Shown here piece by piece: positions 1 to 45,614 of a DNA stretch of 45,614 bases; the first letter of the stretch is position 1, and each line of letters starts with the position of its first letter. Under the pieces are notes generated by a model. That model was not told the origin of the DNA. It did not search any database and worked only from the letters and a program-made list of their open reading frames with translations. The DNA comes from a bacterium (lineage in GTDB: Bacteria > UBA9089 > JAHJRX01), in the NCBI GenBank assembly GCA_030017825.1, contig JASEGW010000001.1, positions 1 to 45,614 of the forward strand, read 5' to 3'. The position numbers were made by a program, and so were the translations under genes.

Positions 1-16
1 TTCAGCTGGAGGAGCA
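1..16. repeat. Terminal overlap: nt 1-16 are identical to nt 45599-45614 (circular junction or assembly overlap)
   Basis: TTCAGCTGGAGGAGCA is present at both window ends, and an ORF is in frame across it. Confidence 0.85.
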
Positions 17-1681
17 GATGGTAAAGCTGTAGGGAGTGCGGTTGCGTGGAACCCAACTGACGTTTGGGTTCCCGACGCTGAATATGACACTCCTAGTTTG
101 GTAGCTATTCTACAGGCTATTATAAATAGATCTGGATGGGCTAGTGGACAAGCTGTTATGGCACTTATTAAGGATCGTGCTTCTCCTGCCAATGCTTGTA
201 GATTTCCAAGGGCTGTTGATCATATTGATTATACGTATGCTGCTAAGTTGATAGTAACGTATACATATACTGGTCCTAGGCATCCTAGAATTGGATCGCT
301 GATGCAGCCGTGGAGAAGAACAAGTGGAAATTACAGAACTGGGCCTACATCTACAGTTCATAGAGTATTACCTCTCGGTAATGGAGTTATGGTTTATTGT
401 GCAGATAAAATCTTTTATATGAGAGCTGTCTCTTCTCCTGAGCCTACATTTGGAATTGTCCCTATTGCTGACTTTGGAATTCCTTCAACTTGGTGTGTAG
501 AAGGCGATGATAAAGAGCACGTCTTTATTAGTTCAGATAAGTGGGTTTGGAGAATCAGAGATGGTGAAAAGCCTGAGAGGCTTGGATATAAAGAGTATAT
601 AGATGCAGTTGGTGGAGTTGGAAATTATACTAAGACATTTTCTTCTACAGTACTAGCAAATGCTGGCAACTGGAATGCAGGTGGAGGATTTGATTGTAAT
701 ACGATAGTTATGGGTCATGGTGATCCTGGTGCGAATGGAGTAACTAATGGCTTTGTTAGGTTTCCAGCAGTGACTATTCCAGCGGGAGCAACTATTACAG
801 CTGCATTTGTTAGATTTACTGCCTATACTGATAAGTCTGGAGTTACCTGTGATCTAAGGTGTCATTTTAATAATGTAGATAATGCAGTTGCACCGACTAA
901 CGCTGCTGAAGGTAATGCATTAGCTTTGACTACTTTTGTCGCTTGGGATAGCGTAGGTGCATGGACTGTTGATTTAAAATATAATACTCCAAGCTTAGTA
1001 ACCATCTTACAGACAATAATTGATAGAGCTGGTTGGAATAGTGGGCAAGCTATTATGGTAGTTATCAAAGATAATGCAAGTAGTGATCTGGCACATAGAG
1101 AGGGTAAAAGCAATGTATATGGGCCGGCTGAACTTCATGTGACGTACACAGTTGAGTCTGGGACATTAGTTATATCCAGAAATCCAAACTTTAATGATTA
1201 TTATATTAGTAATGGCTCTACAACCTACTTGCTTTCTTCACAAGGTTTATCGCAGTGGTTTCAGTATCCTACATCTTTGGTTTGGGAAGACGCTAATAAA
1301 AGGCTGATAGGTCCAATAGCTGCCAGTACAGATTTATCTGCATATATGGCAAGTGACATTTTTGATTTTGGAGTCAGAAGTATTAAGACTGTCACTGCAT
1401 TGGAAATTGGATCAGCTGGGCAAGCGTTAACTGCTAATATTGACTACAAGTATAAAATGACTGAGGCAGCATTTACTTCCAGTAGATTTAAAACTTGTAA
1501 TGCGGACGGAACAGTAGTTCCAATAGTTAGTGGAAATGAATTCAAGTTTAGAGTTAAAGGTGCAGATTATACCAAGTTTGATTTGGATTATTTAACTGTT
1601 AGATATAAATATGTAGATAAACGAATGATAAGAGGTGTATATGCTACGGATGCTAAAGTTTTATCCAGACCAGATCGTTAG
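1..1681 (+). CDS. Large tail structural protein (nozzle / tubular-B position), 3' part of the ORF that starts at 44685 and crosses the junction
   Basis: The frame is open from nt 2 to TAG 1679-1681 and is continuous with 44685..45614 through the 16-nt overlap. It carries the second copy of a ~130-aa duplicated module. It sits after the capsid and adaptor genes. Confidence 0.6.
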   Translation, partial: SAGGADGKAVGSAVAWNPTDVWVPDAEYDTPSLVAILQAIINRSGWASGQAVMALIKDRASPANACRFPRAVDHIDYTYAAKLIVTYTYTGPRHPRIGSLMQPWRRTSGNYRTGPTSTVHRVLPLGNGVMVYCADKIFYMRAVSSPEPTFGIVPIADFGIPSTWCVEGDDKEHVFISSDKWVWRIRDGEKPERLGYKEYIDAVGGVGNYTKTFSSTVLANAGNWNAGGGFDCNTIVMGHGDPGANGVTNGFVRFPAVTIPAGATITAAFVRFTAYTDKSGVTCDLRCHFNNVDNAVAPTNAAEGNALALTTFVAWDSVGAWTVDLKYNTPSLVTILQTIIDRAGWNSGQAIMVVIKDNASSDLAHREGKSNVYGPAELHVTYTVESGTLVISRNPNFNDYYISNGSTTYLLSSQGLSQWFQYPTSLVWEDANKRLIGPIAASTDLSAYMASDIFDFGVRSIKTVTALEIGSAGQALTANIDYKYKMTEAAFTSSRFKTCNADGTVVPIVSGNEFKFRVKGADYTKFDLDYLTVRYKYVDKRMIRGVYATDAKVLSRPDR

Positions 1682-2093
1682 GAATTGGGAGAAGATAGGT
1701 TATGCGATTGAGCAGGCTCTGCCTCCGATTGTTGATAGTCATAAGGCAGAGGGTAGGATGAATAGGATATTAGAGTCTATCTTAGCTGGGAAGATAGAAG
1801 TTCATGTCTTTGTAGTTTACACTGATGAGCGTCCTACTGTTTATGGCATTGTATCTACAGCGATAACAAACGCAGTTGACAGTGATAATAAGGAATTGTT
1901 GATCTATTCCCTCTATGCAAGTCATTCGTTAAATAGAGAGCTTATTTTTGAGGGTCTTGAGTTGATTAAAAAATATGCAAGATCGCAAGAATGTGCAGCT
2001 ATCTCTGGTTATACTAATATTGCAGGGTTAAAGAGACTTATTGAAAATGCAGGTGGAAGCTCAAGTTTCACTTATTTGCGACTGGAGGTTTAA
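1641..2093 (+). CDS. Hypothetical protein in the virion module
   Basis: Track ORF 1635..2093. ATG 1641 is preceded by AAGAGG. No motif recognised. Confidence 0.5.
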   Translation: MLRMLKFYPDQIVRNWEKIGYAIEQALPPIVDSHKAEGRMNRILESILAGKIEVHVFVVYTDERPTVYGIVSTAITNAVDSDNKELLIYSLYASHSLNRELIFEGLELIKKYARSQECAAISGYTNIAGLKRLIENAGGSSSFTYLRLEV

Positions 2094-2100
2094 AACAAAC

Positions 2101-2982
2101 ATGAAAATTTATAAGAGGGTCGTTTTCAACCTGCGAAGGGAGGTTATTGAAGAGGATAGTTATGAATATATAGGGCCTATAGTAGAATGTGGAAGTGGTG
2201 GTGGTGGTTCTTCTGGAAAATCTGACTGGCCAGAGTATATGAAAACGAAGCATGGATCTTGGTTGAGTGAGATGGATACACTTATACCAGCAACCAATCC
2301 ATTTCTTGGAGTAGTTGCATATAATCCAGCAACAGTTATTACGGCTCTAGCTACAAGTCTTTCCAATTTTGTAGCTTTCTACACTTCTATAGGTAATACT
2401 CTAACAACATTCAAAGCTATGTGGAGTGGATGGGTTACTACTGTCACTGGTGGAATAACAAGTGCTCTTACTACCGCATTAGAAATTAGTGGAATTCCAG
2501 AGTTTGAGGCTGGAATGAGAGATATAAATGCTGTGCAGACGAGTTCATTTGTTCTTGGCAAATCTATGTTGTATGCTAGGGTTGGACTTGAAGCAGCCAA
2601 ACTTGCTCTTATGAATACAAACCAAGCTGTGGACTTAACTATGAGATATGGAGAGACACTTCGTGGCCAACTCGCTGCTCAAATGGATTATTCAAAGATT
2701 GTTATAATTGCTTATAAAGAGCAGCTGGAGAAGCAAATAGATATAGATGCTGAAGAGGCTAAGTGGCCGTTCTTTGAGTTTAGAGAAGCTGGAGCCCTAC
2801 TTGGTTCTATAGGTGGTTCAGCTGCAATGCAAGGGGCAGGTAAACCAAATCCTATGGCTAGTGCTCTTGGCGGAGCCATGGCTGGTGCAGCAACTGGCGC
2901 TGCTGTTACAGCCGGTAACCCTCTTGGAGCTTTAGCTGGTGCAGTAATAGGTGGAGTTGGCGGATTTCTATCTGCACAATAA
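2101..2982 (+). CDS. Internal virion protein candidate (T7 gp14 position) with a Gly/Ala-rich hydrophobic C-terminus
   Basis: ATG 2101 lies after GGAGG. It has a GSGGGGSSG linker and a C-terminal GGAMAGAATGAAVTAGNPLGALAGAVIGGVGGF segment. It precedes two larger core-like ORFs. Confidence 0.5.
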   Translation: MKIYKRVVFNLRREVIEEDSYEYIGPIVECGSGGGGSSGKSDWPEYMKTKHGSWLSEMDTLIPATNPFLGVVAYNPATVITALATSLSNFVAFYTSIGNTLTTFKAMWSGWVTTVTGGITSALTTALEISGIPEFEAGMRDINAVQTSSFVLGKSMLYARVGLEAAKLALMNTNQAVDLTMRYGETLRGQLAAQMDYSKIVIIAYKEQLEKQIDIDAEEAKWPFFEFREAGALLGSIGGSAAMQGAGKPNPMASALGGAMAGAATGAAVTAGNPLGALAGAVIGGVGGFLSAQ

Positions 2983-2990
2983 TTTTTTAC

Positions 2991-3014
2991 CTTTGTTCAA
3001 AATTTTAAACAAAG
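2991..3014. repeat. Palindromic intergenic motif, copy 1 (CTTTGTTCAAAATTTTAAACAAAG)
   Basis: Read directly. The core 2994-3011 ends 18 nt before ATG 3030, with only GGAGG between. Confidence 0.9.
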
Positions 3015-3029
3015 TTATGGAGGAATGAA

Positions 3030-4568
3030 ATGCCTTATTTAGATTATGGTGGTGGTAGTTTAGAAGATGTATTGATGAGGAGGCTGGGAAGTGGAGGTCA
3101 GATGTTTACGCCTACTGGTGAAAGCCCTCCAGCACTTAGACAATTTGGTGAGATGTGGGAACCTGGTAAATCTATCATATCCCTTCCACCACCGGCTGCA
3201 GCATTAGGAGCAGCTGCTCCTGGTGGCGCTATGAAAATGTTTCAAAATCTTAGTCCATATATGCTGCAAATGGGTACTGCTTTAATGAGGGGAAGAGATC
3301 CTATGACTGGTGCCCCGACTGAGACAGTTGGAAGTCAGCTTGGTGGAATTGCATCAAAGGCTTTTGAAAGTCAAAGACTTAATGAAGCACTTCGTAAAAT
3401 GATAGCTTCACAGTTGAGTGGAGGTGGAAGTTTTAGTGAAGGCCAGCAAGTGGGATTATCCGGTGCTGATGTTGCTGGCCTTACTCCTGAACAGATTTCA
3501 GGATTATATGGCACTGGTTTACAATTAAGAGCTGCTGAACGTAAGGCTCCACTTGAGGCACTTGCAGTTATTTCTGAAGCATACTCAAAGATTATGAGTG
3601 GAGAGGCGAAGCCTGCTGAGATGGAGGCTCATCTTATGACTGCTGAGAAAGCACGTCAAGCTCTTCGTGATGCGCCTATTAAGTATGAAAATGAGCTATT
3701 TTTTAAGGTTGAGGCTTTGAAGAAGGCTGATGCTGAGATTGATGAGATTAGGCAAAGAACTAAAGCTAGTAAGGCTGCAGTTGAAGAAATTCCAATAGAG
3801 AGGAAGAAAAAGAAAGCAGAAACTGAAAAGATTGAGCAGGAAACTGAAGCAATTAAAGCCAAACTTGATCCTCAGCAGACTAGACTTCTTAAGTTTGCAG
3901 AAACTATTGGGTGGAAGGCAGTAGATGCAGGAAATGTCATTGAACTTCGTGATCAGGCTACTGGTGCTTTAATGACTACTTTACAAGTTGGTCCTAAACC
4001 TGAAGTTGCAGCTGAGGGTGAGAGAAGGAAGTTAAAATATACTGAAGAAGTATATAGTATAGTTGCACCTCGTTTGGTTCCAGTTTTAGAAGAACAATAT
4101 AAAGCAGCAGGAAAAGGAAGACAGGTTGAACTGAATCAGCTGCTTTCTATGTTACGCTCATACACAACTGGTAAAATAGATGCTGGCACTTTAATGTCAA
4201 AACTAAGTTCTGAGAATCAAAGTTTATTTGAGAAATTGGTAAATATTAGGATTAAAAATCCAGAACTGTCTGAACCTGAATTTGGAGGAATTGTCCGATC
4301 TCTTCTTGGTACTAAATCTGTTACACCAACTGAGTTAGTTCCGCCGCCTAAAGATAGAATAGAAACTCTTAAAGAGAGGATGAAGATAGGCGCAACTATT
4401 AGAGTTCCAACAGATGAAGAAATCACTGCTCAGTTGAAGGGGAAACCTCCTCAAGTATATGAATCACAACACTTTAGAGTCAAGTGGGACGGAATCAAAG
4501 GTATTATTACACGTAAACCACTGCCTACTACTGGGGTGCCTTCTGAATTATATCGTGGAACACCATAG
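3030..4568 (+). CDS. Internal virion/core protein candidate (gp15 position), coiled-coil rich
   Basis: GGAGG lies 7 nt upstream. The product is 512 aa with a K/E/A-rich central region. The call rests on synteny. Confidence 0.5.
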   Translation: MPYLDYGGGSLEDVLMRRLGSGGQMFTPTGESPPALRQFGEMWEPGKSIISLPPPAAALGAAAPGGAMKMFQNLSPYMLQMGTALMRGRDPMTGAPTETVGSQLGGIASKAFESQRLNEALRKMIASQLSGGGSFSEGQQVGLSGADVAGLTPEQISGLYGTGLQLRAAERKAPLEALAVISEAYSKIMSGEAKPAEMEAHLMTAEKARQALRDAPIKYENELFFKVEALKKADAEIDEIRQRTKASKAAVEEIPIERKKKKAETEKIEQETEAIKAKLDPQQTRLLKFAETIGWKAVDAGNVIELRDQATGALMTTLQVGPKPEVAAEGERRKLKYTEEVYSIVAPRLVPVLEEQYKAAGKGRQVELNQLLSMLRSYTTGKIDAGTLMSKLSSENQSLFEKLVNIRIKNPELSEPEFGGIVRSLLGTKSVTPTELVPPPKDRIETLKERMKIGATIRVPTDEEITAQLKGKPPQVYESQHFRVKWDGIKGIITRKPLPTTGVPSELYRGTP

Positions 4569-4576
4569 GAGATAAC

Positions 4577-7500
4577 ATGACTGAAGAAATTTTTATTCCA
4601 GTAGAAGAAAAGATGGGTAGAGCACCTGAGTTTATTCAGGGAGGAACTGAATCATTTGTACCTGTTGGGCCACTAAAATCAGCTGATATGCTTGATTATT
4701 TAAAAGAGCCAGTTGAGTGGGTTAAGTCTGGACTGGGTGGACTTGCAAGAGGAATGGGAGCTGTTTTTAAGACTGCAGCAGTTTTAATTCCAGGTGCTGA
4801 AGAAATTTTAAAGCCTAATATCACTGCACTTGAAGAAGCTACTGAATGGTGGGAACCTAAGGAAACTGCACCTGGACAGGTTAGTAAATGGGTTCGTAGT
4901 GCAGCACATTCTATAGGGCAATCTACTACAACTGGAATTATTGGAGCAGGTGTAGCTTATTCTGCTGGACTTATTGGACTTCCTGCTATGATTATTGGTG
5001 CTATTCTTTCAAAAGGCGGATTTTTTGGTGGAGCTGATTGGTATGATCTGACTAAAGATATTGAGAAGGCTGCTATAAATGCTGGTGCTACACCTGAAGA
5101 AATTAGGATCTTGCAGAGTGAATTTGCAGCATGGAAAGCAGCTCATGCAGCTGCTGAGGTGGTTGGTGAGATTGGGCCTGATTTAATTACAGCAAGGGTT
5201 ATTGGGCTGACAGGAAGCCCTCTTATTCGAGAACCAATTAAGCGCAGTATTATGTCTGTCTTTGGCGTATTCGCTAAAAAAATGGGCTGGGCTCAACTTG
5301 CTGAAGGTACTGGTGAACAGTTTACAACTGCAGTTCAATATAGAGCGACTGAAAAGATTGGTTTACCACAACCTTCATACTGGGATCAAGTTATTGATAC
5401 TGGTGCTGTTACTGCAATACAGACTGGATTTATGGCTGGCGTTGGTATTTCTGTAGCCAACCGTACTCGTGGTAGAAGTGTTGAAGCCTTTAAAAAAGAG
5501 ATGAAGCTGGAAATGTCAGCTAAGTTGGTTAAAGATGGAGTTGACAAGGATACAGCTGATACGATAGCTGATACAATTATAAAGAAGGCAACTAAGTCTG
5601 ATTTAGTTGATGCTGCTATTGCTGAACTTGAAAGTAGAGAGAAGGCTAAGAAAGCAACGAAGAAAGAGCGTGCTGTCAAGAAGGAGGAGAAGAAGGAGAA
5701 AGTAGTTGAAAAAGCAAGAGAAACAATTAATATAATAATGGCTCCTGAAGCTGTGACTAAGGAAGAATTTGTTGAAGTTAAAGAAGAGAAGCCAACAGCT
5801 CGTGAAGAAAAGCTTGCTAAATTAACAGCTGAAAGGAAAACTTATCTTGATAGTCTTGTAGAACAAGTTAAGGGTTTGGAAATAGCTGGGAGAATCAGAG
5901 TTGAGGAGCTATCAACAGATGAACAGCAATACCTTATAAGTAAGGGAGTTACATTTGATACTGATAGGATGGGCAAGCCTACTATTGGATATTCTCAAGA
6001 AAGAAGAGTTGAAGATTTAAGAACTAAAGTAAGAACGATTCGTGAAGAAAAACTTGCCAAACTAAAAGGTGAAGCACCAACAGGACTTATGCTTCCGGAA
6101 GCAGAACTTCCAAAGCAAGAAGTTTCATACATACGTCTTGAGCCTTCACTTGAGTCACCTGAAATTCCGAACGTTATTGTAAAAGATCTATCAGGACAGC
6201 CTGTTGTTTTCAATCCTGATATTCATACATTAGCTAATATTGACAAGGCAACTGCTAGACGAGATATTGGAAGCTGGGTACCAGTAGCAAAAGTTGAAAC
6301 AACTCGTGAAAGACGTATACGTATACTTAGAGAGGCTGGACGTCTACCTAAACCTACAGTAGAGGAAGTTACAGTACCAGGAGAGCGTGGTCCTCAAATT
6401 GAAGCTATCGCTGCTATTAAAAAGATGTTGCCTGGCTTCATTGAGCATGTTGCTGCTATGTCTAAGAAAGGCTGGAATATTGAGGACTTTGTGAATGATC
6501 CAGATGTTAGAGCAGACTTGGAGGAGATTGGTGTTCCTGAAGATCGATATTATGACCTGATTTTGGATGTTAAGGAAGAGTCAGGTGCTATGACATCTGT
6601 TGATATTCTTGATAAGCAGATCAGAGATGAACAGAGAAGATTGGATGAGGATTTCGCTGCCATTGATAAAATGAAAGATGAGGAAGCAATGCAGCGCTTT
6701 CCTGTTGAAGTTGATAATTATTATGATGCTGATCAAAAAAGATGGGTTCAGCTTGAAAAAGAAAACATAGCTGAAAATATTGAGCAGCAGTTTGTTAATC
6801 CTCCTCCAACTCTTGAGGAAGTACCTATTGTTGTTGAAGTATCTAAGGAGAAAAAGAAGGCATTTTCGTTAAAGGTAACTTCAAATACAGTTTGGTATCT
6901 TCCTGAAACTGAAGCTATGGCACAGCTTGATGCACTCAAGAGAGTGAAAATGGATTGGAACTCAGATATTGATACAATCCTCCACGCCCTTGGAATTCAT
7001 ACTACAGCTGCCTATCACACAAGTGGAACCGTTCCATTTGAAGCGCTTGGGAAGCTTAGAGATAACCTTGATTATTTTAAGAAGAATATGTCAAATGCAG
7101 AGTTTGCAAAAGTTGAAAATACTGTTGATAGCCTTCGTAAATATATGATAGCTGTCTCAGACACTATTAAAGCCACTGAACCTACGATAAGCGAAAAAGC
7201 TCCAATTAGACTGTCAGATATGGAAAAGTATAATTCTGCTGTTAAAAAAGTAATTGCTGAGGAACTGGTCAGATTAGTAAGTGCTGGAGGTAATGCAAAC
7301 TCTTTAATTAACTTCATTCTTGAGCGGAGAGAAAGGTTTACTGGATCACAAGCTGCTCTCGCTGAATTTTACAGTTCTCCCCATATTAGGCGGTATCTGG
7401 AGAAAGTTACTATGGCACTTGGCACTGGCTTCTATAAGTCTGGAGCATATTACTTATGGGCTGGTAAGAGTGAGGGAGATGTTGCAGGCCCTGCAGTTGT

Positions 7501-10500
7501 CTTCGAGCCATTCTATGCAGATAGGGGAATGGACTCAGTTGGTGAAGATATACTGCATGAAGTTACTCATGCATTAACTGCAGAACTTTTATATGACTCT
7601 AAAAGTTTTCGTGATAAAGTTTCCCAACTTCGACTTAGAGCTATGGATCAGCTTGGAGAGAATGATAGACGAGTCCTTTTTGGGCTTCAAAATGATGCAA
7701 GTGTATTCCACAGTCTGGGATTTGAAAATTTAGGGTTTTCTCGAGGGTGGGAATATGCATCTATATACTATGGCCTCACCAATGATAGGGAGTTTATTTC
7801 TGAGGTTTTTACATCTCCAGCAATGCAGGAGTTCTTATCTGCAATCCCTGTCGAAACCTCTCAAGAAGGAGTCTTCTCTAGTTTATGGCAGAAGTTTAAA
7901 GAGATTCTATCAGTATCTATTTTTGGAAAGCCTCCATCTGAGAGAGAATCGACACTTCTTGATGAAGCTCTTAAGATTGGGCACGAAGTAATTGAGGCAC
8001 AGGCTGCACATGCTGGTTTAGCATATGAAGGAAGAGAACGAAAAGAAGATGCTGCTACCCCCCGTATTAAATCTATCTCTATTGAAGATACTTTAAAGCA
8101 TCATCCTTTGAAAGGCTCAGGAGTTCATGCAGGCGTTGGAGGCCCACTTCATCAAACCGTACATATAAAAGAATCACCTATTGATGTACCTGTGTTAGCG
8201 ACATATGTAGAATCTCCATTATTTGCACTGCGTGACCACCCAGATGCTCTTAAATTTGCAGAGAGGGCAATTGAGGCATTAGGTATATGGTCATATAATA
8301 GGGGCATTGGACTTATGGAGGTTGATAGAATGGAGAGAAATTTATCTCAACCTGAAAGAGAAGAGGTCACTTCAATTATGAAGGAAATTGAGAATGGGGA
8401 AGTTATTGACCTCGACAAACTTGACCCCAAGATTAAACAGGGTGTTATTGATCTTCGTAAATTTCTTGACCTTTATAAAGAGAAGCACAAAAAATTTCTT
8501 AGGGAGTCATTAGTACTGGGTGCTAATTCAACTGAAGCTCGGATTCTTGCAGATGTCCTTATTGGTGGTAATAATGTTATTGATGCTACTAAGAAGTGGA
8601 ATAGATATGCTCGTGACTATAATTTAACAAGTCAAGATGAAAGTAGGATGGCTACCACTACTTATGCAAACGTGCTTGAATTACTTAAAGAGTGGAAGGA
8701 AATCGAAAACTTTGGTATCAAAGATTACATTACCCATGCAATGAGGGGATCAATCGCATTATTTGACTCAGAAGGTAGAGTTGTATCATTTGCTCAGACT
8801 AAGAAGAAAGCAGTTGATGAGGCGCTGAGATATTTACAGCAGAATCCAACTATTGACTCTCTAACAGTTGACACTACTTACCGTCTTGATAAAGACTTTC
8901 AAACACTTGTTTCTCAAAAGTATTATAGGGTAATGAAGAGCAAGATTGCTAAAATCATTGATCAGCATACTAAGGATATAGATAAAGATCTTGCTGAAAG
9001 ACTAAAGGCTGTATTGCCAGGCAGAGGTATTGCAATCAAACCTCAAAAAGTTTGGTCTCAGTTTTTACAGGAACGTGAAGAAGTACTGCCTGGAGAGAAA
9101 GACATATTTGATATTCTCCCTTTATACGTTCATAGTATAGAGAAGAAGCACGCTATTGATCCTTACATTATTCAGTTAAGAGATCATCTATCCGACTTTA
9201 ATGATAGACCAAATGTTAAAAAGATGTTGGAAGATCAGTTAGAAGCGATTAGAGGTCAATATAGTGTTGGTGATGCAATAGTCGATGATCTAATGAAGAA
9301 GTTTGGATTTGAAACATCTTTTGCTTATGCTCGAGGTACTGGTGCTGCTCGTGTCTTGATTACTAATTTAAAGTTAGGATATAGGCCAGTTGCTGCTTTA
9401 ATTAATTTACTATCAGGCATGGGGCATGTCTGGGTCAAAACTAGTGCTAGGTATATGATAGAGGCAAATCGTATGTTGTCGACTAAGGGAGGAGAGGATT
9501 TCATCAAAAAGAACGCAGCCTCACTAGGTACTTCAATAGTTGAAAGTATGGGTGGAGATCTGGAGAATAGGCTGAGATGGTATTCTCCGCTGAAAATATT
9601 TCAAGCACCTGAGCTTCCAAACAGAAAGCTTTCTTTTATGACATCTTACCTATTTGCCAGAGGAGAATTTGGGCATGATGAAGAAACTGCACTTGAATTC
9701 GCTAAGAGATCTGTTGACCTCCAGGAATTTAATTATAGTGTTGCTGCCGTTCCAAAAATTATGAGGGGGCCAACTGGAAGGACAGTATTTCAATTCAAAC
9801 CCTACCTTGTAAAAGAGATTGAGTTTATTCGTGGTTTGAAGGGAGCAAATCAGTGGGCCAAGTATTTGACAATGCAGGCTGTAATTGGTGGACCCAGAGG
9901 TTTAATGGTCACACTTAAGAGCCTTCCCGTAATAGCAGCAATAGGAGGAGTGGGGTGGTTGGATGAGTTAGATACATGGCTTAATAATAATTATCCACGT
10001 CTATCTAGGGGAGTATTTGGATTCTTCGGCATTGATGCTTCAGCTCCTGCTGCATTTCAGTTTCCTGAAAAAGCTGCAGATTGGGCAGGTGTTTTAATAT
10101 CTGATATTGTCAGGTTTGGAAAGGATGTAGTTCAGCCATTTATAGATGGAGAAAGCTATATTTGGGAGGATATTAAGAAATATACTAAAGGTACTATTCC
10201 AATATGGAGGCTCTGGTGTGACGCCTTCAATGGTATAATGAGTGAAGATGGTTGGATTCTTGACGATAAAGGAGATAATAAATATAAAGTGGAAGACTGG
10301 ACTGATATTCTTAAGATGGTTGGCGGCTTCAAACCTCTAAAAGCATCTGTACAGGAGCTTGAAGTCAGAATGGCAGAAGAGTTAGAGAAAAGGGAAAGAA
10401 AGCAAGCTAATAAGATTGTTGAGCAGATTGTGAAGCGGAGTAGAATGATTGATGTAGAAATTGTTACTGATGAATTAATTGAAGAAGTTGGTACTCATGC

Positions 10501-10642
10501 TATCAGCCCTGATGCTATTTTAGCTGCGATTGAAAGAAGCCATCTTGACCCTCAAACTAAACAACTGTTAAAGGCCAAGATGGCTAGGAAAATGAATTTG
10601 TGGCAGCGACAACTTCCTACCAGAGAGTTCAGAGGGTATTAA
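4577..10642 (+). CDS. Giant 2021-aa virion/ejection-type protein with an HExxH zincin-like motif (gp16 position)
   Basis: A single uninterrupted ORF with SD AGGAGA. It has N-terminal hydrophobic Gly/Ala segments, a K/E-rich linker and HEVTH at nt 7556-7570 (about residue 994). It is the last gene of the structural arm. Confidence 0.55.
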   Translation: MTEEIFIPVEEKMGRAPEFIQGGTESFVPVGPLKSADMLDYLKEPVEWVKSGLGGLARGMGAVFKTAAVLIPGAEEILKPNITALEEATEWWEPKETAPGQVSKWVRSAAHSIGQSTTTGIIGAGVAYSAGLIGLPAMIIGAILSKGGFFGGADWYDLTKDIEKAAINAGATPEEIRILQSEFAAWKAAHAAAEVVGEIGPDLITARVIGLTGSPLIREPIKRSIMSVFGVFAKKMGWAQLAEGTGEQFTTAVQYRATEKIGLPQPSYWDQVIDTGAVTAIQTGFMAGVGISVANRTRGRSVEAFKKEMKLEMSAKLVKDGVDKDTADTIADTIIKKATKSDLVDAAIAELESREKAKKATKKERAVKKEEKKEKVVEKARETINIIMAPEAVTKEEFVEVKEEKPTAREEKLAKLTAERKTYLDSLVEQVKGLEIAGRIRVEELSTDEQQYLISKGVTFDTDRMGKPTIGYSQERRVEDLRTKVRTIREEKLAKLKGEAPTGLMLPEAELPKQEVSYIRLEPSLESPEIPNVIVKDLSGQPVVFNPDIHTLANIDKATARRDIGSWVPVAKVETTRERRIRILREAGRLPKPTVEEVTVPGERGPQIEAIAAIKKMLPGFIEHVAAMSKKGWNIEDFVNDPDVRADLEEIGVPEDRYYDLILDVKEESGAMTSVDILDKQIRDEQRRLDEDFAAIDKMKDEEAMQRFPVEVDNYYDADQKRWVQLEKENIAENIEQQFVNPPPTLEEVPIVVEVSKEKKKAFSLKVTSNTVWYLPETEAMAQLDALKRVKMDWNSDIDTILHALGIHTTAAYHTSGTVPFEALGKLRDNLDYFKKNMSNAEFAKVENTVDSLRKYMIAVSDTIKATEPTISEKAPIRLSDMEKYNSAVKKVIAEELVRLVSAGGNANSLINFILERRERFTGSQAALAEFYSSPHIRRYLEKVTMALGTGFYKSGAYYLWAGKSEGDVAGPAVVFEPFYADRGMDSVGEDILHEVTHALTAELLYDSKSFRDKVSQLRLRAMDQLGENDRRVLFGLQNDASVFHSLGFENLGFSRGWEYASIYYGLTNDREFISEVFTSPAMQEFLSAIPVETSQEGVFSSLWQKFKEILSVSIFGKPPSERESTLLDEALKIGHEVIEAQAAHAGLAYEGRERKEDAATPRIKSISIEDTLKHHPLKGSGVHAGVGGPLHQTVHIKESPIDVPVLATYVESPLFALRDHPDALKFAERAIEALGIWSYNRGIGLMEVDRMERNLSQPEREEVTSIMKEIENGEVIDLDKLDPKIKQGVIDLRKFLDLYKEKHKKFLRESLVLGANSTEARILADVLIGGNNVIDATKKWNRYARDYNLTSQDESRMATTTYANVLELLKEWKEIENFGIKDYITHAMRGSIALFDSEGRVVSFAQTKKKAVDEALRYLQQNPTIDSLTVDTTYRLDKDFQTLVSQKYYRVMKSKIAKIIDQHTKDIDKDLAERLKAVLPGRGIAIKPQKVWSQFLQEREEVLPGEKDIFDILPLYVHSIEKKHAIDPYIIQLRDHLSDFNDRPNVKKMLEDQLEAIRGQYSVGDAIVDDLMKKFGFETSFAYARGTGAARVLITNLKLGYRPVAALINLLSGMGHVWVKTSARYMIEANRMLSTKGGEDFIKKNAASLGTSIVESMGGDLENRLRWYSPLKIFQAPELPNRKLSFMTSYLFARGEFGHDEETALEFAKRSVDLQEFNYSVAAVPKIMRGPTGRTVFQFKPYLVKEIEFIRGLKGANQWAKYLTMQAVIGGPRGLMVTLKSLPVIAAIGGVGWLDELDTWLNNNYPRLSRGVFGFFGIDASAPAAFQFPEKAADWAGVLISDIVRFGKDVVQPFIDGESYIWEDIKKYTKGTIPIWRLWCDAFNGIMSEDGWILDDKGDNKYKVEDWTDILKMVGGFKPLKASVQELEVRMAEELEKRERKQANKIVEQIVKRSRMIDVEIVTDELIEEVGTHAISPDAILAAIERSHLDPQTKQLLKAKMARKMNLWQRQLPTREFRGY

Positions 10643-11168
10643 TCTTTGGTTCTACTCCATCTTTTCCAAATGTTTTCTTGAGTAGAAAATTTCCAGCAAT
10701 ATGATGGATGACAATTCCCTCAGGCTTCATAAATCCTGGAGCAGCCATACTTCCATTACTAAGAAGCTCACTTAGTATTTCATGGACTGGAGGAGGAAAG
10801 TCTCCTGTCCAGAGTGTAGGAACTACACTACAACAGGCAGGACGAGTGTAGGGATCGCCCCACTTCTTTAAGTTAAATAGAGAAAACACCCTCTCTTTTA
10901 TTCCATACCCTCTGTTAATCTTATACCCCCACCACTCTCCAAAATGCCAACCAGGGCCAAGCTCTAATAACTCATCTTTATTTTCATGCGCCCACTTTGC
11001 AAAGCCGTGGTTGTCTTTTTCAGGAGTTATCCATTGAGTTCTTGATCCAACTAGAAAAACGCCTTCATTAGAAATATAGATGCTCCCATTAGTTCCATCA
11101 ATTTTCTCTGTTACAACGCAGTCTCTTGAGTATCTATAAATCTTTGGGAATGCTATAAAGTCGGTCAT
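10629..11168 (-). CDS. Minimal ATP-dependent RNA (or DNA) ligase-like nucleotidyltransferase
   Basis: Motif I is TEKIDGTN (KxDG). Also present are FGEWWG, PEGIVIHH and LLKKTFGK, in the covalent nucleotidyltransferase order. SD AGGGGTG; palindrome copy 2 lies just upstream. Confidence 0.65.
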   Translation of the reverse strand: MTDFIAFPKIYRYSRDCVVTEKIDGTNGSIYISNEGVFLVGSRTQWITPEKDNHGFAKWAHENKDELLELGPGWHFGEWWGYKINRGYGIKERVFSLFNLKKWGDPYTRPACCSVVPTLWTGDFPPPVHEILSELLSNGSMAAPGFMKPEGIVIHHIAGNFLLKKTFGKDGVEPKINTL

Positions 11169-11178
11169 TATTTCACCC

Positions 11179-11202
11179 CTTTGTTTAAAATTTTAAACAT
11201 AG
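11179..11202. repeat. Palindromic intergenic motif, copy 2
   Basis: CTTTGTTTAAAATTTTAAACATAG. The core 11182-11199 lies 13 nt from start 11168 (minus strand). Confidence 0.9.
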
Positions 11203-11424
11203 TTAAACATAAATCGAAAGATTTCTCTCTCGTAGCTCGTCATGTATGAGGGCTCTTACTGCTTCGAGAGCCTCTATAACTGATGTAAATTTATGGCCGT
11301 ACTCTAGGTAATTCCTAATCTCTTGATCTATATCGTACAGAATTGTGGCATATTTACTTCCATTGATAGCCTGTCCAAGCTCACTTTCCTCCTCAGGTAA
11401 ATTAAATTCAAGTATCACTTTCAT
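11203..11424 (-). CDS. Hypothetical protein (73 aa)
   Basis: SD AAGGAGGG upstream of ATG 11424. No motif recognised. Confidence 0.55.
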   Translation of the reverse strand: MKVILEFNLPEEESELGQAINGSKYATILYDIDQEIRNYLEYGHKFTSVIEALEAVRALIHDELRERNLSIYV

Positions 11425-11753
11425 TACTCTCCCTCCTTTTTTAGTTTAATAATCTCAATGGGCGGAAGCGCCTTATATCTTCCCTTCTTATCCCTTAATT
11501 TTTTAGCTGGCCATCTATCATCTGCCCACATTGCCAATGGAGTTCCAATAATAGAACCAAAGACGTTAAATAATATATAAGTCATATCTGTTATATATAG
11601 TGTAATCTCTAATGAAATCAAGCCAGTTATTAAACCACTGAATAAGGCAGCTTGTATTTTATGACCACTTGACACTCTTCTTAAATAGAAGACTACCAAT
11701 ATGTCATCAGTTACGCTTAATGTAAACACTATCAAGCCTATTAGCCAACTCAT
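11424..11753 (-). CDS. Small integral membrane protein (about 3 TM segments)
   Basis: Hydrophobic stretches (WLIGLIVFTLSV, AALFSGLITGLISLEITLYI, ILFNVFGSIIGTPLAMW). SD GGAGGG. Confidence 0.55.
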   Translation of the reverse strand: MSWLIGLIVFTLSVTDDILVVFYLRRVSSGHKIQAALFSGLITGLISLEITLYITDMTYILFNVFGSIIGTPLAMWADDRWPAKKLRDKKGRYKALPPIEIIKLKKEGE

Positions 11754-12956
11754 CTACCCTCCAATCCCATACTTTTCTTCCATTGGCTTTGTACCTTTAT
11801 AAACAAGCACAGGGTCATTTCCAATAGTTGCTATTGTTATAACCTTCATCTGCTCTAATGTTTTAATGACAGCATTCATATCTTCAAGATCTGCGTCATT
11901 ATGAAACTCCCTTATTAAATCAGACGTCCTAACATTATGATTCAGTGCGATATAGCTCCATGCTCTCACTAACACATCAGCCATCTTTGCTTTTCCAACT
12001 CCACTAAAAACATAAGACATTCTTTTTTCAACATCTAACATAAATCCTATTGCTCTTTCTAAGTCCCTCAGTTTCAAAACCATATCATCTGTTCTTGAAA
12101 CATTTGCTATTATGCTTAATTTTAGTGCATGAATCGCTCTCCTCTCAATGTATCCACTCAATCTCGTATCACTGAAGGGTGGGTTATCATCCTGTGCAGG
12201 GTACCACTGATTCCAAAAATCTAAATACTCTTGTGATACTTTAAAGCTGCCGGCGAGCATTAACATCTGTTCTAAATCTGTCTGTAATACTTCCCTCAAT
12301 TCCAACTCCTCCTTTGTTAAAAAAGGACAGGTAACTGACTTAGCTTTTCTCTTTTCATACACTAAGATCATTCGAGCTGTAAGGCCGCCGCCGATAGCAT
12401 CAGGAGGTAACGTACTCCTTAATAATTCAGGGGTGGTTGCACCTAATAAATTTACCCATACTCCAATAAGCTCATCGGTGCCCTGATTTTTAGTACGATA
12501 TGTCCAGCGGTCTTTGCAGTCATACCAGTCGCATAAATCAGCCATCATCTGCAAATTGTTATAGCCTAAAAACACAGTCAGCTCTTGACTATGAACGGTT
12601 AGTGAACAGTGGATTAGAGGACGACCTTGCACATCAATCTGTGTATTACTACTCAGCTTCAAATCTTTAATTAAGGCTTCTCGAGTTATTGCTTCAGCAG
12701 CCAATCTAATTCCTAAATCTCTAAGAAATGGATAGCCAAGATTCATGGCGGTTCCCTTTCTCGATCCTGAAGGTCCAACTAATACAACATATAGATTTGG
12801 GAATATATTAAAGTGTCCCCAAGGAAGGCTGCACTTCCTCTGAAGCATCGCTGCAATAGTGGAGATAGCCGTCCACAATCTAAAGCTCCTCCTGGGCTCG
12901 GTATTTTCAGTGAATTCTAAAAATGAGTCTATCCAATCATTTAGTTTTCTTGCCAT
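11754..12956 (-). CDS. P-loop NTPase, putative replicative helicase (DUF3987/VirE-like by eye)
   Basis: Walker A VLVGPSGSRKGTAM. The product is 400 aa and lies next to the polymerase. The family assignment is unverified. Confidence 0.5.
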   Translation of the reverse strand: MARKLNDWIDSFLEFTENTEPRRSFRLWTAISTIAAMLQRKCSLPWGHFNIFPNLYVVLVGPSGSRKGTAMNLGYPFLRDLGIRLAAEAITREALIKDLKLSSNTQIDVQGRPLIHCSLTVHSQELTVFLGYNNLQMMADLCDWYDCKDRWTYRTKNQGTDELIGVWVNLLGATTPELLRSTLPPDAIGGGLTARMILVYEKRKAKSVTCPFLTKEELELREVLQTDLEQMLMLAGSFKVSQEYLDFWNQWYPAQDDNPPFSDTRLSGYIERRAIHALKLSIIANVSRTDDMVLKLRDLERAIGFMLDVEKRMSYVFSGVGKAKMADVLVRAWSYIALNHNVRTSDLIREFHNDADLEDMNAVIKTLEQMKVITIATIGNDPVLVYKGTKPMEEKYGIGG

Positions 12957-13315
12957 CTCAGCCCCTCAAGAATTTTATATATTGCTGAGATGCTCAAGTT
13001 ATATTTAAAGGCTAACGAACCCACGCTAGCTCCTAATTTTTTAGATTCTCTTATTTCTTCAGCATCCTTCTTATTAATTTTTTGGCCAGTAGTTCTTTTA
13101 CAAATAACCATGTATGCTGCATTTTCTTTTGCAGTGCCATTATATAGATGAGCTGGGTTAACACATCTTCTATTGTTGCAGATATGACATATCTGTCCTG
13201 TTAGTGGAATATCTACTCTCTTATAAATAAACCACGCTAATAAAGACGCATGTACTATCGAATCACCTAAGCGAACGCTTGCATACTTATTCTTCCATTC
13301 CCAACAACTCCCCAT
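12941..13315 (-). CDS. HNH homing endonuclease (HNH_3-like) with a C-terminal HTH
   Basis: CWEW...ICHICNNRRCVNPAHLYNGTAKEN. The track ORF extends to 13429, where an ATG has a GGAG SD, and overlaps the polymerase tail. The start is uncertain (13315 or 13429). Confidence 0.7.
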   Translation of the reverse strand: MGSCWEWKNKYASVRLGDSIVHASLLAWFIYKRVDIPLTGQICHICNNRRCVNPAHLYNGTAKENAAYMVICKRTTGQKINKKDAEEIRESKKLGASVGSLAFKYNLSISAIYKILEGLRWQEN

Positions 13316-15833
13316 TATCGGATTCACTACTCTGTAAGATATACTTGAGTGGAACTTTCGGGTGAGTGAGGATGCATTCTTCATAAATACTTTTAAGTTG
13401 CGTTGCCAGTTCACCAGCGCTATCTCCATATTTTACTCCTATCATGTTTCCAAGATTAGTTCCTATTTTTACATCAACTGGTACAACAAACTTAGAGCCA
13501 TGCCACTCTAAGGGAGTTGTCATAAGATTTACTAACTTTAGAAGTGCTTCAGCATGCTCTATCCAACTATAAGATAGAGGAATTTGAAATAGAATAGCAT
13601 CGTGAATTTGGTTGAGGAGGTCGAGTATTTTAAAGTTGCCTTGGTCTTCATAGATTGGGATAATAGCTTGTCTGTTCACCTTATCGGCGATTGTACTTTG
13701 TGGAATGTAAGCATATAAATCTTTAAATAGGTCGTCTCCCCACTGGCCTAAAAATAGTTGTTTTCTCCCAAATAAATTTGTAAGTACTCTATTATTCTTT
13801 CTACAAGCCTCCACTATCCAGTTCCAATATTGCCTAACACCAGGATACATTTGATGATAGCGTGCATGGATAAACCTACCCTCTGCTTCTGGTAAATCAC
13901 AATCGAGTGAGAACTTAACATAGCCCTCTCCATAATTAAAAGCATGATTTGACTTCTTACCCCAAAACCTTTGACTATGTTCACCGTTGCCCATAGGACT
14001 ACTACCTGGCTCATTACTAACTCGATTAAAAGGGATATTAAGAATTAAGGAAGCAGTCTGTCTGTGAACGTCTCTGCCAGTATCAAATGCTTCCTTCATC
14101 AACGGCTCAGGTGCGATATTAGCTACAATTCTATTTTCACCCTGATTTAAATCAAGATGATAAAGTAAGCAGCCCTCATCTACTATAACAAAAGGATAAA
14201 ACATTCTTGGCAATGTCTGTACATTACCACCTTCTCCTAAAATATCCTTAGATGCTGACAATCTTCCATATCTTGAGCCGATAGGGTTCATTGAAGAATG
14301 GAGTCTGCCATCACTGCCAATTACCATATCTAGATATGAAGTTTTAAACTTATGTGCCTTTCTATAATCTCTCATCATTACTGCAACAGGGATGCCCCTT
14401 CGGGCTAATCTTCTTATTGCATTTTGATCAGTCGTCGGGCGGCCTTTCTTCGTATACGGCTCAATACCTAACTCCTTATAAAAATAGGTGGCAACTTGAT
14501 CAGGACTCCTTGGGTTAAATGAGTGCCCAACAGCTTTCACAATCTTGGCTTCTAGTTCTATCAATCTTTTATCTGCTTCTTCATTTGCCTTCTTCAATCC
14601 TTCAACATCTATTTTCATTCCTCTCTCTTGCATATAGACGCAGGGGCCAATCATTCTTCGCTGCCACTGGTATGTTTCCCAATTTCCCTGCCTCACTAAT
14701 TCAGCATCCAACTTTGGCCTAATCTCAGAGACAATAGCAGCATCCTTTGCATTATACACGCCAAACTTCCTCTCATCAAATAGCTTTGTTTGCTTCTTTC
14801 GCTCATCCTTATAATAGGGTTCTCTTGTGTATAAAGATGTGATGAAGCCTAAGCTCTTTGGAAAGTCAGGGAATAAAATGCCCATCTGAACCATTGTATC
14901 TTCCATATTCTTGACTACTATTCCAAGTTTGCGAAACATGAAAGCAGCATCAAATGTTATATTTTGATTCTCCTTCACTATTTCTGTATTCTCCATCAAT
15001 TCAGCAATTAACCTCCATACGTGTGCCTCTTGAGGTGGCGTTAGGAAGGCTTCGCTTTGTGAAGTAAACGAAATTGAAATAGCATCACTTGGAGACTTAG
15101 CTATTGCCACATGGCTTATTTCTTCATTCAAAACCTCAATATCAACTGCCAACCTCTTCTCAACTTTACAACTCTCCAAATATCCACAGATTTCTGCATA
15201 TGAAGGCAGCACTATTAAGTTGCGAGATGGCAAACTTATAGTAGGTGTTTTGGATTCTTCAAGTATCCTTTTTAGATCAGCCTTGATAAAGTACTTGAAG
15301 ATAGGATTTTTATTTGGAAGTGCTGCTGCAGGGTGGATAGTTGGAATGACCTTCATTCCAGGCCAGAAGTTACCTTCCAGTATTGAGCCTCTCCGCTTTG
15401 TAATTGCAGTTAAGCCTGTTAAAGCATATAGTGAAACGTTGCCAGCAGGCACGAAGACATTGGCTCTTAAACCTTTTAATTCCTCAATTAACTTATCCCT
15501 ATATTTAATGAAAGCTGGAGTAATTGTAACCCCCCCTTGTGAGTTAACTCTAAACCAAGGTGTTAAATCGTCCTGATAGGGATCAAATTTACTTTTTCCA
15601 GGTCTCTCCTTTATAACATTAGTAAGGTAAATATCAGATCGTGTTAGGCCTACTGAGTGCATTAACTCAGTCATCAGTTTGCCAGCAGGTGCGTTTGGGC
15701 TAAAAGGCCTACCCTCCTTTACTTCAATGACACCAGGAGCCTCACCAATCCAAGCTATCTTTGCATCATGCGAGCCTTCACCCCCTACACGTTTACCTAC
15801 ATAAAGGTTTGCATTTTGAAAAGGGTTTGTCAT
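13287..15833 (-). CDS. Family A DNA polymerase with an N-terminal UDG-like (family 4/5-type) domain and a 3'-5' exonuclease domain
   Basis: UDG motifs GEAPG and HPAA. Exo motifs VDIEV, NITFDAAF and YNAKDA. Pol motif A is DLNQGENRI, motif B is RFWGKKSNHAFNYG and motif C is IHDA. Confidence 0.85.
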   Translation of the reverse strand: MTNPFQNANLYVGKRVGGEGSHDAKIAWIGEAPGVIEVKEGRPFSPNAPAGKLMTELMHSVGLTRSDIYLTNVIKERPGKSKFDPYQDDLTPWFRVNSQGGVTITPAFIKYRDKLIEELKGLRANVFVPAGNVSLYALTGLTAITKRRGSILEGNFWPGMKVIPTIHPAAALPNKNPIFKYFIKADLKRILEESKTPTISLPSRNLIVLPSYAEICGYLESCKVEKRLAVDIEVLNEEISHVAIAKSPSDAISISFTSQSEAFLTPPQEAHVWRLIAELMENTEIVKENQNITFDAAFMFRKLGIVVKNMEDTMVQMGILFPDFPKSLGFITSLYTREPYYKDERKKQTKLFDERKFGVYNAKDAAIVSEIRPKLDAELVRQGNWETYQWQRRMIGPCVYMQERGMKIDVEGLKKANEEADKRLIELEAKIVKAVGHSFNPRSPDQVATYFYKELGIEPYTKKGRPTTDQNAIRRLARRGIPVAVMMRDYRKAHKFKTSYLDMVIGSDGRLHSSMNPIGSRYGRLSASKDILGEGGNVQTLPRMFYPFVIVDEGCLLYHLDLNQGENRIVANIAPEPLMKEAFDTGRDVHRQTASLILNIPFNRVSNEPGSSPMGNGEHSQRFWGKKSNHAFNYGEGYVKFSLDCDLPEAEGRFIHARYHQMYPGVRQYWNWIVEACRKNNRVLTNLFGRKQLFLGQWGDDLFKDLYAYIPQSTIADKVNRQAIIPIYEDQGNFKILDLLNQIHDAILFQIPLSYSWIEHAEALLKLVNLMTTPLEWHGSKFVVPVDVKIGTNLGNMIGVKYGDSAGELATQLKSIYEECILTHPKVPLKYILQSSESDNGELLGMEE

Positions 15834-15842
15834 AATTAATTT

Positions 15843-15866
15843 CCTTTGTTTAAAATTTTAAACACA
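15843..15866. repeat. Palindromic intergenic motif, copy 3
   Basis: CTTTGTTTAAAATTTTAAACACAG. The core 15846-15863 lies 12 nt from polymerase start 15833. Confidence 0.9.
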
Positions 15867-15873
15867 GTTATCG

Positions 15874-16041
15874 TTCAGTTGGATACTGTTTGGCAACGAA
15901 AAGTGCAATTCTTGGCTCTTCAGTTTCTTCCATAATCCTGTCAAACTCCAGTTGCTGTCTTGGAGTAAGTCCTGCAATCATTTCATCTACTTCCTTATCT
16001 GAATACTTATTATAATGCTCGAATATTTCATAGTCACTCAT
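15874..16041 (-). CDS. Small acidic hypothetical protein (55 aa), below the ORF-track cutoff
   Basis: I translated it by hand: MSDYEIFEHYNKYSDKEVDEMIAGLTPRQQLEFDRIMEETEEPRIALFRCQTVSN. SD AGGAGGAGG. Its start overlaps the upstream stop (ATGA). Confidence 0.5.
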
Positions 16042-16172
16042 AGCTTTTGTATCCTCCTCCTAATGAAAATATGAACTCCGAGTGTTAGTATGTTTAGGTA
16101 GAAAGCACTCCCCAACTCATAGCCTTGAGCTGTCGGGTGGATGAACTTTTTGTAAAACCTGATTTTAGGCAT
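16038..16172 (-). CDS. Possible small hydrophobic protein
   Basis: Track ORF 16038..16226. The internal ATG 16172 avoids overlap with the methylase. The SD is weak. Its stop is coupled to the next ATG. Confidence 0.3.
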   Translation of the reverse strand: MPKIRFYKKFIHPTAQGYELGSAFYLNILTLGVHIFIRRRIQKL

Positions 16173-16191
16173 CCAAAAAATTTTCCATGTT

Positions 16192-17538
16192 CTAAATACT
16201 ATAATCATAGCTCTTATACCTCCCAAATCTCCCTTCGTGTACTCTTAGCATAAAGGAGTCTTTATATTCCCGACTCAACTCATACCCAAAAGCCTGCATT
16301 CCTAAGTTAGACGCAGCCAGTAGTGTATTTCCACTCCCAAGAAACGGAACCATAACTCTACTTCCTGCATTAGCAAATGTACTTAAAATATCCTCCATCA
16401 TTTCAATAGGCCGCTCAGTTTGATGTATACGTCTTGCTGGAGCAACCCAAGGGAAGTCAAACAAGTTTGATCTTGTTTTTTTAACAATCCCACTTCCTTT
16501 GTGTGCATAGAAAAACATTTCGTAATCATTAGATAGGTATAAATCTGGCTGCATAGTTTGGCCCCTTGGTTTCGCCCAGATTCCAGGAATTCTCCTACCT
16601 TTAAATCCAACCTGTCTCATCATTTGATAAACTGGATCGAACCAGGGCTCAGGTCCAAACCAGGCTATAATCCAGCCACTTGGAGATAATACTCGGTAGC
16701 ATTGTTGAATAGTTTTCAACATAAAACTTGGATATTCATCTTCCATAACCTCATTATAATACTTCATATGAGGCTCTCTTGGCCCCCTTAGCTTTCTGAC
16801 TGAAAGTAAGTCTATCGCATATGGAGGATCTAACTCAACAAGGTCGATTGAGCCATTAGGTACGTTTTCTACCTCTTCATGAAAGTCTCCAATTATAAAG
16901 CTATCACACAGCTTCATCAGTTCAACAGGTACACTTCCCCTGTTCTCTTCAACCCTTTTAGCCAGTTCAGCTTTGACAAGCGTCTCCTGCATCATCATTA
17001 ACAGTTTACGAGCATCATCTTTCGTTTTACATTCACGAAGTTCAGGAATTTTCTCAACAGCATGCGCCAGCATTATATCTCCAACGATACTTGCAGGACT
17101 TTTAACTAATAATGAAGCAGTATCACGCTTACTCCACCCCTTTGCACCTGGACTTGTTGAAGTTTTTTCACCATGAATTGCTACTTGTAGATTATGTATC
17201 TGCTCACACAACCTTATTTTCTCAAGCCATGATAGGTCGAGACGATGCATATTTTCGGCTAACTCAATACTTTTATGCTCAAACTCTGTTAATTCTCCGT
17301 GGTAAATTCTACAAGGGATTAATTGAGTATTGAGTTCTTTTAGTGCCCTATATCGTCTACCGCCGGCTAGTAATAGATAGCCAGTTGAAGTTTGTTTTAC
17401 TGCGATTGGCTGAATGATGCCTTCAGCTTTAAGTGAAGCCTTCAATTCTTCTAAGTTTCCGTAGTCTTCCCTTGTTCTTTCACCTTCACTAATCAAATCT
17501 ATAGGAATCATATCAAGTTTAACTTCGCCCAAGCTCAT
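16192..17538 (-). CDS. ParB-like nuclease domain fused to a beta-class DNA methyltransferase (N6A/N4C type)
   Basis: The N-terminus reads IQPIAV...LLAGGRRYRALKEL. DPPY comes before the FLGSGNT AdoMet motif. The AGGAGG SD fits ATG 17538, which overlaps the upstream TGA. Confidence 0.8.
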   Translation of the reverse strand: MSLGEVKLDMIPIDLISEGERTREDYGNLEELKASLKAEGIIQPIAVKQTSTGYLLLAGGRRYRALKELNTQLIPCRIYHGELTEFEHKSIELAENMHRLDLSWLEKIRLCEQIHNLQVAIHGEKTSTSPGAKGWSKRDTASLLVKSPASIVGDIMLAHAVEKIPELRECKTKDDARKLLMMMQETLVKAELAKRVEENRGSVPVELMKLCDSFIIGDFHEEVENVPNGSIDLVELDPPYAIDLLSVRKLRGPREPHMKYYNEVMEDEYPSFMLKTIQQCYRVLSPSGWIIAWFGPEPWFDPVYQMMRQVGFKGRRIPGIWAKPRGQTMQPDLYLSNDYEMFFYAHKGSGIVKKTRSNLFDFPWVAPARRIHQTERPIEMMEDILSTFANAGSRVMVPFLGSGNTLLAASNLGMQAFGYELSREYKDSFMLRVHEGRFGRYKSYDYSI

Positions 17539-17753
17539 CACTGTCCTCCTAATAATGCAGCTAATTTTCTCTTCTGCTCTAAACTTAATCCATCCAATAA
17601 CTTATCCATAGAGGCATCTGCTTTTGCAGCTGCTTTTTTGACAGCTGGCTTTTCCTTCTTCATCCTTCTACTCGCTCTTAACTCCAAAATTTTAGCTTGC
17701 AGTTCCTCAGTTGACATTTGACTAATACTTTTTTTGAGTTCTTCAAGTATCAT
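17538..17753 (-). CDS. Small lysine-rich hypothetical protein (71 aa)
   Basis: SD GGAGGTG. No motif recognised. Confidence 0.5.
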   Translation of the reverse strand: MILEELKKSISQMSTEELQAKILELRASRRMKKEKPAVKKAAAKADASMDKLLDGLSLEQKRKLAALLGGQ

Positions 17754-17927
17754 CTACACCTCCATTTCTCCCGCATCCTTCACTACTCTACCATATGTAA
17801 GGATAAGAACATCTGTGATTGCATCACTAAACTTCTCCTTAACTTCTTCTTTTTTCCATACCGCTTTCCTATCAATATGATCAAAGAAGCTTGTCTCAAC
17901 TCTACAAAGAAATGTCATTAAGTCCAT
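17754..17927 (-). CDS. Small hypothetical protein (57 aa), below the ORF-track cutoff
   Basis: I translated it by hand: MDLMTFLCRVETSFFDHIDRKAVWKKEEVKEKFSDAITDVLILTYGRVVKDAGEMEV. It exactly fills the gap between two genes. The SD lies in the upstream gene's end. Confidence 0.5.
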   Translation of the reverse strand: MDLMTFLCRVETSFFDHIDRKAVWKKEEVKEKFSDAITDVLILTYGRVVKDAGEMEV

Positions 17928-17928
17928 G

Positions 17929-18147
17929 CTATTTCTCCTTTGCTTTAAGCATGCTGAGGAATTTGATTTTCTTACATGTTATCATAGTTATTGCTAACTC
18001 ACCATGCTCATTTAAAAGCTCAATCAACTCATCTACTATAGCACTAAATAGATGATGTTTTAAGCCCCACGGAATTAACCTACGAAGAGCCTCATCCTGC
18101 TTCTCTGTGATCTCCACGTTTAAACGAGGAGGATTTTCACGTTCCAT
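17929..18147 (-). CDS. Small DNA-binding protein candidate (ribbon-helix-helix-like N-terminus)
   Basis: RLNVEITEKQDEALRRL resembles an RHH strand-helix. SD AAGGAGG. The call is weak. Confidence 0.35.
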   Translation of the reverse strand: MERENPPRLNVEITEKQDEALRRLIPWGLKHHLFSAIVDELIELLNEHGELAITMITCKKIKFLSMLKAKEK

Positions 18148-18415
18148 TACTAATTTCCTCCTTTACAATCTTTCTAATAATATCTTCCAAGGTTGGTTCT
18201 GGATCAAGCGGAGCCGCTTTTGAACTCTTAACGGGCCTAGTAAATCCAACTTCAATACAGCAGTCAAGACACCACTCAGCCACCAACTGGTAAACTTCAT
18301 ATGTTTCTGCTGTAGGGTATGTAGGGGTACAGTAATGTCTAAGTCCAGCTCCAACTTCGTAAAGGTTAGCAACCCTTTTCTTGCATCTATCACATGTTAG
18401 TATAGTCTTTTTCAT
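18137..18415 (-). CDS. Small Cys-rich (zinc-binding type) protein
   Basis: CDRC...CLDCC. ATG 18415 has SD AAGGAGGAG. The track's upstream GTG start would include that SD. Confidence 0.5.
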   Translation of the reverse strand: MKKTILTCDRCKKRVANLYEVGAGLRHYCTPTYPTAETYEVYQLVAEWCLDCCIEVGFTRPVKSSKAAPLDPEPTLEDIIRKIVKEEISNGT

Positions 18416-18529
18416 GTCTCCTCCTTTCACTTAATTGCCCCCGTGTTGTCTCCGTTTGAGATCAACTTTGGTTTCACCTCCCGCAGCAGGACGCTACGCC
18501 GACGAGGGCAAAAATTATTTCTAGGGTAA
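18416..18529 (-). promoter_or_regulatory. G+C-rich, potentially structured 5' leader between palindrome copy 4 and the next start codon
   Basis: About 114 nt of noncoding sequence. An 8-bp long-range helix (GCCCUCGU / ACGGGGGC) encloses about 57 nt that contain smaller hairpins. No riboswitch class recognised. Confidence 0.3.
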
Positions 18530-18553
18530 CTATGTTTAAAATTTTAAACACAG
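18530..18553. repeat. Palindromic intergenic motif, copy 4
   Basis: CTATGTTTAAAATTTTAAACACAG, core 18533-18550. Confidence 0.9.
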
Positions 18554-18557
18554 TTTA

Positions 18558-18992
18558 TTACTCAGCAGATCTAAACCTCGCAACTCTATTTTGTTTACCA
18601 TAAGTAGGATCTGTTTCCTCAGTCAATGTTACCCACCCTGTATTTCCAATATAATCAGCATATGCAATAGGGCCACTCGTTGGAATATCAAACGCTTTGT
18701 AAAAGTATTTGATAGCTCTCTGCCTATTTTTCTGCTGTCTTATCGGGTCACTATCTTGAGGAAGCATCAAGACATGCCTAACAATTTTTGTATCAGGCAT
18801 ATCAGCGATCTCAAACTCTGTAAAAAGAAATGGCCCTTTCTTCTTTGCCGGCCTCTTCTCAAACGTGACAAGACGAAGTTTATAATCTTCGTCAGGCACT
18901 GTCGATAAGTCAGGTACGTCATCCAGATCAATTCCTAAATCCAAAAACGACTCATCTTTTTCTTCAACTCCATTTACTAAATCTTCTACCAT
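18558..18992 (-). CDS. Putative ssDNA-binding/annealing partner protein (DUF669-like by context)
   Basis: It lies downstream of an AAA_24-type ATPase, a frequent pairing. ATG 18992 has SD GGAGGA, whereas track start 19040 lacks an SD. Confidence 0.4.
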   Translation of the reverse strand: MVEDLVNGVEEKDESFLDLGIDLDDVPDLSTVPDEDYKLRLVTFEKRPAKKKGPFLFTEFEIADMPDTKIVRHVLMLPQDSDPIRQQKNRQRAIKYFYKAFDIPTSGPIAYADYIGNTGWVTLTEETDPTYGKQNRVARFRSAE

Positions 18993-19024
18993 TTGACTTT
19001 CCTCCGTTAATTTTAGTAGGTTGT

Positions 19025-19840
19025 TTAGGCTTCTAGCCATGGGATAGACATGTCTTCACACGGAAGACCCGCCTTTTTCAAAAGAGCCTTTATATTGGCT
19101 TCTTCGTACTTATCAAATTTTCCTCTCCTTGCTAAGCGACTGCTTGCCTTAAAAATCGAAGTGGGTCTTGTTTGTAGTAGCCACCGTGTTCCTTGGTCTT
19201 TTACTTCTGCCACAAATGCATAATACATCTCATCAAATGATAAAGGAATTCTTATTTTAGCTTTACCTGTAATTAATGGACTAACAAACATCTTTCCAGT
19301 AGCCTCATCTTTGTCAGATTCAGGATGTGCAGTCACGATTATGTCACAAGGTAAACTAAAAATCCCACCTATTGAATTCTCAAGATGTAGCATCTGGTGA
19401 ATATAGTCATTTTCATTTCCAGTTCCTGTCTGTGGTATTCCTCCTGCACGACCCTGCTTCTTTAACACATAATTCATTATCACTTGACTAAATGTAGTCA
19501 TTGAATCTAATCCATATGTAGCAAAGTTATTGAAATACCCTTCCTTTTTTCGTCGATGAAACTCTCTATCCCACTCAGCGAACACTTTAGGATTTGAAGG
19601 GTCATCTGTTTCCCACCTTATATCTGCGACTATTAGTCCTTTCTCAATTTCAGGAGCTAACACTTGTGAACCCCCTGGATCAAAACAATCTATATGCACT
19701 GGAAATCGGGCTGTTGAAAATAGTGTGGTTTTTCCGGATCCCTTTTCTCCATAAACAAGTGCACGATAGCGCTCCGCCCCCCTTTTTTCTTTAGAGTACT
19801 GATTCACTTTTTGAACTTCAGCAACTATATCTAAACCCAT
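19025..19840 (-). CDS. AAA_24 / Sak4-like RecA-fold ATPase
   Basis: Walker A ALVYGEKGSGKTTL at the N-terminus. The product is 271 aa. SD AGGAGG. Confidence 0.65.
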   Translation of the reverse strand: MGLDIVAEVQKVNQYSKEKRGAERYRALVYGEKGSGKTTLFSTARFPVHIDCFDPGGSQVLAPEIEKGLIVADIRWETDDPSNPKVFAEWDREFHRRKKEGYFNNFATYGLDSMTTFSQVIMNYVLKKQGRAGGIPQTGTGNENDYIHQMLHLENSIGGIFSLPCDIIVTAHPESDKDEATGKMFVSPLITGKAKIRIPLSFDEMYYAFVAEVKDQGTRWLLQTRPTSIFKASSRLARRGKFDKYEEANIKALLKKAGLPCEDMSIPWLEA

Positions 19841-19867
19841 TTTTCTAACCTCCTGATAGAGGATATA

Positions 19868-20269
19868 CTATCCCCATCTTTGTGGCTCCAAATAACCCAT
19901 TACCCAAGCTTTATAATGCTCATCACAAAGTGTTTTAAGCCAGGTTCCCAAACTTCTCAACTTTCCAAGTTCACCACAGATTTCGCAGATTGTTGCTGAT
20001 TTACCTTCTGCTTTATCTATTAGCTCGAAGACTTCATCTGAACCTCCTTCTATATAAAAACGTAACGTCCCATACTTCTCTTTTACTTGAGTAGCAACCA
20101 CCCCTTCATCGAGCTTAGTCAATGCCCTTGATAGATCGTAAAGAAGTGCAAACCAGCCGTCGGAGCATTCAAAGCCAAAGCTCATCAAATTCTCAGTTAA
20201 GGGCCTGTACACACCTACATACAATTCTGGAAACTCTCTTATCAGGAACTGCTCTAAAACTGTTTTCAT
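19868..20269 (-). CDS. Hypothetical protein with a C-terminal Cys cluster
   Basis: EKYGTLRFY and CEICG...LCDEH. SD AAGGAGGA. Confidence 0.5.
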   Translation of the reverse strand: MKTVLEQFLIREFPELYVGVYRPLTENLMSFGFECSDGWFALLYDLSRALTKLDEGVVATQVKEKYGTLRFYIEGGSDEVFELIDKAEGKSATICEICGELGKLRSLGTWLKTLCDEHYKAWVMGYLEPQRWG

Positions 20270-21264
20270 GTTATCTTTCCTCCTTTCAGCACTATTTTAT
20301 GCTTTGTTTCCCTTTTTGAGGGATCCCAATACTCTACCCTGAAACCTTCAGGGATCTCATCAGCACGTTGCAGTGGGTTAGACCAACTAAGGCAGAAGTT
20401 AAAATAAGGACATCCACGGTAACTTGAGCAACTATTATAAGCTGGCGCAAATGCTTCTAGCACTTCGTCCTCTTCTTTACATCTTTTTAATAACTCATAA
20501 TCAGCTTCAATTTTATCAACAGCCTGATTTATATGAACAAGCCAGGCGTCCATCATCCTTGGTGTTCTACGAACTGGAACTCGAGGAAATTCTGCAATCT
20601 TACTTTTGGTAAAGATAGCACCATTGATCTCAACTCCCCAAACCTCATTTGTAGGAAAGGCACAGAATAGAACATGATTGTACGTGCCTGTCTGTACTGA
20701 GAGCTTCCATCCATCTCTCCACTGCTGACTATTTTGACTTCCAGTTTTATGTTCTAAGGATTTGATGAGATCATTATTGTCAAGATCTCGCATGATTGAG
20801 TCCATCTTAAAATGAATAACACGCTTCTCACTGATAGGGACAGCACCCGAAATTTCAGTGTGAAGGACTTTATAGTGATCCTTTTTTCTAAACTCCTTAC
20901 AGTACATTGCTAATGCTAATCTTGCATGACCTGGAGTTTTTGGACTCCTCTCTAAATCAGTTTCCTCACTAAATACTTCCCTATATTTTTCTGTTAAAAC
21001 TTCAACAGCTCCCTCATATGACTCACCGCCCATTCCATGAAGTAATAAGTGTTCCATAGAAAGATGCCAGCACTTCCCAAAGTGTCTGTGAACATCTGGG
21101 GTGTCGAGTTCCCACCCTAAAATGTATTTATACATATAGGCACGAGGGCAGGATAAGTAAGCTGATATTTTTGAGGCATCATGGATTTTCCAGGTTGGAT
21201 GTTCCTGTAGTGACACTACTTTTCCTTCCTTTCTCCTCTGATAAGGATAGCAATAGTTCTGCAT
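20266..21264 (-). CDS. Cas4/RecB-like PD-(D/E)XK exonuclease with Fe-S type cysteines
   Basis: An N-terminal Cys (YLSCPRAYMY), a D...EHK nuclease core and C-terminal C-x5-C-x5-C (CSSYRGCPYFNFC). An alternative GTG start at 21216 has SD GAAGGAAA. Confidence 0.7.
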   Translation of the reverse strand: MQNYCYPYQRRKEGKVVSLQEHPTWKIHDASKISAYLSCPRAYMYKYILGWELDTPDVHRHFGKCWHLSMEHLLLHGMGGESYEGAVEVLTEKYREVFSEETDLERSPKTPGHARLALAMYCKEFRKKDHYKVLHTEISGAVPISEKRVIHFKMDSIMRDLDNNDLIKSLEHKTGSQNSQQWRDGWKLSVQTGTYNHVLFCAFPTNEVWGVEINGAIFTKSKIAEFPRVPVRRTPRMMDAWLVHINQAVDKIEADYELLKRCKEEDEVLEAFAPAYNSCSSYRGCPYFNFCLSWSNPLQRADEIPEGFRVEYWDPSKRETKHKIVLKGGKIT

Positions 21265-21448
21265 AGTGAATTATTTTCTTTAGGTCTTTTGGATTTACCT
21301 TACCTTTTGCATTTCTATAGGCATATTTTATAATGCTGCCTAACGCAAATTGGTTGAAGAATCCACCAGCCCTGTATAGATCTATTGGTTCAACTGAGGC
21401 AGTTTTATACTTACTACTCCCTTTATTTTTTAAGCTATTCCAACTCAT
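21179..21448 (-). CDS. DUF3310 / SaV-like small protein
   Basis: The GSIIKYAYRNAKG...DLKKIIHYAELL pattern is typical of that family. SD AAGGAGG. Confidence 0.5.
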   Translation of the reverse strand: MSWNSLKNKGSSKYKTASVEPIDLYRAGGFFNQFALGSIIKYAYRNAKGKVNPKDLKKIIHYAELLLSLSEEKGRKSSVTTGTSNLENP

Positions 21449-21807
21449 CTTTTAACTACCTCCTTTATCTCTTCTATAGAGAGTACTATAGGAATATTAA
21501 GGGACTCTGCTAATTTACGCTCTTTAGCCCACCCCACACTATTTTCAGCATTTGGTAGCAAAAATACTACATCGCAAGCACTAAGCCACTCACGGCTTAA
21601 TTCATAAATCATCTCAGAAGTTATTTCTTCTCCTGGATAGAGAGAGAGGATGTAATGGAGGTCTATATGAGGACAGAAGGGAGCATACCCTCTTTTAAGA
21701 AGCTCTACTGCTGCTCTTATTCCTTCTCTCACATTAGACAAATATTCAATAGCGTGATTGCCCTTGCCAGTCGGAGTTATTGCACCTGCTATGTAAACTT
21801 TAATCAA
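21445..21807 (-). CDS. Nucleoside 2-deoxyribosyltransferase-like / DUF4406-like protein
   Basis: A TTG start at 21807 lies 6 nt after AGGAGG and gives MIKVYIAGAITPTG. The C-terminus reads CDVVFLLPNAENSVGWAKE. Confidence 0.5.
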   Translation of the reverse strand: MIKVYIAGAITPTGKGNHAIEYLSNVREGIRAAVELLKRGYAPFCPHIDLHYILSLYPGEEITSEMIYELSREWLSACDVVFLLPNAENSVGWAKERKLAESLNIPIVLSIEEIKEVVKR

Positions 21808-21808
21808 G

Positions 21809-22621
21809 TTAAGCCTCCTGAACTTTGTCATCAAAGTGTGGAATTTCATCCATAGTAAAATGCCAAACTCTTAACCTATCATGATCATCAATGTAAAAGA
21901 TACAACCGCCAATATCGGGCTGCATTTTACCATAACTTTTTAAATATGGCTTTGAAGGTTCATAGGCCATCCACGCAGGCAACTGAATCATATGTACATC
22001 CTTTTCGTGAATGTAAATAAAGTTGTGCCAGTGGCCTCTGACAAAAACGTCTATATGAGGCACCTTACCAGTTGCTTCAGCCAACTTTGTAAACATTAAT
22101 TCTCTGCCCATAAGCATCTCACGATAGACATAGGCGGCACTTTCACCGTGCTGAATGTTAAACACCTTCTCACTGGGTGCAAACTTCAAGTTAGCAATGG
22201 CCCCTCTCCACACACCACCAAGGCGATCACATACGTCCTTTTCTGGATTGTGACCTTTTGTGCTTCTGTGATAGCCACTGCCACCAAACATAATCAACTT
22301 TCTTTTTGGAGCATCTTTTGGATTGACAAGTAAATCTAGCACTTGTGTGCCAAGATCAACCTGTTCGTCTAAGTCAGGACTTATTAATAAAGTGCCTCGT
22401 TCGATAAAGTTTTGACCGTGGAGCAAATCTCCAACAACCAGTACCGTATCTACGCTATCTCTTTTGCAGACTTTTACAAAGTTGAGAAAGTGATCCCAGA
22501 TCTGTATTTGTTCTGGACTTGCATGTATTTCCTGCCCTTGTGAAGTCATAATAGAGGGTGGCATTAAAGCATATCTTGAAAACAAGTGTAAATCAGAAAT
22601 TGCAGCTATAACTCTTTTCAT
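21809..22621 (-). CDS. Calcineurin-like metallophosphoesterase
   Basis: ISDLH, VVGDLLHG, GGSGYH and GHWHN motifs occur in the canonical order. ATG 22621 has SD GGGGAGG. Confidence 0.75.
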   Translation of the reverse strand: MKRVIAAISDLHLFSRYALMPPSIMTSQGQEIHASPEQIQIWDHFLNFVKVCKRDSVDTVLVVGDLLHGQNFIERGTLLISPDLDEQVDLGTQVLDLLVNPKDAPKRKLIMFGGSGYHRSTKGHNPEKDVCDRLGGVWRGAIANLKFAPSEKVFNIQHGESAAYVYREMLMGRELMFTKLAEATGKVPHIDVFVRGHWHNFIYIHEKDVHMIQLPAWMAYEPSKPYLKSYGKMQPDIGGCIFYIDDHDRLRVWHFTMDEIPHFDDKVQEA

Positions 22622-22623
22622 TT

Positions 22624-22836
22624 TTATCCTCCCCACTTTAGTTTTCTAAGTAGAAAAGCAAATCCAGCTCCTAGTGGGGGAACTATAATAGCCTGCATCC
22701 CTAACCAAGCTGCGTACTGAGACTTCTCGATGCCCACTACCCATATCATATAAGGAGTTAGTGTTACTGTCCAATAAACAAATGAGATAACTGCGTCTAT
22801 TAGAAACCTTTTCATTCCCTTAGGTACTTTAATCAT
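22624..22836 (-). CDS. Small membrane protein (2 TM segments)
   Basis: Two hydrophobic segments. SD GGAGG. Confidence 0.5.
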   Translation of the reverse strand: MIKVPKGMKRFLIDAVISFVYWTVTLTPYMIWVVGIEKSQYAAWLGMQAIIVPPLGAGFAFLLRKLKWGG

Positions 22837-23111
22837 TCTGTTTGAACCTCCATATTGCTTATTAATTTCCTACCATGTTTTGTATCACTTCTGTTAGCGG
22901 TTTTATCAGAGTACCACCGCCCACACTCTTTACATACCCAGGCATTAACTCCATTAGAGTAAGGATTTAGGCTTCCGCATTCAGGACATGGAGGTCTGTT
23001 AACTACTTTAGCCCTCCTATTAATTTTTTGAAACGTTCTGCCACAGTCTTTACACTTTATTCTCATGCCCTGTGAAACTGTTCTACCACTGTTACACTTT
23101 AGGCAGTTCAT
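22833..23111 (-). CDS. Double zinc-ribbon protein
   Basis: CLKC...CKDC and CPEC...CKEC. Confidence 0.55.
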   Translation of the reverse strand: MNCLKCNSGRTVSQGMRIKCKDCGRTFQKINRRAKVVNRPPCPECGSLNPYSNGVNAWVCKECGRWYSDKTANRSDTKHGRKLISNMEVQTE

Positions 23112-23430
23112 CTTCAGGCCCCGTCACTTTCAATAGTTCACCTAGCATTAACTTTCTCTCAACGTATCTGTTATCTTTGAATATTAGGATGTTGAGCCTG
23201 CCGTGTAAAAATGCAAAGCATGAACAGGCAACACAGGCCATTGTGGTTAGGCCTGATAATAGAATATAGTCAGTCGGTGCACTCTCTCTTAGTTTCATTG
23301 CGAAGTCCCTATACATCTTACTAATTGCAAATTTAGAGACTGGCCCTTCTGATAAAAACTTGATTTTGCCAAAGCGGAGGGCATCACTATAGTCGTGACC
23401 TCCATTATTGATGCAGTATACCGTTGCCAT
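23092..23430 (-). CDS. Hypothetical protein (112 aa)
   Basis: SD AAGGAGAG. It is the first gene after palindrome copy 5. Confidence 0.5.
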   Translation of the reverse strand: MATVYCINNGGHDYSDALRFGKIKFLSEGPVSKFAISKMYRDFAMKLRESAPTDYILLSGLTTMACVACSCFAFLHGRLNILIFKDNRYVERKLMLGELLKVTGPEDELPKV

Positions 23431-23455
23431 ACATCTCTCCTTTTCTTTTTTTTTT

Positions 23456-23483
23456 AACTGTGTTTAAAATTTTAAACACAGTT
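23456..23483. repeat. Palindromic intergenic motif, copy 5 (perfect 28-mer AACTGTGTTTAAAATTTTAAACACAGTT)
   Basis: Read directly. The sequence is self-complementary over 28 nt. Confidence 0.95.
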
Positions 23484-23762
23484 TCAAATTCCAAGGCTCA
23501 TTCTTATTGCACTAATTGGCCCGCCATCTTCTTCTAATAGATTGGCTAGTGAAGTGAATTCTCCAGTCTTTGTATTTAATCTACACAGATGAATACCGCA
23601 GCCTTGGTGGTTAAGATGACTGAATGCTACAGCGTAAACTTGCTCATCCTGATTAAACAGTCTAATCCAATTTACCTTGGTAGGATAAGCATTTCCATCT
23701 ACATCCTCTATTATCATTCTAACATTTTTATCGTGTAGTTTTATTAATCCAAGTTCGAGCAT
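23484..23762 (-). CDS. Hypothetical protein (92 aa)
   Basis: SD AGGAAAG. No motif recognised. Confidence 0.5.
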   Translation of the reverse strand: MLELGLIKLHDKNVRMIIEDVDGNAYPTKVNWIRLFNQDEQVYAVAFSHLNHQGCGIHLCRLNTKTGEFTSLANLLEEDGGPISAIRMSLGI

Positions 23763-23943
23763 TTACTTTCCTTTTTTTGTTCTTATATTTTTTATAGTCT
23801 TCAGGTGTTAACTTAAACCTATGTCCAGCAACGCACACTATATCCACACCATATAATTCTACACAGTGTATGTAGCCTTTGTTAGCACACTCACTTCTCT
23901 CAGTCTCAGTCCAAATATATCCACTACAAATTGGGCACTTCAT
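23728..23943 (-). CDS. Small zinc-finger type protein
   Basis: CPICSG...C...HC. The SD is weak. It overlaps both neighbours. Confidence 0.4.
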   Translation of the reverse strand: MKCPICSGYIWTETERSECANKGYIHCVELYGVDIVCVAGHRFKLTPEDYKKYKNKKRKVNARTWINKTTR

Positions 23944-24553
23944 TGTTGATTTCTAAGGACAAGTATACATAATTGCTAAATATCTTGCTGACATACTTGC
24001 CATCCTTTCCTCCTAAATAATTATGCAGTGCTTTCACTACATCACCCTTATTCTTTTTTAAGTACATCTGCAAGATTGCTGAACTTGCCTTTATGTTCTT
24101 TTTAACATTAAACAGGTCACGCCTGTCTACTATACCTAAGTCGACCAGCATTTTCTTATGAATGTCAAACATGACTTGGCCAAGACCAAGTGCTCCTGCT
24201 TTTGACACTGCAGATGGCACAAACCCTGACTCCACTTCTATTAGTGCCAAGAGTAGAATTGGGTTTGGATACTTACAAACTTCTTCAGCGATCTCCGTTG
24301 CAGTTTCAACACTAATGCGACTTGAGTGATGCATAATCCACTCAGTAGATTTCTTAATCTTATTTGCCCTGTCCGCTCTACTCATCTCTTCCTTATTCTT
24401 TAATTCAGCTTCTAATTCAGCCTTCAATTCAGAAATGTGTTTATCTTTTTGTAGAACGCTTTTTTGCAAGTCGGCAATTATTGAGCCAGTGATTAACCAA
24501 CTACCGACTGCCACCGCTAATAGTGATACTGTAAATGATCTTAGAATTTTCAT
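23924..24553 (-). CDS. Membrane-anchored lytic transglycosylase (SLT domain)
   Basis: An N-terminal TM segment, a coiled coil, then LIEVESGF...GALGLGQVM. SD GGAGGA. Confidence 0.75.
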   Translation of the reverse strand: MKILRSFTVSLLAVAVGSWLITGSIIADLQKSVLQKDKHISELKAELEAELKNKEEMSRADRANKIKKSTEWIMHHSSRISVETATEIAEEVCKYPNPILLLALIEVESGFVPSAVSKAGALGLGQVMFDIHKKMLVDLGIVDRRDLFNVKKNIKASSAILQMYLKKNKGDVVKALHNYLGGKDGKYVSKIFSNYVYLSLEINNEVPNL

Positions 24554-24909
24554 ATTTCCTCCGCAAGAATGACCTCTTTTGCTAAATCAACTGACCCTGG
24601 AGCAAGAATGTTAAAATTGATAGATATTAGCTCCTCTAAAGACGTTGTTGATACAATTTGGGCGTCAACTATATACCACACCTCCTTCGCTTTTGAGGGA
24701 ATATAAAAGCATTTAAATATCCTAAGTGGTAGAATCAACCCATTTCTAAAGTGCTCTGCTGCCTGTTTTTCTTTAAAAACTGTCAGCGGCCCACATCCTT
24801 TGTTTGGATGAACAGATTCATTTACTTTATATTCAACTGCTCCACGCCTACCGAGCATTATTGGTGACCTTAGACTACTTTCCACTACTTTATATCCTAC
24901 CTTTATCAT
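24550..24909 (-). CDS. Hypothetical protein (119 aa)
   Basis: SD AAGGAGGA. It is the first gene after palindrome copy 6. Confidence 0.5.
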   Translation of the reverse strand: MIKVGYKVVESSLRSPIMLGRRGAVEYKVNESVHPNKGCGPLTVFKEKQAAEHFRNGLILPLRIFKCFYIPSKAKEVWYIVDAQIVSTTSLEELISINFNILAPGSVDLAKEVILAEEI

Positions 24910-24948
24910 TTTAAATCCTCCTTATATATCTTCCTACGAATTTCTGCA

Positions 24949-24972
24949 CTTTGTTCAAAATTTTAAGCAGAG
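24949..24972. repeat. Palindromic intergenic motif, copy 6 (degenerate: CTTTGTTCAAAATTTTAAGCAGAG)
   Basis: Read directly. The core is 24952-24969. Confidence 0.8.
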
Positions 24973-25001
24973 GTGAGCTCCCTTTTGGGGAGTCCACCTC
25001 T
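24969..25001 (-). terminator. Intrinsic terminator candidate after the gene at 25021..25371
   Basis: A G+C-rich hairpin (AGAGGTGGACTCCCC AAAA GGGAGCTCACCTCT on the minus strand). It is followed by the U-rich arm of palindrome copy 6. Confidence 0.55.
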
Positions 25002-25020
25002 CTACTTATACTTTCCCTAC

Positions 25021-25371
25021 TTACTCTTCGCTGCCAGAGGACGCAAGCAGTTTGGCAATTAACTCTTTTTGCTTATCTGGAGGCAGTTTTTCAAACTTCT
25101 TCACTAAACTTCCAAGACTCGCTTCGCCAACTACTCGAGCAGCTCCAGGCTTCCACTCAGCCATTGCAGCCACAATTTCGGCCGCAGACTTTCCTTTCAA
25201 AGCGAGGCCACGCATCACAGCCTGTGCCTTGACGATTGCTTCTGCAAGGTATATCGTGTAAACGACGTCCTTGCCAAACAAAGCTTCAGCTTCCTCTATG
25301 CTTTCGCCGAAGTTAACCTCAGCTTTTACTTCAAGATCGTCCAACTTTGGGATTGTTGCACTTACTTCCAT
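25021..25371 (-). CDS. Hypothetical protein (116 aa)
   Basis: SD GGAGGAAAAGAGG. No motif recognised. Confidence 0.5.
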   Translation of the reverse strand: MEVSATIPKLDDLEVKAEVNFGESIEEAEALFGKDVVYTIYLAEAIVKAQAVMRGLALKGKSAAEIVAAMAEWKPGAARVVGEASLGSLVKKFEKLPPDKQKELIAKLLASSGSEE

Positions 25372-25394
25372 ACCTCTTTTCCTCCTTCAATATT

Positions 25395-25410
25395 TAGTGT
25401 GTACACACTA
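25395..25410. repeat. 16-nt perfect palindrome TAGTGTGTACACACTA
   Basis: Read directly. It overlaps the stop codon of 25408..25650 and lies upstream of start 25371. Confidence 0.7.
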
Positions 25411-25650
25411 GGCGGACACCTCATCCAGCTCCAACTCTTCTATTTCTTCCACAACTGGAATTGTGCTCTCCTTATTATCTCTCCACTGGACTTTTCTAAA
25501 TAATGCTTCCAGTTCTTTTTCAGTTGACTTATTTATCTCTCTTCCATTAATGCAGTCGCTTAATGCTCCTAAAATGAAGCTTGTTTCTCCTTTTCTAAGC
25601 CTTCTCCATTCTACTGCTTTCACTATCCACCTCAGTCGTTCATATGTCAT
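25408..25650 (-). CDS. Hypothetical protein
   Basis: ATG 25650 has SD GGGAGGAAAG. The track start at 25662 would include that SD. Confidence 0.5.
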   Translation of the reverse strand: MTYERLRWIVKAVEWRRLRKGETSFILGALSDCINGREINKSTEKELEALFRKVQWRDNKESTIPVVEEIEELELDEVSA

Positions 25651-25831
25651 CTTTCCTCCCATGTTTAGTTATGAAGTCGGTCATCATTGATGTGAAGGCT
25701 GTTTTAAATTCTTCTTTTGATACTCTGTCTATCAACCTATTCGCCGCCAATAAAACTATCTTTCCTGTATACTCCACAATCTCTGACTCCGTTGGTGCAG
25801 TGTAGCCTGTCACTAAAACCTGGTTTATCAT
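25640..25831 (-). CDS. Hypothetical protein
   Basis: ATG 25831 has SD GAAGGAGG. The track start is 25882. Confidence 0.45.
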   Translation of the reverse strand: MINQVLVTGYTAPTESEIVEYTGKIVLLAANRLIDRVSKEEFKTAFTSMMTDFITKHGRKDDI

Positions 25832-25859
25832 AAGTCCTCCTTCATTACCTTTCAATCTT

Positions 25860-26174
25860 TTATGTTCTTCCAAACGACTCAATCAGATTTTCTAACTCCT
25901 CTTGAGAGTTTTTCCTTCTATTCAGAGCAGCTATTAATGCATCTTTTACTTCATCTTGAATAGGCACATGGAAGCCGACTCTTTGCAAAAACTCTTCTGC
26001 TTGCTCTTCAGTAAAAGGGAAGTCGGTAGCGTTGAACATCTTCTCAGCTACACGAATAGCAACATCGACAACGTCTGCTGGTCTATTTATTGCCAGTCCA
26101 GCAAAGTGTATCGCCTTAACAAGTGATGCCAGTTGTGCAACTGTTACCCTAATTTGTAAATTAATTTTTCTCAT
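25860..26174 (-). CDS. Early hypothetical protein (104 aa)
   Basis: It is the first ORF downstream of the consensus promoter at 26206-26234. Confidence 0.5.
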   Translation of the reverse strand: MRKINLQIRVTVAQLASLVKAIHFAGLAINRPADVVDVAIRVAEKMFNATDFPFTEEQAEEFLQRVGFHVPIQDEVKDALIAALNRRKNSQEELENLIESFGRT

Positions 26175-26205
26175 AGTTGTGAAGCCCTCTACCTTTCATG
26201 GGTGC

Positions 26206-26234
26206 ATTATAACATATTTGGACTGAGATGTCAA
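26206..26234 (-). promoter_or_regulatory. Consensus sigma70-type promoter (TTGACA-17-TATAAT with TGn extended -10)
   Basis: Minus strand: TTGACA tctcagtccaaatatgt TATAAT. The -35 element overlaps the stop of the upstream gene. Confidence 0.7.
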
Positions 26235-26605
26235 TGTCTATCTTCCAACTTCATATGTGAAAGCCTCCACTCCAACAGATGAGCTGGCAAACCTACTATC
26301 TCTGCAACTTCCTCCATATACTTCTTCACTTCTTCAGTATTCTTAAAGTTAACGTAGTAAAAGCCATATTCATTTTTCCCACTTGGAAAGTGAAGCTGCA
26401 TAGGAATAAAATTTTTGTCAAGTATGGCTTGCGCCTCTGGAGTTTTTCCAGATATGAGGAGAACATTTTCCTGCTCTACTATCTGAACAGTCATCTCCTC
26501 TATAATGTCTTCGTTAGCCTTAACTAAGGTAACAAAAGCAGTTGCCACTCCAATCTTTTTAAAGTATTCTACTGTTTCTGGCTTGAAGACGTTTTCTGCT
26601 TTCAT
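26231..26605 (-). CDS. Hypothetical protein (124 aa)
   Basis: SD AAGGAGAG. Confidence 0.5.
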   Translation of the reverse strand: MKAENVFKPETVEYFKKIGVATAFVTLVKANEDIIEEMTVQIVEQENVLLISGKTPEAQAILDKNFIPMQLHFPSGKNEYGFYYVNFKNTEEVKKYMEEVAEIVGLPAHLLEWRLSHMKLEDRH

Positions 26606-26744
26606 GCTGCTCTCCTTTCTTATGTCTACTTACTGCATCATCAAACATCTTTAAGTTTCTGTTGTCAGTCTTCTTTGATATGATGCATCTTATTCCATTA
26701 TGAAGAGCGACTTCAATTCTCATTTTCTTTTTGATCTCTTTCAT
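26559..26744 (-). CDS. Possible small basic protein (61 aa)
   Basis: ATG 26744 has SD GGAAGGGG. It overlaps the next gene's start by 47 nt. The upstream part of the track ORF looks non-coding. Confidence 0.35.
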   Translation of the reverse strand: MKEIKKKMRIEVALHNGIRCIISKKTDNRNLKMFDDAVSRHKKGEQHESRKRLQARNSRIL

Positions 26745-26875
26745 ATATGCACCCCTTCCACTACTATAAGTGGCTCTCCTAATAAGAATAAGAGCATTGT
26801 TAACAAATATAGAATGGAAAGTACAGCCATTGTGAAACCAAGCCCAAAAAAGTATCCTTTTATAAAATCTTTCAT
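26741..26875 (-). CDS. Small hydrophobic membrane peptide (44 aa), below the ORF-track cutoff
   Basis: I translated it by hand: MKDFIKGYFFGLGFTMAVLSILYLLTMLLFLLGEPLIVVEGVHI. SD AAAGGAGGTG. Its stop overlaps the next ATG (ATGA). Confidence 0.5.
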   Translation of the reverse strand: MKDFIKGYFFGLGFTMAVLSILYLLTMLLFLLGEPLIVVEGVHI

Positions 26876-26887
26876 AACACACCTCCT

Positions 26888-27091
26888 TTATCCCATTAGT
26901 TTGATATACGCTTCCTTGAGGAAGGAGTATTTATAATACTGCCCCCTGCCAGGGCCTATTCCAACCCCAACCTCTCTATGACATGATAAGCACATATTAG
27001 CCCAAAAGCCAAGAGTAGTTTTTCCATCAACGTACTTAGTCAACTCCTGAGCCCTATATGTTTGACACCTTTTGAGCTCTGGATCGTCCAC
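26888..27091 (-). CDS. Early hypothetical protein (67 aa)
   Basis: A GTG start with SD GGGAGG lies 12 nt after palindrome copy 7. Confidence 0.5.
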   Translation of the reverse strand: MDDPELKRCQTYRAQELTKYVDGKTTLGFWANMCLSCHREVGVGIGPGRGQYYKYSFLKEAYIKLMG

Positions 27092-27100
27092 GTCGCCTCC

Positions 27101-27124
27101 CTTCGTTTAAAATTTTAAACACAG
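27101..27124. repeat. Palindromic intergenic motif, copy 7
   Basis: CTTCGTTTAAAATTTTAAACACAG, core 27104-27121. Confidence 0.9.
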
Positions 27125-27143
27125 TTGCCATATTTTCACGTCC

Positions 27144-27172
27144 ATTATATCAGAAATTTGATGGAATGTCAA
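27144..27172 (-). promoter_or_regulatory. Consensus sigma70-type promoter (TTGACA-17-TATAAT)
   Basis: Minus strand: TTGACA ttccatcaaatttctga TATAAT. It lies between palindrome copies 7 and 8. Confidence 0.75.
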
Positions 27173-27200
27173 GTCCTTATTTAATTTTATTTACGACTCC

Positions 27201-27224
27201 CCTTGTTTAAAGTTTTAAACAAAG
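27201..27224. repeat. Palindromic intergenic motif, copy 8 (CCTTGTTTAAAGTTTTAAACAAAG)
   Basis: Core 27204-27221, with one central mismatch. Confidence 0.85.
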
Positions 27225-27254
27225 CTAATGACTCTTTGGAGGGTCATTAGCTTT
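27221..27254 (-). terminator. Intrinsic terminator candidate after the gene at 27268..27495
   Basis: A 12-14 bp perfect stem (AAAGCTAATGAC / GTCATTAGCTTT). On the minus strand it is followed by UUUGUUUAAAACUUU, which is the arm of palindrome copy 8. Confidence 0.6.
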
Positions 27255-27267
27255 GGCTGGCTGTTAC

Positions 27268-27495
27268 TTAGAATCCTGCGAGCTTTTTGGCATTCTTGTT
27301 CCAGGCTCGCTTCCACTTAGGAAGCTCCTCTCGATCATTTGGCACGCTTGGTAAATTGAAGTATGGGTTAATAATATCTCCCACACCTTTTTCCCAGTAC
27401 ATTGCCAGCCTTACCAACTCCCTCATAACATCATCGTTTTGAGCAGCTTTGTAAGCCAGCTCTGCCAGCCTTCTCCTAACTATACTCTGCTTCAT
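27268..27495 (-). CDS. Hypothetical protein
   Basis: ATG 27495 has SD AGGGAGGTG. The track start is 27513. Confidence 0.5.
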   Translation of the reverse strand: MKQSIVRRRLAELAYKAAQNDDVMRELVRLAMYWEKGVGDIINPYFNLPSVPNDREELPKWKRAWNKNAKKLAGF

Positions 27496-27515
27496 TTCTT
27501 CACCTCCCTTCATTC

Positions 27516-27728
27516 TTATTCTAACTTCCTTTCTATATAGAAGATTCCTACTCCATCCTTTAATTCAAATCTCATTCGGTATTGACCACTACCAAAAAGG
27601 ATAACTTCATTAGCAGTCAATCTATTTATTAAGTTATCCTGCTTCTGTCTTGTCCTTACTCCTTTAGAAGTTAACCACTCCCTAAAACCAGGAGCGGTAT
27701 TAAATCCTGAAACATAAATCCATTCCAT
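27516..27728 (-). CDS. Hypothetical protein
   Basis: ATG 27728 has SD GGAAGGAGG. The track start is 27746. Confidence 0.5.
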   Translation of the reverse strand: MEWIYVSGFNTAPGFREWLTSKGVRTRQKQDNLINRLTANEVILFGSGQYRMRFELKDGVGIFYIERKLE

Positions 27729-27730
27729 CT

Positions 27731-27919
27731 TCAATCCTCCTTCCACTTTAATTCAACTCCCATTTTTTGAAAGTCTTCGAGAACTTTCCTTCGGGTTTCT
27801 TTAACTGTCGTTTCAACCCATTCAATTCGATTATCTCCGCAAGCGTGAGGCTTTGGGTTGTCATATTGCAGGAACCGAATATTCCCGCAGCCGATGCAAA
27901 CAGCCGGCTTTTGGTTCAT
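27731..27919 (-). CDS. Small Cys-containing (zinc-ribbon-like) protein
   Basis: CIGCG...HACG. SD AAGGAGGTG. Confidence 0.5.
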   Translation of the reverse strand: MNQKPAVCIGCGNIRFLQYDNPKPHACGDNRIEWVETTVKETRRKVLEDFQKMGVELKWKED

Positions 27920-27962
27920 CTAATTTTCACCTCCTTTTTTTATTCATTGAGGTTGCATTAAA

Positions 27963-28174
27963 CATGATACATGAAACATATAGGGGGGCCTCCGTTTCCA
28001 ATGTTTGTGAGCATAGTTACCAAGTGTATATGTATACTGTATATACACAGTATATATATATATATATATTCTTTTTTTTTATTTTTTTTTTAAAAGAAGA
28101 TATACCCATATACCCCGTAACTATGCTCACACGCATACGAAAACGGGGGGGGGGTCTATGTTTCATATATCATG
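27963..28174. repeat. Imperfect 58-nt inverted repeats flanking an AT-rich low-complexity core; origin candidate
   Basis: The arms are 27963-28020 and 28117-28174. They share CATGATA(C/T)ATGAAACATA and TGTGAGCATAGTTAC in inverted orientation. The core holds a TATACTGT/ACAGTATA hairpin, (TA)9 at 28051-28068, T9-A-T10 at 28072-28091 and G10 at 28145-28154. No credible ORF. Confidence 0.6.
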
Positions 28175-28250
28175 CATTATGCGCCATGCATTACTTTTTA
28201 TGTTGAAAGTCGCTTCAAATGGCAGGGTATCTCTGTTATACATGTCTGTG

Positions 28251-28625
28251 TTATTTGTCTGCTTCTGTGGCTTCTGCAGCTTCTATAGATGCCATTATCT
28301 GCTTCAGCAAGTCCTTCTGGGCATCCTTGTTTAGCTTTCTGACATCTTTAAATACGGCATCAACTGTGACAATTTTGGCTTCTCGAACTCCGATGGGCTT
28401 CACAATAATTCTGACCGTGGAGCCAAGTTCACGGAGTTTGTCATTATACCTCAGTGCATTCTGCTGCGTAATTCGCCGTGGCCTCAATGCGAGTTCGATT
28501 ACATCCTCAATCGTGCAACCTGATAAGTCGAACTCCATATCGAGTTTGACTGGCTCTTCGCCGTCGGGAGTGATGACGGCAGGCAATGACCTAACAACTC
28601 CCGTTAACTTTTCATTCAAGTTCAT
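28251..28625 (-). CDS. Isolated hypothetical protein (124 aa) in a G+C-richer island
   Basis: SD AAGGGAGG. It is the only gene between the inverted-repeat region and the divergent promoters. The antisense track ORF 28219..28644 is judged spurious. Confidence 0.55.
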   Translation of the reverse strand: MNLNEKLTGVVRSLPAVITPDGEEPVKLDMEFDLSGCTIEDVIELALRPRRITQQNALRYNDKLRELGSTVRIIVKPIGVREAKIVTVDAVFKDVRKLNKDAQKDLLKQIMASIEAAEATEADK

Positions 28626-28806
28626 GGTTGGTACCTCCCTTTGATTTTAAAGAGATACCCCTCCACGTCAAGCGACTTTCGGTTGGGCTCAGATATTTTT
28701 AGGTTTCGCTCAGAGGCAGCACGTCCATTCCATCATCTCCCTATAGTAATGTTCAAGGGATCATTCGGCTGCTTGCCTACTCCCTATTGTCATTGCATCA
28801 AATTGT
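28626..28806 (-). promoter_or_regulatory. Predicted ~180-nt 5' leader of the 124-aa gene
   Basis: It spans from the predicted transcription start, just downstream of the -10 element at 28813-28818, to ATG 28625. It has no ORF with an SD. It contains two TAGGGAG repeats and two CUGAGC repeats. Confidence 0.35.
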
Positions 28807-28812
28807 GACGGC

Positions 28813-28841
28813 ATCATACCATGGCTGAATTGAAAAGTCAA
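28813..28841 (-). promoter_or_regulatory. Strong sigma70-type promoter (TTGACT-17-TATGAT with TGn)
   Basis: Minus strand: TTGACT tttcaattcagccatgg TATGAT. Confidence 0.65.
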
Positions 28842-28953
28842 GGGTGGCCGGCCTGGGTGGGCATGGTACTCACGCCTCCAGCGCAACCGATAAAACAAGA
28901 TTTACAAACTTTTTAATGTGTACATTTTCGTACTATTCACCTGCGATTCATTT

Positions 28954-28982
28954 ATTATAACTCTGTTTAAAATTTTAAACAA
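28954..28982 (-). promoter_or_regulatory. Sigma70-type promoter whose -35 element and spacer are formed by palindrome copy 9 (TTGTTT-17-TATAAT)
   Basis: Minus strand: TTGTTT aaaattttaaacagagt TATAAT. Confidence 0.5.
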
Positions 28983-28984
28983 AG
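28961..28984. repeat. Palindromic intergenic motif, copy 9
   Basis: CTCTGTTTAAAATTTTAAACAAAG, core 28964-28981, located in the divergent control region. Confidence 0.9.
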
Positions 28985-29116
28985 CTGTATATATTTCTTA
29001 ATAGTGGAATAATATAGCTGCGCTGAATGTAGAAATATAGATATGAGGAAACCTAATGTGCATTCCTACTATTGAAAAAATTAGGGTTCTATCTAAGAAT
29101 GTACAACTTTTGCCTA

Positions 29117-29145
29117 TTGACTTCTTTAACCGAATGTGTTATAAT
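29117..29145 (+). promoter_or_regulatory. Near-consensus sigma70-type promoter for the rightward arm (TTGACT-17-TATAAT with TGn)
   Basis: TTGACT tctttaaccgaatgtgt TATAAT, 30 nt upstream of ATG 29175. Confidence 0.7.
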
Positions 29146-29174
29146 CCTAATATAATTAATATTGTGGGAGAGTT

Positions 29175-29759
29175 ATGAAGCCATCAGAAATGTTAGGGCT
29201 TAAAAAGTGTGTAGGTAAGAAATATGGAAAGTTAACTGTAGTAGGTTACTATCCATATCCAGATGGAAAAGGGCCCAGGTGGATTTGTAAGTGTAATTGT
29301 GGAAAAGATCATATTGTGAGAGCTATTTTTCTAAAAAGAGGAGATGTTAAGAGTTGCGGTTGTATAGCAAGTGAAAACGCTAAGCCACCAAAACTTGAAG
29401 TTGGAGAAGCAGCTAAAAATAGTACCTATTTACAGTATAAACTTCAAGCTGCTAAGAGAGATTTCGACTTTACACTAACATTTGAGGAATTTGTAAAACT
29501 GGTTTCATTATCTTGTTATTATTGTGGAAGACCACCCTCAAATATAAAGAGAGGACACAATGGAGACTTTATCTATCAAGGAATTGATAGAGAAAATAGT
29601 GAGATAGGATATACAAGAAGTAATTCAGTTCCTTGTTGTAAAACTTGCAATATGGCGAAAGGTACTATGAGTCATATAGAATTTATAGCTCATATTATAA
29701 GAATGTATAAATACTCAGTGGAAGATGTGAGGAGAGATGGATACTCGCTTCAATCATGA
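29175..29759 (+). CDS. HNH endonuclease with an N-terminal Cys-rich region
   Basis: KYGKLTVVG...WICKCNCG...SCGC, then CYYCGRPPSN...GIDREN...PCCKTCNMAK. Confidence 0.65.
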   Translation: MKPSEMLGLKKCVGKKYGKLTVVGYYPYPDGKGPRWICKCNCGKDHIVRAIFLKRGDVKSCGCIASENAKPPKLEVGEAAKNSTYLQYKLQAAKRDFDFTLTFEEFVKLVSLSCYYCGRPPSNIKRGHNGDFIYQGIDRENSEIGYTRSNSVPCCKTCNMAKGTMSHIEFIAHIIRMYKYSVEDVRRDGYSLQS

Positions 29760-30222
29760 GGGTAGAAGGTACCAAATACAGCGTCTATGGAATATCCATT
29801 ATGAGATAATGAGGCTGGCTCTCATTGGTAGGAAGGCAGCTGATATTGCCAGAGAGCTGGGCGTGACTGAAGTGATGGTTTCTTATACTCTCAATTCTGA
29901 GTTGGCAAAGCGCCGAATGGAAATTATGAGAGGGGTGAGGGATGCAGAGGCGCTTGATTTATCAATAGAGATCAAAAGGTTTGCACCTGAAGCTTTTAAG
30001 TTATTGAAAAAGGTGTTAAGAGAGTCAGATAGTGAAAAGAATAAAATTGTAGTCGCTCTTGATGTTCTTGATAGAGCTGGGTATGCTCCTCCGAAGGTTA
30101 TTGAAGGAAGGTTTATGCATGCTCACTTTACAGCTGAGGAGATTGAAGAAATGAAGAAGCGGTCTAAGGATTCTGGTCAGGTAGTAGTTGAAGGGGAACT
30201 GGTGGAGTCTAATTCTATTTAA
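29737..30222 (+). CDS. HTH DNA-binding protein; terminase small subunit candidate
   Basis: HTH sequence GRKAADIARELGVTEVMVSYTL, followed by the LDVLDRAGYAP pattern that is common in small terminases. It lies 2.8 kb from the large subunit gene, so the call is tentative. Confidence 0.4.
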   Translation: MDTRFNHEGRRYQIQRLWNIHYEIMRLALIGRKAADIARELGVTEVMVSYTLNSELAKRRMEIMRGVRDAEALDLSIEIKRFAPEAFKLLKKVLRESDSEKNKIVVALDVLDRAGYAPPKVIEGRFMHAHFTAEEIEEMKKRSKDSGQVVVEGELVESNSI

Positions 30223-30233
30223 TGGAGGTAGGT

Positions 30234-30692
30234 ATGCAGGGTAGTAAAAAAGTTTTAGTTAAGTTGGGGCAGTTTGATAGAGCATCTGCTGTTTTTAGAT
30301 CGCTAGTTGGGGAGAAGCTTCCTTTTAAAGCTTCTTATTGGCTGCGAAGAGATATTGATATAATCGGCAGGGTTTATCAACCTTTTCTTGATTCTAAGGC
30401 GATACTTTTCAAAGAGTTTGCAGAGCTGAATGAGGAAGGTAATGTTAAGCTTGATGAAACTGGGACGAATGTTAAACTGCTTGAAAACAAGAAAGAGGAG
30501 TTCTGGAAGCAATATATTGAGTTGGCAAACAAAGAAGTTGAAATTGAAGTCTATCCTTTAAAACTCGAGTGGTTTGACATAGCCACTAATTGTCCTCACT
30601 GTAAGAAATCTATTGAGGAGAAAAGAGTAGCAATTTCAGTTGAAGATTTAGTTGCCATTGACTTTCTTTTAGAGGAGGATGAAGATGCATAA
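30234..30692 (+). CDS. Hypothetical protein with a C-terminal CPHC motif
   Basis: ATG 30234 lies 5 nt after GGAGG. The track start is 30222. Confidence 0.5.
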   Translation: MQGSKKVLVKLGQFDRASAVFRSLVGEKLPFKASYWLRRDIDIIGRVYQPFLDSKAILFKEFAELNEEGNVKLDETGTNVKLLENKKEEFWKQYIELANKEVEIEVYPLKLEWFDIATNCPHCKKSIEEKRVAISVEDLVAIDFLLEEDEDA

Positions 30693-31341
30693 ATTTATTG
30701 GTAATCTCCTTCTAAGTATATTGATAGGTTTGGTAATTCTCAGTATTACCATCGGCAGTTCACATGCAAGTGGTGGATCGTGTCCATCTTTCAAAGCTGG
30801 ATCTGTAATCCTCCCTAAGGGAACACATATGGAAGGCAAAACTGTCTATATGTTGATTCGTGATATGGATTTTGAGAAGTTGAGGGATGATCTGGTAGCT
30901 CTTGACAACTATTCCTATAATACATTAGTAATTGATTTATATTCCTACGGCGGCTCTTTGTTTAACGCTATGGGAATGATTTCACTAATCTCAAAAGTAC
31001 AAGCAAATGGAAAGATTGTTGAGATTCGTGCAAAAGGTATAATTGCGTCTGCTGGCCTTCTTATATTGTTGAGTGGGAGTGAAGGCCATAGATTCATCGA
31101 CCGATATGCGCTTGTTATGTTTCACGAACTTTGGTCTTTGAAATTCTTTGCTATTGAGACTCCATCCTCAAAGGAAGATGAAGCCTTAGTTTATAGGAAG
31201 ATTCAAAACAACGTAAACTCTTATATAACTTCACGAAGCAAAATCACTCGTGAGGAGCTGGAGTTACGTATTCGTAATAAAGAGTTTTGGCTGACTGCAG
31301 ATGAAGCTGTAAAGTATGGATTTGCAGATAGGATAGACTAA
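30685..31341 (+). CDS. ClpP/S49-like serine protease with an N-terminal signal or TM segment
   Basis: GIIASAG (Ser nucleophile context) and LVMFHE (His). The N-terminus is hydrophobic. ATG 30685 lies 6 nt after AGAGGAGG. Confidence 0.6.
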   Translation: MHKFIGNLLLSILIGLVILSITIGSSHASGGSCPSFKAGSVILPKGTHMEGKTVYMLIRDMDFEKLRDDLVALDNYSYNTLVIDLYSYGGSLFNAMGMISLISKVQANGKIVEIRAKGIIASAGLLILLSGSEGHRFIDRYALVMFHELWSLKFFAIETPSSKEDEALVYRKIQNNVNSYITSRSKITREELELRIRNKEFWLTADEAVKYGFADRID

Positions 31342-31563
31342 ATGGAGTGTAAACCTCAAGTGAGTAAAGACACTTTCACAAACTTAAAAACGTCTGACGA
31401 TAAACTACATGTACTTTACGATATGCAGACTGTCACTATGGAATGTATTGAACATGTTAGTAAAGTCGTTGAGAAGCGAAAATACTTTGATAAGCTTTCT
31501 ACAGTGATAGGCGGTGTCGTTGGTGGTATCCTTGGCTCACTTGGGATTAAGGTAGGTACTTGA
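31342..31563 (+). CDS. Small protein with a C-terminal TM segment
   Basis: The tail reads VIGGVVGGILGSLGIKVG. Confidence 0.45.
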   Translation: MECKPQVSKDTFTNLKTSDDKLHVLYDMQTVTMECIEHVSKVVEKRKYFDKLSTVIGGVVGGILGSLGIKVGT

Positions 31564-31931
31564 AGGTGGGCAGACGTGAATCAATTGGACGTAAATCAAT
31601 GTTACATCCTAATCTAAGAGATATAGCTTGGGCGGCTGGCATTTTTGAAGGAGAGGGATGGGCTGGAACTAATGGTGCTTCTACTGCTATGGCTACAGTA
31701 ACACAAATTACGCAGTGGCTACCAATTAGACTCAAAATATTATTTGGGGGCGCTATTTATACTAAGCACTGCAGTGATTCCCTTAACCCTAGCTATTGTT
31801 GGCAGATCACTGGAAGTAGGGCTTTAGGATTTCTGCAAACTATCTACTATTTCTTGTCCCCAAAGAGACAATCAACTATTAAACATCTTTTAGCTGCCGC
31901 TAAGCTAGTAAGACTCGGAAAATGGAGATAA
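31560..31931 (+). CDS. LAGLIDADG-like homing endonuclease candidate (single motif)
   Basis: IAWAAGIFEGEGW resembles the LAGLIDADG helix. The product is only 123 aa and uses a TTG start after AAGGTAGG. Confidence 0.4.
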   Translation: MKVGRRESIGRKSMLHPNLRDIAWAAGIFEGEGWAGTNGASTAMATVTQITQWLPIRLKILFGGAIYTKHCSDSLNPSYCWQITGSRALGFLQTIYYFLSPKRQSTIKHLLAAAKLVRLGKWR

Positions 31932-31935
31932 AAGG

Positions 31936-32295
31936 TTGGGAAACTTGACACAAAATTTTAGTAGAAATGAATTTAGTTGTAAGTGCGGTTGCGGCCTCGA
32001 CAGCATCGATCTCGGATTAGTGGACATGCTACAATGTTCGAGAACTGCAACTGCACTTACATATGAAATTACTTCAGGCTGCAGATGTTTGAAATATAAT
32101 AAGGAAGTTGGTGGTAAACCTAGTTCGGCGCACTTAAGATGCAAGGCTGTTGATATTAAGTGTATAGGTTCGAGGATGAGATATATAATGGTCAAGGATC
32201 TTATAACAAGATTTAAAAGGATTGAAGTGAAGGATTCTTGGATTCATGTAGACATTGATTTAACACTTCCACAGGAAGTTTTGTTCTTAATTTAA
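31936..32295 (+). CDS. Peptidase M15 (zinc D-Ala-D-Ala carboxypeptidase type) endolysin
   Basis: FSRNEFSCKCGCG, SAHLRCKAVDI and WIHVD. It lies directly upstream of the holin. Confidence 0.75.
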   Translation: MGNLTQNFSRNEFSCKCGCGLDSIDLGLVDMLQCSRTATALTYEITSGCRCLKYNKEVGGKPSSAHLRCKAVDIKCIGSRMRYIMVKDLITRFKRIEVKDSWIHVDIDLTLPQEVLFLI

Positions 32296-32309
32296 AAAAG
32301 GGAGAATGT

Positions 32310-32726
32310 ATGTCTGGGTTTGATCCTATTACAGCCGGAATTAATGCAGTTGGTAGTATTATAGACAAGATATGGCCTGATAAAAATGAGGCTGAAAAAG
32401 CTAAAATTAAGTTAGCTGAATTAGCACAGGCAGGTGCACTTAAAGAATTAGACTTACTGTTGGGTCAGATTAAAGTTAATATTGAAGAAGCAAAGCATGA
32501 ATCAGTTTTTGTGGCTGGATGGAGGCCGTTTATAGGTTGGGTATGTGGTAGCGCTCTTGCTTACTATTATATAGTGCAGCCTTTTTTAATTTGGGCACTT
32601 AGCGTATTCAATATTAGAACAGAGATGCCAAAACTTGATATAGGCGAGTTGATAGTGATCCTGATTGGTATGTTAGGCCTTGGAGCATATCGTTCCTATG
32701 ACAAAGTTAGAGGGAATGGAAAGTGA
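32310..32726 (+). CDS. Holin (3-TM, gene-transfer-release type by eye)
   Basis: The N-terminus is amphipathic (IDKIWPDKNEAEKAKIKLAEL) and is followed by hydrophobic segments. SD AGGGAGA. Confidence 0.6.
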   Translation: MSGFDPITAGINAVGSIIDKIWPDKNEAEKAKIKLAELAQAGALKELDLLLGQIKVNIEEAKHESVFVAGWRPFIGWVCGSALAYYYIVQPFLIWALSVFNIRTEMPKLDIGELIVILIGMLGLGAYRSYDKVRGNGK

Positions 32727-33007
32727 AGACACTTGACATTGTCCATATAGTTTGGAGAGATGCATTAAGTAACTCTGTGTTTTGGGAGGATTTGGATGAT
32801 GTTGTAGATTCCCTCGAAACGGAAAGAGATTTAATGGAAACAGTTGGACAAATAGTTGAGGTTGATAAACGATATGTTACTATAGCACACTCAATGCATT
32901 ATGACAGCTCTGGAGCTATAGCAAAAGCTGGCGGAGTTCTTTCAATTCCAGTTGGGTGTGTTATTAAAATGAGGAAAATAAGTGGGCCAATTAAGCGAAA
33001 ACTTTGA
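32723..33007 (+). CDS. Hypothetical protein (94 aa)
   Basis: A GTG start overlaps the holin stop. No motif recognised. Confidence 0.45.
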   Translation: MKTLDIVHIVWRDALSNSVFWEDLDDVVDSLETERDLMETVGQIVEVDKRYVTIAHSMHYDSSGAIAKAGGVLSIPVGCVIKMRKISGPIKRKL

Positions 33008-34481
33008 TATTAGAACGCCAGAGATAAAGATGATTATTGAGGCGTGTGTTGGAAACACTAAGATGACATCAAGAGTCATGTTTCCAGATCGCTTTACGTT
33101 ACCATTTAGTAAGATGCATGATCAGCTATTTAATGTGTTAGATGATGATTTAAAACAGCAGGTTGTAATTGCTGCTCCTCGGGGATTTGGTAAAACAAGC
33201 ATTGGTATGTCTTATCAGGCTGGTAAGATTATTTTTAGAGAGAAGAAGTTTATAATTCCCTGCAGTGCCACTGCCTCTCAGGCTCTTCTTCAGGGTGAAA
33301 ACTTGAAACGTGAACTTCTTTCAAATACCATTATTGGTAGGCTATTTGGGCCAATGAAGAGTTCAATGTTTAGTCAAGATCAGTGGATAACTGAGACAGG
33401 TACAATGGTAATGCCAAGAGGTAGCGGTCAACAGATTCGAGGTTTGCTATTTGGAAATTATAGGCCTGACTTGATCTTGTTAGATGACATTGAAGACAGT
33501 GAAAGTGTGAAGAGTGAGGAACAGAGAAAAAAGTTGAAGGAGTGGTTCTTTGCAGATGTTATGAATAGCGTCAATAGATCAAGAAAGGATTGGAAGGTTG
33601 TTGTTGTAGGTACATTGTTGCACGAAGACTCGTTATTAGCAAATCTGTTGGATGATAAAAATTGGCATCCAGTTCAGTTAGAGTTATTTGATGATGACTA
33701 TCACTCTAATTGGCAGGAGTTCATGACTGATGAGGATGTTGCTAAATTGGTAGATGCGTATAGAAAGCAGAGGATGCTTGGTACTTTGTTTAGGGAGTAT
33801 AGGAATTTACCAGTTGCAAAAGAAGATGCAAAATTTAAATCAGAGTACTTCAAATATTACACTGAGAACCAAAAGAAGCAGGTTCAAGAGACAGTGGTTA
33901 TAATGGATCCTGCAAAAACTGTTAAGGCAACAAGTGATAATAGTGCGGCGGTTGGTGTTGGTCTTGATATGGTAAATCATAGAATTTTGGTACTGGATGT
34001 GGATTCTGGAAACTATCATCCAGATGAGTTCATTAGCAAATCATTAGACATGTGTAAAAGATTAGGTGCAAGGGTACTAGGGTATGAAGAGACATCTCTT
34101 CATGAGTTTATTAGTTATCCATTAGAGAATGAGATGAAGAAGAGAGGAATGAATCTGGATTTAGTACCATTATCTGCAAGAGCAAGTAAGGAAGAGAGGA
34201 TTGCATCATTAATTCCTTTTTATCGACAAGGTGAAGTATATCATAATGCTACAGCATGTGGTGCTTTAGAGTCACAATTAATGTCATATCCGAGAGCGAA
34301 AAGGTGGGACTGTATGGATGCACTTGCATATATCGTTCCACTACTTGAAAAAGGTGAGAGGTATTTCTTTGCAAAAGATGAAAAGGCAGTTGAGGCAGAG
34401 TTCGCTACGATTGAGAATAAGGAAGAGGATTATGAAATTCCTCCTGATGATGGAGAGTTTGAGGGGTGGAGGAATATTTAG
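32982..34481 (+). CDS. terL: Terminase large subunit
   Basis: Walker A AAPRGFGKTS, Walker B LILLDDIED, and a C-terminal RNaseH-like nuclease region (VVIMDPA...). The product is 499 aa. Confidence 0.85.
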   Translation: MGQLSENFDIRTPEIKMIIEACVGNTKMTSRVMFPDRFTLPFSKMHDQLFNVLDDDLKQQVVIAAPRGFGKTSIGMSYQAGKIIFREKKFIIPCSATASQALLQGENLKRELLSNTIIGRLFGPMKSSMFSQDQWITETGTMVMPRGSGQQIRGLLFGNYRPDLILLDDIEDSESVKSEEQRKKLKEWFFADVMNSVNRSRKDWKVVVVGTLLHEDSLLANLLDDKNWHPVQLELFDDDYHSNWQEFMTDEDVAKLVDAYRKQRMLGTLFREYRNLPVAKEDAKFKSEYFKYYTENQKKQVQETVVIMDPAKTVKATSDNSAAVGVGLDMVNHRILVLDVDSGNYHPDEFISKSLDMCKRLGARVLGYEETSLHEFISYPLENEMKKRGMNLDLVPLSARASKEERIASLIPFYRQGEVYHNATACGALESQLMSYPRAKRWDCMDALAYIVPLLEKGERYFFAKDEKAVEAEFATIENKEEDYEIPPDDGEFEGWRNI

Positions 34482-34505
34482 CTATGTTTAAAATTTTAAA
34501 CAAAG
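34482..34505. repeat. Palindromic intergenic motif, copy 10
   Basis: CTATGTTTAAAATTTTAAACAAAG, core 34485-34502, starting 1 nt after the terminase stop. Confidence 0.9.
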
Positions 34506-34524
34506 TGTGAGGATGGGAGAAAAG

Positions 34525-34728
34525 ATGGCTGACAAAGAAGAAGAGTGGTTGATTTCAAAAGAAAAAACGAGGAAGAAGAGATTTGTAGATGCCACAATTA
34601 AAGCTGGATTGATGCCTGGCCCTAGTAAGCCAAAGCCTAAAGAGGATAAAGAAGCTGACGAAGGCAAACCTGCTGGAGGCTGGCGTAAACATCTTGAAAT
34701 TGTTACTGGTACACTGAAGGGAAAGTAA
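34525..34728 (+). CDS. Small lysine-rich protein (67 aa)
   Basis: ATG 34525 has SD GAGGATGGGAG. The track start is 34507. Confidence 0.5.
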   Translation: MADKEEEWLISKEKTRKKRFVDATIKAGLMPGPSKPKPKEDKEADEGKPAGGWRKHLEIVTGTLKGK

Positions 34729-34732
34729 TTTA

Positions 34733-34948
34733 GTGACGAAGGAACTGTTTTATGGACAAACTGGTTCTGTATTGTATGAAGATACAGATGTGGGATGGTA
34801 TCCTGCCCCTTATGAAACTCTTCCAACAAGAGGAGCGTTAGCATCCCAAATATATTTAACAGATGCTCCAGTAAACGATCTTGAGGTAGTTAGATTGAGT
34901 GATTTAATGAGATTTTGGGAGCGATACTTTTTACTGATGGGAGCTTAA
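34733..34948 (+). CDS. Hypothetical protein (71 aa)
   Basis: GTG start. It fills the gap between its neighbours. Confidence 0.45.
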   Translation: MTKELFYGQTGSVLYEDTDVGWYPAPYETLPTRGALASQIYLTDAPVNDLEVVRLSDLMRFWERYFLLMGA

Positions 34949-35275
34949 ATGGCACAAAAAGTACTTGGACAATCAGCACCAGCTGCAGCGACATTAACAG
35001 CTTTGTATACTGTGCCAGCCTCAAAATATGCAGTTGTTTCGAGTATAACTGTGTGTAATAGAAGTGCTGCTTCTACAGTGTTTAGGGTTTCAGTTGCAGT
35101 AGCGGGTGCTGCTGATGATAGTAAGCAATATTTGTATTATGATCTAAATATTCCTGGAAATGATACTTTCATCGCTACAGTCGGGATAACGTTGGCAGCA
35201 ACTGATGTGGTTAGAGTATATGCTACACTTGCCACTTTGAGTTTTAGTCTATTTGGAACAGAGGAAACAGTATAA
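34949..35275 (+). CDS. Small structural-module protein preceding the tail fibre
   Basis: Its ATG directly follows the upstream TAA. The product is A/V/T-rich and beta-type. It is coupled to the fibre gene (TAATG). Confidence 0.5.
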   Translation: MAQKVLGQSAPAAATLTALYTVPASKYAVVSSITVCNRSAASTVFRVSVAVAGAADDSKQYLYYDLNIPGNDTFIATVGITLAATDVVRVYATLATLSFSLFGTEETV

Positions 35276-37365
35276 TGAGTCAAGGATTTGCAAAACCTGC
35301 TGTATACCCATTAGATCCAGTATTTAGTTCAGTGCAGATTACTGGATTAACTGCATCTTTACCTATTGTTACAGATGCATCTAAGAATTTAGTAAGCCTT
35401 GCTTACACTGGAGCAACAAGTTTCAGGAAAAATCTTGGATTAGAAGTAGATGATAGTCTAACACTTGCTGGTTTAACTTTAACTGGATTTTCTGGCTTTG
35501 TTAAAGCTACAGCGGGGGTTTTATCAGCAGCAGCCTTAGTGGATGCTGACATTCCTGACACTATTACGCTGACCAATATCACTCAGATAACAAATCGCAG
35601 TCATACAAGCCTGAGTGATATTGGAACCTTGACACACGCCACGATTGATACTTATCTTGACCAAGCGGTTAAGATTGCATCAAGTCCGACCTTTGCAGGC
35701 CTTATAGTGCCCAGCATTACTCCTGCGGCGAATTTTGTCTTAAATCAAAATTCTGTTGCAGTTTTAACTTCGATTGGTGCTTCGGCGGTTGTTAATACAC
35801 TATATTTAAAAGAAGGAGCGGTTGCAATCAATCGTGATTCACCTACTACCGGCTATAAATTAGACGTAGCAGGATTCATCAATGTCGATCAGGTGGTGGA
35901 TCAAAGCACTTATCCTTCAGTCAATGCTATTCAAGCTGCCTCCACCCTTCAGGATGGTTCTTCAGGCAATACAGTAGCAGATGAGGCTTTTGATAATACT
36001 TGGGAAGCGGTTAAGTTCACGGCTTCTGGCAACCACATTTGTCGCTCTTTTGGGGTGAGATTAAAGGTTTCAGCTGCCTTGACTAATCCTCTGTCACTCC
36101 TCTATGGTTATATTTACTCTGACTCTGCGGGAGTGCCAGGAGTCCTTATTTCAGGAACAGCTACTATTAAATATGGCTCCTTGACTACTTCTTACACTGA
36201 ACATCAATTTAGTATTTCTACAAACCTCTCTTCTGGCACCTCCTACTGGCTGGTTTTAAGACGACCCTCTCCTCCCGCAGGAGGGACTATCTCCATTAAT
36301 AGAGGAACAGCAGGTGCTGCCCTTCACGCTTATTCAGCCGACGGCACAACCTGGACAACCGAGGATAACAAGGAGATCTGGCATAAGATTTATGGAAGGA
36401 CCTTTTATGCATTGTCTGGTTCATCAACCAACCACTATGGTATTTATGGTTCATCAATCAATTCCCATGGTATCTATGGTTTGTCAACTAACCTCGCTGG
36501 TATCTATGGTTCATCAATCAATTTTGCTGGTGTCTATGGTATATCAACTAACTTCTATGGTATCTATGGTGTATCAACCAACTCCCATGGTGTCGTTGGT
36601 TCATCAGTTGACTTCTATGGTGTCTATGGTGTATCAACCAACGATGCTGGTGTTCATGGTTTATCAGCCAACTCCCGTGGCGGTATTTTCCAGTCACGAC
36701 AACATATGGGCTTATTGAGCCAGCAAATAGGGACCTTGACTGCCAATACCGCTCAGCCAGTTGCTCATATTTACCGCAATTTGACTCTGGAAGCTTTTAC
36801 CGCCACTGGTCCTATTTTGGTGGTGGAAGATAATACGGCTTCTACTGGTCATCTTCTGGAGTTGAAGAAGCAGGGTAGTGTGAAGATGGTGGTGGATAGA
36901 CTTGGTAATGTTGGCCTCGGGAAAACGCCTAATTATTTGCTCGAACTTAATGCGGACAGTGCAGGCAAGCCTGGCGCAGGGGGTCTTTGGACGGTAGTTT
37001 CCGATGAGCGACTGAAGAAAGACATCGTTCCTGCTGACCTTGATCGCTGTTATGAAATTGTTAAACAAATTCCCTTGAAACGCTTCACTTGGCAAGATGA
37101 TGCTTACACCAGAGAGCAGGTAGCGGATCGCAGTGCTCTCGGATGGATTGCTCAGAATGTGAGGCCAATATTTCCGAAGAGTGTCAATATTAAGCCTTTC
37201 ACAAAAGCCGAGAAAATCGCAGACGAGGAAGAGGTAATTGAGGATTGTCTTGATCTTAATTCTGGCCAGATTGTGGCCGCAATGTACGGGGCATTACAAA
37301 AGATGATGGCGAAGATTGAAGCGCTGGAAGTCCAGATGAAAGGGGAAAAAAGTGCAGAGGTGTAA
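35275..37365 (+). CDS. Tail fibre/spike with decapeptide repeats and a C-terminal S74 intramolecular chaperone domain
   Basis: SDERLKKDI...GWIAQNV is the hallmark of self-cleaving S74 chaperone domains (Ser codon at 37000-37002). There are 9 G-x-S-x-N-x-x-G-x-Y repeats. Confidence 0.8.
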   Translation: MSQGFAKPAVYPLDPVFSSVQITGLTASLPIVTDASKNLVSLAYTGATSFRKNLGLEVDDSLTLAGLTLTGFSGFVKATAGVLSAAALVDADIPDTITLTNITQITNRSHTSLSDIGTLTHATIDTYLDQAVKIASSPTFAGLIVPSITPAANFVLNQNSVAVLTSIGASAVVNTLYLKEGAVAINRDSPTTGYKLDVAGFINVDQVVDQSTYPSVNAIQAASTLQDGSSGNTVADEAFDNTWEAVKFTASGNHICRSFGVRLKVSAALTNPLSLLYGYIYSDSAGVPGVLISGTATIKYGSLTTSYTEHQFSISTNLSSGTSYWLVLRRPSPPAGGTISINRGTAGAALHAYSADGTTWTTEDNKEIWHKIYGRTFYALSGSSTNHYGIYGSSINSHGIYGLSTNLAGIYGSSINFAGVYGISTNFYGIYGVSTNSHGVVGSSVDFYGVYGVSTNDAGVHGLSANSRGGIFQSRQHMGLLSQQIGTLTANTAQPVAHIYRNLTLEAFTATGPILVVEDNTASTGHLLELKKQGSVKMVVDRLGNVGLGKTPNYLLELNADSAGKPGAGGLWTVVSDERLKKDIVPADLDRCYEIVKQIPLKRFTWQDDAYTREQVADRSALGWIAQNVRPIFPKSVNIKPFTKAEKIADEEEVIEDCLDLNSGQIVAAMYGALQKMMAKIEALEVQMKGEKSAEV
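36418..36687 (+). repeat. Nine tandem 30-bp repeats inside the tail fibre gene
   Basis: The units begin GGT(T/A/G)(C/T/A)ATCA... every 30 nt. They encode GSSTNHYGIY, GSSINSHGIY, GLSTNLAGIY and similar decapeptides. Confidence 0.9.
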
Positions 37366-37441
37366 AAAGTGTGGGTCGAAGAAAATTACTTCTCTCGGAC
37401 AGGGGAAATATCTCTGTCGGAACTGTGGAGCTCGTTTATGA
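37352..37441 (+). CDS. Possible 29-aa zinc-ribbon miniprotein
   Basis: A GTG start after AAGGGGA gives MQRCKKCGSKKITSLGQGKYLCRNCGARL. Its stop overlaps the next ATG (ATGA). Confidence 0.35.
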   Translation: MQRCKKCGSKKITSLGQGKYLCRNCGARL

Positions 37442-37617
37442 TAAAGATGGTTGAGCTTACTTGTAAGAGTTGTTATGCTTATCTTGAGATTGGGGGAAGC
37501 GTGCCTAGATCGGTTTTTTCAGAAGATTCTGATCTTATTGATATGCCACTCCTCCAGTGGTGTCCAGTTTGCGGAGAGAGTTTAAAGGGAGAAAAAAGTG
37601 AGTTTAGAAAAAAGTGA
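37438..37617 (+). CDS. Zinc-ribbon protein (59 aa from ATG 37438)
   Basis: CKSC...CPVCG. The track ORF starts at GTG 37369. Confidence 0.5.
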   Translation: MIKMVELTCKSCYAYLEIGGSVPRSVFSEDSDLIDMPLLQWCPVCGESLKGEKSEFRKK

Positions 37618-37625
37618 ATTAATAA

Positions 37626-37649
37626 CTATGTTTAAAGTTTTAAACAAAG
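37626..37649. repeat. Palindromic intergenic motif, copy 11 (CTATGTTTAAAGTTTTAAACAAAG)
   Basis: The core 37629-37646 ends 15 nt before portal ATG 37662. Confidence 0.85.
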
Positions 37650-37661
37650 TGGAGATATAAA

Positions 37662-39632
37662 ATGGCAGTAACATTGCATGTTCCATCTGAATTAGATCAC
37701 GCAGCTCTTGATGCAAGAGCTAAGAATATTGTATATACCTATCCAAATAGTGAGGAAGGAAAAGAGTTAGACTTGCGGCCTGGCTCTGATCTGCATGAGA
37801 AAATTAAAAGTGCAGTAATTACTCGTGCACAGGATAGTTATAATATTATGAAGAGAAAGCATGATAACTGGAATCTTGTTGACCAGACACTGACTGCATA
37901 TATCCCACTTGATGAAAAAGAAAGAGCATTAAAGAAAAGAGATCCGAGGAAGCCCGTCTCTATCGTAGTCCCCTACACCTACGCCACGATGGAAACACTC
38001 CTTACCTACCTCGTAACGGCTTTCTTGGATCTCCCTATCTTTCGATATGAGGGTGTTACCTCAGACGATACGATTGGTGCTATTATGCTGGAAAAAGTGG
38101 TAGAGTTGCAGACAGTTAAGAATAAGATTGGATTGGCTCTACACACTCTATTCAGAGATGGATTAGCATACGGCTTTGGCGTTGGACTTCCTTTGTGGAG
38201 TGAGCACTGGGGGTATAAGACTGAAAGATTGCCTAATGGCATTAAGGCAAGAGCAAGAAAGAGGCTGTTTGAAGGCAATAGAGTTGAAAATGTTGATCCA
38301 TATCTTTATTTACCTGATACAACTGTTCCAATTCATAAAGTTCAAGAGGGTGAATTTACTGGATATGTTGATCGCACTAATTATATATCATTGTTAGAAA
38401 TGGAAGCAATTAATCCTAATGACTTCTTCAATATAAAGTATTTAGATGGAATGGATGGTGGAAGTACTTGGTTTGGGTCTGAGGCATCTATGAGAGACAG
38501 AAAGCAGGATGTCAACACTCGTACTTTAGATATCCATTCTTCAACAAGTCCTGTAGATGTAGTTTGGATGTATATGAAACTGGTTCCTTCTAATGAGTGT
38601 TGGAAGCTTGGAAAATCAGAAGTTCCTGAAAAGTGGCTATTTGGAGTTGCTGGAGATCAGATTGTAATTTATGCAAAACAGCTTGGATTAGATCATGATA
38701 TGTTTCCAACTGCTGTATTCGCTCCTGATTATGATGGCTACTCAGTAGCACCAGTAAGTAGGATGGAGATGATTTATGGTATGCAGAATGTTCTTGACTT
38801 TCTATTTTCGAGCCATGTGGCTAATGTTCGAAAAGCTATCAATGATATGCTGATAGTTGATCCATTCTTGATTAATATGGAAGACTTGAAAGATCCTGAG
38901 CCTGGTAAACTTATTAGGATGAGGAGGGCTGCGTGGGGTCGTGGAGTTGAACATGCTGTTGCTCAGTTAAACGTGAATGACATTACTCGTACTCATATTA
39001 GTCAGGATGCTCCTTGTGTGATAGATTTGATGCAGAGAACAAGTGCTGCTGTTGATAGTTTGATGGGTATTATGAGAACATCTGGTGAGCGAAGAAGTGC
39101 AACTGAGGCAAGGGATTCAAGGATGAGTGCACTCTCAAGATTGGCAAAGACAGCAAGAATTTGTAGTTTGATGACAATGTATGATCTCGCATATATGATT
39201 GCCAGTCAGACTCAGCAGTTAATGTCTCAGTCAGTATTTATTAATACTATGGGGGTGCATCAGCAAGAATTAATTGAGGAGTATGGGCAGAATAGAAAGA
39301 TGCAAGTTGATCCTACAAAAATAGATATCAATTATGATATTGTAGTTCATGATGGCACGGTTGATGTAGGTGAGAGAGCTGATTCATGGGCTACCTTGTT
39401 TCAAATTTTATCTTCACAGCCTGCCGTTGGAGTTGGTTTTGATATGGTTAGGGTGTTTAAGCATCTGGCAAGAATGTTAGGAGCTAAGAATGTTAATGAG
39501 TTTGTGCGGAAGGGTGGGGGAGTGAACATTCAGACAATGCAGACTGAGGAAGTTTTACAGCAGGCAAATAGAGGTAATCTTGTCCCTGTAGGTGGAGAGT
39601 TAGGAGGTCAAGGTGGCACTGAAGTCGAGTAA
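37662..39632 (+). CDS. Portal protein
   Basis: The product is 656 aa. Its position is upstream of scaffold and capsid. The call rests on size and synteny only. Confidence 0.7.
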   Translation: MAVTLHVPSELDHAALDARAKNIVYTYPNSEEGKELDLRPGSDLHEKIKSAVITRAQDSYNIMKRKHDNWNLVDQTLTAYIPLDEKERALKKRDPRKPVSIVVPYTYATMETLLTYLVTAFLDLPIFRYEGVTSDDTIGAIMLEKVVELQTVKNKIGLALHTLFRDGLAYGFGVGLPLWSEHWGYKTERLPNGIKARARKRLFEGNRVENVDPYLYLPDTTVPIHKVQEGEFTGYVDRTNYISLLEMEAINPNDFFNIKYLDGMDGGSTWFGSEASMRDRKQDVNTRTLDIHSSTSPVDVVWMYMKLVPSNECWKLGKSEVPEKWLFGVAGDQIVIYAKQLGLDHDMFPTAVFAPDYDGYSVAPVSRMEMIYGMQNVLDFLFSSHVANVRKAINDMLIVDPFLINMEDLKDPEPGKLIRMRRAAWGRGVEHAVAQLNVNDITRTHISQDAPCVIDLMQRTSAAVDSLMGIMRTSGERRSATEARDSRMSALSRLAKTARICSLMTMYDLAYMIASQTQQLMSQSVFINTMGVHQQELIEEYGQNRKMQVDPTKIDINYDIVVHDGTVDVGERADSWATLFQILSSQPAVGVGFDMVRVFKHLARMLGAKNVNEFVRKGGGVNIQTMQTEEVLQQANRGNLVPVGGELGGQGGTEVE

Positions 39633-39897
39633 GATAGAATATGGGGAATTTTTAAGGTCGAGAATTTGGGCTGATCTTAAAACTATTATTAAGGAAAGAA
39701 TTAAATCTAACACAATGGAATTAGAATATGAAAGTCCTTCAGAGGATGTATGGATTGATATAAGGCGTGTAGCTTCTTCAAGAGCTCGAATAGGGGAGCT
39801 GCGATACTTATCTGAACTTCCAAGCTTTTTGCTTGAGAAGTATGATGAACTTTTTGAAATTGAGGAGGAGGGGGAAGAAGATGCCAGAACAGAATGA
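39613..39897 (+). CDS. Small acidic protein between portal and scaffold
   Basis: A GTG start lies 5 nt after AGGAGG. The C-terminus is acidic. Confidence 0.5.
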   Translation: MALKSSKIEYGEFLRSRIWADLKTIIKERIKSNTMELEYESPSEDVWIDIRRVASSRARIGELRYLSELPSFLLEKYDELFEIEEEGEEDARTE

Positions 39898-40672
39898 GAG
39901 TGCACCTGCTAGTCAGGTAGAACAAATTGGAGAAATCCTTAATGATTTTACACCACTTCCTGTGGAGAAGCCTAAAGAAACTCCTAAGGAGGAGCCCAAA
40001 GGGGCACCTAAAGAAGAAGTCAAAGAAGAAGCCAAAGAAGTAGTTAAAGAGGTAGAAGAAGTTGGTGAAAAAGATGTAGCAATTAAAACCTTAGCAGACC
40101 AAATCAAAGTTCTTAATGAGAAGATTGCTGAGCTTTCTAAACCTAAAGAACTTGATAAGCCAAAGGAAGAGAAGAAAGATGAAACGCTCGGTCTGGGATT
40201 CTTTAAGGATAAGGCTGAGTATGAAGCAGCCTTTGAAAAACCAGAAGTGATGAGTGAGGTAATGGGAAGGGTTAAAACTGATGCAGTCAGAGAAGTATTA
40301 AAAGCTCTTCCGCAGGTTCTCAATAATGTTGTCAAGTCTCAAATGGAAGTCCACTCTCGTACAACTGCTTTTTTCAATGATAATAAAGACTTGGTAGATG
40401 GATTGGAAAAGGAGCCATTAGCATCGAGGAAGCAGTTTATTGGCTATGTAGCGAATGACTTAAGTGGGAAGAATCCTGACTGGACACTTGAGCAATTATT
40501 TGAAAAACTGCCAGGAGAAATTAGAGTACGATTGGGTATGAAAGCTGAAGCTAAGAAGAAGGAAGAACGAGGTCCTGCTGTTCCGCCTAGAAAAGGGGCA
40601 GCGAGAATTCCTGGAGACAAAAGAGAAGATGAGCGGACTTCGCTCGAAAAAGAAATTATGGAGTTAATTTAA
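39881..40672 (+). CDS. Scaffolding protein
   Basis: The product is K/E/P-rich, low-complexity and helical, and its gene lies just before the capsid genes. ATG 39881 follows GAGGAGGAGGGGGAAG. Confidence 0.65.
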   Translation: MPEQNESAPASQVEQIGEILNDFTPLPVEKPKETPKEEPKGAPKEEVKEEAKEVVKEVEEVGEKDVAIKTLADQIKVLNEKIAELSKPKELDKPKEEKKDETLGLGFFKDKAEYEAAFEKPEVMSEVMGRVKTDAVREVLKALPQVLNNVVKSQMEVHSRTTAFFNDNKDLVDGLEKEPLASRKQFIGYVANDLSGKNPDWTLEQLFEKLPGEIRVRLGMKAEAKKKEERGPAVPPRKGAARIPGDKREDERTSLEKEIMELI

Positions 40673-40716
40673 GTCGACGCTGAAAGGCGGTTCGGCAATC
40701 TTATAGGAGGTTGAAA

Positions 40717-41769
40717 ATGAGTTCGTTAGATAAAAAGCTTTACAGCTTTTTTAAGAGAAGAGAGATAGACTTCCTTAAAATAACTGGCGATGTTGTCGTT
40801 GTTGGATCTAGGACAGTCAGAATTTTAATGAGAAGTTATTTGGGGCATGTATCGATTTGTATTGGTGCAGATGCTCCAGTTGATGCAGATGCTGGTTATG
40901 CAGTTGGATGTATGTATATAAGAACGAATGGAGCACTTTATTTCAATGGTGGATCTGTTTCAAATGCAGCATGGAATACTCCTGGAACTGTAGGTGCTGG
41001 TTCTATTACTGCTACATTGCTTGCTTCTGATTCAGTCATCACGGCTAAAATTCTAAAGGCTAATGTGACTCCTATCAAAATGAGAGTTCTAACGATTACG
41101 CCTATCACTACAGCCGGTGCGGGAACACTGACTGCTGCAGACTTATTTGGTGGAGCAATCCTACGAACTGGTCCGACAGCTACTGTATTGGATACGACTG
41201 CTACTGGAACGCTGATTGAAACTGAGTGCGCTTTTGACGTAAATGGAATGTGGTTTGACTGCTTTTATACAAATCAGTCTACACAGACTATCGCTCTAAA
41301 GGGCGACACTGGTATAACTTTATATGGTTGTCCACTGGTTCGCACTCTTCAGACCGTTCTGCTAAGATTCATTAGAACTGCAGCCAATACGTATACCTGT
41401 GTGGTTAGTACTGTGGGGCCATTTTCTGGATTTACTAAAAGAGTAGCCAGCGCTCAGAGTGTTACTTTGACAGCTGACATTTTGCTAGCTGGATATTATG
41501 TTCATACAGTTATTACTGGTGCTGCAACGGATACCCTTGATACAGGGACTAACCTTTCTGCTGCTTTTGGTGGAAGTTTAGTGGGTGCAAGTTTTGACTT
41601 TATCATAGTCAATACTGCTGCGACCGCCCTTGCAATTACCTTAGCAGGCGCAACTGGAACTACTATTATGGGAACTCCTGGTACGATTGCACAAAATAAG
41701 AGTGCTCGGCTAAGATTCGTCTGCACAGGTGCTAATACTTGGGATATTCATGTATTAGTTGGTGCATAA
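40717..41769 (+). CDS. Capsid decoration / head-fibre-like protein with an internal domain duplication
   Basis: ATG 40717 follows TAGGAGG. Two ~110-aa A/T/G-rich modules are present (TLTAADLFGG... and TLTADILLAG...). A strong terminator follows. Confidence 0.45.
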   Translation: MSSLDKKLYSFFKRREIDFLKITGDVVVVGSRTVRILMRSYLGHVSICIGADAPVDADAGYAVGCMYIRTNGALYFNGGSVSNAAWNTPGTVGAGSITATLLASDSVITAKILKANVTPIKMRVLTITPITTAGAGTLTAADLFGGAILRTGPTATVLDTTATGTLIETECAFDVNGMWFDCFYTNQSTQTIALKGDTGITLYGCPLVRTLQTVLLRFIRTAANTYTCVVSTVGPFSGFTKRVASAQSVTLTADILLAGYYVHTVITGAATDTLDTGTNLSAAFGGSLVGASFDFIIVNTAATALAITLAGATGTTIMGTPGTIAQNKSARLRFVCTGANTWDIHVLVGA

Positions 41770-41809
41770 GTCGTAGGTTAAAGTAGTATAATTAGAAAGA
41801 GAGTGCCTC

Positions 41810-41836
41810 GCCCCTGGGCCACTCAGGGGCTTTTAT
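41810..41836 (+). terminator. Rho-independent terminator
   Basis: GCCCCTG gggccact CAGGGGC followed by TTTTAT. Confidence 0.7.
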
Positions 41837-41858
41837 CAAAACACTGGAGGAGTTTAAA

Positions 41859-43217
41859 ATGCCTGACAATGCTTTTTTAGGAATGCGTGGAACTGGTGAT
41901 TGGGCTACAGACCAGAGGCCAAAATCTTGGAGAGAATTAATTCTCTTCTTATATCCAAATGGTTCTGTGCCGTTGACAGCAATTATGTCAAAGATGAAGG
42001 AAGAGAAAGTGACTGATCCACAGTACTACTGGTGGACGAAGAAACTACCGGAACAGGCTGGGGCGGTTACAAACGTTTATACTAATAGTGGACTGAGTGC
42101 TCTTTATAGTGCTACATATCCAAATGGTGGAACTGGAGCGGCGGCTGGATTTACTGTCTATGTGAAGATGGCTGAGTTAGCTGCATCTGAATTTAGAGTG
42201 GGACATCAGGCTCTTATGAGATGTTTGACTGATTCTTATTTAGATGTGAACGGTAAAGTTACTGCTCGGACTTTGGCTGGTGCAAATTCTTACCTAACTG
42301 TTAAGTTACTGGAAGCTGACGATAACAGCTTTGGAAAGTTCGGAGCTCAGGGGCGCACCCTCGCAGCCTGTAACCGAATCATGGTTGTAGGTAATATCAA
42401 TGAGGAAGGTGCTGTAATGCCTGGCAGTCTTGGGTATAACCCTGTAAAGTATTTCAACTATACCCAGATTTTCAGAACGCCTCTAAGCATCACTCGTACA
42501 GCTCGGGAAACGAGACTTCGTACTGGCGATGCCTATAAAGAAATGAAGCGTGAAGCTCTGGAACTGCACGGTATTGAGATGGAGAAAGCACTCATCTTTG
42601 GAATTCCAACTGAAAATGCTGGGGGATCTTCGGATCAGAAACCTGAGAGAACAACTCAGGGAATTGCTAGTTTCATTAAAGCCTATGTTGCTGCTAATTT
42701 CGATGATTATCGGCTGAACTCTGGTTATGCGGGTAAAGCTTGGGATGCAGCTGATGGTGGAGAAGCCTGGCTTGATTATTTCCTGGAGCAGGTTTTCAGA
42801 TTTGGTAGTGCTGAGAAGTTGGCCCTTTGCGGTTCTGGTGCTCTTTTAGGCCTGAATCAGTTGGCGAGGAGTGGTGGACATATTAACCTGGAGCCACGAG
42901 CTGCTGCTTATGGTATCAAGGTTATTGAGTGGATCACACCTTTCGGTAGCATCTACTTAAAGACCCATCCCCTTATGAGCCAGGAAGTAACTACCCGCAA
43001 TGCCATGATTCTTCTTGAGCCTAAGAATTTAGTTTATCGGTTCATCACTGATACAATCTTCTTTGGTGAAGGTGAGGCAAAGCAGGCTGGGCCTGGAACT
43101 AACAGTGGCCGTAAAGATGCCACAAATGAGGAGTTCTTGACTGAGTGTGGTCTTGAGCTGTGGCATCCCGATACCTTCATGATGCTTGATGGAGTCGGTA
43201 AAAACAGTGCTGTTTAA
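41859..43217 (+). CDS. Major capsid protein
   Basis: The product is 452 aa. Its gene follows the scaffold and decoration genes and is followed by a terminator hairpin. The call rests on position and size. Confidence 0.7.
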   Translation: MPDNAFLGMRGTGDWATDQRPKSWRELILFLYPNGSVPLTAIMSKMKEEKVTDPQYYWWTKKLPEQAGAVTNVYTNSGLSALYSATYPNGGTGAAAGFTVYVKMAELAASEFRVGHQALMRCLTDSYLDVNGKVTARTLAGANSYLTVKLLEADDNSFGKFGAQGRTLAACNRIMVVGNINEEGAVMPGSLGYNPVKYFNYTQIFRTPLSITRTARETRLRTGDAYKEMKREALELHGIEMEKALIFGIPTENAGGSSDQKPERTTQGIASFIKAYVAANFDDYRLNSGYAGKAWDAADGGEAWLDYFLEQVFRFGSAEKLALCGSGALLGLNQLARSGGHINLEPRAAAYGIKVIEWITPFGSIYLKTHPLMSQEVTTRNAMILLEPKNLVYRFITDTIFFGEGEAKQAGPGTNSGRKDATNEEFLTECGLELWHPDTFMMLDGVGKNSAV

Positions 43218-43234
43218 CAATTAACCTATGCAAG

Positions 43235-43266
43235 GCTGGCAGCTGGAAGTGGCTGTCAGCTTTGTT
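43235..43266 (+). terminator. Terminator candidate after the capsid gene
   Basis: GCTGGCAGC tggaagtg GCTGTCAGC, followed by TTTGTTC. That T-rich run is the left arm of palindrome copy 12. Confidence 0.5.
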
Positions 43267-43283
43267 CAAAATTTTAAACAAAG
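43260..43283. repeat. Palindromic intergenic motif, copy 12
   Basis: CTTTGTTCAAAATTTTAAACAAAG. The core 43263-43280 ends 13 nt before ATG 43294. Confidence 0.9.
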
Positions 43284-43293
43284 GGGGAACAAA

Positions 43294-43458
43294 ATGAATA
43301 AAGTGGTAGAGACGTTGTGGGTGACTTTTGATTGGCCAATAGAACCAGCTGTTAGACACAAAATTGAGGATGTACTTAAGAAAAGTGGTTATAAAATTCA
43401 CGGAGGCGGAACTAACATTATAGAGAAAACAGCAGATATTTCTCTGCACAAAGAATAG
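43294..43458 (+). CDS. Small hypothetical protein (54 aa)
   Basis: ATG 43294 has SD AAGGGGGA. The track start is 43228. Confidence 0.5.
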   Translation: MNKVVETLWVTFDWPIEPAVRHKIEDVLKKSGYKIHGGGTNIIEKTADISLHKE

Positions 43459-43474
43459 TTAGACGGAGGGTAAA

Positions 43475-44221
43475 ATGTCTCAATTCTCACTTGTAAAAGC
43501 TAAATTTATTGAAATTACTGGACGTGCCGACTTAGCAGATCCTGCAGCTGCATTTGATGCTGGCTTTTTTATCAACGAAGGACAAAAATATCTGGATAGG
43601 CTGTTTAGTAGAGGTAAGGTAGAAGCGAGACATTTTACCAATCTAACTGCAGACCAAGTTATCGTATCATTACAGAATGTTCGATCTTTTAAGGAAGTAT
43701 GGCTGTATGATTCTGAAACAAGGTCTAAGTTGATAGTTACGGATGCTGCAACTCTTCGAGGGTATTATAGTAAGCCAACTGCCAGTTTAGACAAAGGGCC
43801 TCCTGAATATTATGCACCTATTGTCATTAGACCGTTTCCTAAGGATTTGTCAGCAAGTGGTTTAAATCAGGCGTGGGCTGTTGAAGATATGAAATTAACA
43901 ACTCACGAAACATATAACGCTATTTTGTTGAAGCCACCAGTTGATGTTTCTGGAAAGTACACTTTAGAAGTGCATGGAACTTTTTATACAGACGCTTTGT
44001 CTGGAAGTACAGATAAATCATACTGGACTGAAACTAACGAACTCCTTCTAATATTTGCAGCAGCATTTATGATGGAACTTTCATATCGAAACACAGAGGG
44101 CGCAAAGGATTGGAAGAATGCGGTTCTTGAAATAACTGAAGAGCTTGACAAAGATATTGTTGAAGAACAAATCACTGATATTAGTAGCATGGAGGTAAAA
44201 GTATGGGATACACCATCATAA
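43475..44221 (+). CDS. Virion structural protein (head-tail adaptor / tubular-A position)
   Basis: SD GGAGGG. The product is 248 aa. The call rests on synteny. Confidence 0.45.
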   Translation: MSQFSLVKAKFIEITGRADLADPAAAFDAGFFINEGQKYLDRLFSRGKVEARHFTNLTADQVIVSLQNVRSFKEVWLYDSETRSKLIVTDAATLRGYYSKPTASLDKGPPEYYAPIVIRPFPKDLSASGLNQAWAVEDMKLTTHETYNAILLKPPVDVSGKYTLEVHGTFYTDALSGSTDKSYWTETNELLLIFAAAFMMELSYRNTEGAKDWKNAVLEITEELDKDIVEEQITDISSMEVKVWDTPS

Positions 44222-44685
44222 AAGGAAACACAGTTGATGAGCAACTGGCAAGTGCTGATAAAGCACTTTCTCATCTGGAGCGTAGGATTAATGCGAGGAG
44301 TATTGTAGCACCACTAACTCCTATGATTATATCTGGGTTTTGTAAAGAAGATGAAGATGGAGTTATTCTAAAAGTACTTCTTCCTATTTCTGGCTACATT
44401 ACTAAACTCTCTTTTTTCATAGATGATATAGAAGATGTTGAGTTTCTAAAGAAAAACTTCTTAGTTATTTCTATTGAGGCACGTTTAGCAGATGGAACTT
44501 TGGTAATGAAGAAATTTCCAACTAAACAACTAGCTGCTGAAGTTTTTACTTCGTATAAAGTTGAGGCCAATAGTTGTATAACTGTGCTTGTAAATACAAA
44601 GGTTAGAGGAGTTTGGTATGGCTTTGTAGTAGAGCCAGAACTCTCAATCAAGAGAAAAGTGGATGTCTCTATTTTGGAGGAATAA
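44203..44685 (+). CDS. Virion structural protein (160 aa)
   Basis: SD GGAGG. It is translationally coupled to the next gene (TAATG). Confidence 0.45.
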   Translation: MGYTIIKGNTVDEQLASADKALSHLERRINARSIVAPLTPMIISGFCKEDEDGVILKVLLPISGYITKLSFFIDDIEDVEFLKKNFLVISIEARLADGTLVMKKFPTKQLAAEVFTSYKVEANSCITVLVNTKVRGVWYGFVVEPELSIKRKVDVSILEE

Positions 44686-45614
44686 TGAGAGAATTTGCCC
44701 ATACATTATCTGATTTCAAAAAGGGTCTTAGACCAGATAAAAATACACCTCGTAATTCTGAGTTTGCTACTGAATTATATAATATAAGATGTGGAGTGGC
44801 TGGTCTGGAGGTGCCGCCTCTTATAGTATACCCTATTAGCGGTACACCAGTAGTAAGCTGGCCACTCCCCCAACTTGTCAAAGTTGGCGCTTTGACATTA
44901 ACAGAAACAGGTTTGTTCTTCTCAAGATACAGCGCTGGCACACTTACGATTAGTAAGGTGAATTCAGATTATAGTTTGACATCTGTATTTACAAAGGCGG
45001 GAATAAACAAAAGGTTTACGGTGGCAGACTTTGGATATTTTCAACTGTGGGCAGCGACTGGTCTAATGATAAAAAGACAGCTGAACGCAGGTTTAACAGG
45101 TTATGAATGGACTGAAGTTACAGTTGGTGGGTCTCCTCCTCCAGCAACATGTGTCTGTAATTTTAGAGGGCAGCTGATTGCTGGAGTGATAACTGATGCA
45201 ATTCCTAGCTTAGGTATTTCTGCAGATAATATGGTTGCTTGGAGTGAAATAGGTTCTGTGAACCCAGATGTAATGTTTGATTACACTAAGTATAATATTG
45301 ATAGACAAAGGGCTATTGGATATAGTGGTGGTGGTACATTTACTTCATTAGTGAGTTCTGATGATGGATGGTGGGTGATTGGGGCATTTTTTGATAATAC
45401 TGGTGCTTCAACTAGGATAGGTAAAATGGGTGCGTATGGCTATTGTTCATTTCTTAGGTTTCCTAATGTCACCATTCCAGCTGGTGCAACAATAACGTCT
45501 GCTATTATTAGAGTTCAGTGTTATTGGCAAGATCCTGCAGTAGAAGGATGTCAGGCTAATATTTATTTTAATAACGTAGATGATGCAATAGCACCTACTT
45601 CAGCTGGAGGAGCA
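44685..45614 (+). CDS. Large tail structural protein (nozzle position), 5' part; continues at nt 17 of the window
   Basis: ATG 44685 overlaps the upstream TAA. The frame stays open to the window end (310 codons). The joined ORF would be about 865 aa. Confidence 0.6.
   Translation, partial: MREFAHTLSDFKKGLRPDKNTPRNSEFATELYNIRCGVAGLEVPPLIVYPISGTPVVSWPLPQLVKVGALTLTETGLFFSRYSAGTLTISKVNSDYSLTSVFTKAGINKRFTVADFGYFQLWAATGLMIKRQLNAGLTGYEWTEVTVGGSPPPATCVCNFRGQLIAGVITDAIPSLGISADNMVAWSEIGSVNPDVMFDYTKYNIDRQRAIGYSGGGTFTSLVSSDDGWWVIGAFFDNTGASTRIGKMGAYGYCSFLRFPNVTIPAGATITSAIIRVQCYWQDPAVEGCQANIYFNNVDDAIAPTSAGGA

Follow-up and report, generated by a model that had tools for sequence, protein, structure and literature searches.

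Distribution of the palindrome in the phage genome

Which factor recognizes a short palindrome that recurs twelve times in a single phage genome? The window, namely, the whole stretch of DNA analysed here (45,614 nt), comprises the complete genome of a lytic-type phage, with its genes in two divergent arms. From the window sequence alone, the original prediction had described twelve near-identical copies of the element and offered three readings, namely, an operator for a dimeric regulator, a middle/late promoter or an RNA-level translational operator. A search of the window with TGTTTAAAATTTTAAACA, allowing up to three mismatches, returned exactly 12 sites (Table 1), all with zero to two mismatches, compared with 0.09 expected from shuffled sequence, which never contained more than one match; the presence of twelve copies was thus confirmed. 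Six cores were perfect, four had one mismatch (two of these at central positions) and one had two mismatches. The coordinates originally assigned to the 24-mers were correct for 11 copies, but those of the third (15843‒15866) should read 15844‒15867; the perfect 28-nt palindrome at 23456‒23483 was also correctly described.

Table 1. Positions of the palindrome copies and of the candidate cognate protein in the window
Feature	Position	Strand	Core start	Core or palindrome	Context
Copy 1	2991..3014		2994	TGTTCAAAATTTTAAACA	Between 313-aa and 512-aa genes; start codon (3030) 18 nt past core
Copy 2	11179..11202		11182	Perfect core	13 nt upstream of RNA-ligase-like gene (start 11168, minus)
Copy 3	15844..15867		15847	Perfect core	13 nt upstream of DNA polymerase gene (start 15833, minus)
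Copy 4	18530..18553		18533	Perfect core	Right past stop of gene 18558‒18992 (minus); next gene ~100 nt on
Copy 5	23456..23483		23461	Perfect over 28 nt	30 nt upstream of Pam3_gp32-like gene (start 23430, minus)
Copy 6	24949..24972		24952	2 mismatches	Abuts preceding G+C-rich hairpin; 42 nt upstream of gene start 24909 (minus)
Copy 7	27101..27124		27104		~+16 to +33 of 12/12 sigma70-type promoter 27172‒27144 (minus); 12 nt before GTG start 27091
Copy 8	27201..27224		27204		32 nt upstream of ‒35 hexamer of promoter 27172‒27144; abuts preceding hairpin
Copy 9	28961..28984		28964	Perfect core	Midway between divergent promoters 28841‒28813 (minus) and 29117‒29145 (plus)
Copy 10	34482..34505		34485	Perfect core	Begins 4 nt past terminase large-subunit stop; next start codon 34525
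Copy 11	37626..37649		37629		15 nt upstream of portal gene (start codon 37662)
Copy 12	43260..43283		43263		Past major capsid gene and hairpin; 13 nt upstream of 54-aa gene (start 43294)
Candidate cognate protein (ParB-methyltransferase)	16192..17541	minus			449 aa; predicted ParB N-terminal CTPase fold 9‒98, helix-turn-helix ~138‒164, N6_N4 methyltransferase 232‒429
Helix-turn-helix of ParB-methyltransferase	17050..17130	minus			Residues ~138‒164, KRDTASLLVKSPASIVGDIMLAHAVEK; covaries with palindrome half-site across lineages

As had been claimed, no copy lies in coding DNA (12 of 12 outside predicted genes), in a genome of which only approximately 5% is non-coding. Copies are also spread such that no stretch beyond ~8 kb is without one; the largest palindrome-free gap measured 8.2 kb (p = 0.09) for the window, compared with 7.8 kb (p = 0.006) for the related Desulfofustis phage. 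The palindrome repeat is therefore a real, non-random, dispersed and strictly intergenic feature.

With respect to neighbouring elements, eight cores end 12‒30 nt before start codons (3030, 11168, 15833, 23430, 27091, 34525, 37662 and 43294), three abut G+C-rich hairpins (24952, 27204 and 43263) and three lie near consensus sigma70-type early promoters, one of which is flanked by cores 27104 and 27204, with core 28964 placed between a divergent pair; all three counts agree with those of the original prediction. No sigma70-like promoter was found near the other nine palindromes, and cores 27204 and 28964 have no gene immediately downstream. The statement that the motif marks essentially every operon boundary was too strong, as it is missing from at least 12 further intergenic gaps with a length of 25 nt or above and the operon boundaries themselves are only presumed. 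The palindrome lacks the features of an intrinsic terminator, its stem being A/U-rich with no T-run after it. For three copies, a separate hairpin upstream could use the 5′ half of the palindrome as its U-tract.

The core itself is palindromic, but its outer flank is asymmetric: in the direction of transcription, CTN precedes the core and AAG(G) follows it. This flank overlaps the stop codon and Shine-Dalgarno context. The location just upstream of Shine-Dalgarno sites is more simply explained by the ~95% coding genome, in which a 24-bp element fits only into the space that separates a stop codon from the following ribosome-binding site. Chromosomal parS sites, in contrast, tolerate coding positions, and the strictly intergenic placement of the palindromes suggests an additional link to gene expression, for which the ParB loading model described below gives no account.

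Lineage-specific palindromes in related phages

For comparison, a DNA-polymerase profile was used to collect 79 related viral contigs. The family comprises uncultured phages of about 45‒50 kb, and the element is not confined to the window: at least 45 of the ~80 relatives have their own repeated palindrome of 15‒25 bp (for example, GTTCAAAWTTTGAAC, ATTAAATWATTTAAT, GGTAATTWAATTACC and GTCCCAAWTTGGGAC), similarly located after a stop codon and ahead of the following Shine-Dalgarno site. In most lineages, palindromy extends to the very centre, with one nucleotide unpaired. Close relatives keep the outer TGTTYA/TRAACA and the centre drifts, and in relatives at ~80% identity the site positions are conserved but the site sequences drift. 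The hairpin/palindrome/promoter arrangement of copy 8 is kept in one relative (L114), which also has a site at the copy 9 position. Sites are likewise kept at the positions of copy 10, after the terminase gene (five close-relative contigs), copy 11, before the portal gene (the Desulfofustis phage in addition to six contigs from close relatives), and copy 12, after the major capsid gene.

No significant dyad was detected at 37 loci of unrelated phages, and about one-third of the family loci gave no repeated palindrome by the detectors used. Microcystis phage Mel-JY34, which belongs to the family and is syntenic but distant, encodes a ParB-methyltransferase and likewise had no detectable repeated palindrome. 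Another family with ParB/Srx-methyltransferases (Vibrio phage 1.213.O and relatives) had no associated palindromes, indicating that the ParB-methyltransferase fusion alone does not imply such sites. Among the genomes of 185,579 bacterial and archaeal species (one each, a collection from which the true host may be absent), all 24 occurrences of the 22-mer were single copies, located in unrelated taxa and without phage homology, which argues against a host repeat or an obvious host regulon.

The palindrome as a probable double-stranded DNA site

The position of eight of the 12 sites shortly before start codons, the complementary changes of the two arms across lineages and the asymmetric flank would all suit an RNA hairpin 5′ of the ribosome-binding site, serving as a processing site, a 5′ stabilizer or a translational operator, as in the case of T7 RNase III sites. 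The predicted RNA hairpins are, however, weak (‒4 to ‒6.2 kcal/mol, with z-scores of ‒0.7 to ‒2.3), complementarity runs on through the would-be RNA loop, and two of the cores have no gene directly downstream. Furthermore, the 87 core deviations in 117 oriented sites, as read on the sense strand, include 15 that are G.U-compatible, compared with 19 A.C and 53 transversions, such that 72 break pairs. The palindrome thus has neither the stable hairpin nor the G.U-tolerant substitutions of a structured RNA, and we regard an RNA element as highly unlikely. Together, the palindromy to the centre, the deviations not favouring RNA pairing and the weak hairpins point to a double-stranded DNA site for a two-fold symmetric protein, rather than an RNA operator or a promoter. 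The same symmetry bears against a phage-specific promoter (middle/late, or for an unrecognized phage RNA polymerase) with transcription starting at the 3′ edge, a reading drawn from the TAAAAT within the core, the location directly before many genes, the three copies after terminator-like hairpins and a 2021-aa virion protein of no known function that could hide a polymerase. This ‒10-like hexamer is missing from the versions in relatives, such as GTCCCAAWTTGGGAC and GTGAAAWTTTCAC, neither an RNA polymerase nor a sigma factor was detected among the window proteins, and sigma70 promoters lie elsewhere, with one copy placed within the 5′ leader of such a consensus promoter. If the element were instead an activator site, its distance of 12‒18 nt from the start codon would leave no space for a downstream core promoter. 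Of the readings considered, a promoter appears the least probable. Short, identical and intergenic copies at module borders are also expected of a neutral or selfish repeat (MITE- or REP-like) or a module-boundary recombination scar, and the promoter-stem-loop cassettes (PeSLs) of T4-type phages are comparable repeats; a host-regulator site belongs to the same group of explanations. Such origins are very doubtful, given that positions are conserved among relatives at ~80% identity with drifting sequences, that in every lineage the palindrome is kept with its sequence changed in concert, and that the 22-mer has the host distribution described above.

The ParB-methyltransferase as candidate binding protein

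A candidate for the two-fold symmetric protein is encoded within the window, in the form of a 449-aa ParB-methyltransferase (Table 1) that the original prediction had already listed among possible binders. In this protein, Pfam matches were obtained to ParB_N (2.7e-13) and N6_N4_Mtase. Residues 7‒190 align to residues 5‒194 of Myxococcus ParB (E 5e-13) and also to Noc, and the motifs QPIAV, GGRRYRA and ENMHRLDL are all present. Across 51 homologues, the GGRR..A and EN..R boxes, DPPY and F.GSG are invariant, including residues G57, R59, R60, A63, E93, N94 and R97. The sequence thus predicts the N-terminal CTPase fold of ParB with its arginine-rich box, followed by a helix-turn-helix. The methyltransferase domain is of the beta-class N6_N4 (DPPY), N6-adenine type; it stands in place of the canonical ParB C-terminal dimerization domain, which is absent.

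The AlphaFold model of the ParB-methyltransferase (pLDDT 87) has helices at model residues 135‒142 and 146‒161; since the model sequence begins three residues in, these correspond to ~138‒145 and ~149‒164 of the 449-aa window protein. In Foldseek comparisons, the N-terminal half matched Noc and ParB over ~200 columns, with the Noc-DNA complex 7OL9 among the matches; for the C-terminal half, the matches were CcrM and M.RsrI. Of the 80 related contigs containing the polymerase gene, 79 have the ParB-methyltransferase gene, a core gene, next to it. No ParA family was present among the reported Pfam/PHROG matches of the window proteins.

Covariation of the helix-turn-helix and the half-site

Sequence comparison of 43 lineages, in pairs that are not phylogenetically independent, indicated that the helix and the site covary across lineages. 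The 11 best 12-aa windows of the ParB-methyltransferase all fell in the helix-turn-helix, with partial r values of 0.27‒0.35 after control for whole-protein distance. The helix-turn-helix windows ranked first among ~2,600 windows of eight shared protein families, in a screen that covered proteins encoded within ~10 kb of the polymerase gene, such that a small regulator encoded elsewhere, for example, in the early region, lies outside it. Compared with 833 equally variable control windows (mean 0.045, sd 0.09, maximum 0.317), the helix-turn-helix (mean 0.334, maximum 0.388) exceeded them all, and in a partial Mantel test the observed helix-site value was reached in none of 5,000 permutations. 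Among close pairs, helix divergence was 0.49 when the half-sites differed and 0.30 when they were the same, at equal background divergence (p ~1e-6). The second-ranked covariation was that of a primase segment (residues 250‒270) and a 144-aa protein (n = 20), with partial r values of ~0.32‒0.37.

Specific residues also followed the half-site. His at helix position 3 accompanied GGTA half-sites in 6 of 6 lineages, compared with 0 of 37 others, in three separate clades; a T[DGN]AS helix was paired with an ATTAAAT half-site in 7 of 7 lineages, and an SKAT helix with GTTTAA in 4 of 4. For one lineage (L011), GGTA-type sites were predicted from the helix, and five were found in 22 kb, against a background of 0.4.

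An operator or roadblock for another dimeric phage regulator, similar to a stoperator or to a global-repressor site and gating blocks of the two divergent arms, would share the double-stranded DNA symmetry and the location at gene-block boundaries; in this case, the ParB helix would covary only indirectly. The clustering of three sites at consensus early promoters, which L114 shares, the many small early proteins without assigned function and the appreciable covariation of further protein segments with the half-site all fit such a regulator. However, a search of 50 small proteins for helix-turn-helix, ribbon-helix-helix or repressor families gave no match at E <= 0.01, and the ParB helix-turn-helix is the top covarying segment, above all equally variable controls. 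The Pam3_gp32-like protein fails to track motif switches in close relatives (L060 compared with L078), most palindromes are far from any sigma70-like promoter, and a strictly lytic lifestyle is predicted for the closest relative that has been described (PMC10370329). We therefore consider another regulator unlikely, if less so than the explanations weighed above. The general class put forward originally, an operator for a dimeric DNA-binding protein, is favoured, and the comparative data point to the ParB-methyltransferase within it.

Proposed role of the palindromes

On balance, the sequence evidence favours the twelve palindromes being parS-like double-stranded DNA docking sites for the phage's own ParB-methyltransferase. 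The link between this protein and the sites is correlative, and binding to the cognate palindrome is suggested by the helix/half-site covariation. We propose physical binding, NTP-dependent (CTP) sliding, methylation in cis and an effect on transcription as putative activities of the ParB-methyltransferase. In the proposed mechanism, a dimer would recognize the outer half-sites TGTT[T/C]A ... T[A/G]AACA via two helix-turn-helix motifs, with the A/T-rich centre as a spacer. By analogy with ParB/parS and KorB/OB, clamps would nucleate or load at the palindromes and, in the NTP-bound state, may spread from there across the neighbouring few kilobases; this loading would give the fused methyltransferase favoured access to the phage's own chromosome. 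The three palindromes at strong early promoters could support KorB-like modulation of early transcription, a regulatory role that is possible. Each phage lineage would have evolved its own pair of site and helix.

More tentatively, the palindromes may be loading sites for a DNA-sliding methyltransferase, which would confine modification in cis to DNA with the phage 'address'. ParB CTPase/helix-turn-helix clamps at ~12 lineage-specific sites, at most ~8 kb apart, would carry the N6-adenine methyltransferase along the DNA, and the cis modification would protect or mark phage DNA. With site and helix diversified, methylation would not be shared with co-infecting relatives.

If the docking-site model is true, it would provide the first cis-acting target and mechanism for the abundant phage ParB-methyltransferase fusions, which are among the commonest ParB-like architectures in phages (PMC12704722). 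The lineage-specific candidate sites offer a testable model of site-dependent loading, spreading and cis-restricted methylation, or of KorB-like silencing. The helix/half-site pairs would also represent a natural specificity code for the ParB-type helix-turn-helix (His for GGTA, GG for GTTC, SKAT for GTTTAA and T(D/G/N)AS for ATTAAAT). Similar orphan palindromes, such as the Cluster O 17-bp repeats, may be explained likewise, and a protein that methylates only address-tagged DNA would be a useful tool.

Comparison with known systems

As in the ParB-parS and Noc-NBS systems, the candidate protein combines a predicted CTPase-fold N-domain, in which the GxRRxxA and ENxxR boxes are intact, with a ParB/Noc-like helix-turn-helix. 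The palindromes of 16‒18 bp, several per replicon, have outer arms, TGTT(T/C)...(A/G)AACA, that resemble those of parS (TGTTNCACGTGNAACA). Unlike parS, the centre is A/T-rich and 1‒2 bp longer, and the sites are genome-wide and all intergenic instead of clustered near the origin. The phage system also differs in having no ParA, in the methyltransferase that replaces the C-terminal dimerization domain and in the replicon, a lytic-type phage in which binding and CTP dependence of the ParB-methyltransferase are putative.

KorB of the IncP plasmid RK2 is a ParB-family helix-turn-helix CTPase with ~12 palindromic operators (OB) across the replicon, some of them adjacent to a promoter and some remote from all promoters; it functions both as a sliding clamp and as a long-range repressor. 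PMC13229309 refers to KorB as a clamp. The 12 dispersed palindromes, three of them around consensus early promoters and nine not near sigma70-like promoters, may be comparable to this arrangement; the differences are the lack of a KorA or IncC partner, the methyltransferase fusion, the phage rather than plasmid replicon and a repressor role that is putative.

Cluster O mycobacteriophages carry more than 30 copies per genome of 17-bp dyad repeats (TGTTCGGNNNCCGAACA), for which the authors, noting that the function is unknown and that the repeats are not tied to promoters, predict binding of a dimeric protein (PMC4351075). Both systems have dispersed palindromes in non-temperate phages, and the Cluster O arms are almost identical to those of the motif of one relative (L034), TGTTCGA-AAA-TCGAACA. 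Corndog, of Cluster O, encodes gp90 with ParB_N and a weak helix-turn-helix, but no methyltransferase domain. In contrast to the present family, Cluster O is an unrelated phage group with a high-G+C host, about one-third of its repeat copies are in coding DNA, and no link between a protein and these repeats has been proposed.

The Cluster A stoperators are likewise many short sites, for a repressor, in short intergenic gaps of both genome arms, and their specificity co-evolves with the binding protein (PMC6550527 and PMC9283540). Unlike the palindromes, they are asymmetric (13‒17 bp), oriented with transcription and bound by the monomeric immunity repressor of temperate phages. Identity with stoperators was rejected, as the core here is symmetric with only the flank asymmetric, and no repressor or integrase was seen.

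Finally, phage fusions of a ParB CTPase with an N6_N4 methyltransferase are reported to be frequent, with a role given as unknown, 'perhaps in anti-defense' (PMC12704722). The 449-aa protein has the same domain architecture. That survey gives no DNA site, whereas the family described here adds a ParB-type helix-turn-helix and candidate cognate sites.

Twelve intergenic palindromes in the phage genome

A search of the window with the core TGTTTAAAATTTTAAACA, allowing up to three mismatches, returned exactly the 12 sites of the original prediction, compared with 0.09 expected in shuffled sequence, where the maximum was 1. Six cores were perfect, and the rest had one or two transitions or were altered at the central pair of positions. 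The palindrome reached into its flanks as CTN-core-NAG, to a total of 24 nt, and the 28-nt palindrome claimed for one site was also found; the predicted coordinates held with a single exception, which was off by one (15844–15867 instead of 15843–15866). As had been noted, all 12 sites lay outside the predicted genes, the non-coding share of the window being approximately 5% after allowing for ORFs absent from the greedy gene list, and eight cores ended 12–30 nt 5′ of a start codon. That the element marks every operon boundary was an overstatement, since it is missing from a dozen or more other gaps that measure at least 25 nt. No stretch longer than approximately 8 kb lacked a site (maximum gap, 8.2 kb; p = 0.09), and the maximum gap in Desulfofustis phage MD01 was 7.8 kb (p = 0.006); in each of these genomes the longest gap is taken up by a giant virion-protein gene, where there is no intergenic space. 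Three of the window's sites lie around its early promoters. One of them lies 29–32 nt upstream of the −35 element of the strongest promoter, and both this spacing and the position of the site between divergent promoters were kept in a relative with approximately 80% identity. Close relatives also carry a palindrome copy at the position of an intrinsic terminator of the window, 71–80 nt before the capsid gene, where the window itself has no copy.

The window is a complete, circularly closed phage genome, because it has an exact terminal direct repeat and one ORF crosses the ends; an identical ParB-methyltransferase protein is on record for a 45,614-bp NCBI MAG contig. The genes are laid out in two divergent arms of roughly 17 and 27 kb, which may be transcribed largely from the central control region, the only place where perfect or near-perfect sigma70 promoters with an extended −10 TG occur. 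Searches of the window proteins detected neither an RNA polymerase nor a sigma factor, and likewise no integrase or recognisable repressor. The 2021-aa protein, which closes the structural arm and has homologues of 1577–1894 aa at the same position in relatives, gave only weak PHROG matches of unknown function and no Pfam or PDB sequence match, and a hidden RNA polymerase sought in it with PHROGs, Pfam and PDB sequences yielded nothing informative. The HNH endonuclease ORF shares 143 nt with the 3′ end of the DNA polymerase ORF, and may be a homing-endonuclease insertion or have a mis-set start. A search for near-identical DNA among GenBank phages gave no match and no close relatives; the nearest GenBank phage was MD01 (polymerase identity 38%, shared gene order), which is predicted to be strictly lytic (PMC10370329).

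Coordinates of features in the window and in compared phage sequences
Sequence	Feature	Position	Strand	Details
Window	Terminal direct repeat	1–16 and 45599–45614		16 nt, TTCAGCTGGAGGAGCA
Window	Early/replication arm	~28,600 down to 10,629	minus	RNA-ligase-like gene, primase, HNH endonuclease, DNA polymerase, ParB-methyltransferase, Sak4, exonuclease
Window	Structural arm	29,175 through ends to 10,642	plus	terminase, tail fibre, SU10-like portal, scaffold, capsid, 512-aa and 2021-aa proteins
Window	2021-aa protein	4577–10642	plus	
Window	HNH endonuclease ORF	12941–13429	minus	
Window	DNA polymerase ORF	13287–15833		
Window	ParB-methyltransferase, 449 aa	16192–17541	minus	ParB_N, residues 9–98 (QPIAV, GGRRYRA, ENxxRxDL boxes); beta-class methyltransferase, residues 232–429 (DPPY)
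Window	28-nt palindrome	23456–23483		
Window	Sigma70-type consensus promoters	27172–27144, 26234–26206, 28841–28813	minus	central control region
Window	Sigma70-type consensus promoter	29117–29145	plus	central control region
Window	Intrinsic terminator	41810–41830	plus	strong; 9-bp stem, 7 G-C pairs, then TTTTAT; between scaffold and major capsid genes
L016	Copies of CTTCAAAWTTTGAAC	e.g. 3511, 7674, 13574, 18483		
L034	Iteron-like cluster	6473–6600		overlapping GTGAACGAAGTTCAC / GAAGTTCAC repeats
MD01 (L007)	Tandem repeats	31759–32330		approximately nine, 42 nt each, core AATCTTAAATCATAAGAAGTA
MD01 (L007)	‘Capsid protein’ gene	31110–33392	minus	
Mel-JY34 (L190)	ParB-methyltransferase	11543–12838		
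Mel-JY34 (L190)	Polymerase	13952–16384		
1.213.O (L191)	TGTGA-N6-TCACA sites	1739, 4891, 5985, 7631, 12397, 14192, 15757, 30583, 32636, 39006		
Corndog (L085)	gp90	9425–10933	minus	

Recurrence of the element in related phages

When 79 viral contigs of approximately 45–50 kb, retrieved with a polymerase profile, were scanned as had been proposed, the element recurred in many of these relatives with a lineage-specific sequence. Contigs near the window carried the same motif, or degenerate forms such as TGTTYAWWNWWTTRAACA, at unchanged positions, namely, behind the terminase gene, 15 nt upstream of the portal gene, on either side of the capsid gene and within the early control region. In these contigs the outer 5–6 bp of each arm were kept, while the centre drifted. 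The site upstream of the portal gene was conserved within the close clade with three mismatches allowed, and under a strict perfect-palindrome test was present in two of 54 distant relatives, i.e. not conserved there. More distant lineages had different repeated palindromes of their own: GTGAAAWTTTCAC in contig L002, CTAT-GTCCCAAWTTGGGAC-ATAG in the Desulfofustis phage (nine copies), GTTCAAAWTTTGAAC in several lineages, TGTTCGA-AAA-TCGAACA in contig L034, and, in others, GTTAATWATTAAC, GGTAATTWAATTACC, ATTAAATWATTTAAT, GTAAAATWATTTTAC, TTAACAAWTTGTTAA and TGTTCA-N5-TGAACA. The same dyad scan gave no significant match in 37 loci from unrelated phages, indicating that the family signal is not a by-product of the method.

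Other repeats were seen in these genomes. In the group of L016, L017 and L021, every copy has the sequence CTTCAAAWTTTGAAC on one and the same absolute strand and is asymmetric at the outermost base; one copy seems to precede a minus-strand gene, so the asymmetry may be tied to the DNA strand and not to transcription. The iteron-like cluster of L034, which is distinct from its dispersed palindromes, could be an origin or control region, and the MD01 ‘capsid protein’ bearing the tandem repeats is likely to be a repetitive protein of the fibre or decoration type.

Candidate binding protein and covariation with the half-site

Among 50 small window proteins, no known DNA-binding fold was detected at E ≤ 0.01, zinc ribbons excepted. 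The ParB-methyltransferase gene adjoins the polymerase gene in 79 of 80 related polymerase-bearing contigs, and its product has more than 1,100 homologues in metagenomes, with nucleotide-binding and catalytic motifs invariant across 51 homologues. Residues 7–190 align with residues 5–194 of Myxococcus ParB (E 5e-13) and also with Noc. The AlphaFold model (pLDDT 87) places a helix-turn-helix at model residues 135–161, approximately 138–164 in the window protein, and in Foldseek the N-terminal half matched Noc and ParB, among them a Noc–DNA complex, and CcrM and M.RsrI were the matches for the C-terminal half. Judged by alignment and predicted fold, the protein, with both a ParB N-domain and a helix-turn-helix, goes beyond a methylase with a ‘ParB-like nuclease domain’. 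With neither a ParA partner nor the ParB C-terminal domain, and with dispersed sites, it does not constitute a partition system. The methylome paper on pink berries contains no data for this phage.

In 43 lineages whose half-site was defined, half-site distance was compared with the distance of each 12-aa window, overall divergence being controlled, in proteins encoded within approximately 10 kb of the polymerase gene. Within the ParB-methyltransferase, the best eleven windows all fell on the helix-turn-helix (residues 139–161). This segment ranked first among approximately 2,600 windows drawn from eight protein families common to the loci (partial r 0.39), above all 833 equally fast-evolving windows (mean 0.045, sd 0.09, maximum 0.317), and the observed value was reached in none of 5,000 permutations of a partial Mantel test. 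In close pairs matched for background divergence, the helices diverged by 0.49 when the half-sites differed and by 0.30 when these were the same (p ~1e-6). The runner-up proteins (Pam3_gp32-like, primase and a 144-aa protein) do not track motif switches among close relatives. A second, weaker peak in a methyltransferase loop (residues 325–340) tracked clade, not motif, and was discarded as evidence.

With lineages ordered by the polymerase tree, the associations recurred, apparently independently. His at the third helix position accompanied GGTA half-sites (6/6 lineages versus 0/37, in three clades), x-G-G accompanied GTTC in both major clades, SKAT accompanied GTTTAA (4/4) and T(D/G/N)AS accompanied ATTAAAT (7/7); the helix segment is KSPASIVGDIML in the window protein, with TGTTTA half-sites, and the segment of the L013 type, KSHASLIKDIQR, is predicted to prefer GGTAAA half-sites. 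For contig L011, left out when the rule was derived, GGTA-type sites were predicted from the helix, and five were found in 22 kb against a background of 0.4; this check is only partly independent, because L011 and L013 have identical helices.

Nature of the element

The palindromes are probably double-stranded DNA sites for some phage-encoded symmetric protein. Of the functions originally offered, an operator for a dimeric phage DNA-binding protein is favoured as to the kind of site, by the symmetry, the weak hairpins and the kept half-sites, while the evidence for binding itself is correlative. In most lineages complementarity continued to the centre, leaving a single base unpaired, and a hairpin loop gives no reason for such pairing. 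Kept arms around a drifting centre, as in close relatives, are the pattern of two helix-turn-helix contacts with a spacer between them. An RNA translational operator would depend on hairpins that are predicted to be weak (−4 to −6.2 kcal/mol; z-scores −0.7 to −2.3), and the deviations from core symmetry mostly break RNA pairs: on the sense strand of 117 sites orientable by the downstream gene, we counted 15 G·U against 19 A·C and 53 transversions. RNA pairing is not being preserved. The outermost flank is mildly asymmetric (CTN upstream, AAG(G) downstream), which coincides with the upstream gene's stop codon and the Shine-Dalgarno start; the element simply occupies the sole gap open in a compact genome.

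The suggestion of a phage promoter, which drew on the −10-like TAAAAT, is not supported: other lineages have lost this hexamer, the symmetry of the element gives no direction, and neither a cognate polymerase nor a sigma factor was detected. The site at 27104 falls within the leader of a sigma70 consensus promoter. Host sites of the CRP, Rex, TyrR and LexA types were dropped, since the motif varies with phage lineage and no genome has multiple copies: among bacterial and archaeal genomes (one per species, 185,579 species), the 22-mer occurred only as 24 isolated single copies, in unrelated taxa and without phage homology. Single copies in Fibrobacter (six stretches of approximately 50% G+C without phage homology, L087, L095, L098, L100, L105 and L109, from four MAGs) may represent a conserved host regulatory site unrelated to the phage. 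The P2 Ogr/Delta activator site, TGT-N12-ACA, is centred at −55, and was rejected despite its resemblance because the elements here end 12–30 nt from start codons.

Proposed mechanism

Correlation leads us to favour, by a modest degree, the palindromes as cognate parS-like sites of the phage ParB-helix-turn-helix-methyltransferase. Dimers, like those of ParB, Noc and KorB, would nucleate on the palindromes and, when NTP-bound, spread over the flanking DNA, thereby delivering the methyltransferase in cis to the phage chromosome; the sites near promoters could regulate early transcription in the manner of KorB. We infer all of this, from binding, NTP dependence and sliding to the methylation target and the regulatory effect. 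Against these parS-like sites stands Microcystis phage Mel-JY34 (PP438425), a cultured, syntenic, distant family member (GC 59%), which has a ParB-methyltransferase yet no detectable repeated palindrome, as does a second ParB/Srx-methyltransferase family devoid of such sites. That the sites are strictly intergenic suggests some connection with gene expression, for which the parS-like model gives no explanation.

Comparison with known systems

That second family is represented by Vibrio phage 1.213.O (MG592583), an unrelated siphovirus with 10 intergenic copies of the CRP-type dyad TGTGA-N6-TCACA at gene boundaries (0.06 expected). Relatives of its ParB/Srx-methyltransferase had no such sites in 37 loci, which now serve as a negative control; extension to this family was therefore rejected, and another factor, possibly host CRP, is implied for the dyad. 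Consistent with the original prediction, which recognised no described motif, no description of the motif or the family trait was found in the literature, and a literature search with the sequence string gave no match. According to a 2025 survey of the ParB-CTPase fold, fusions of ParB to N6_N4 methyltransferases are common in phages, with neither a function nor a DNA site known (PMC12704722). The feature is real and comes with a specific, testable mechanism.

The palindromes differ from stoperators, which are asymmetric, monomer-bound and found in temperate phages, and from the start-associated sequences of Cluster K phages. They resemble the KorB/OB system of RK2 in number and spread of sites. 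In Mycobacterium phage Corndog, gp90 combines ParB_N with a weak HTH_23 match and a C-terminus of no known kind. Finally, the palindromes resemble the unexplained 17-bp dyad repeats of Cluster O mycobacteriophages, TGTTCGG-N3-CCGAACA (PMC4351075), which are nearly equal to the L034 palindrome.

Follow-up and report, generated by a model that had tools for sequence, protein, structure and literature searches.

Introduction

The large ejection proteins of podophages have been grouped before. Hardies et al. [quoted passage not shown] Mass spectrometry has verified gp60 of Pseudomonas phage H66, a giant F116-group IVP-D named "PLxRFG domain-containing protein", as part of the virion. Ar-KM/PPA-ABTNL gp43 of the phiKMV-like Autographiviridae, corresponding to phiKMV gp37 (PDB 9sfn), and gp48 of Pectobacterium phage PhiM1 (PDB 8vb2) are equivalents of T7 gp16, and both were seen in virions by cryo-EM. 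In T7 gp16, the basic C-terminus is required for infectivity (PMC8954989). The C-terminal domain of the N4 virion RNA polymerase, gp50, consists of C1 with an HExxH motif and the all-alpha C2 of about 110 kDa (PMC13434306).

A second literature describes polyvalent proteins. The phage-type polyvalent proteins of Iyer, Burroughs, Anand, de Souza and Aravind (2017) are giant and stand in a late/virion gene context, and family members join an MPTase domain with ART-PolyVal, InPase, methylase, SNF2 or MuF-C. The MPTase core was defined as an N-terminal helix, a three-stranded sheet and two catalytic helices, with HExxH plus a Glu and an insert between the catalytic helices; the link of these proteins to ejection proteins was not discussed (PMC5512222). 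Proteomics of podophage virions has also detected a polyvalent-type giant, the 2811-aa gp47 of the Stx phage phi24B, with a proposed role as the ejection protein (10.64898/2026.04.10.717836).

Herein, we analyzed a 2021-aa protein (P0001) encoded in a window of 45,614 nucleotides, which like the polyvalent proteins is giant and lies in a late/virion gene context. We consider it probable that P0001 serves a podophage with SU10-type capsid and portal as its large internal virion (ejection) protein and belongs to the extended T7 gp16/IVP-D family in a polyvalent form, with the MPTase as its one recognizable enzymatic domain, whereas polyvalent proteins are defined by two or more domains of disparate activity. 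This assignment to the gp16 family is based on the similarity to H66 gp60, on the HExxH domain and on fold matches to proteins that carry the IVP-D name by annotation.

Results and Discussion

Gene position and genome context

The gene encoding P0001 is an unbroken 6-kb ORF with an ATG start and occupies 13% of the genome (Table 1). The window assembles as a circle whose ends overlap by 16 bases; the structural arm therefore spans 28 kb to 45.6 kb and continues from position 1 to 10.6 kb. The gene is the last and largest of this arm and is preceded by SU10-type genes for portal and capsid as well as a series of small and medium ORFs, an order also found by synteny in distant relatives. Its downstream neighbor (10629-11168) is RNA-ligase-like and convergent, with a 14-nt overlap at the 3' end of the giant gene, and is followed by the replication arm on the minus strand. 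ORF calls and this arrangement confirmed the claim of an earlier sequence-only reading that a 6-kb ORF closes the structural arm. That reading had also assigned the ORF to the position of T7 gp16, an assignment upheld by the homology of the HExxH domain to phiKMV-like and PhiM1 proteins and of the C-terminal module (C-module) to H66 gp60. The phiKMV-like and PhiM1 genes are likewise the last large genes of the internal-virion-protein block, and in H66, too, the gp60 gene closes the structural block.

This position was kept in all relatives examined, with no other gp16-sized gene. The positional counterpart in the Desulfofustis phage, the closest cultured relative by capsid, has 1577 aa and no detectable similarity to P0001. 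Directly upstream of P0001, relatives carry a conserved ORF of 519-535 aa at the site of the 512-aa candidate gp15-like ORF, for which a family search gave no match.

Table 1. Coordinates of the P0001 gene, its predicted parts and two upstream ORFs
Feature	Position (nt)	Strand	Basis
313-aa ORF, possible small ejection or tail protein	2041..2982	+	weak Gly-zipper at C-terminus
512-aa ORF, candidate gp15-like (IVP-C) ejection protein	3030..4568	+	position and size only
P0001, 2021-aa giant ORF, gp16-position internal virion/ejection protein	4577..10642	+	ORF calls, synteny
N-terminal module, aa ~30-330	4664..5566	+	local jackhmmer, census
Gly/Ala-rich hydrophobic segment, aa 120-151, candidate membrane-inserting region I	4934..5029	+	Kyte-Doolittle scan
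K/E-rich linker, aa ~335-480, poorly conserved	5579..6016	+	composition, alignment
Middle region, aa 480-868	6014..7180	+	limited to ~10 closest relatives
Zincin-like HExxH (MPTase-type) domain, aa 869-1202	7181..8182	+	alignment, AF2 model, 435 homologs, homology to ejection proteins
HEVTH (H994, E995, H998), predicted zinc ligands and catalytic base	7556..7570	+	100% conserved, 130 domains
YYGLTNDREFISEVF helix with E1072, predicted third zinc ligand	7766..7810	+	conservation, model helix 202-211
Conserved all-alpha C-module, aa 1203-2015	8183..10621	+	at least 94 giant phage proteins
Most conserved C-module core; matches NF032893 (tail-700/PLxRFG), H66 gp60	9599..9958	+	profile searches
Hydrophobic segment, aa 1775-1795, candidate membrane-inserting region II	9899..9961	+	Kyte-Doolittle scan
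Basic C-terminal tail	10565..10639	+	last 25 aa: 7 K/R, 1 D/E

Domain layout

P0001 was divided into five parts: an N-module, a K/E linker, a middle region, an HExxH domain of ~330 aa and an all-alpha C-module of ~810 aa. By local jackhmmer and census, the N-module recurs in 42 of 233 collected giant proteins, at their N-terminus. The linker contains 17% E and 16% K. A search for a stand-alone homolog of the middle region found none. The hydropathy scan mirrored the layout of the T7 gp16 model (hydrophobic I, hydrophobic II, basic tail), and by analogy the segments at aa 120-151 and aa 1775-1795 may be the counterparts of TMH I and TMH II of T7 gp16, respectively (PMC8954989). The N-terminal Gly/Ala hydrophobic segment, the K/E-rich linker and the C-terminal hydrophobic stretch had each been noticed in the sequence-only reading and were located at aa 120-151, aa ~335-480 and aa 1775-1795. 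Beyond its two hydrophobic regions and basic C-terminus, P0001 shares with the IVP-D family a distal syntenic position, helical structure (model of aa 1190-2021) and significant similarity to a recognized member.

A zincin-like HExxH domain

HEVTH, reported earlier at nt 7556-7570, was found there at aa 994-998, inside GEDILHEVTHALTAELLY, as the sole HExxH of the protein; 0.04 per protein are expected from composition. Of 16 family members, 13 retain the motif, always some 210-230 aa before the shared C-module, which is far beyond chance. A search of 1.84 billion proteins returned 435 homologs of the domain, nearly all of them giant. Across 130 homologous domains, H994, E995 and H998 were conserved in 100%, E1072 in 98%, Y1065 in 93% and F1073 in 91%.

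The AF2 model of the domain (pLDDT 73) consists of an N-helix (55-73), a three-stranded sheet (77-80, 89-92 and 105-108), the HExxH helix (120-139), an insert and the Glu helix (202-211). As modeled, this matches the MPTase core order and the zincin topology. Foldseek against the PDB gave a best E of 0.55 with no significant match, and zincins filled 15 of the top 16 ranks, among them lethal factor, SPRTN and 3e11. A Pfam search of P0001 had no match at E ≤ 1, including PF18818 (MPTase-PolyVal) and the LPD models; for the homologs of the domain, SprT-like and Peptidase_M4 models touched the motif at sub-threshold scores. Thus, of the zincin-like module proposed earlier, the invariant HExxH, the 98% conserved downstream Glu and the predicted topology stood, while the fold search did not reach significance. 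An active zinc metallopeptidase is the most likely reading of the predicted HExxH...E domain.

The domain was homologous to a region of solved tetrameric ejection proteins, 9sfn_G (phiKMV type) and 8vb2_A (PhiM1 gp48). A 13-sequence profile gave E = 8e-4 and 0.017, respectively; hhalign gave 7.5e-4 and 5.5e-5. With a 130-sequence profile, E reached 3.6e-19 and 7.9e-15. The values were 1.8e-16 and 7.9e-12 after leaving out any BLAST-similar members, and 1.2e-8 and 6.5e-4 when the profile was restricted to family members. The phiKMV-like and PhiM1 proteins resemble P0001 in their Gly/Ala-rich hydrophobic N-terminal region, their HExxH...E domain and their long alpha-helical C-terminal part. They differ in size (1263-1337 aa against 2021 aa) and in lacking the N-module, K/E linker and middle region, and the C-terminal halves show no detectable sequence relation (hhalign 12%).

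The same comparison bears on a role in opening the cell wall, in which the domain would be a peptidoglycan-opening metallopeptidase replacing the lysozyme/transglycosylase domain of T7 gp16 or phiKMV gp36. We regard this role as very unlikely. The phiKMV-type phages have, besides the HExxH domain, a lysozyme that sits apart from it in the gp15-like protein, and in Kuura a separate transglycosylase adjoins the homolog. The domain sits between both hydrophobic regions, the cytoplasmic part in the T7 gp16 model, and the zincins nearest to it by fold rank (lethal factor, SPRTN) cleave proteins and are neither muramidases nor peptidoglycan peptidases. Speaking for the role, no muralytic domain was recognized in P0001 or its structural neighbors, and the phi24B authors suggest a muralytic role for the gp47 metallopeptidase (10.64898/2026.04.10.717836).

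A conserved C-module beneath variable cargo

At least 94 giant phage proteins contain the C-module, in all of them at the C-terminus and with a median of 8 residues beyond it. Modeled by AF2, aa 1190-2021 are almost entirely helical (pLDDT 76). Foldseek against BFVD matched it, at E down to 9e-16, to terminal fragments of proteins whose names are DNA methylase, SNF2 ATPase, LPD-containing or PolyVal ART, and also to proteins of CRP-4/5, ICP2 and CW02 called "Internal virion protein D" by annotation only. In sequence, the C-module matched H66 gp60 (E = 9.7e-11, hhalign 97%) and the cultured phages Kuura and VS-ABTNL-3 (E ~ 1e-7). No significant sequence link was found to T7 gp16 (hhalign 2%), phiRIO-1 gp37 or N4 C2.

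The NCBIfam model NF032893 aligned to aa 1675-1794 at profile positions 309-425 of 681 (41.6 bits, E = 5.7e-11), below its curated cutoff of 100 bits. By NCBI's rule, P0001 is a distant relative of the tail-700 family rather than a member. The literal PLxRFG (PL.RFG) is absent from P0001, in which only PLKIFQ occurs, at aa 1671. H66 gp60 also carries HExxH motifs upstream of the homologous C-module core; unlike P0001, it has 3787 aa, a SAM-methyltransferase-like insert and two HExxH motifs, and the significant alignment is limited to the ~100-aa core. For phi24B gp47, compared by description, the recognized domains (LPD5/LPD1/LPD38 and MuF-C) differ from those of P0001.

Among relatives with a P0001-type C-module, the N-terminal cargo varies and includes ART-PolyVal, InPase, DNA methylase, SNF2 helicase or Zeta-toxin. 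A conserved C-module beneath variable cargo looks like a delivery chassis. The same cargo raises the question whether P0001 is mainly an injected anti-defense or host-takeover effector, with a zincin that cuts host defense proteins and a dispensable DNA-conduit role. A homolog in Serratia phage Parlo is annotated as DarB-like antirestriction, and the HExxH domain has diverged more rapidly, with 34-45% identity between close relatives compared with 70-80% for the C-module, while its catalytic residues stayed constant. Against this, the gene keeps its position in every relative examined and no second gp16-sized gene is present, the cargo-free minimal phiKMV/PhiM1 ejection proteins carry the homologous HExxH domain, and P0001, unlike the proteins of Iyer et al., has a single recognizable enzymatic domain. 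We therefore judge a mainly effector role unlikely. The multi-domain effector suggested by the sequence-only reading agrees with the polyvalent-protein domains of family members; in P0001 itself, no effector domain was recognizable beyond the peptidase, and the analysis lent no support to peptidase action against host defenses.

Search for a hidden RNA polymerase

The sequence-only reading had also raised the possibility of a cryptic polymerase module, as in the virion RNA polymerases of N4 or crAss-like phages. The N4 vRNAP is embedded in an IVP-D homolog with the HExxH and all-alpha C-terminal layout, and no RNA polymerase gene was recognizable elsewhere in the window. P0001 shares with N4 gp50 this two-part layout and a common HExxHAxT signature (hhalign 91% over the motif helix, only 20 columns), but similarity between C2 and the C-module was not detectable and the polymerase module is absent from P0001. 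Pfam, NCBIfam and PHROG gave no polymerase match, and DxDGD, NADFDGD and T7-type A/B/C motifs were absent from the protein. The motif scan thus agreed with the earlier statement that clear T7-like A/B/C motifs are missing, whereas the statement that DxDxD is missing was incorrect: one instance, DIDKD, occurs at aa 1467-1471, in non-conserved columns. In the models, aa 869-2021 form a zincin-like domain and an all-alpha module, and their fold matches included no polymerase. The parts of aa 1-868 (the ~300-aa N-module, the K/E linker and the ~390-aa private region) are too small for a single-subunit polymerase; the N4 mini-vRNAP has about 1100 aa. With no motif, family match or fold (aa 869-2021), a hidden polymerase in P0001 is largely refuted, and we assign it a near-negligible probability. 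Related podophage groups such as the PaP2 type are likewise not known to encode a phage RNA polymerase and rely on that of the host.

Proposed mechanism

That P0001 is an enlarged member of an already known ejection protein class is well supported. For P0001 itself, we infer packaging, ejection and membrane topology as follows. A few copies would be packed into the capsid core at assembly and, at infection, would exit through the portal and tail before the DNA. The two hydrophobic regions would enter the cytoplasmic membrane, placing on the cytoplasmic side the ~1600 residues between them, which comprise the zincin-like domain and the greater part of the C-module; there, the C-module may act as a hub for DNA entry. 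The zincin-like domain may cleave P0001 itself or its partners, for maturation, module release or dismantling of the ejectosome; a host protein as its target is not favored over such cleavage.

More tentatively, a zincin plus an all-alpha C-module could be the ancestral gp16-type core, shared by the P0001 family, the F116/H66 giants, the C-terminal domain of the N4 vRNAP and the minimal tetrameric phiKMV/PhiM1 ejection proteins; the zincin would then be an active and essential self-processing or gating protease of the ejectosome. We consider this possible but doubtful. In the structures 9sfn and 8vb2, the HExxH region is disordered and not resolved, and both structural papers are silent on it, so under an ancestral core proteolysis could have been overlooked in phiKMV-like phages.

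Conclusions

A 6-kb hypothetical gene can now be described as a defined ejection protein with mapped modules. Our analysis joins the polyvalent-protein literature (Iyer 2017) to the ejection-protein literature (Hardies 2016, Cingolani-type structures), which do not cite each other here. The predicted HExxH...E domain, with invariant catalytic residues, is also present in the gp16 equivalents of phiKMV-like and PhiM1-like phages, which serve as model and therapeutic phages.

Phage Genome and Giant Gene

The contig is a circular assembly, since its last 16 bases copy its first 16, and it represents a complete phage genome of about 45.6 kb. Two terminal ORFs join across the ends into one 888-aa gene of the structural arm, which gave no family match and is probably the nozzle (tubular tail B equivalent). 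Six unnamed ORFs of 248, 160, 888, 152, 313, and 512 aa lie between the capsid gene and the giant gene that closes this arm. Judged by capsid, the closest cultured relative is Desulfofustis phage LS06-2018-MD01 (49% identity), and more distantly related capsids belong to Kuura, Tiera, a Vibrio phage, EBPR podovirus 3, and PaP2-type Pseudomonas podophages. With 14 nt shared by the 3' ends of the giant gene and its convergent neighbour, the RNA-ligase-like gene, no space is left for a terminator between the arms. In the replication arm, the primase and family-A DNA polymerase genes flank an HNH endonuclease ORF, which overlaps the polymerase ORF by ~140 nt. An HNH gene occupies the equivalent position in a relative (L006), and the polymerases of relatives carry a UDG domain at the N-terminus. 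Two relatives (L005 and L006) and the Desulfofustis phage also retain the ParB-methyltransferase fusion.

Coordinates of features in the window and in loci of compared phages
Feature	Coordinates	Strand	Description
Structural arm	28 kb to end, continuing to 10.6 kb	+	terminase, tail fibre, SU10-type portal, scaffold, capsid, unnamed ORFs, giant gene
Replication arm		-	convergent; RNA-ligase-like gene, primase, HNH, family-A DNA polymerase, ParB-methyltransferase fusion, Sak4, exonuclease
Terminal repeat	1-16 and 45599-45614		16 identical bases
888-aa gene	44613-45614 joined to 17-1681		spans the contig ends
Giant gene	4577-10642	+	one uninterrupted ORF, 2021 aa
HEVTH motif	7556-7570		aa 994-998
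Overlap of 3' ends	10629-10642		giant gene and RNA-ligase-like gene
RNA-ligase-like gene	10629-11168	-	
Match to bin contig C35	11486-11508		23 bp, C35:4461-4483
HNH endonuclease ORF	12941-13429	-	
Family-A DNA polymerase ORF	13287-15833	-	
ParB_N-N6/N4 DNA methyltransferase fusion	16192-17541	-	449 aa
Desulfofustis phage gene	L001:15927-20660		1577 aa
phiKMV-type gp43	L002:7750-11763		
PhiM1 gp48	L003:7708-11499		
Kuura_021	L007:18477-22553		'hypothetical protein'
PVS_24 (VS-ABTNL-3)	L009:17815-23187		'putative DNA methylase'

The genome bin holding the contig (1.8 Mb, 31.1% GC) is Microgenomates-like, and the placement of the phage contig (C111, 39.8% GC) in it is doubtful. The contig is a tetranucleotide outlier of the bin, with r = 0.85 compared with at least 0.95 for all other contigs of at least 15 kb. 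Its sole match to another bin contig, of 23 bp, is not in a CRISPR array and is not a spacer. The bin thus gives no host assignment, and a Gram-negative ejectosome model is assumed from the relatives of the phage.

The sequence-only reading described the giant ORF, its HEVTH motif and context, its hydrophobic segments, and its K/E-rich linker correctly. The motif is the sole HExxH of the protein, compared with 0.04 expected from composition. A hydropathy scan gave two strongly hydrophobic segments, at aa 120-151 (Gly/Ala-rich) and aa 1775-1795. The K/E-rich stretch at residues ~335-480 (17% E, 16% K) shows the lowest conservation within the family, and the last 25 residues are basic. A DxDxD motif, which that reading had not seen, is present as DIDKD at aa 1467, but the columns there are unconserved. 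The whole protein gave no match to Pfam at E ≤ 1, none by phmmer to the PDB, and none by tblastn at 1e-3 to 50,697 phage records; against PHROGs, it gave weak matches only, to unnamed giant families.

A Zincin-Like Domain Shared with Solved Ejection Proteins

In aa 869-1202 aligned with 12 relatives, the H, E, and H of the motif are invariant. Searched against 1.84 billion proteins, a profile of this HExxH domain retrieved 435 at E ≤ 1e-3; almost all are 1-5.6 kaa long, and the matches centre on the catalytic helices. HExxH was kept within the matched region in 146 of 168 homologs. Across 130 aligned cores, conservation reached 100% for H994, E995, and H998, 98% for E1072, 93% for Y1065, and 91% for F1073, giving the signature HExxHAxT ... 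YGLxNxxEFxAxxF. As a sequence pattern, this signature is that of gluzincins, with two His and a Glu on a later helix. That the H-E-H-E set stays invariant while the sequences around it diverge widely speaks for a functional metal site. Pfam recognised neither the window domain nor its homologs, whose sub-threshold touches on the motif were SprT-like and thermolysin. Partner domains in the homologs are of kinds typical for polyvalent proteins: MuF_C, InPase, AAA_34 with Helicase_C_4, and AAA_30/UvrD.

The AlphaFold model of the domain (pLDDT 73; 75-95 over residues 10-270) runs in the order helix, three strands (77-108), HExxH helix (120-139), an insert of ~60 residues, and Glu helix (202-211). 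As modelled, this fold corresponds to the MPTase core that Iyer et al. (PMC5512222) describe, variable insert included. Foldseek against the PDB gave non-significant matches (best E = 0.55), and 15 of the 16 top ranks were zincins, among them anthrax lethal factor, SPRTN, and a "predicted zincin-like metalloprotease". This enrichment lends weak support to a zincin fold.

Profile searches link the domain to solved ejection proteins. A 13-sequence profile matched 9sfn_G "Internal virion protein" at E = 8e-4, with its LHEAVHA aligned on the HExxH of the query, and 8vb2_A "Tetrameric ejection protein (gp48)" at E = 0.017. By tblastn, the first corresponds to the 1337-aa protein found in phiKMV-like Pseudomonas phages and the second to gp48 of Pectobacterium phage PhiM1. 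Each is the last and largest internal virion protein of its phage, the T7 gp16 equivalent, and each has its own HExxH and a downstream EF/EL helix. Direct comparison by hhalign gave E = 5.5e-5 for PhiM1 gp48 and 7.5e-4 for the phiKMV type, and a 130-sequence profile reached 3.6e-19 and 7.9e-15 against 9sfn_G and 8vb2_A, respectively. After removal of 43 members BLAST-similar to either solved protein, the values were still 1.8e-16 and 7.9e-12, and the link is therefore non-circular. A profile built from family members of the C-terminal module (C-module, aa 1203-2015) alone gave 1.2e-8 and 6.5e-4, respectively. The domain is absent from T7 gp16 itself. N4 gp50 has a single HExxH (LIHELVHAST, aa 2228), which lies in C1, a subdomain of the C-terminal domain; the profile matched it at 91% probability, but over 20 aligned columns only.

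The structural papers on the Ar-KM and PhiM1 ejection proteins make no mention of HExxH, peptidase, or zinc, and the Ar-KM structure models gp43 over residues 74-332 only. The genes for phiKMV-type gp43 and PhiM1 gp48 encode a conserved HExxH...E zincin-like domain at about aa 380-570, which is structurally unmodelled.

C-Terminal Module and Domain Architecture

Homolog searches found eight full-length relatives of the window protein (56-64% identity), and further homologs share the C-terminal ~810 aa only. A search with aa 1480-1900 alone retrieved 81 giant proteins, 1148-2526 aa long and for the most part encoded on contigs of 40-49 kb; precomputed ART-PolyVal, InPase, or N6_N4 methylase domains are present in a few. 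The C-module extends to the C-terminus in 85 of 85 members, and the part N-terminal to it ranges from about 340 to 1740 aa. One homolog (P0017), for instance, carries SNF2-type helicase and Zeta-toxin domains with the C-module at its extreme C-terminus. Exactly one HExxH occurs in 13 of the 16 first members, always about 210-230 aa upstream of the C-module. The middle region, aa 480-868, is without stand-alone homologs and is present in only about 10 close relatives. A census of 233 collected proteins, scored for the N-module (aa ~30-330), HExxH domain, and C-module, gave N-HExxH-C in 17, HExxH-C in 21, N-C in 7, N-HExxH in 18, C only in 49, and HExxH only in 120. The median N-module started at residue 43, and the median C-module ended 8 residues from the protein end. 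Gene order around the giant gene is conserved in distant members with other cargo, P0011 (ART and InPase) and P0049 (methylase), as SU10_MCP, SU10_adaptor, several ORFs, a 519-579-aa ORF, the giant gene, and a convergent replication arm.

The AlphaFold model of aa 1190-2021, built on an alignment of 30 sequences, is almost wholly helical (pLDDT 76, pTM 0.71). Foldseek found no analogue in the PDB (best E = 0.24), partly because the relevant regions of solved ejection proteins are unmodelled. Against BFVD, 60 matches at E ≤ 1e-3 were obtained, the best at 9e-16 with a TM of about 0.5. These were terminal fragments of giant phage proteins named DNA methylase, SNF2 chromatin-remodelling ATPase, large-polyvalent-protein-associated-domain, PolyVal ART, and helicase, together with "Internal virion protein D" of Roseobacter phages CRP-4 and CRP-5 and large proteins of podophages ICP2, P12053L, and CW02. 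The most conserved core, aa 1673-1754, matched giant proteins of F116/H66/LKA5-type podophages and a Parlo "DarB-like" protein by tblastn. NCBIfam NF032893 (tail-700, "PLxRFG domain-containing protein") matched aa 1675-1794 at E = 5.7e-11 and 41.6 bits, below its cutoff of 100; a literal PLxRFG was not found in the window protein.

The C-module profile matched H66 gp60 (3787 aa), annotated as "verified by mass spectrometry as part of the virion", at E = 9.7e-11 (hhalign 97%) near its C-terminus, downstream of two HExxH motifs. Matches in cultured phages at E ~ 1e-7 were Kuura_021 of Caulobacter phage Kuura and PVS_24 of Vibrio phage VS-ABTNL-3, and that to PaP2 gp25 was suggestive only. The Kuura_021 and PVS_24 genes lie at the end of the structural arm. 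Given the C-module in this position, the two are probably mis- or under-annotated ejection proteins. None of the profile comparisons with T7 gp16, the C-terminal halves of the phiKMV and PhiM1 proteins, phiRIO-1 gp37, or N4 C2 was significant, and no claim is therefore made that the C-module and T7 gp16 are directly homologous.

In the Desulfofustis phage, the exact position of the giant gene is taken by a 1577-aa gene with no HExxH-domain or C-module match. Its protein showed no similarity to the window protein or C-module by hhalign and HMM searches, so between these otherwise related phages, with their 49% capsid identity, the gene at the gp16 position was either exchanged for another or has changed past recognition.

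Proposed Function

The window protein agrees with published descriptions as a polyvalent-type ejection protein at the gp16 position. Hardies et al. [quoted passage not shown] Iyer et al. (PMC5512222) found the zincin-like MPTase to be the commonest hub domain of polyvalent proteins, with ejection proteins unmentioned. A 2811-aa polyvalent protein of phi24B was found in virions and termed an ejection protein (preprint 10.64898/2026.04.10.717836). The window protein has one recognisable enzyme domain and is 50% longer than the classical maximum (2021 vs 1337 aa), as a review gives a size range of 609-1337 aa for ejection proteins.

The sequence-only reading had proposed a possible injected multi-domain effector, with a cryptic RNA polymerase as a further option; this reading is partly supported, in its T7 gp16 position and zincin-like module, and the polymerase is not. 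RNA polymerase motifs are absent from the protein. The polymerase is rejected for aa 869-2021, where no polymerase fold was matched, the C-module included, and it is very unlikely within aa 1-868. Among window ORFs above 350 aa, all accounted for, the 888-aa ORF gave no RNA_pol match, and no candidates exist besides it and the giant gene. The C-terminal domain of the N4 virion RNA polymerase consists of an HExxH subdomain and a ~110-kDa all-alpha subdomain without structural relatives (PMC13434306).

Judging from its homologs, the ejection protein would be packaged in the capsid core and then ejected. The review gives the gp16 topology as a periplasmic N-part, TMH I, cytoplasmic hub, TMH II, and basic tail. 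By analogy with these homologs, the two hydrophobic regions may insert into the inner membrane, with the intervening segment, zincin included, lying in the cytoplasm, and the C-module may be the unchanging part, for delivery or as a hub, to which different cargo is attached. A host protein or peptidoglycan is a less likely target of the putative peptidase. Its most economical role would be to process the ejection protein itself or its partners, since the HExxH domain also occurs in cargo-free ejection proteins, and the MPTase has been proposed to process its own multidomain polypeptide (PMC5512222). The most useful by-product of this analysis is the testable idea of a conserved zincin within gp16-type ejection proteins of phiKMV-like phages.

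Follow-up and report, generated by a model that had tools for sequence, protein, structure and literature searches.

The window, by which we mean the whole stretch of DNA analysed (45,614 nt), comes from a podophage genome of ~45 kb with two arms, in which no lysogeny genes were detected. No DNA similarity to known phages was found for positions 26000-30000, and the capsid protein has only 49% identity to its closest cultured match. The locus under study centres on P27172, a host-type early promoter flanked by two palindromic cores: GTTTAAAATTTTAAAC at 27105-27120, which is perfect, and GTTTAAAGTTTTAAAC at 27205-27220, which has one central A>G change (Table 1). As the preliminary description had stated, the cores lie exactly 100 bp apart from centre to centre, and the promoter between them (minus strand, 27172-27144) is of the TTGACA-17-TATAAT type, with a TG extension in addition. 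If transcription is presumed to start 7 nt past the -10 hexamer, copies 8 and 7 are centred at about -75.5 and +25.5, respectively. The hairpin that abuts copy 8 was read directly from the sequence; it was not flagged by the terminator scan and falls below the energy cut-off of the hairpin count.

Table 1. Palindrome copies, promoters and other features of the window, in order of position.
Feature	Position	Strand	Context
Palindrome copy 1	2991..3014		Between late genes 2041-2982 and 3030-4568
Palindrome copy 2	11179..11202		Ahead of RNA-ligase-like gene 11168-10629
Palindrome copy 3	15844..15867		Immediately ahead of DNA polymerase gene 15833-13287
72-aa core protein (PRLNVEITE...IPWG...)	17929..18147	-	Ribbon-helix-helix-like sequence pattern; candidate binder only
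Palindrome copy 4	18530..18553		8 nt past stop of gene 19040-18558; then ~100 nt without a called gene
Palindrome copy 5	23458..23481		With flanks, a perfect 28-bp palindrome
Palindrome copy 6	24949..24972		Directly behind G+C-rich hairpin (about 24969-25001, minus strand) closing the early operon; ahead of lysozyme-containing module
P26234	26206..26234	-	Second perfect early promoter, TTGACA-17-TATAAT with TG; no palindrome within 900 bp
Palindrome copy 7, CTTCGTTTAAAATTTTAAACACAG	27101..27124		Between P27172 and ribosome-binding site of gene 27091-26888
P27172	27144..27172	-	Host-type (sigma-70-like) early promoter, TTGACA-17-TGaTATAAT; scan score 12/12
Palindrome copy 8, CCTTGTTTAAAGTTTTAAACAAAG	27201..27224		Among the most degenerate copies; 32 nt upstream of P27172 -35 hexamer; directly downstream, in transcription sense, of hairpin ending the preceding operon
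Hairpin AAAGCTAATGAC-N10-GTCATTAGCTTT	27221..27254	-	After gene 27513-27268; abuts copy 8
P28841	28813..28841	-	TTGACT-17-TATGAT with TG; likely promoter for 124-aa gene 28625-28251; conserved in relatives
Palindrome copy 9	28961..28984		Divergent control region; upstream of both P29117 (by ~180 bp) and P28841 (by ~166 bp)
P29117	29117..29145	+	TTGACT-17-TGtTATAAT; head of late/structural arm
Palindrome copy 10	34482..34505		Core 4 nt past stop of large terminase gene
Palindrome copy 11	37626..37649		Immediately ahead of portal gene 37662-39632
Palindrome copy 12	43260..43283		Abuts terminator hairpin (about 43236-43259) behind major capsid gene

The two cores at P27172 belong to a larger family. 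Twelve copies with up to three mismatches in the 16-mer are present in the window, against 0.82 expected, and a scan with the 24-bp extended form returned 12 copies with up to two mismatches at its 22 specified positions, none with three to five mismatches, and no isolated half-sites. The general form is CTnTG-TTTAAAATTTTAAA-CAnAG, 24-28 bp long, and the full 28-bp duplex reads AACTGTGTTTAAAATTTTAAACACAGTT; any palindrome can, by its nature, also fold into a hairpin or a cruciform. All 12 copies are intergenic, that is, confined to the 6.4% of the window outside the ORF-based gene list (p~5e-15), and they occupy both arms, late-gene junctions included. Nine of them occupy junctions between cistrons, remote from all sigma-70-like promoters, and several of these are in the late structural arm. 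Most lie between cistrons or within a 5′ leader and reach up to or into a Shine-Dalgarno sequence, with the core 13-19 nt from the start codon in seven cases. The flanks are polar with respect to transcription, CTATG on the upstream and CAAAGG on the downstream side, because the right flank doubles as the Shine-Dalgarno sequence, and their n positions show no co-variation. No gene follows the copies at 27205, 28965 and 18534 (the last at the head of a 100-nt gap), nor the tandem copies found in the relatives L056 and L204. The palindromes at 27105 and 27205 thus look like ordinary members of a genome-wide set of 12 and not like a private switch of P27172.

The promoters themselves are few and concentrated. 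Perfect TTGACA-17-TATAAT-type promoters occur twice in the window, against 0.027 expected in order-1 simulations, and promoter scans found no sigma-70-like promoter in the window outside 26.2-29.15 kb, which leaves about 40 kb of genes without one. The preliminary description had a further promoter built on copy 9 (28982-28954, minus strand); this sequence, TTGTTT-17-TATAAT, matches the -35 consensus at only three of six positions, lies below the scan threshold and is not conserved, and the left-hand gene is better served by the conserved promoter at 28841-28813, the likely promoter of the 124-aa gene, which has counterparts in L056 (5126-5154) and L204 (1173/1236).

The same description saw in the palindromes operators at which a binding protein would shut off early promoters, by occlusion or through a 100-bp DNA loop. 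Its geometry is real: the dyad does look like the site of a two-fold symmetric protein, and the copy centred near +25 could block P27172 transcripts. The idea that 100 bp keeps the sites in helical phase holds at the in vivo helical repeat of about 11.1 bp, which gives 9.0 turns, but fails at 10.5 bp per turn, where 9.5 turns place them on opposite faces. The dedicated operator pair, however, is argued against both by the dispersal of the copies and by the bracket itself, which is not conserved. Only one of the four strong host-type promoters, P27172, is bracketed at all. In L206, the orthologous promoter (474-502) is identical to P27172 at 27 of 29 positions and precedes an orthologous gene (48% identity, E 2e-23), but palindromes are absent both from the interval up to the ribosome-binding site and from the 473 nt ahead of the promoter. 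In L056 a whole gene intervenes before the first downstream copy, 242 nt from +1. Neighbouring copies in relatives are 34, 42 or 314 bp apart, a spacing of ~100 bp was not seen among them, and most consensus early promoters across relatives are more than 200 bp from any copy. L056, L062 and L204 do share a copy placed 21-32 nt upstream of the -35 hexamer, and L024 has a copy near +31 of a promoter; yet the 21-32-nt gap holds A/T-rich UP-like sequence, and the recurrence may simply reflect tight packing. With nine of 12 copies far from promoters, the late arm included, we consider it improbable that the copies at 27105 and 27205 (and 28965) serve as operators of this kind.

What the relatives do conserve is the position of the palindromes. 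Syntenic copies separate the early operon from the lysozyme gene, follow the SSB-like gene and the capsid terminator, adjoin the DNA polymerase gene, precede the portal gene and occur in the divergent region. Copy 6 has syntenic counterparts in L054 (464), L085 (2040) and L204 (6434), the layout around copy 4 is found again in L085, and the arrangement at copy 12, capsid terminator followed by palindrome, is kept in lineages A and B. The divergent region between the arms carries two tandem copies, 34-42 bp apart, in L056 (4914/4949) and L204 (975/1017). A strong hairpin stands directly ahead of the palindrome in 15 of 113 copies, among them those at the post-capsid terminator (lineages A and B) and at the end of the early operon.

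The sequence at these positions differs between lineages. Lineage-specific palindromes include GTTCAAAwTTTGAAC, GGTAAAw5TTACC, GGTGAAAwTTTCACC, GGTCAAAGTTTGACC, TGATA-A5-TATCA and GTAAGAAwTTCTTAC, which share a common design of 5-bp half-sites around an A/T spacer of 5-6 bp, with CTnTG/CAnAG flanks in most. All copies within one genome alter together, spacer length is fixed within a lineage, and in L067 the 7-bp centre varies freely while the half-sites stay. Taken with the syntenic positions, the concerted change within each lineage speaks for a trans-acting reader and against independent insertions.

Such a reader could act on DNA or on the transcript. Among 135 copies from about 25 genomes, mispairs in the sense strand comprise 73 of the G·U type and 91 of the A·C type, and the half-sites degenerate independently, with Y in the left and R in the right. 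Since G·U-type mispairs are about as frequent as A·C-type ones, RNA pairing is not the feature under selection, and independent half-site decay free of G·U bias points to a palindrome bound as duplex DNA by a dimeric protein rather than folded as an RNA hairpin. An RNA-level hairpin 5′ of the ribosome-binding site, whether as a processing site, a stabiliser, a translational operator or an antitermination (nut-like) signal, would fit the location of most copies at or overlapping the Shine-Dalgarno sequence, as well as the 12-bp stem that extended forms could make, and it would recall Cluster K mycobacteriophages, where inverted repeats precede starts (PMC3203893). However, in addition to the mispair counts and the flank n positions, copies whose sense strand has two C·A mismatches have been retained (L054 464, L071 4146/12756), the stem is A/U-rich with no U-tract behind it, and neither the window nor the Fibrobacter elements described below matched any Rfam family. 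Moreover, the copies at 27205 and 28965, like the tandem ones of the divergent region, are placed ahead of the nearest promoters or past terminators. Taken together, these observations make an RNA-level role quite improbable.

A more serious alternative is that the palindromes are phage-specific (middle or late) promoters, or restart sites, for a redirected host RNA polymerase. Here a phage factor would redirect the polymerase, and transcription would start within or just past the palindrome and yield short leaders beginning at the CAAAGG flank. Dispersed, conserved intergenic motifs of lytic phages are usually promoters, as in T7, in T4 (late and middle) and in phiEco32. The palindrome is the sole repeated motif found in the window, ~40 kb of genes lack any sigma-70-like promoter, copies head functional modules and abut the early-operon and post-capsid terminators across lineages, and the polarity of the flanks follows transcription. 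However, this polarity is accounted for by the Shine-Dalgarno sequence, and the site is a dyad whose half-sites degenerate independently. No -10-like element occurs at a constant position across lineages; the 13-19 nt between core and start codon in seven copies leave too little space for a separate core promoter; and several copies lack a downstream gene altogether. The palindrome is also internal to a host repeat element. A phage RNA polymerase or a sigma factor or appropriator was not detected in the scanned ORFs or in PDB searches, although absence of detection is not proof. We therefore regard the promoter reading as unlikely, while giving it real weight.

The protein that would read the palindrome was sought among the phage genes. 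Family scans (Pfam, PHROGs or NCBIfam) covered most of the ORF list, not every ORF being run against every library, and returned no sigma factor, HTH regulator or repressor family in the ORFs scanned. The 72-aa core protein has an AF2 model (pLDDT 81) with an extended N-terminus followed by helices. Foldseek gave no matches for it and no family matched; a PDB profile search yielded only a weak match to the ArgR winged helix (E 0.1), and one member showed a weak match to ParD. Its beta-strand is identical across lineages with differing half-sites, and no counterpart was found in L076 by tblastn or motif scan. As a palindrome binder it is kept only as a candidate. The conserved 116-aa last early protein had no fold match (pLDDT 68), and a PDB search with the 124-aa control-region protein gave designed-protein noise only. 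The gene at 16192-17541 encodes a ParB-N-domain protein fused to a DNA methyltransferase. An N4-like RNA polymerase reading hairpin promoters was considered for the 2021-aa protein and found unsupported: this protein has no Pfam or other family match, no PDB match and no DxDGD-type metal-binding motif, its single D.D.D string being DIDKD at 1467, and its glycine-rich hydrophobic N-terminal segments are typical of an ejection protein. Other readings of the site itself were also rejected. Resemblances to the Fis, IHF, CRP and parS consensus sequences each fit one lineage and fail elsewhere, and none is claimed; a MerR-like or class I/II activator geometry is incompatible with a position 13-19 nt before start codons; and interpretation of the palindrome as a -10-like element fails across lineages.

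Outside the phages, Fibrobacter chromosomes contain a multi-copy element of ~150 nt (about 125-155 nt) whose invariant core is this 16-mer, with at least 11 of 118 genome hits. In one element type the flanks are also identical to those of copy 3 in its minus-strand form, ACTGTGTTTAAAATTTTAAACAAAGG, over 26 nt in all. The elements are intergenic and have terminal inverted repeats of about 20 bp, with the A/T-rich palindrome core internal to them; phage copies carry the core only, not the whole element. In RNAalifold every predicted pair of the element is invariant, a result that fits DNA-level and RNA-level function alike. A literature search on Fibrobacter phages or repeats found nothing relevant. 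The host of the podophage is probably Fibrobacter.

The host repeat bears on a further alternative, in which the palindromes take part in another DNA transaction, as nicks of the tf/LUZ24 type, as recombination hot-spots for module exchange, or as a small selfish palindromic repeat. In addition to the core belonging to a Fibrobacter repeat with terminal inverted repeats, this would suit the convergent two-arm layout, which is that of the LUZ24/tf group, to which the capsid protein is distantly related, and the lack of homologues in close relatives for several copy-adjacent genes. The flank AACT(R)TG also resembles the tf nick consensus TACT/RTGMC (PMC3517423). However, tf sites are non-palindromic and lie on one strand only (PMC3517423), whereas here the ACTRTG flank tracks the coding strand in both arms, and nicks on both strands 18-20 bp apart in perfect palindromes would break the genome. 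Variable genes beside copies number 4 of 10 versus 4 of 22, an excess that is not significant, and the synteny and concerted change described above speak against independent insertions. A role of this kind is very improbable.

The explanation that best accommodates these data, and one we put forward as a good possibility rather than as a probability, is that the palindrome is a protein-bound boundary element, an insulator or roadblock, between transcription modules. A two-fold symmetric, sequence-specific protein, encoded by host or phage, would most likely bind each copy as duplex DNA. The 5-bp half-sites occupy consecutive major grooves on either side of a narrow spacer rich in A/T, a design that suggests a DNA-bending protein. 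Once bound, it would limit or set the read-through of RNA polymerase between modules and reinforce the hairpin terminators that the palindromes often abut. The bracket around P27172 would then be incidental, the copy at about -75 closing the preceding operon and that at about +25 heading the next gene. Several considerations weigh against the boundary element. The search among the phage genes described above yielded no binding protein. A roadblock before genes that are needed (replication, portal, tail) requires relief or only partial action, and the order terminator, palindrome, gene fits a restart promoter equally well. The capacity to fold into a hairpin or cruciform also counts here, since the invariance of the Fibrobacter element offers no means of telling DNA-level from RNA-level function. 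A broader version, which we hold to be rather doubtful, is a punctuation system common to the podophage family, in which one dimeric protein reads the dyad at every module boundary, the protein-site pair having diversified into at least eight specificities and the Fibrobacter-infecting lineage sharing its site with the chromosomal repeat. If so, either the phage would have taken over the site of a host architectural protein or the host repeats would be responding to a protein of the phage, and in both cases the regulatory layer would be one undescribed for lytic phages.

Taken alone, the bracketed promoter would be a routine operator story; more is to be gained from the pattern as a whole. Throughout a family of uncultured podophages, each boundary between modules carries a compact and sharply defined element, and its concerted change per lineage provides a natural series of matched site variants that could yield orthogonal regulator-operator pairs. 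It also opens a way to ask how 40 kb of genes can be organised behind no more than three or four promoters in small lytic phages dependent on the host RNA polymerase. The core in common with the Fibrobacter repeat leads to a host assignment for an uncultured phage group and links phage regulation with host repeats.

Several known systems share parts of this pattern. Looping operators (lac, gal, ara, lambda OL-OR) are promoter-specific sites with conserved spacing. The palindromes at P27172 are likewise two symmetric sites flanking a promoter at about 100 bp, but they are two of 12 dispersed copies, and a relative's orthologous promoter lacks both the pair and its spacing. Host repeats that carry a site for a DNA-bending protein include the RIB/RIP elements of E. 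coli, which are BIMEs containing an IHF site and occur where transcription units end, and the Correia elements of Neisseria. The Fibrobacter element is similarly multi-copy and intergenic, with terminal inverted repeats and a core that looks like a protein site, and phage copies, like RIB/RIP, occur at 3′ ends of transcription units; the core is a perfect dyad, unlike the asymmetric IHF consensus. Plasmid RK2 has global palindromic operators for KorA (GTTTAGCTAAAC) and 12 sites for KorB, some at promoters and some far from them. Here too a mobile genome carries a dozen dispersed palindromes, their half-sites GTTTA/TAAAC are those of KorA, and the phage encodes a ParB-N-domain protein. However, the spacer is 2 bp in KorA and 6 bp here, and the phage protein is a methyltransferase fusion; the half-site resemblance may be due to chance, since other lineages use other half-sites.

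The nick sites of tf and LUZ24-like phages lie on one strand only, are non-palindromic and are not confined to gene junctions (PMC3517423). Like the present element they form a dispersed set, about 9-14 in number and with a short consensus, in a podophage whose two arms converge, and there is the partial ACT/RTG likeness; the present element differs in its palindromic form and in its ACTRTG flank on the coding strand of both arms. ESAS of Cluster K mycobacteriophages are many imperfect inverted repeats located immediately upstream of the ribosome-binding sites or starts of a subset of genes, with a consensus that varies by sub-lineage at conserved positions, and their function was still unknown in 2025 (PMC3203893; PMC12699233). 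They consist of two 17-bp arms around a variable 4-13-bp spacer, are usually coupled to the asymmetric 13-bp SAS GGGATAGGAGCCC, and occur only in the non-structural arm of temperate siphoviruses of actinobacteria (PMC3203893; PMC12699233). The podophage palindrome is likewise a start-associated imperfect inverted repeat at a subset of genes with a lineage-specific consensus; unlike ESAS, it is a compact 24-28-bp dyad with a fixed spacer, lies in both arms of a podophage, structural genes included, and has no second asymmetric motif of the SAS kind in the window. Finally, the stoperators of Cluster A mycobacteriophages (L5 gp71 type) number in the tens, lie in short intergenic regions of both arms, evolve in a lineage-specific manner and block elongation through one regulator that also acts at the early promoter (PMC9283540, PMC6550527). 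They are 13-bp asymmetric sites for a monomeric two-domain repressor that silences the prophage (PMC9283540, PMC6550527), whereas the core described here is a dyad with polarity in its flanks alone, the phage is apparently lytic, and a block to elongation is our proposal. Stoperators and the palindrome copies are alike in being dispersed through short intergenic regions of both arms.

The palindrome is a genome-wide element. The 16-mer occurs exactly 12 times in the window when up to three mismatches are allowed, against 0.82 expected, and in the extended 24-bp form, CTnTG-TTTAAAATTTTAAA-CAnAG, all 12 copies have at most two mismatches; sites with three to five mismatches and isolated half-sites were both absent from the window. 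All 12 lie within the 6.4% of the window outside the ORF-based gene list made for this analysis (p~5e-15). They occupy gene junctions of both arms, for example ahead of the genes for the polymerase, the RNA-ligase-like protein and the portal, after the terminase gene, after the post-capsid terminator and after the hairpin closing the early operon. The core starts 4-12 nt past the upstream stop codon in seven copies and directly follows a hairpin in three, and in seven the next start codon comes 13-19 nt past the core. No other motif is repeated in the genome. That the copies are sites of nicking or recombination, or a selfish repeat, is the least likely of the readings considered. Downstream of the SSB-like gene, its palindrome is followed by about 100 nt with no called gene, also seen in a 74% relative (L085 9288-9388), which may be a small unannotated gene or RNA.

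The preliminary description had focused on two palindromes 100 bp apart around a consensus promoter, and this arrangement is present: cores GTTTAAAATTTTAAAC (27105-27120) and GTTTAAAGTTTTAAAC (27205-27220) flank a perfect TTGACA-17-TGaTATAAT on the minus strand (P27172, 27172-27144), one of two perfect TTGACA-17-TATAAT promoters in the window (0.027 expected). If +1 is placed 7 nt downstream of the -10 hexamer, the centers of the palindromes fall near -75.5 and +25.5. Helical phasing, also proposed, is ambiguous, since 100 bp makes 9.0 turns at 11.1 bp/turn and 9.5 at 10.5 bp/turn. In L056, the closest relative (proteins about 80% identical), 29 nt separate a copy from a TTGACA promoter downstream of it; that promoter leads directly into its gene, and the following copy is 242 nt from +1. 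In L206, another related contig, the orthologous promoter TTGACAtttccatcaaaatctgaTATAAT is identical to P27172 at 27/29 positions and drives the orthologue of gene 27091-26888 (48% identity, E 2e-23), and no palindrome occurs in the 473 nt before this promoter or between it and the ribosome-binding site. In relatives, most consensus early promoters lack a copy within 200 bp. What does recur (window, L056, L062, L204) is a copy placed 21-32 nt upstream of the -35 hexamer; the sequence in between is rich in A/T and the copy doubles as an end mark of the preceding unit, so that close packing accounts for the recurrence no less well than coupling would. With the bracket not conserved and the palindrome distributed genome-wide, the paired-operator interpretation is largely not borne out, and local looping or occlusion at P27172 is improbable.

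About 70 related viral contigs were recovered by capsid- and polymerase-based searches. Close relatives carry the same motif at syntenic junctions, and distant lineages have palindromes of their own: GTTCAAAwTTTGAAC, GGTAAA-w5-TTACC, GGTGAAAwTTTCACC, GAGYGGTCAAAGTTTRACCRCTC, GGCTTGTTCAA-N4-CGAACAAGCC, AGTCRTGATAAAAAATATCAYGACT, GTGTAAGAAwTTCTTACAC and TGTTTAATwATTAAACA. The shared design is 5-bp half-sites around an A/T-rich spacer, which measures 5 bp except in the window's lineage, where it has 6; most also share the CTnTG/CAnAG flanks and a position just upstream of ribosome-binding sites, and copies within one genome all change together. The half-sites vary independently, with Y at set left positions and R at the mirror right positions. 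In 135 copies from about 25 genomes, each read along the local coding strand, mispairs of the G·U type (73) do not outnumber those of the A·C type (91). The n positions of the flanks do not co-vary, and copies persist despite two sense-strand C·A mismatches. Some copies stand upstream of promoters or behind terminators, and no Rfam family matched the elements. Together these observations argue that the symmetry would reflect a dimeric protein site on duplex DNA; an RNA hairpin is highly improbable. The flanks are polar (CTATG upstream, CAAAGG downstream) because the right one also serves as a Shine-Dalgarno sequence.

Strong sigma-70-type promoters with a TG extension are found only at 27172, 26234 and 28841 (minus) and 29117 (plus); outside these four, promoter-like matches equal the shuffle expectation. 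A third promoter claimed to be built on a palindrome (28982-28954, minus; TTGTTT-17-TATAAT) matches the -35 consensus at only 3/6 positions and was unreported by the scan; a better promoter for the gene on its left lies at 28841-28813 and is conserved in relatives. The scarcity of other promoters, along with the order terminator, palindrome, gene, would suit factor-dependent restart promoters. However, the palindromes are symmetric, contain no constant -10-like element and leave no room for a core promoter, making this reading doubtful. In the divergent control region, L056 (4909-4968) and L204 (975-1032) have two tandem copies 34-42 bp apart; in L056 a small G+C hairpin, GGCCGCTTCGGCC, lies between them. 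At this position the window has one copy (28965).

Unexpectedly, the probable host carries a counterpart of the palindrome. An exact 18-mer scan of one genome per species gave at least 118 matches; among those listed, at least 11 are in Fibrobacter genomes (38-55% G+C), where by our estimate about 0.001 per genome is expected by chance, and the others are seemingly single matches in A/T-rich genomes. The Fibrobacter genomes have the 16-mer inside a ~125-155-nt intergenic repeat, whose core it forms without variation and whose ends are inverted repeats of about 20 bp. This repeat exists as three sequence types, and a genome has several copies. The sequence ACTGTGTTTAAAATTTTAAACAAAGG, carried by one type, is identical to window copy 3 over 26 nt, and an operon belonging to the Fibrobacter 'major paralogous domain' family has a repeat copy on either side. 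The chromosomal element follows the pattern AAGTAKRACTTT..TGTTG ... GTTTAAAATTTTAAAC-N10-CTTCAACAYNAAAGTKCTACATMGCC, also found in two tandem copies in an unrelated viral contig (L001, 5802 and 5949). It gave no Rfam match and no covariation; as every predicted pair is invariant, RNA- and DNA-level functions cannot be told apart. The common core suggests that Fibrobacter is the phage's host and that the core is read by something present in Fibrobacter or common to its mobile elements.

The operator-like dyad, the position at 3′ ends or behind terminators, the tandem copies between divergent arms and the analogy to the host repeat lead us to propose, tentatively, that the palindrome is a protein-bound boundary element, which when bound would limit or set read-through between modules. 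Among candidate binders, the 72-aa protein has a ribbon-helix-helix-like pattern and belongs to a replication module conserved in 22 loci. It found no match in family or fold searches, nor in L076 by tblastn or motif scan, and its presumed DNA-reading strand is identical across lineages with differing half-sites. Searches with two further proteins, the conserved 116-aa product of the last early gene and the 124-aa one from the control region, gave no matches, and the ORFs scanned yielded neither a phage RNA polymerase nor a sigma factor. The ParB-N/methyltransferase fusion is kept in 25 related loci. TGTTT...AAACA, the outer bases of the palindrome, are parS-like, but the half-sites differ in other lineages.

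The window looks like a near-complete podophage genome of 45.6 kb, with genes diverging from 27.9-29.2 kb and converging near 10.64 kb, the two-arm layout of LUZ24/tf-type phages (PMC3517423). Deposited phages gave no DNA match to 26000-30000, and the nearest cultured capsid relative has 49% identity. The 2021-aa product, conserved down to 26% identity (L055), has glycine-rich hydrophobic segments near its N-terminus and no match in Pfam or PDB; judged by sequence, it is probably an internal or ejection protein. The region of the first late-arm protein that is HNH/endonuclease-VII-like also matches PHROG families annotated 'decoy of host sigma70' and 'Srd anti-sigma factor'. The capsid leader hairpin, GCCYCTG-N7-CAGGGGC, is conserved (L016 9950-9970, where the sense strand has a U·G pair) and was flagged terminator-like in the window by the scan; relatives have a palindrome copy just upstream, absent there in the window. 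The large imperfect palindrome encloses long T/A runs as well as a (TA)n run, and each arm contains G-runs; its architecture and inner arms (GTGAGCATAG/CTATGCTCAC) are kept in the 80% relative (L056 5722-5947), and it could be a replication origin, packaging site or genome end.

Features of the window and loci of the Fibrobacter element
Feature	Position	Strand	Remark
Major capsid protein	41859-43217		SU10-type
Capsid leader hairpin	41810-41830		
Portal protein	37662-39632		
Large terminase	32982-34481		
First late-arm gene	29175-29759	plus	HNH/endonuclease-VII-like
Large imperfect palindrome	27955-28182		Arms 27955-28036 and 28101-28182 (82 nt, 71% complementary); between 124-aa gene and first early genes
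Gene-free stretch	18431-18557		
72-aa protein	18147-17929		
ParB N-terminal domain + N6/N4 DNA methyltransferase fusion	16192-17541	minus	
Family-A DNA polymerase	15833-13287	minus	Fusion of N-terminal UDG-like (uracil-DNA-glycosylase-superfamily) domain (residues 18-176), 3′-5′ exonuclease and family-A polymerase domains
HNH ORF	13429-12941		Overlaps 3′ end of polymerase gene by 143 nt
2021-aa ORF	4577-10642	plus	
Fibrobacter-element loci (Fibrobacter chromosomes)	L098, L109, L130 (2453 and 7947), L144, L150, L178, L181, L182, L189, L194		

Among described elements, two come closest: in Cluster K mycobacteriophages the ESAS inverted repeats, which still have no known function (PMC3203893, PMC12699233), and in Cluster A mycobacteriophages the stoperators (PMC9283540). 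Symmetry, distribution and phage type set the window's element apart from both. The palindrome set is a variant, of putative function, on the theme of dispersed intergenic regulatory repeats.
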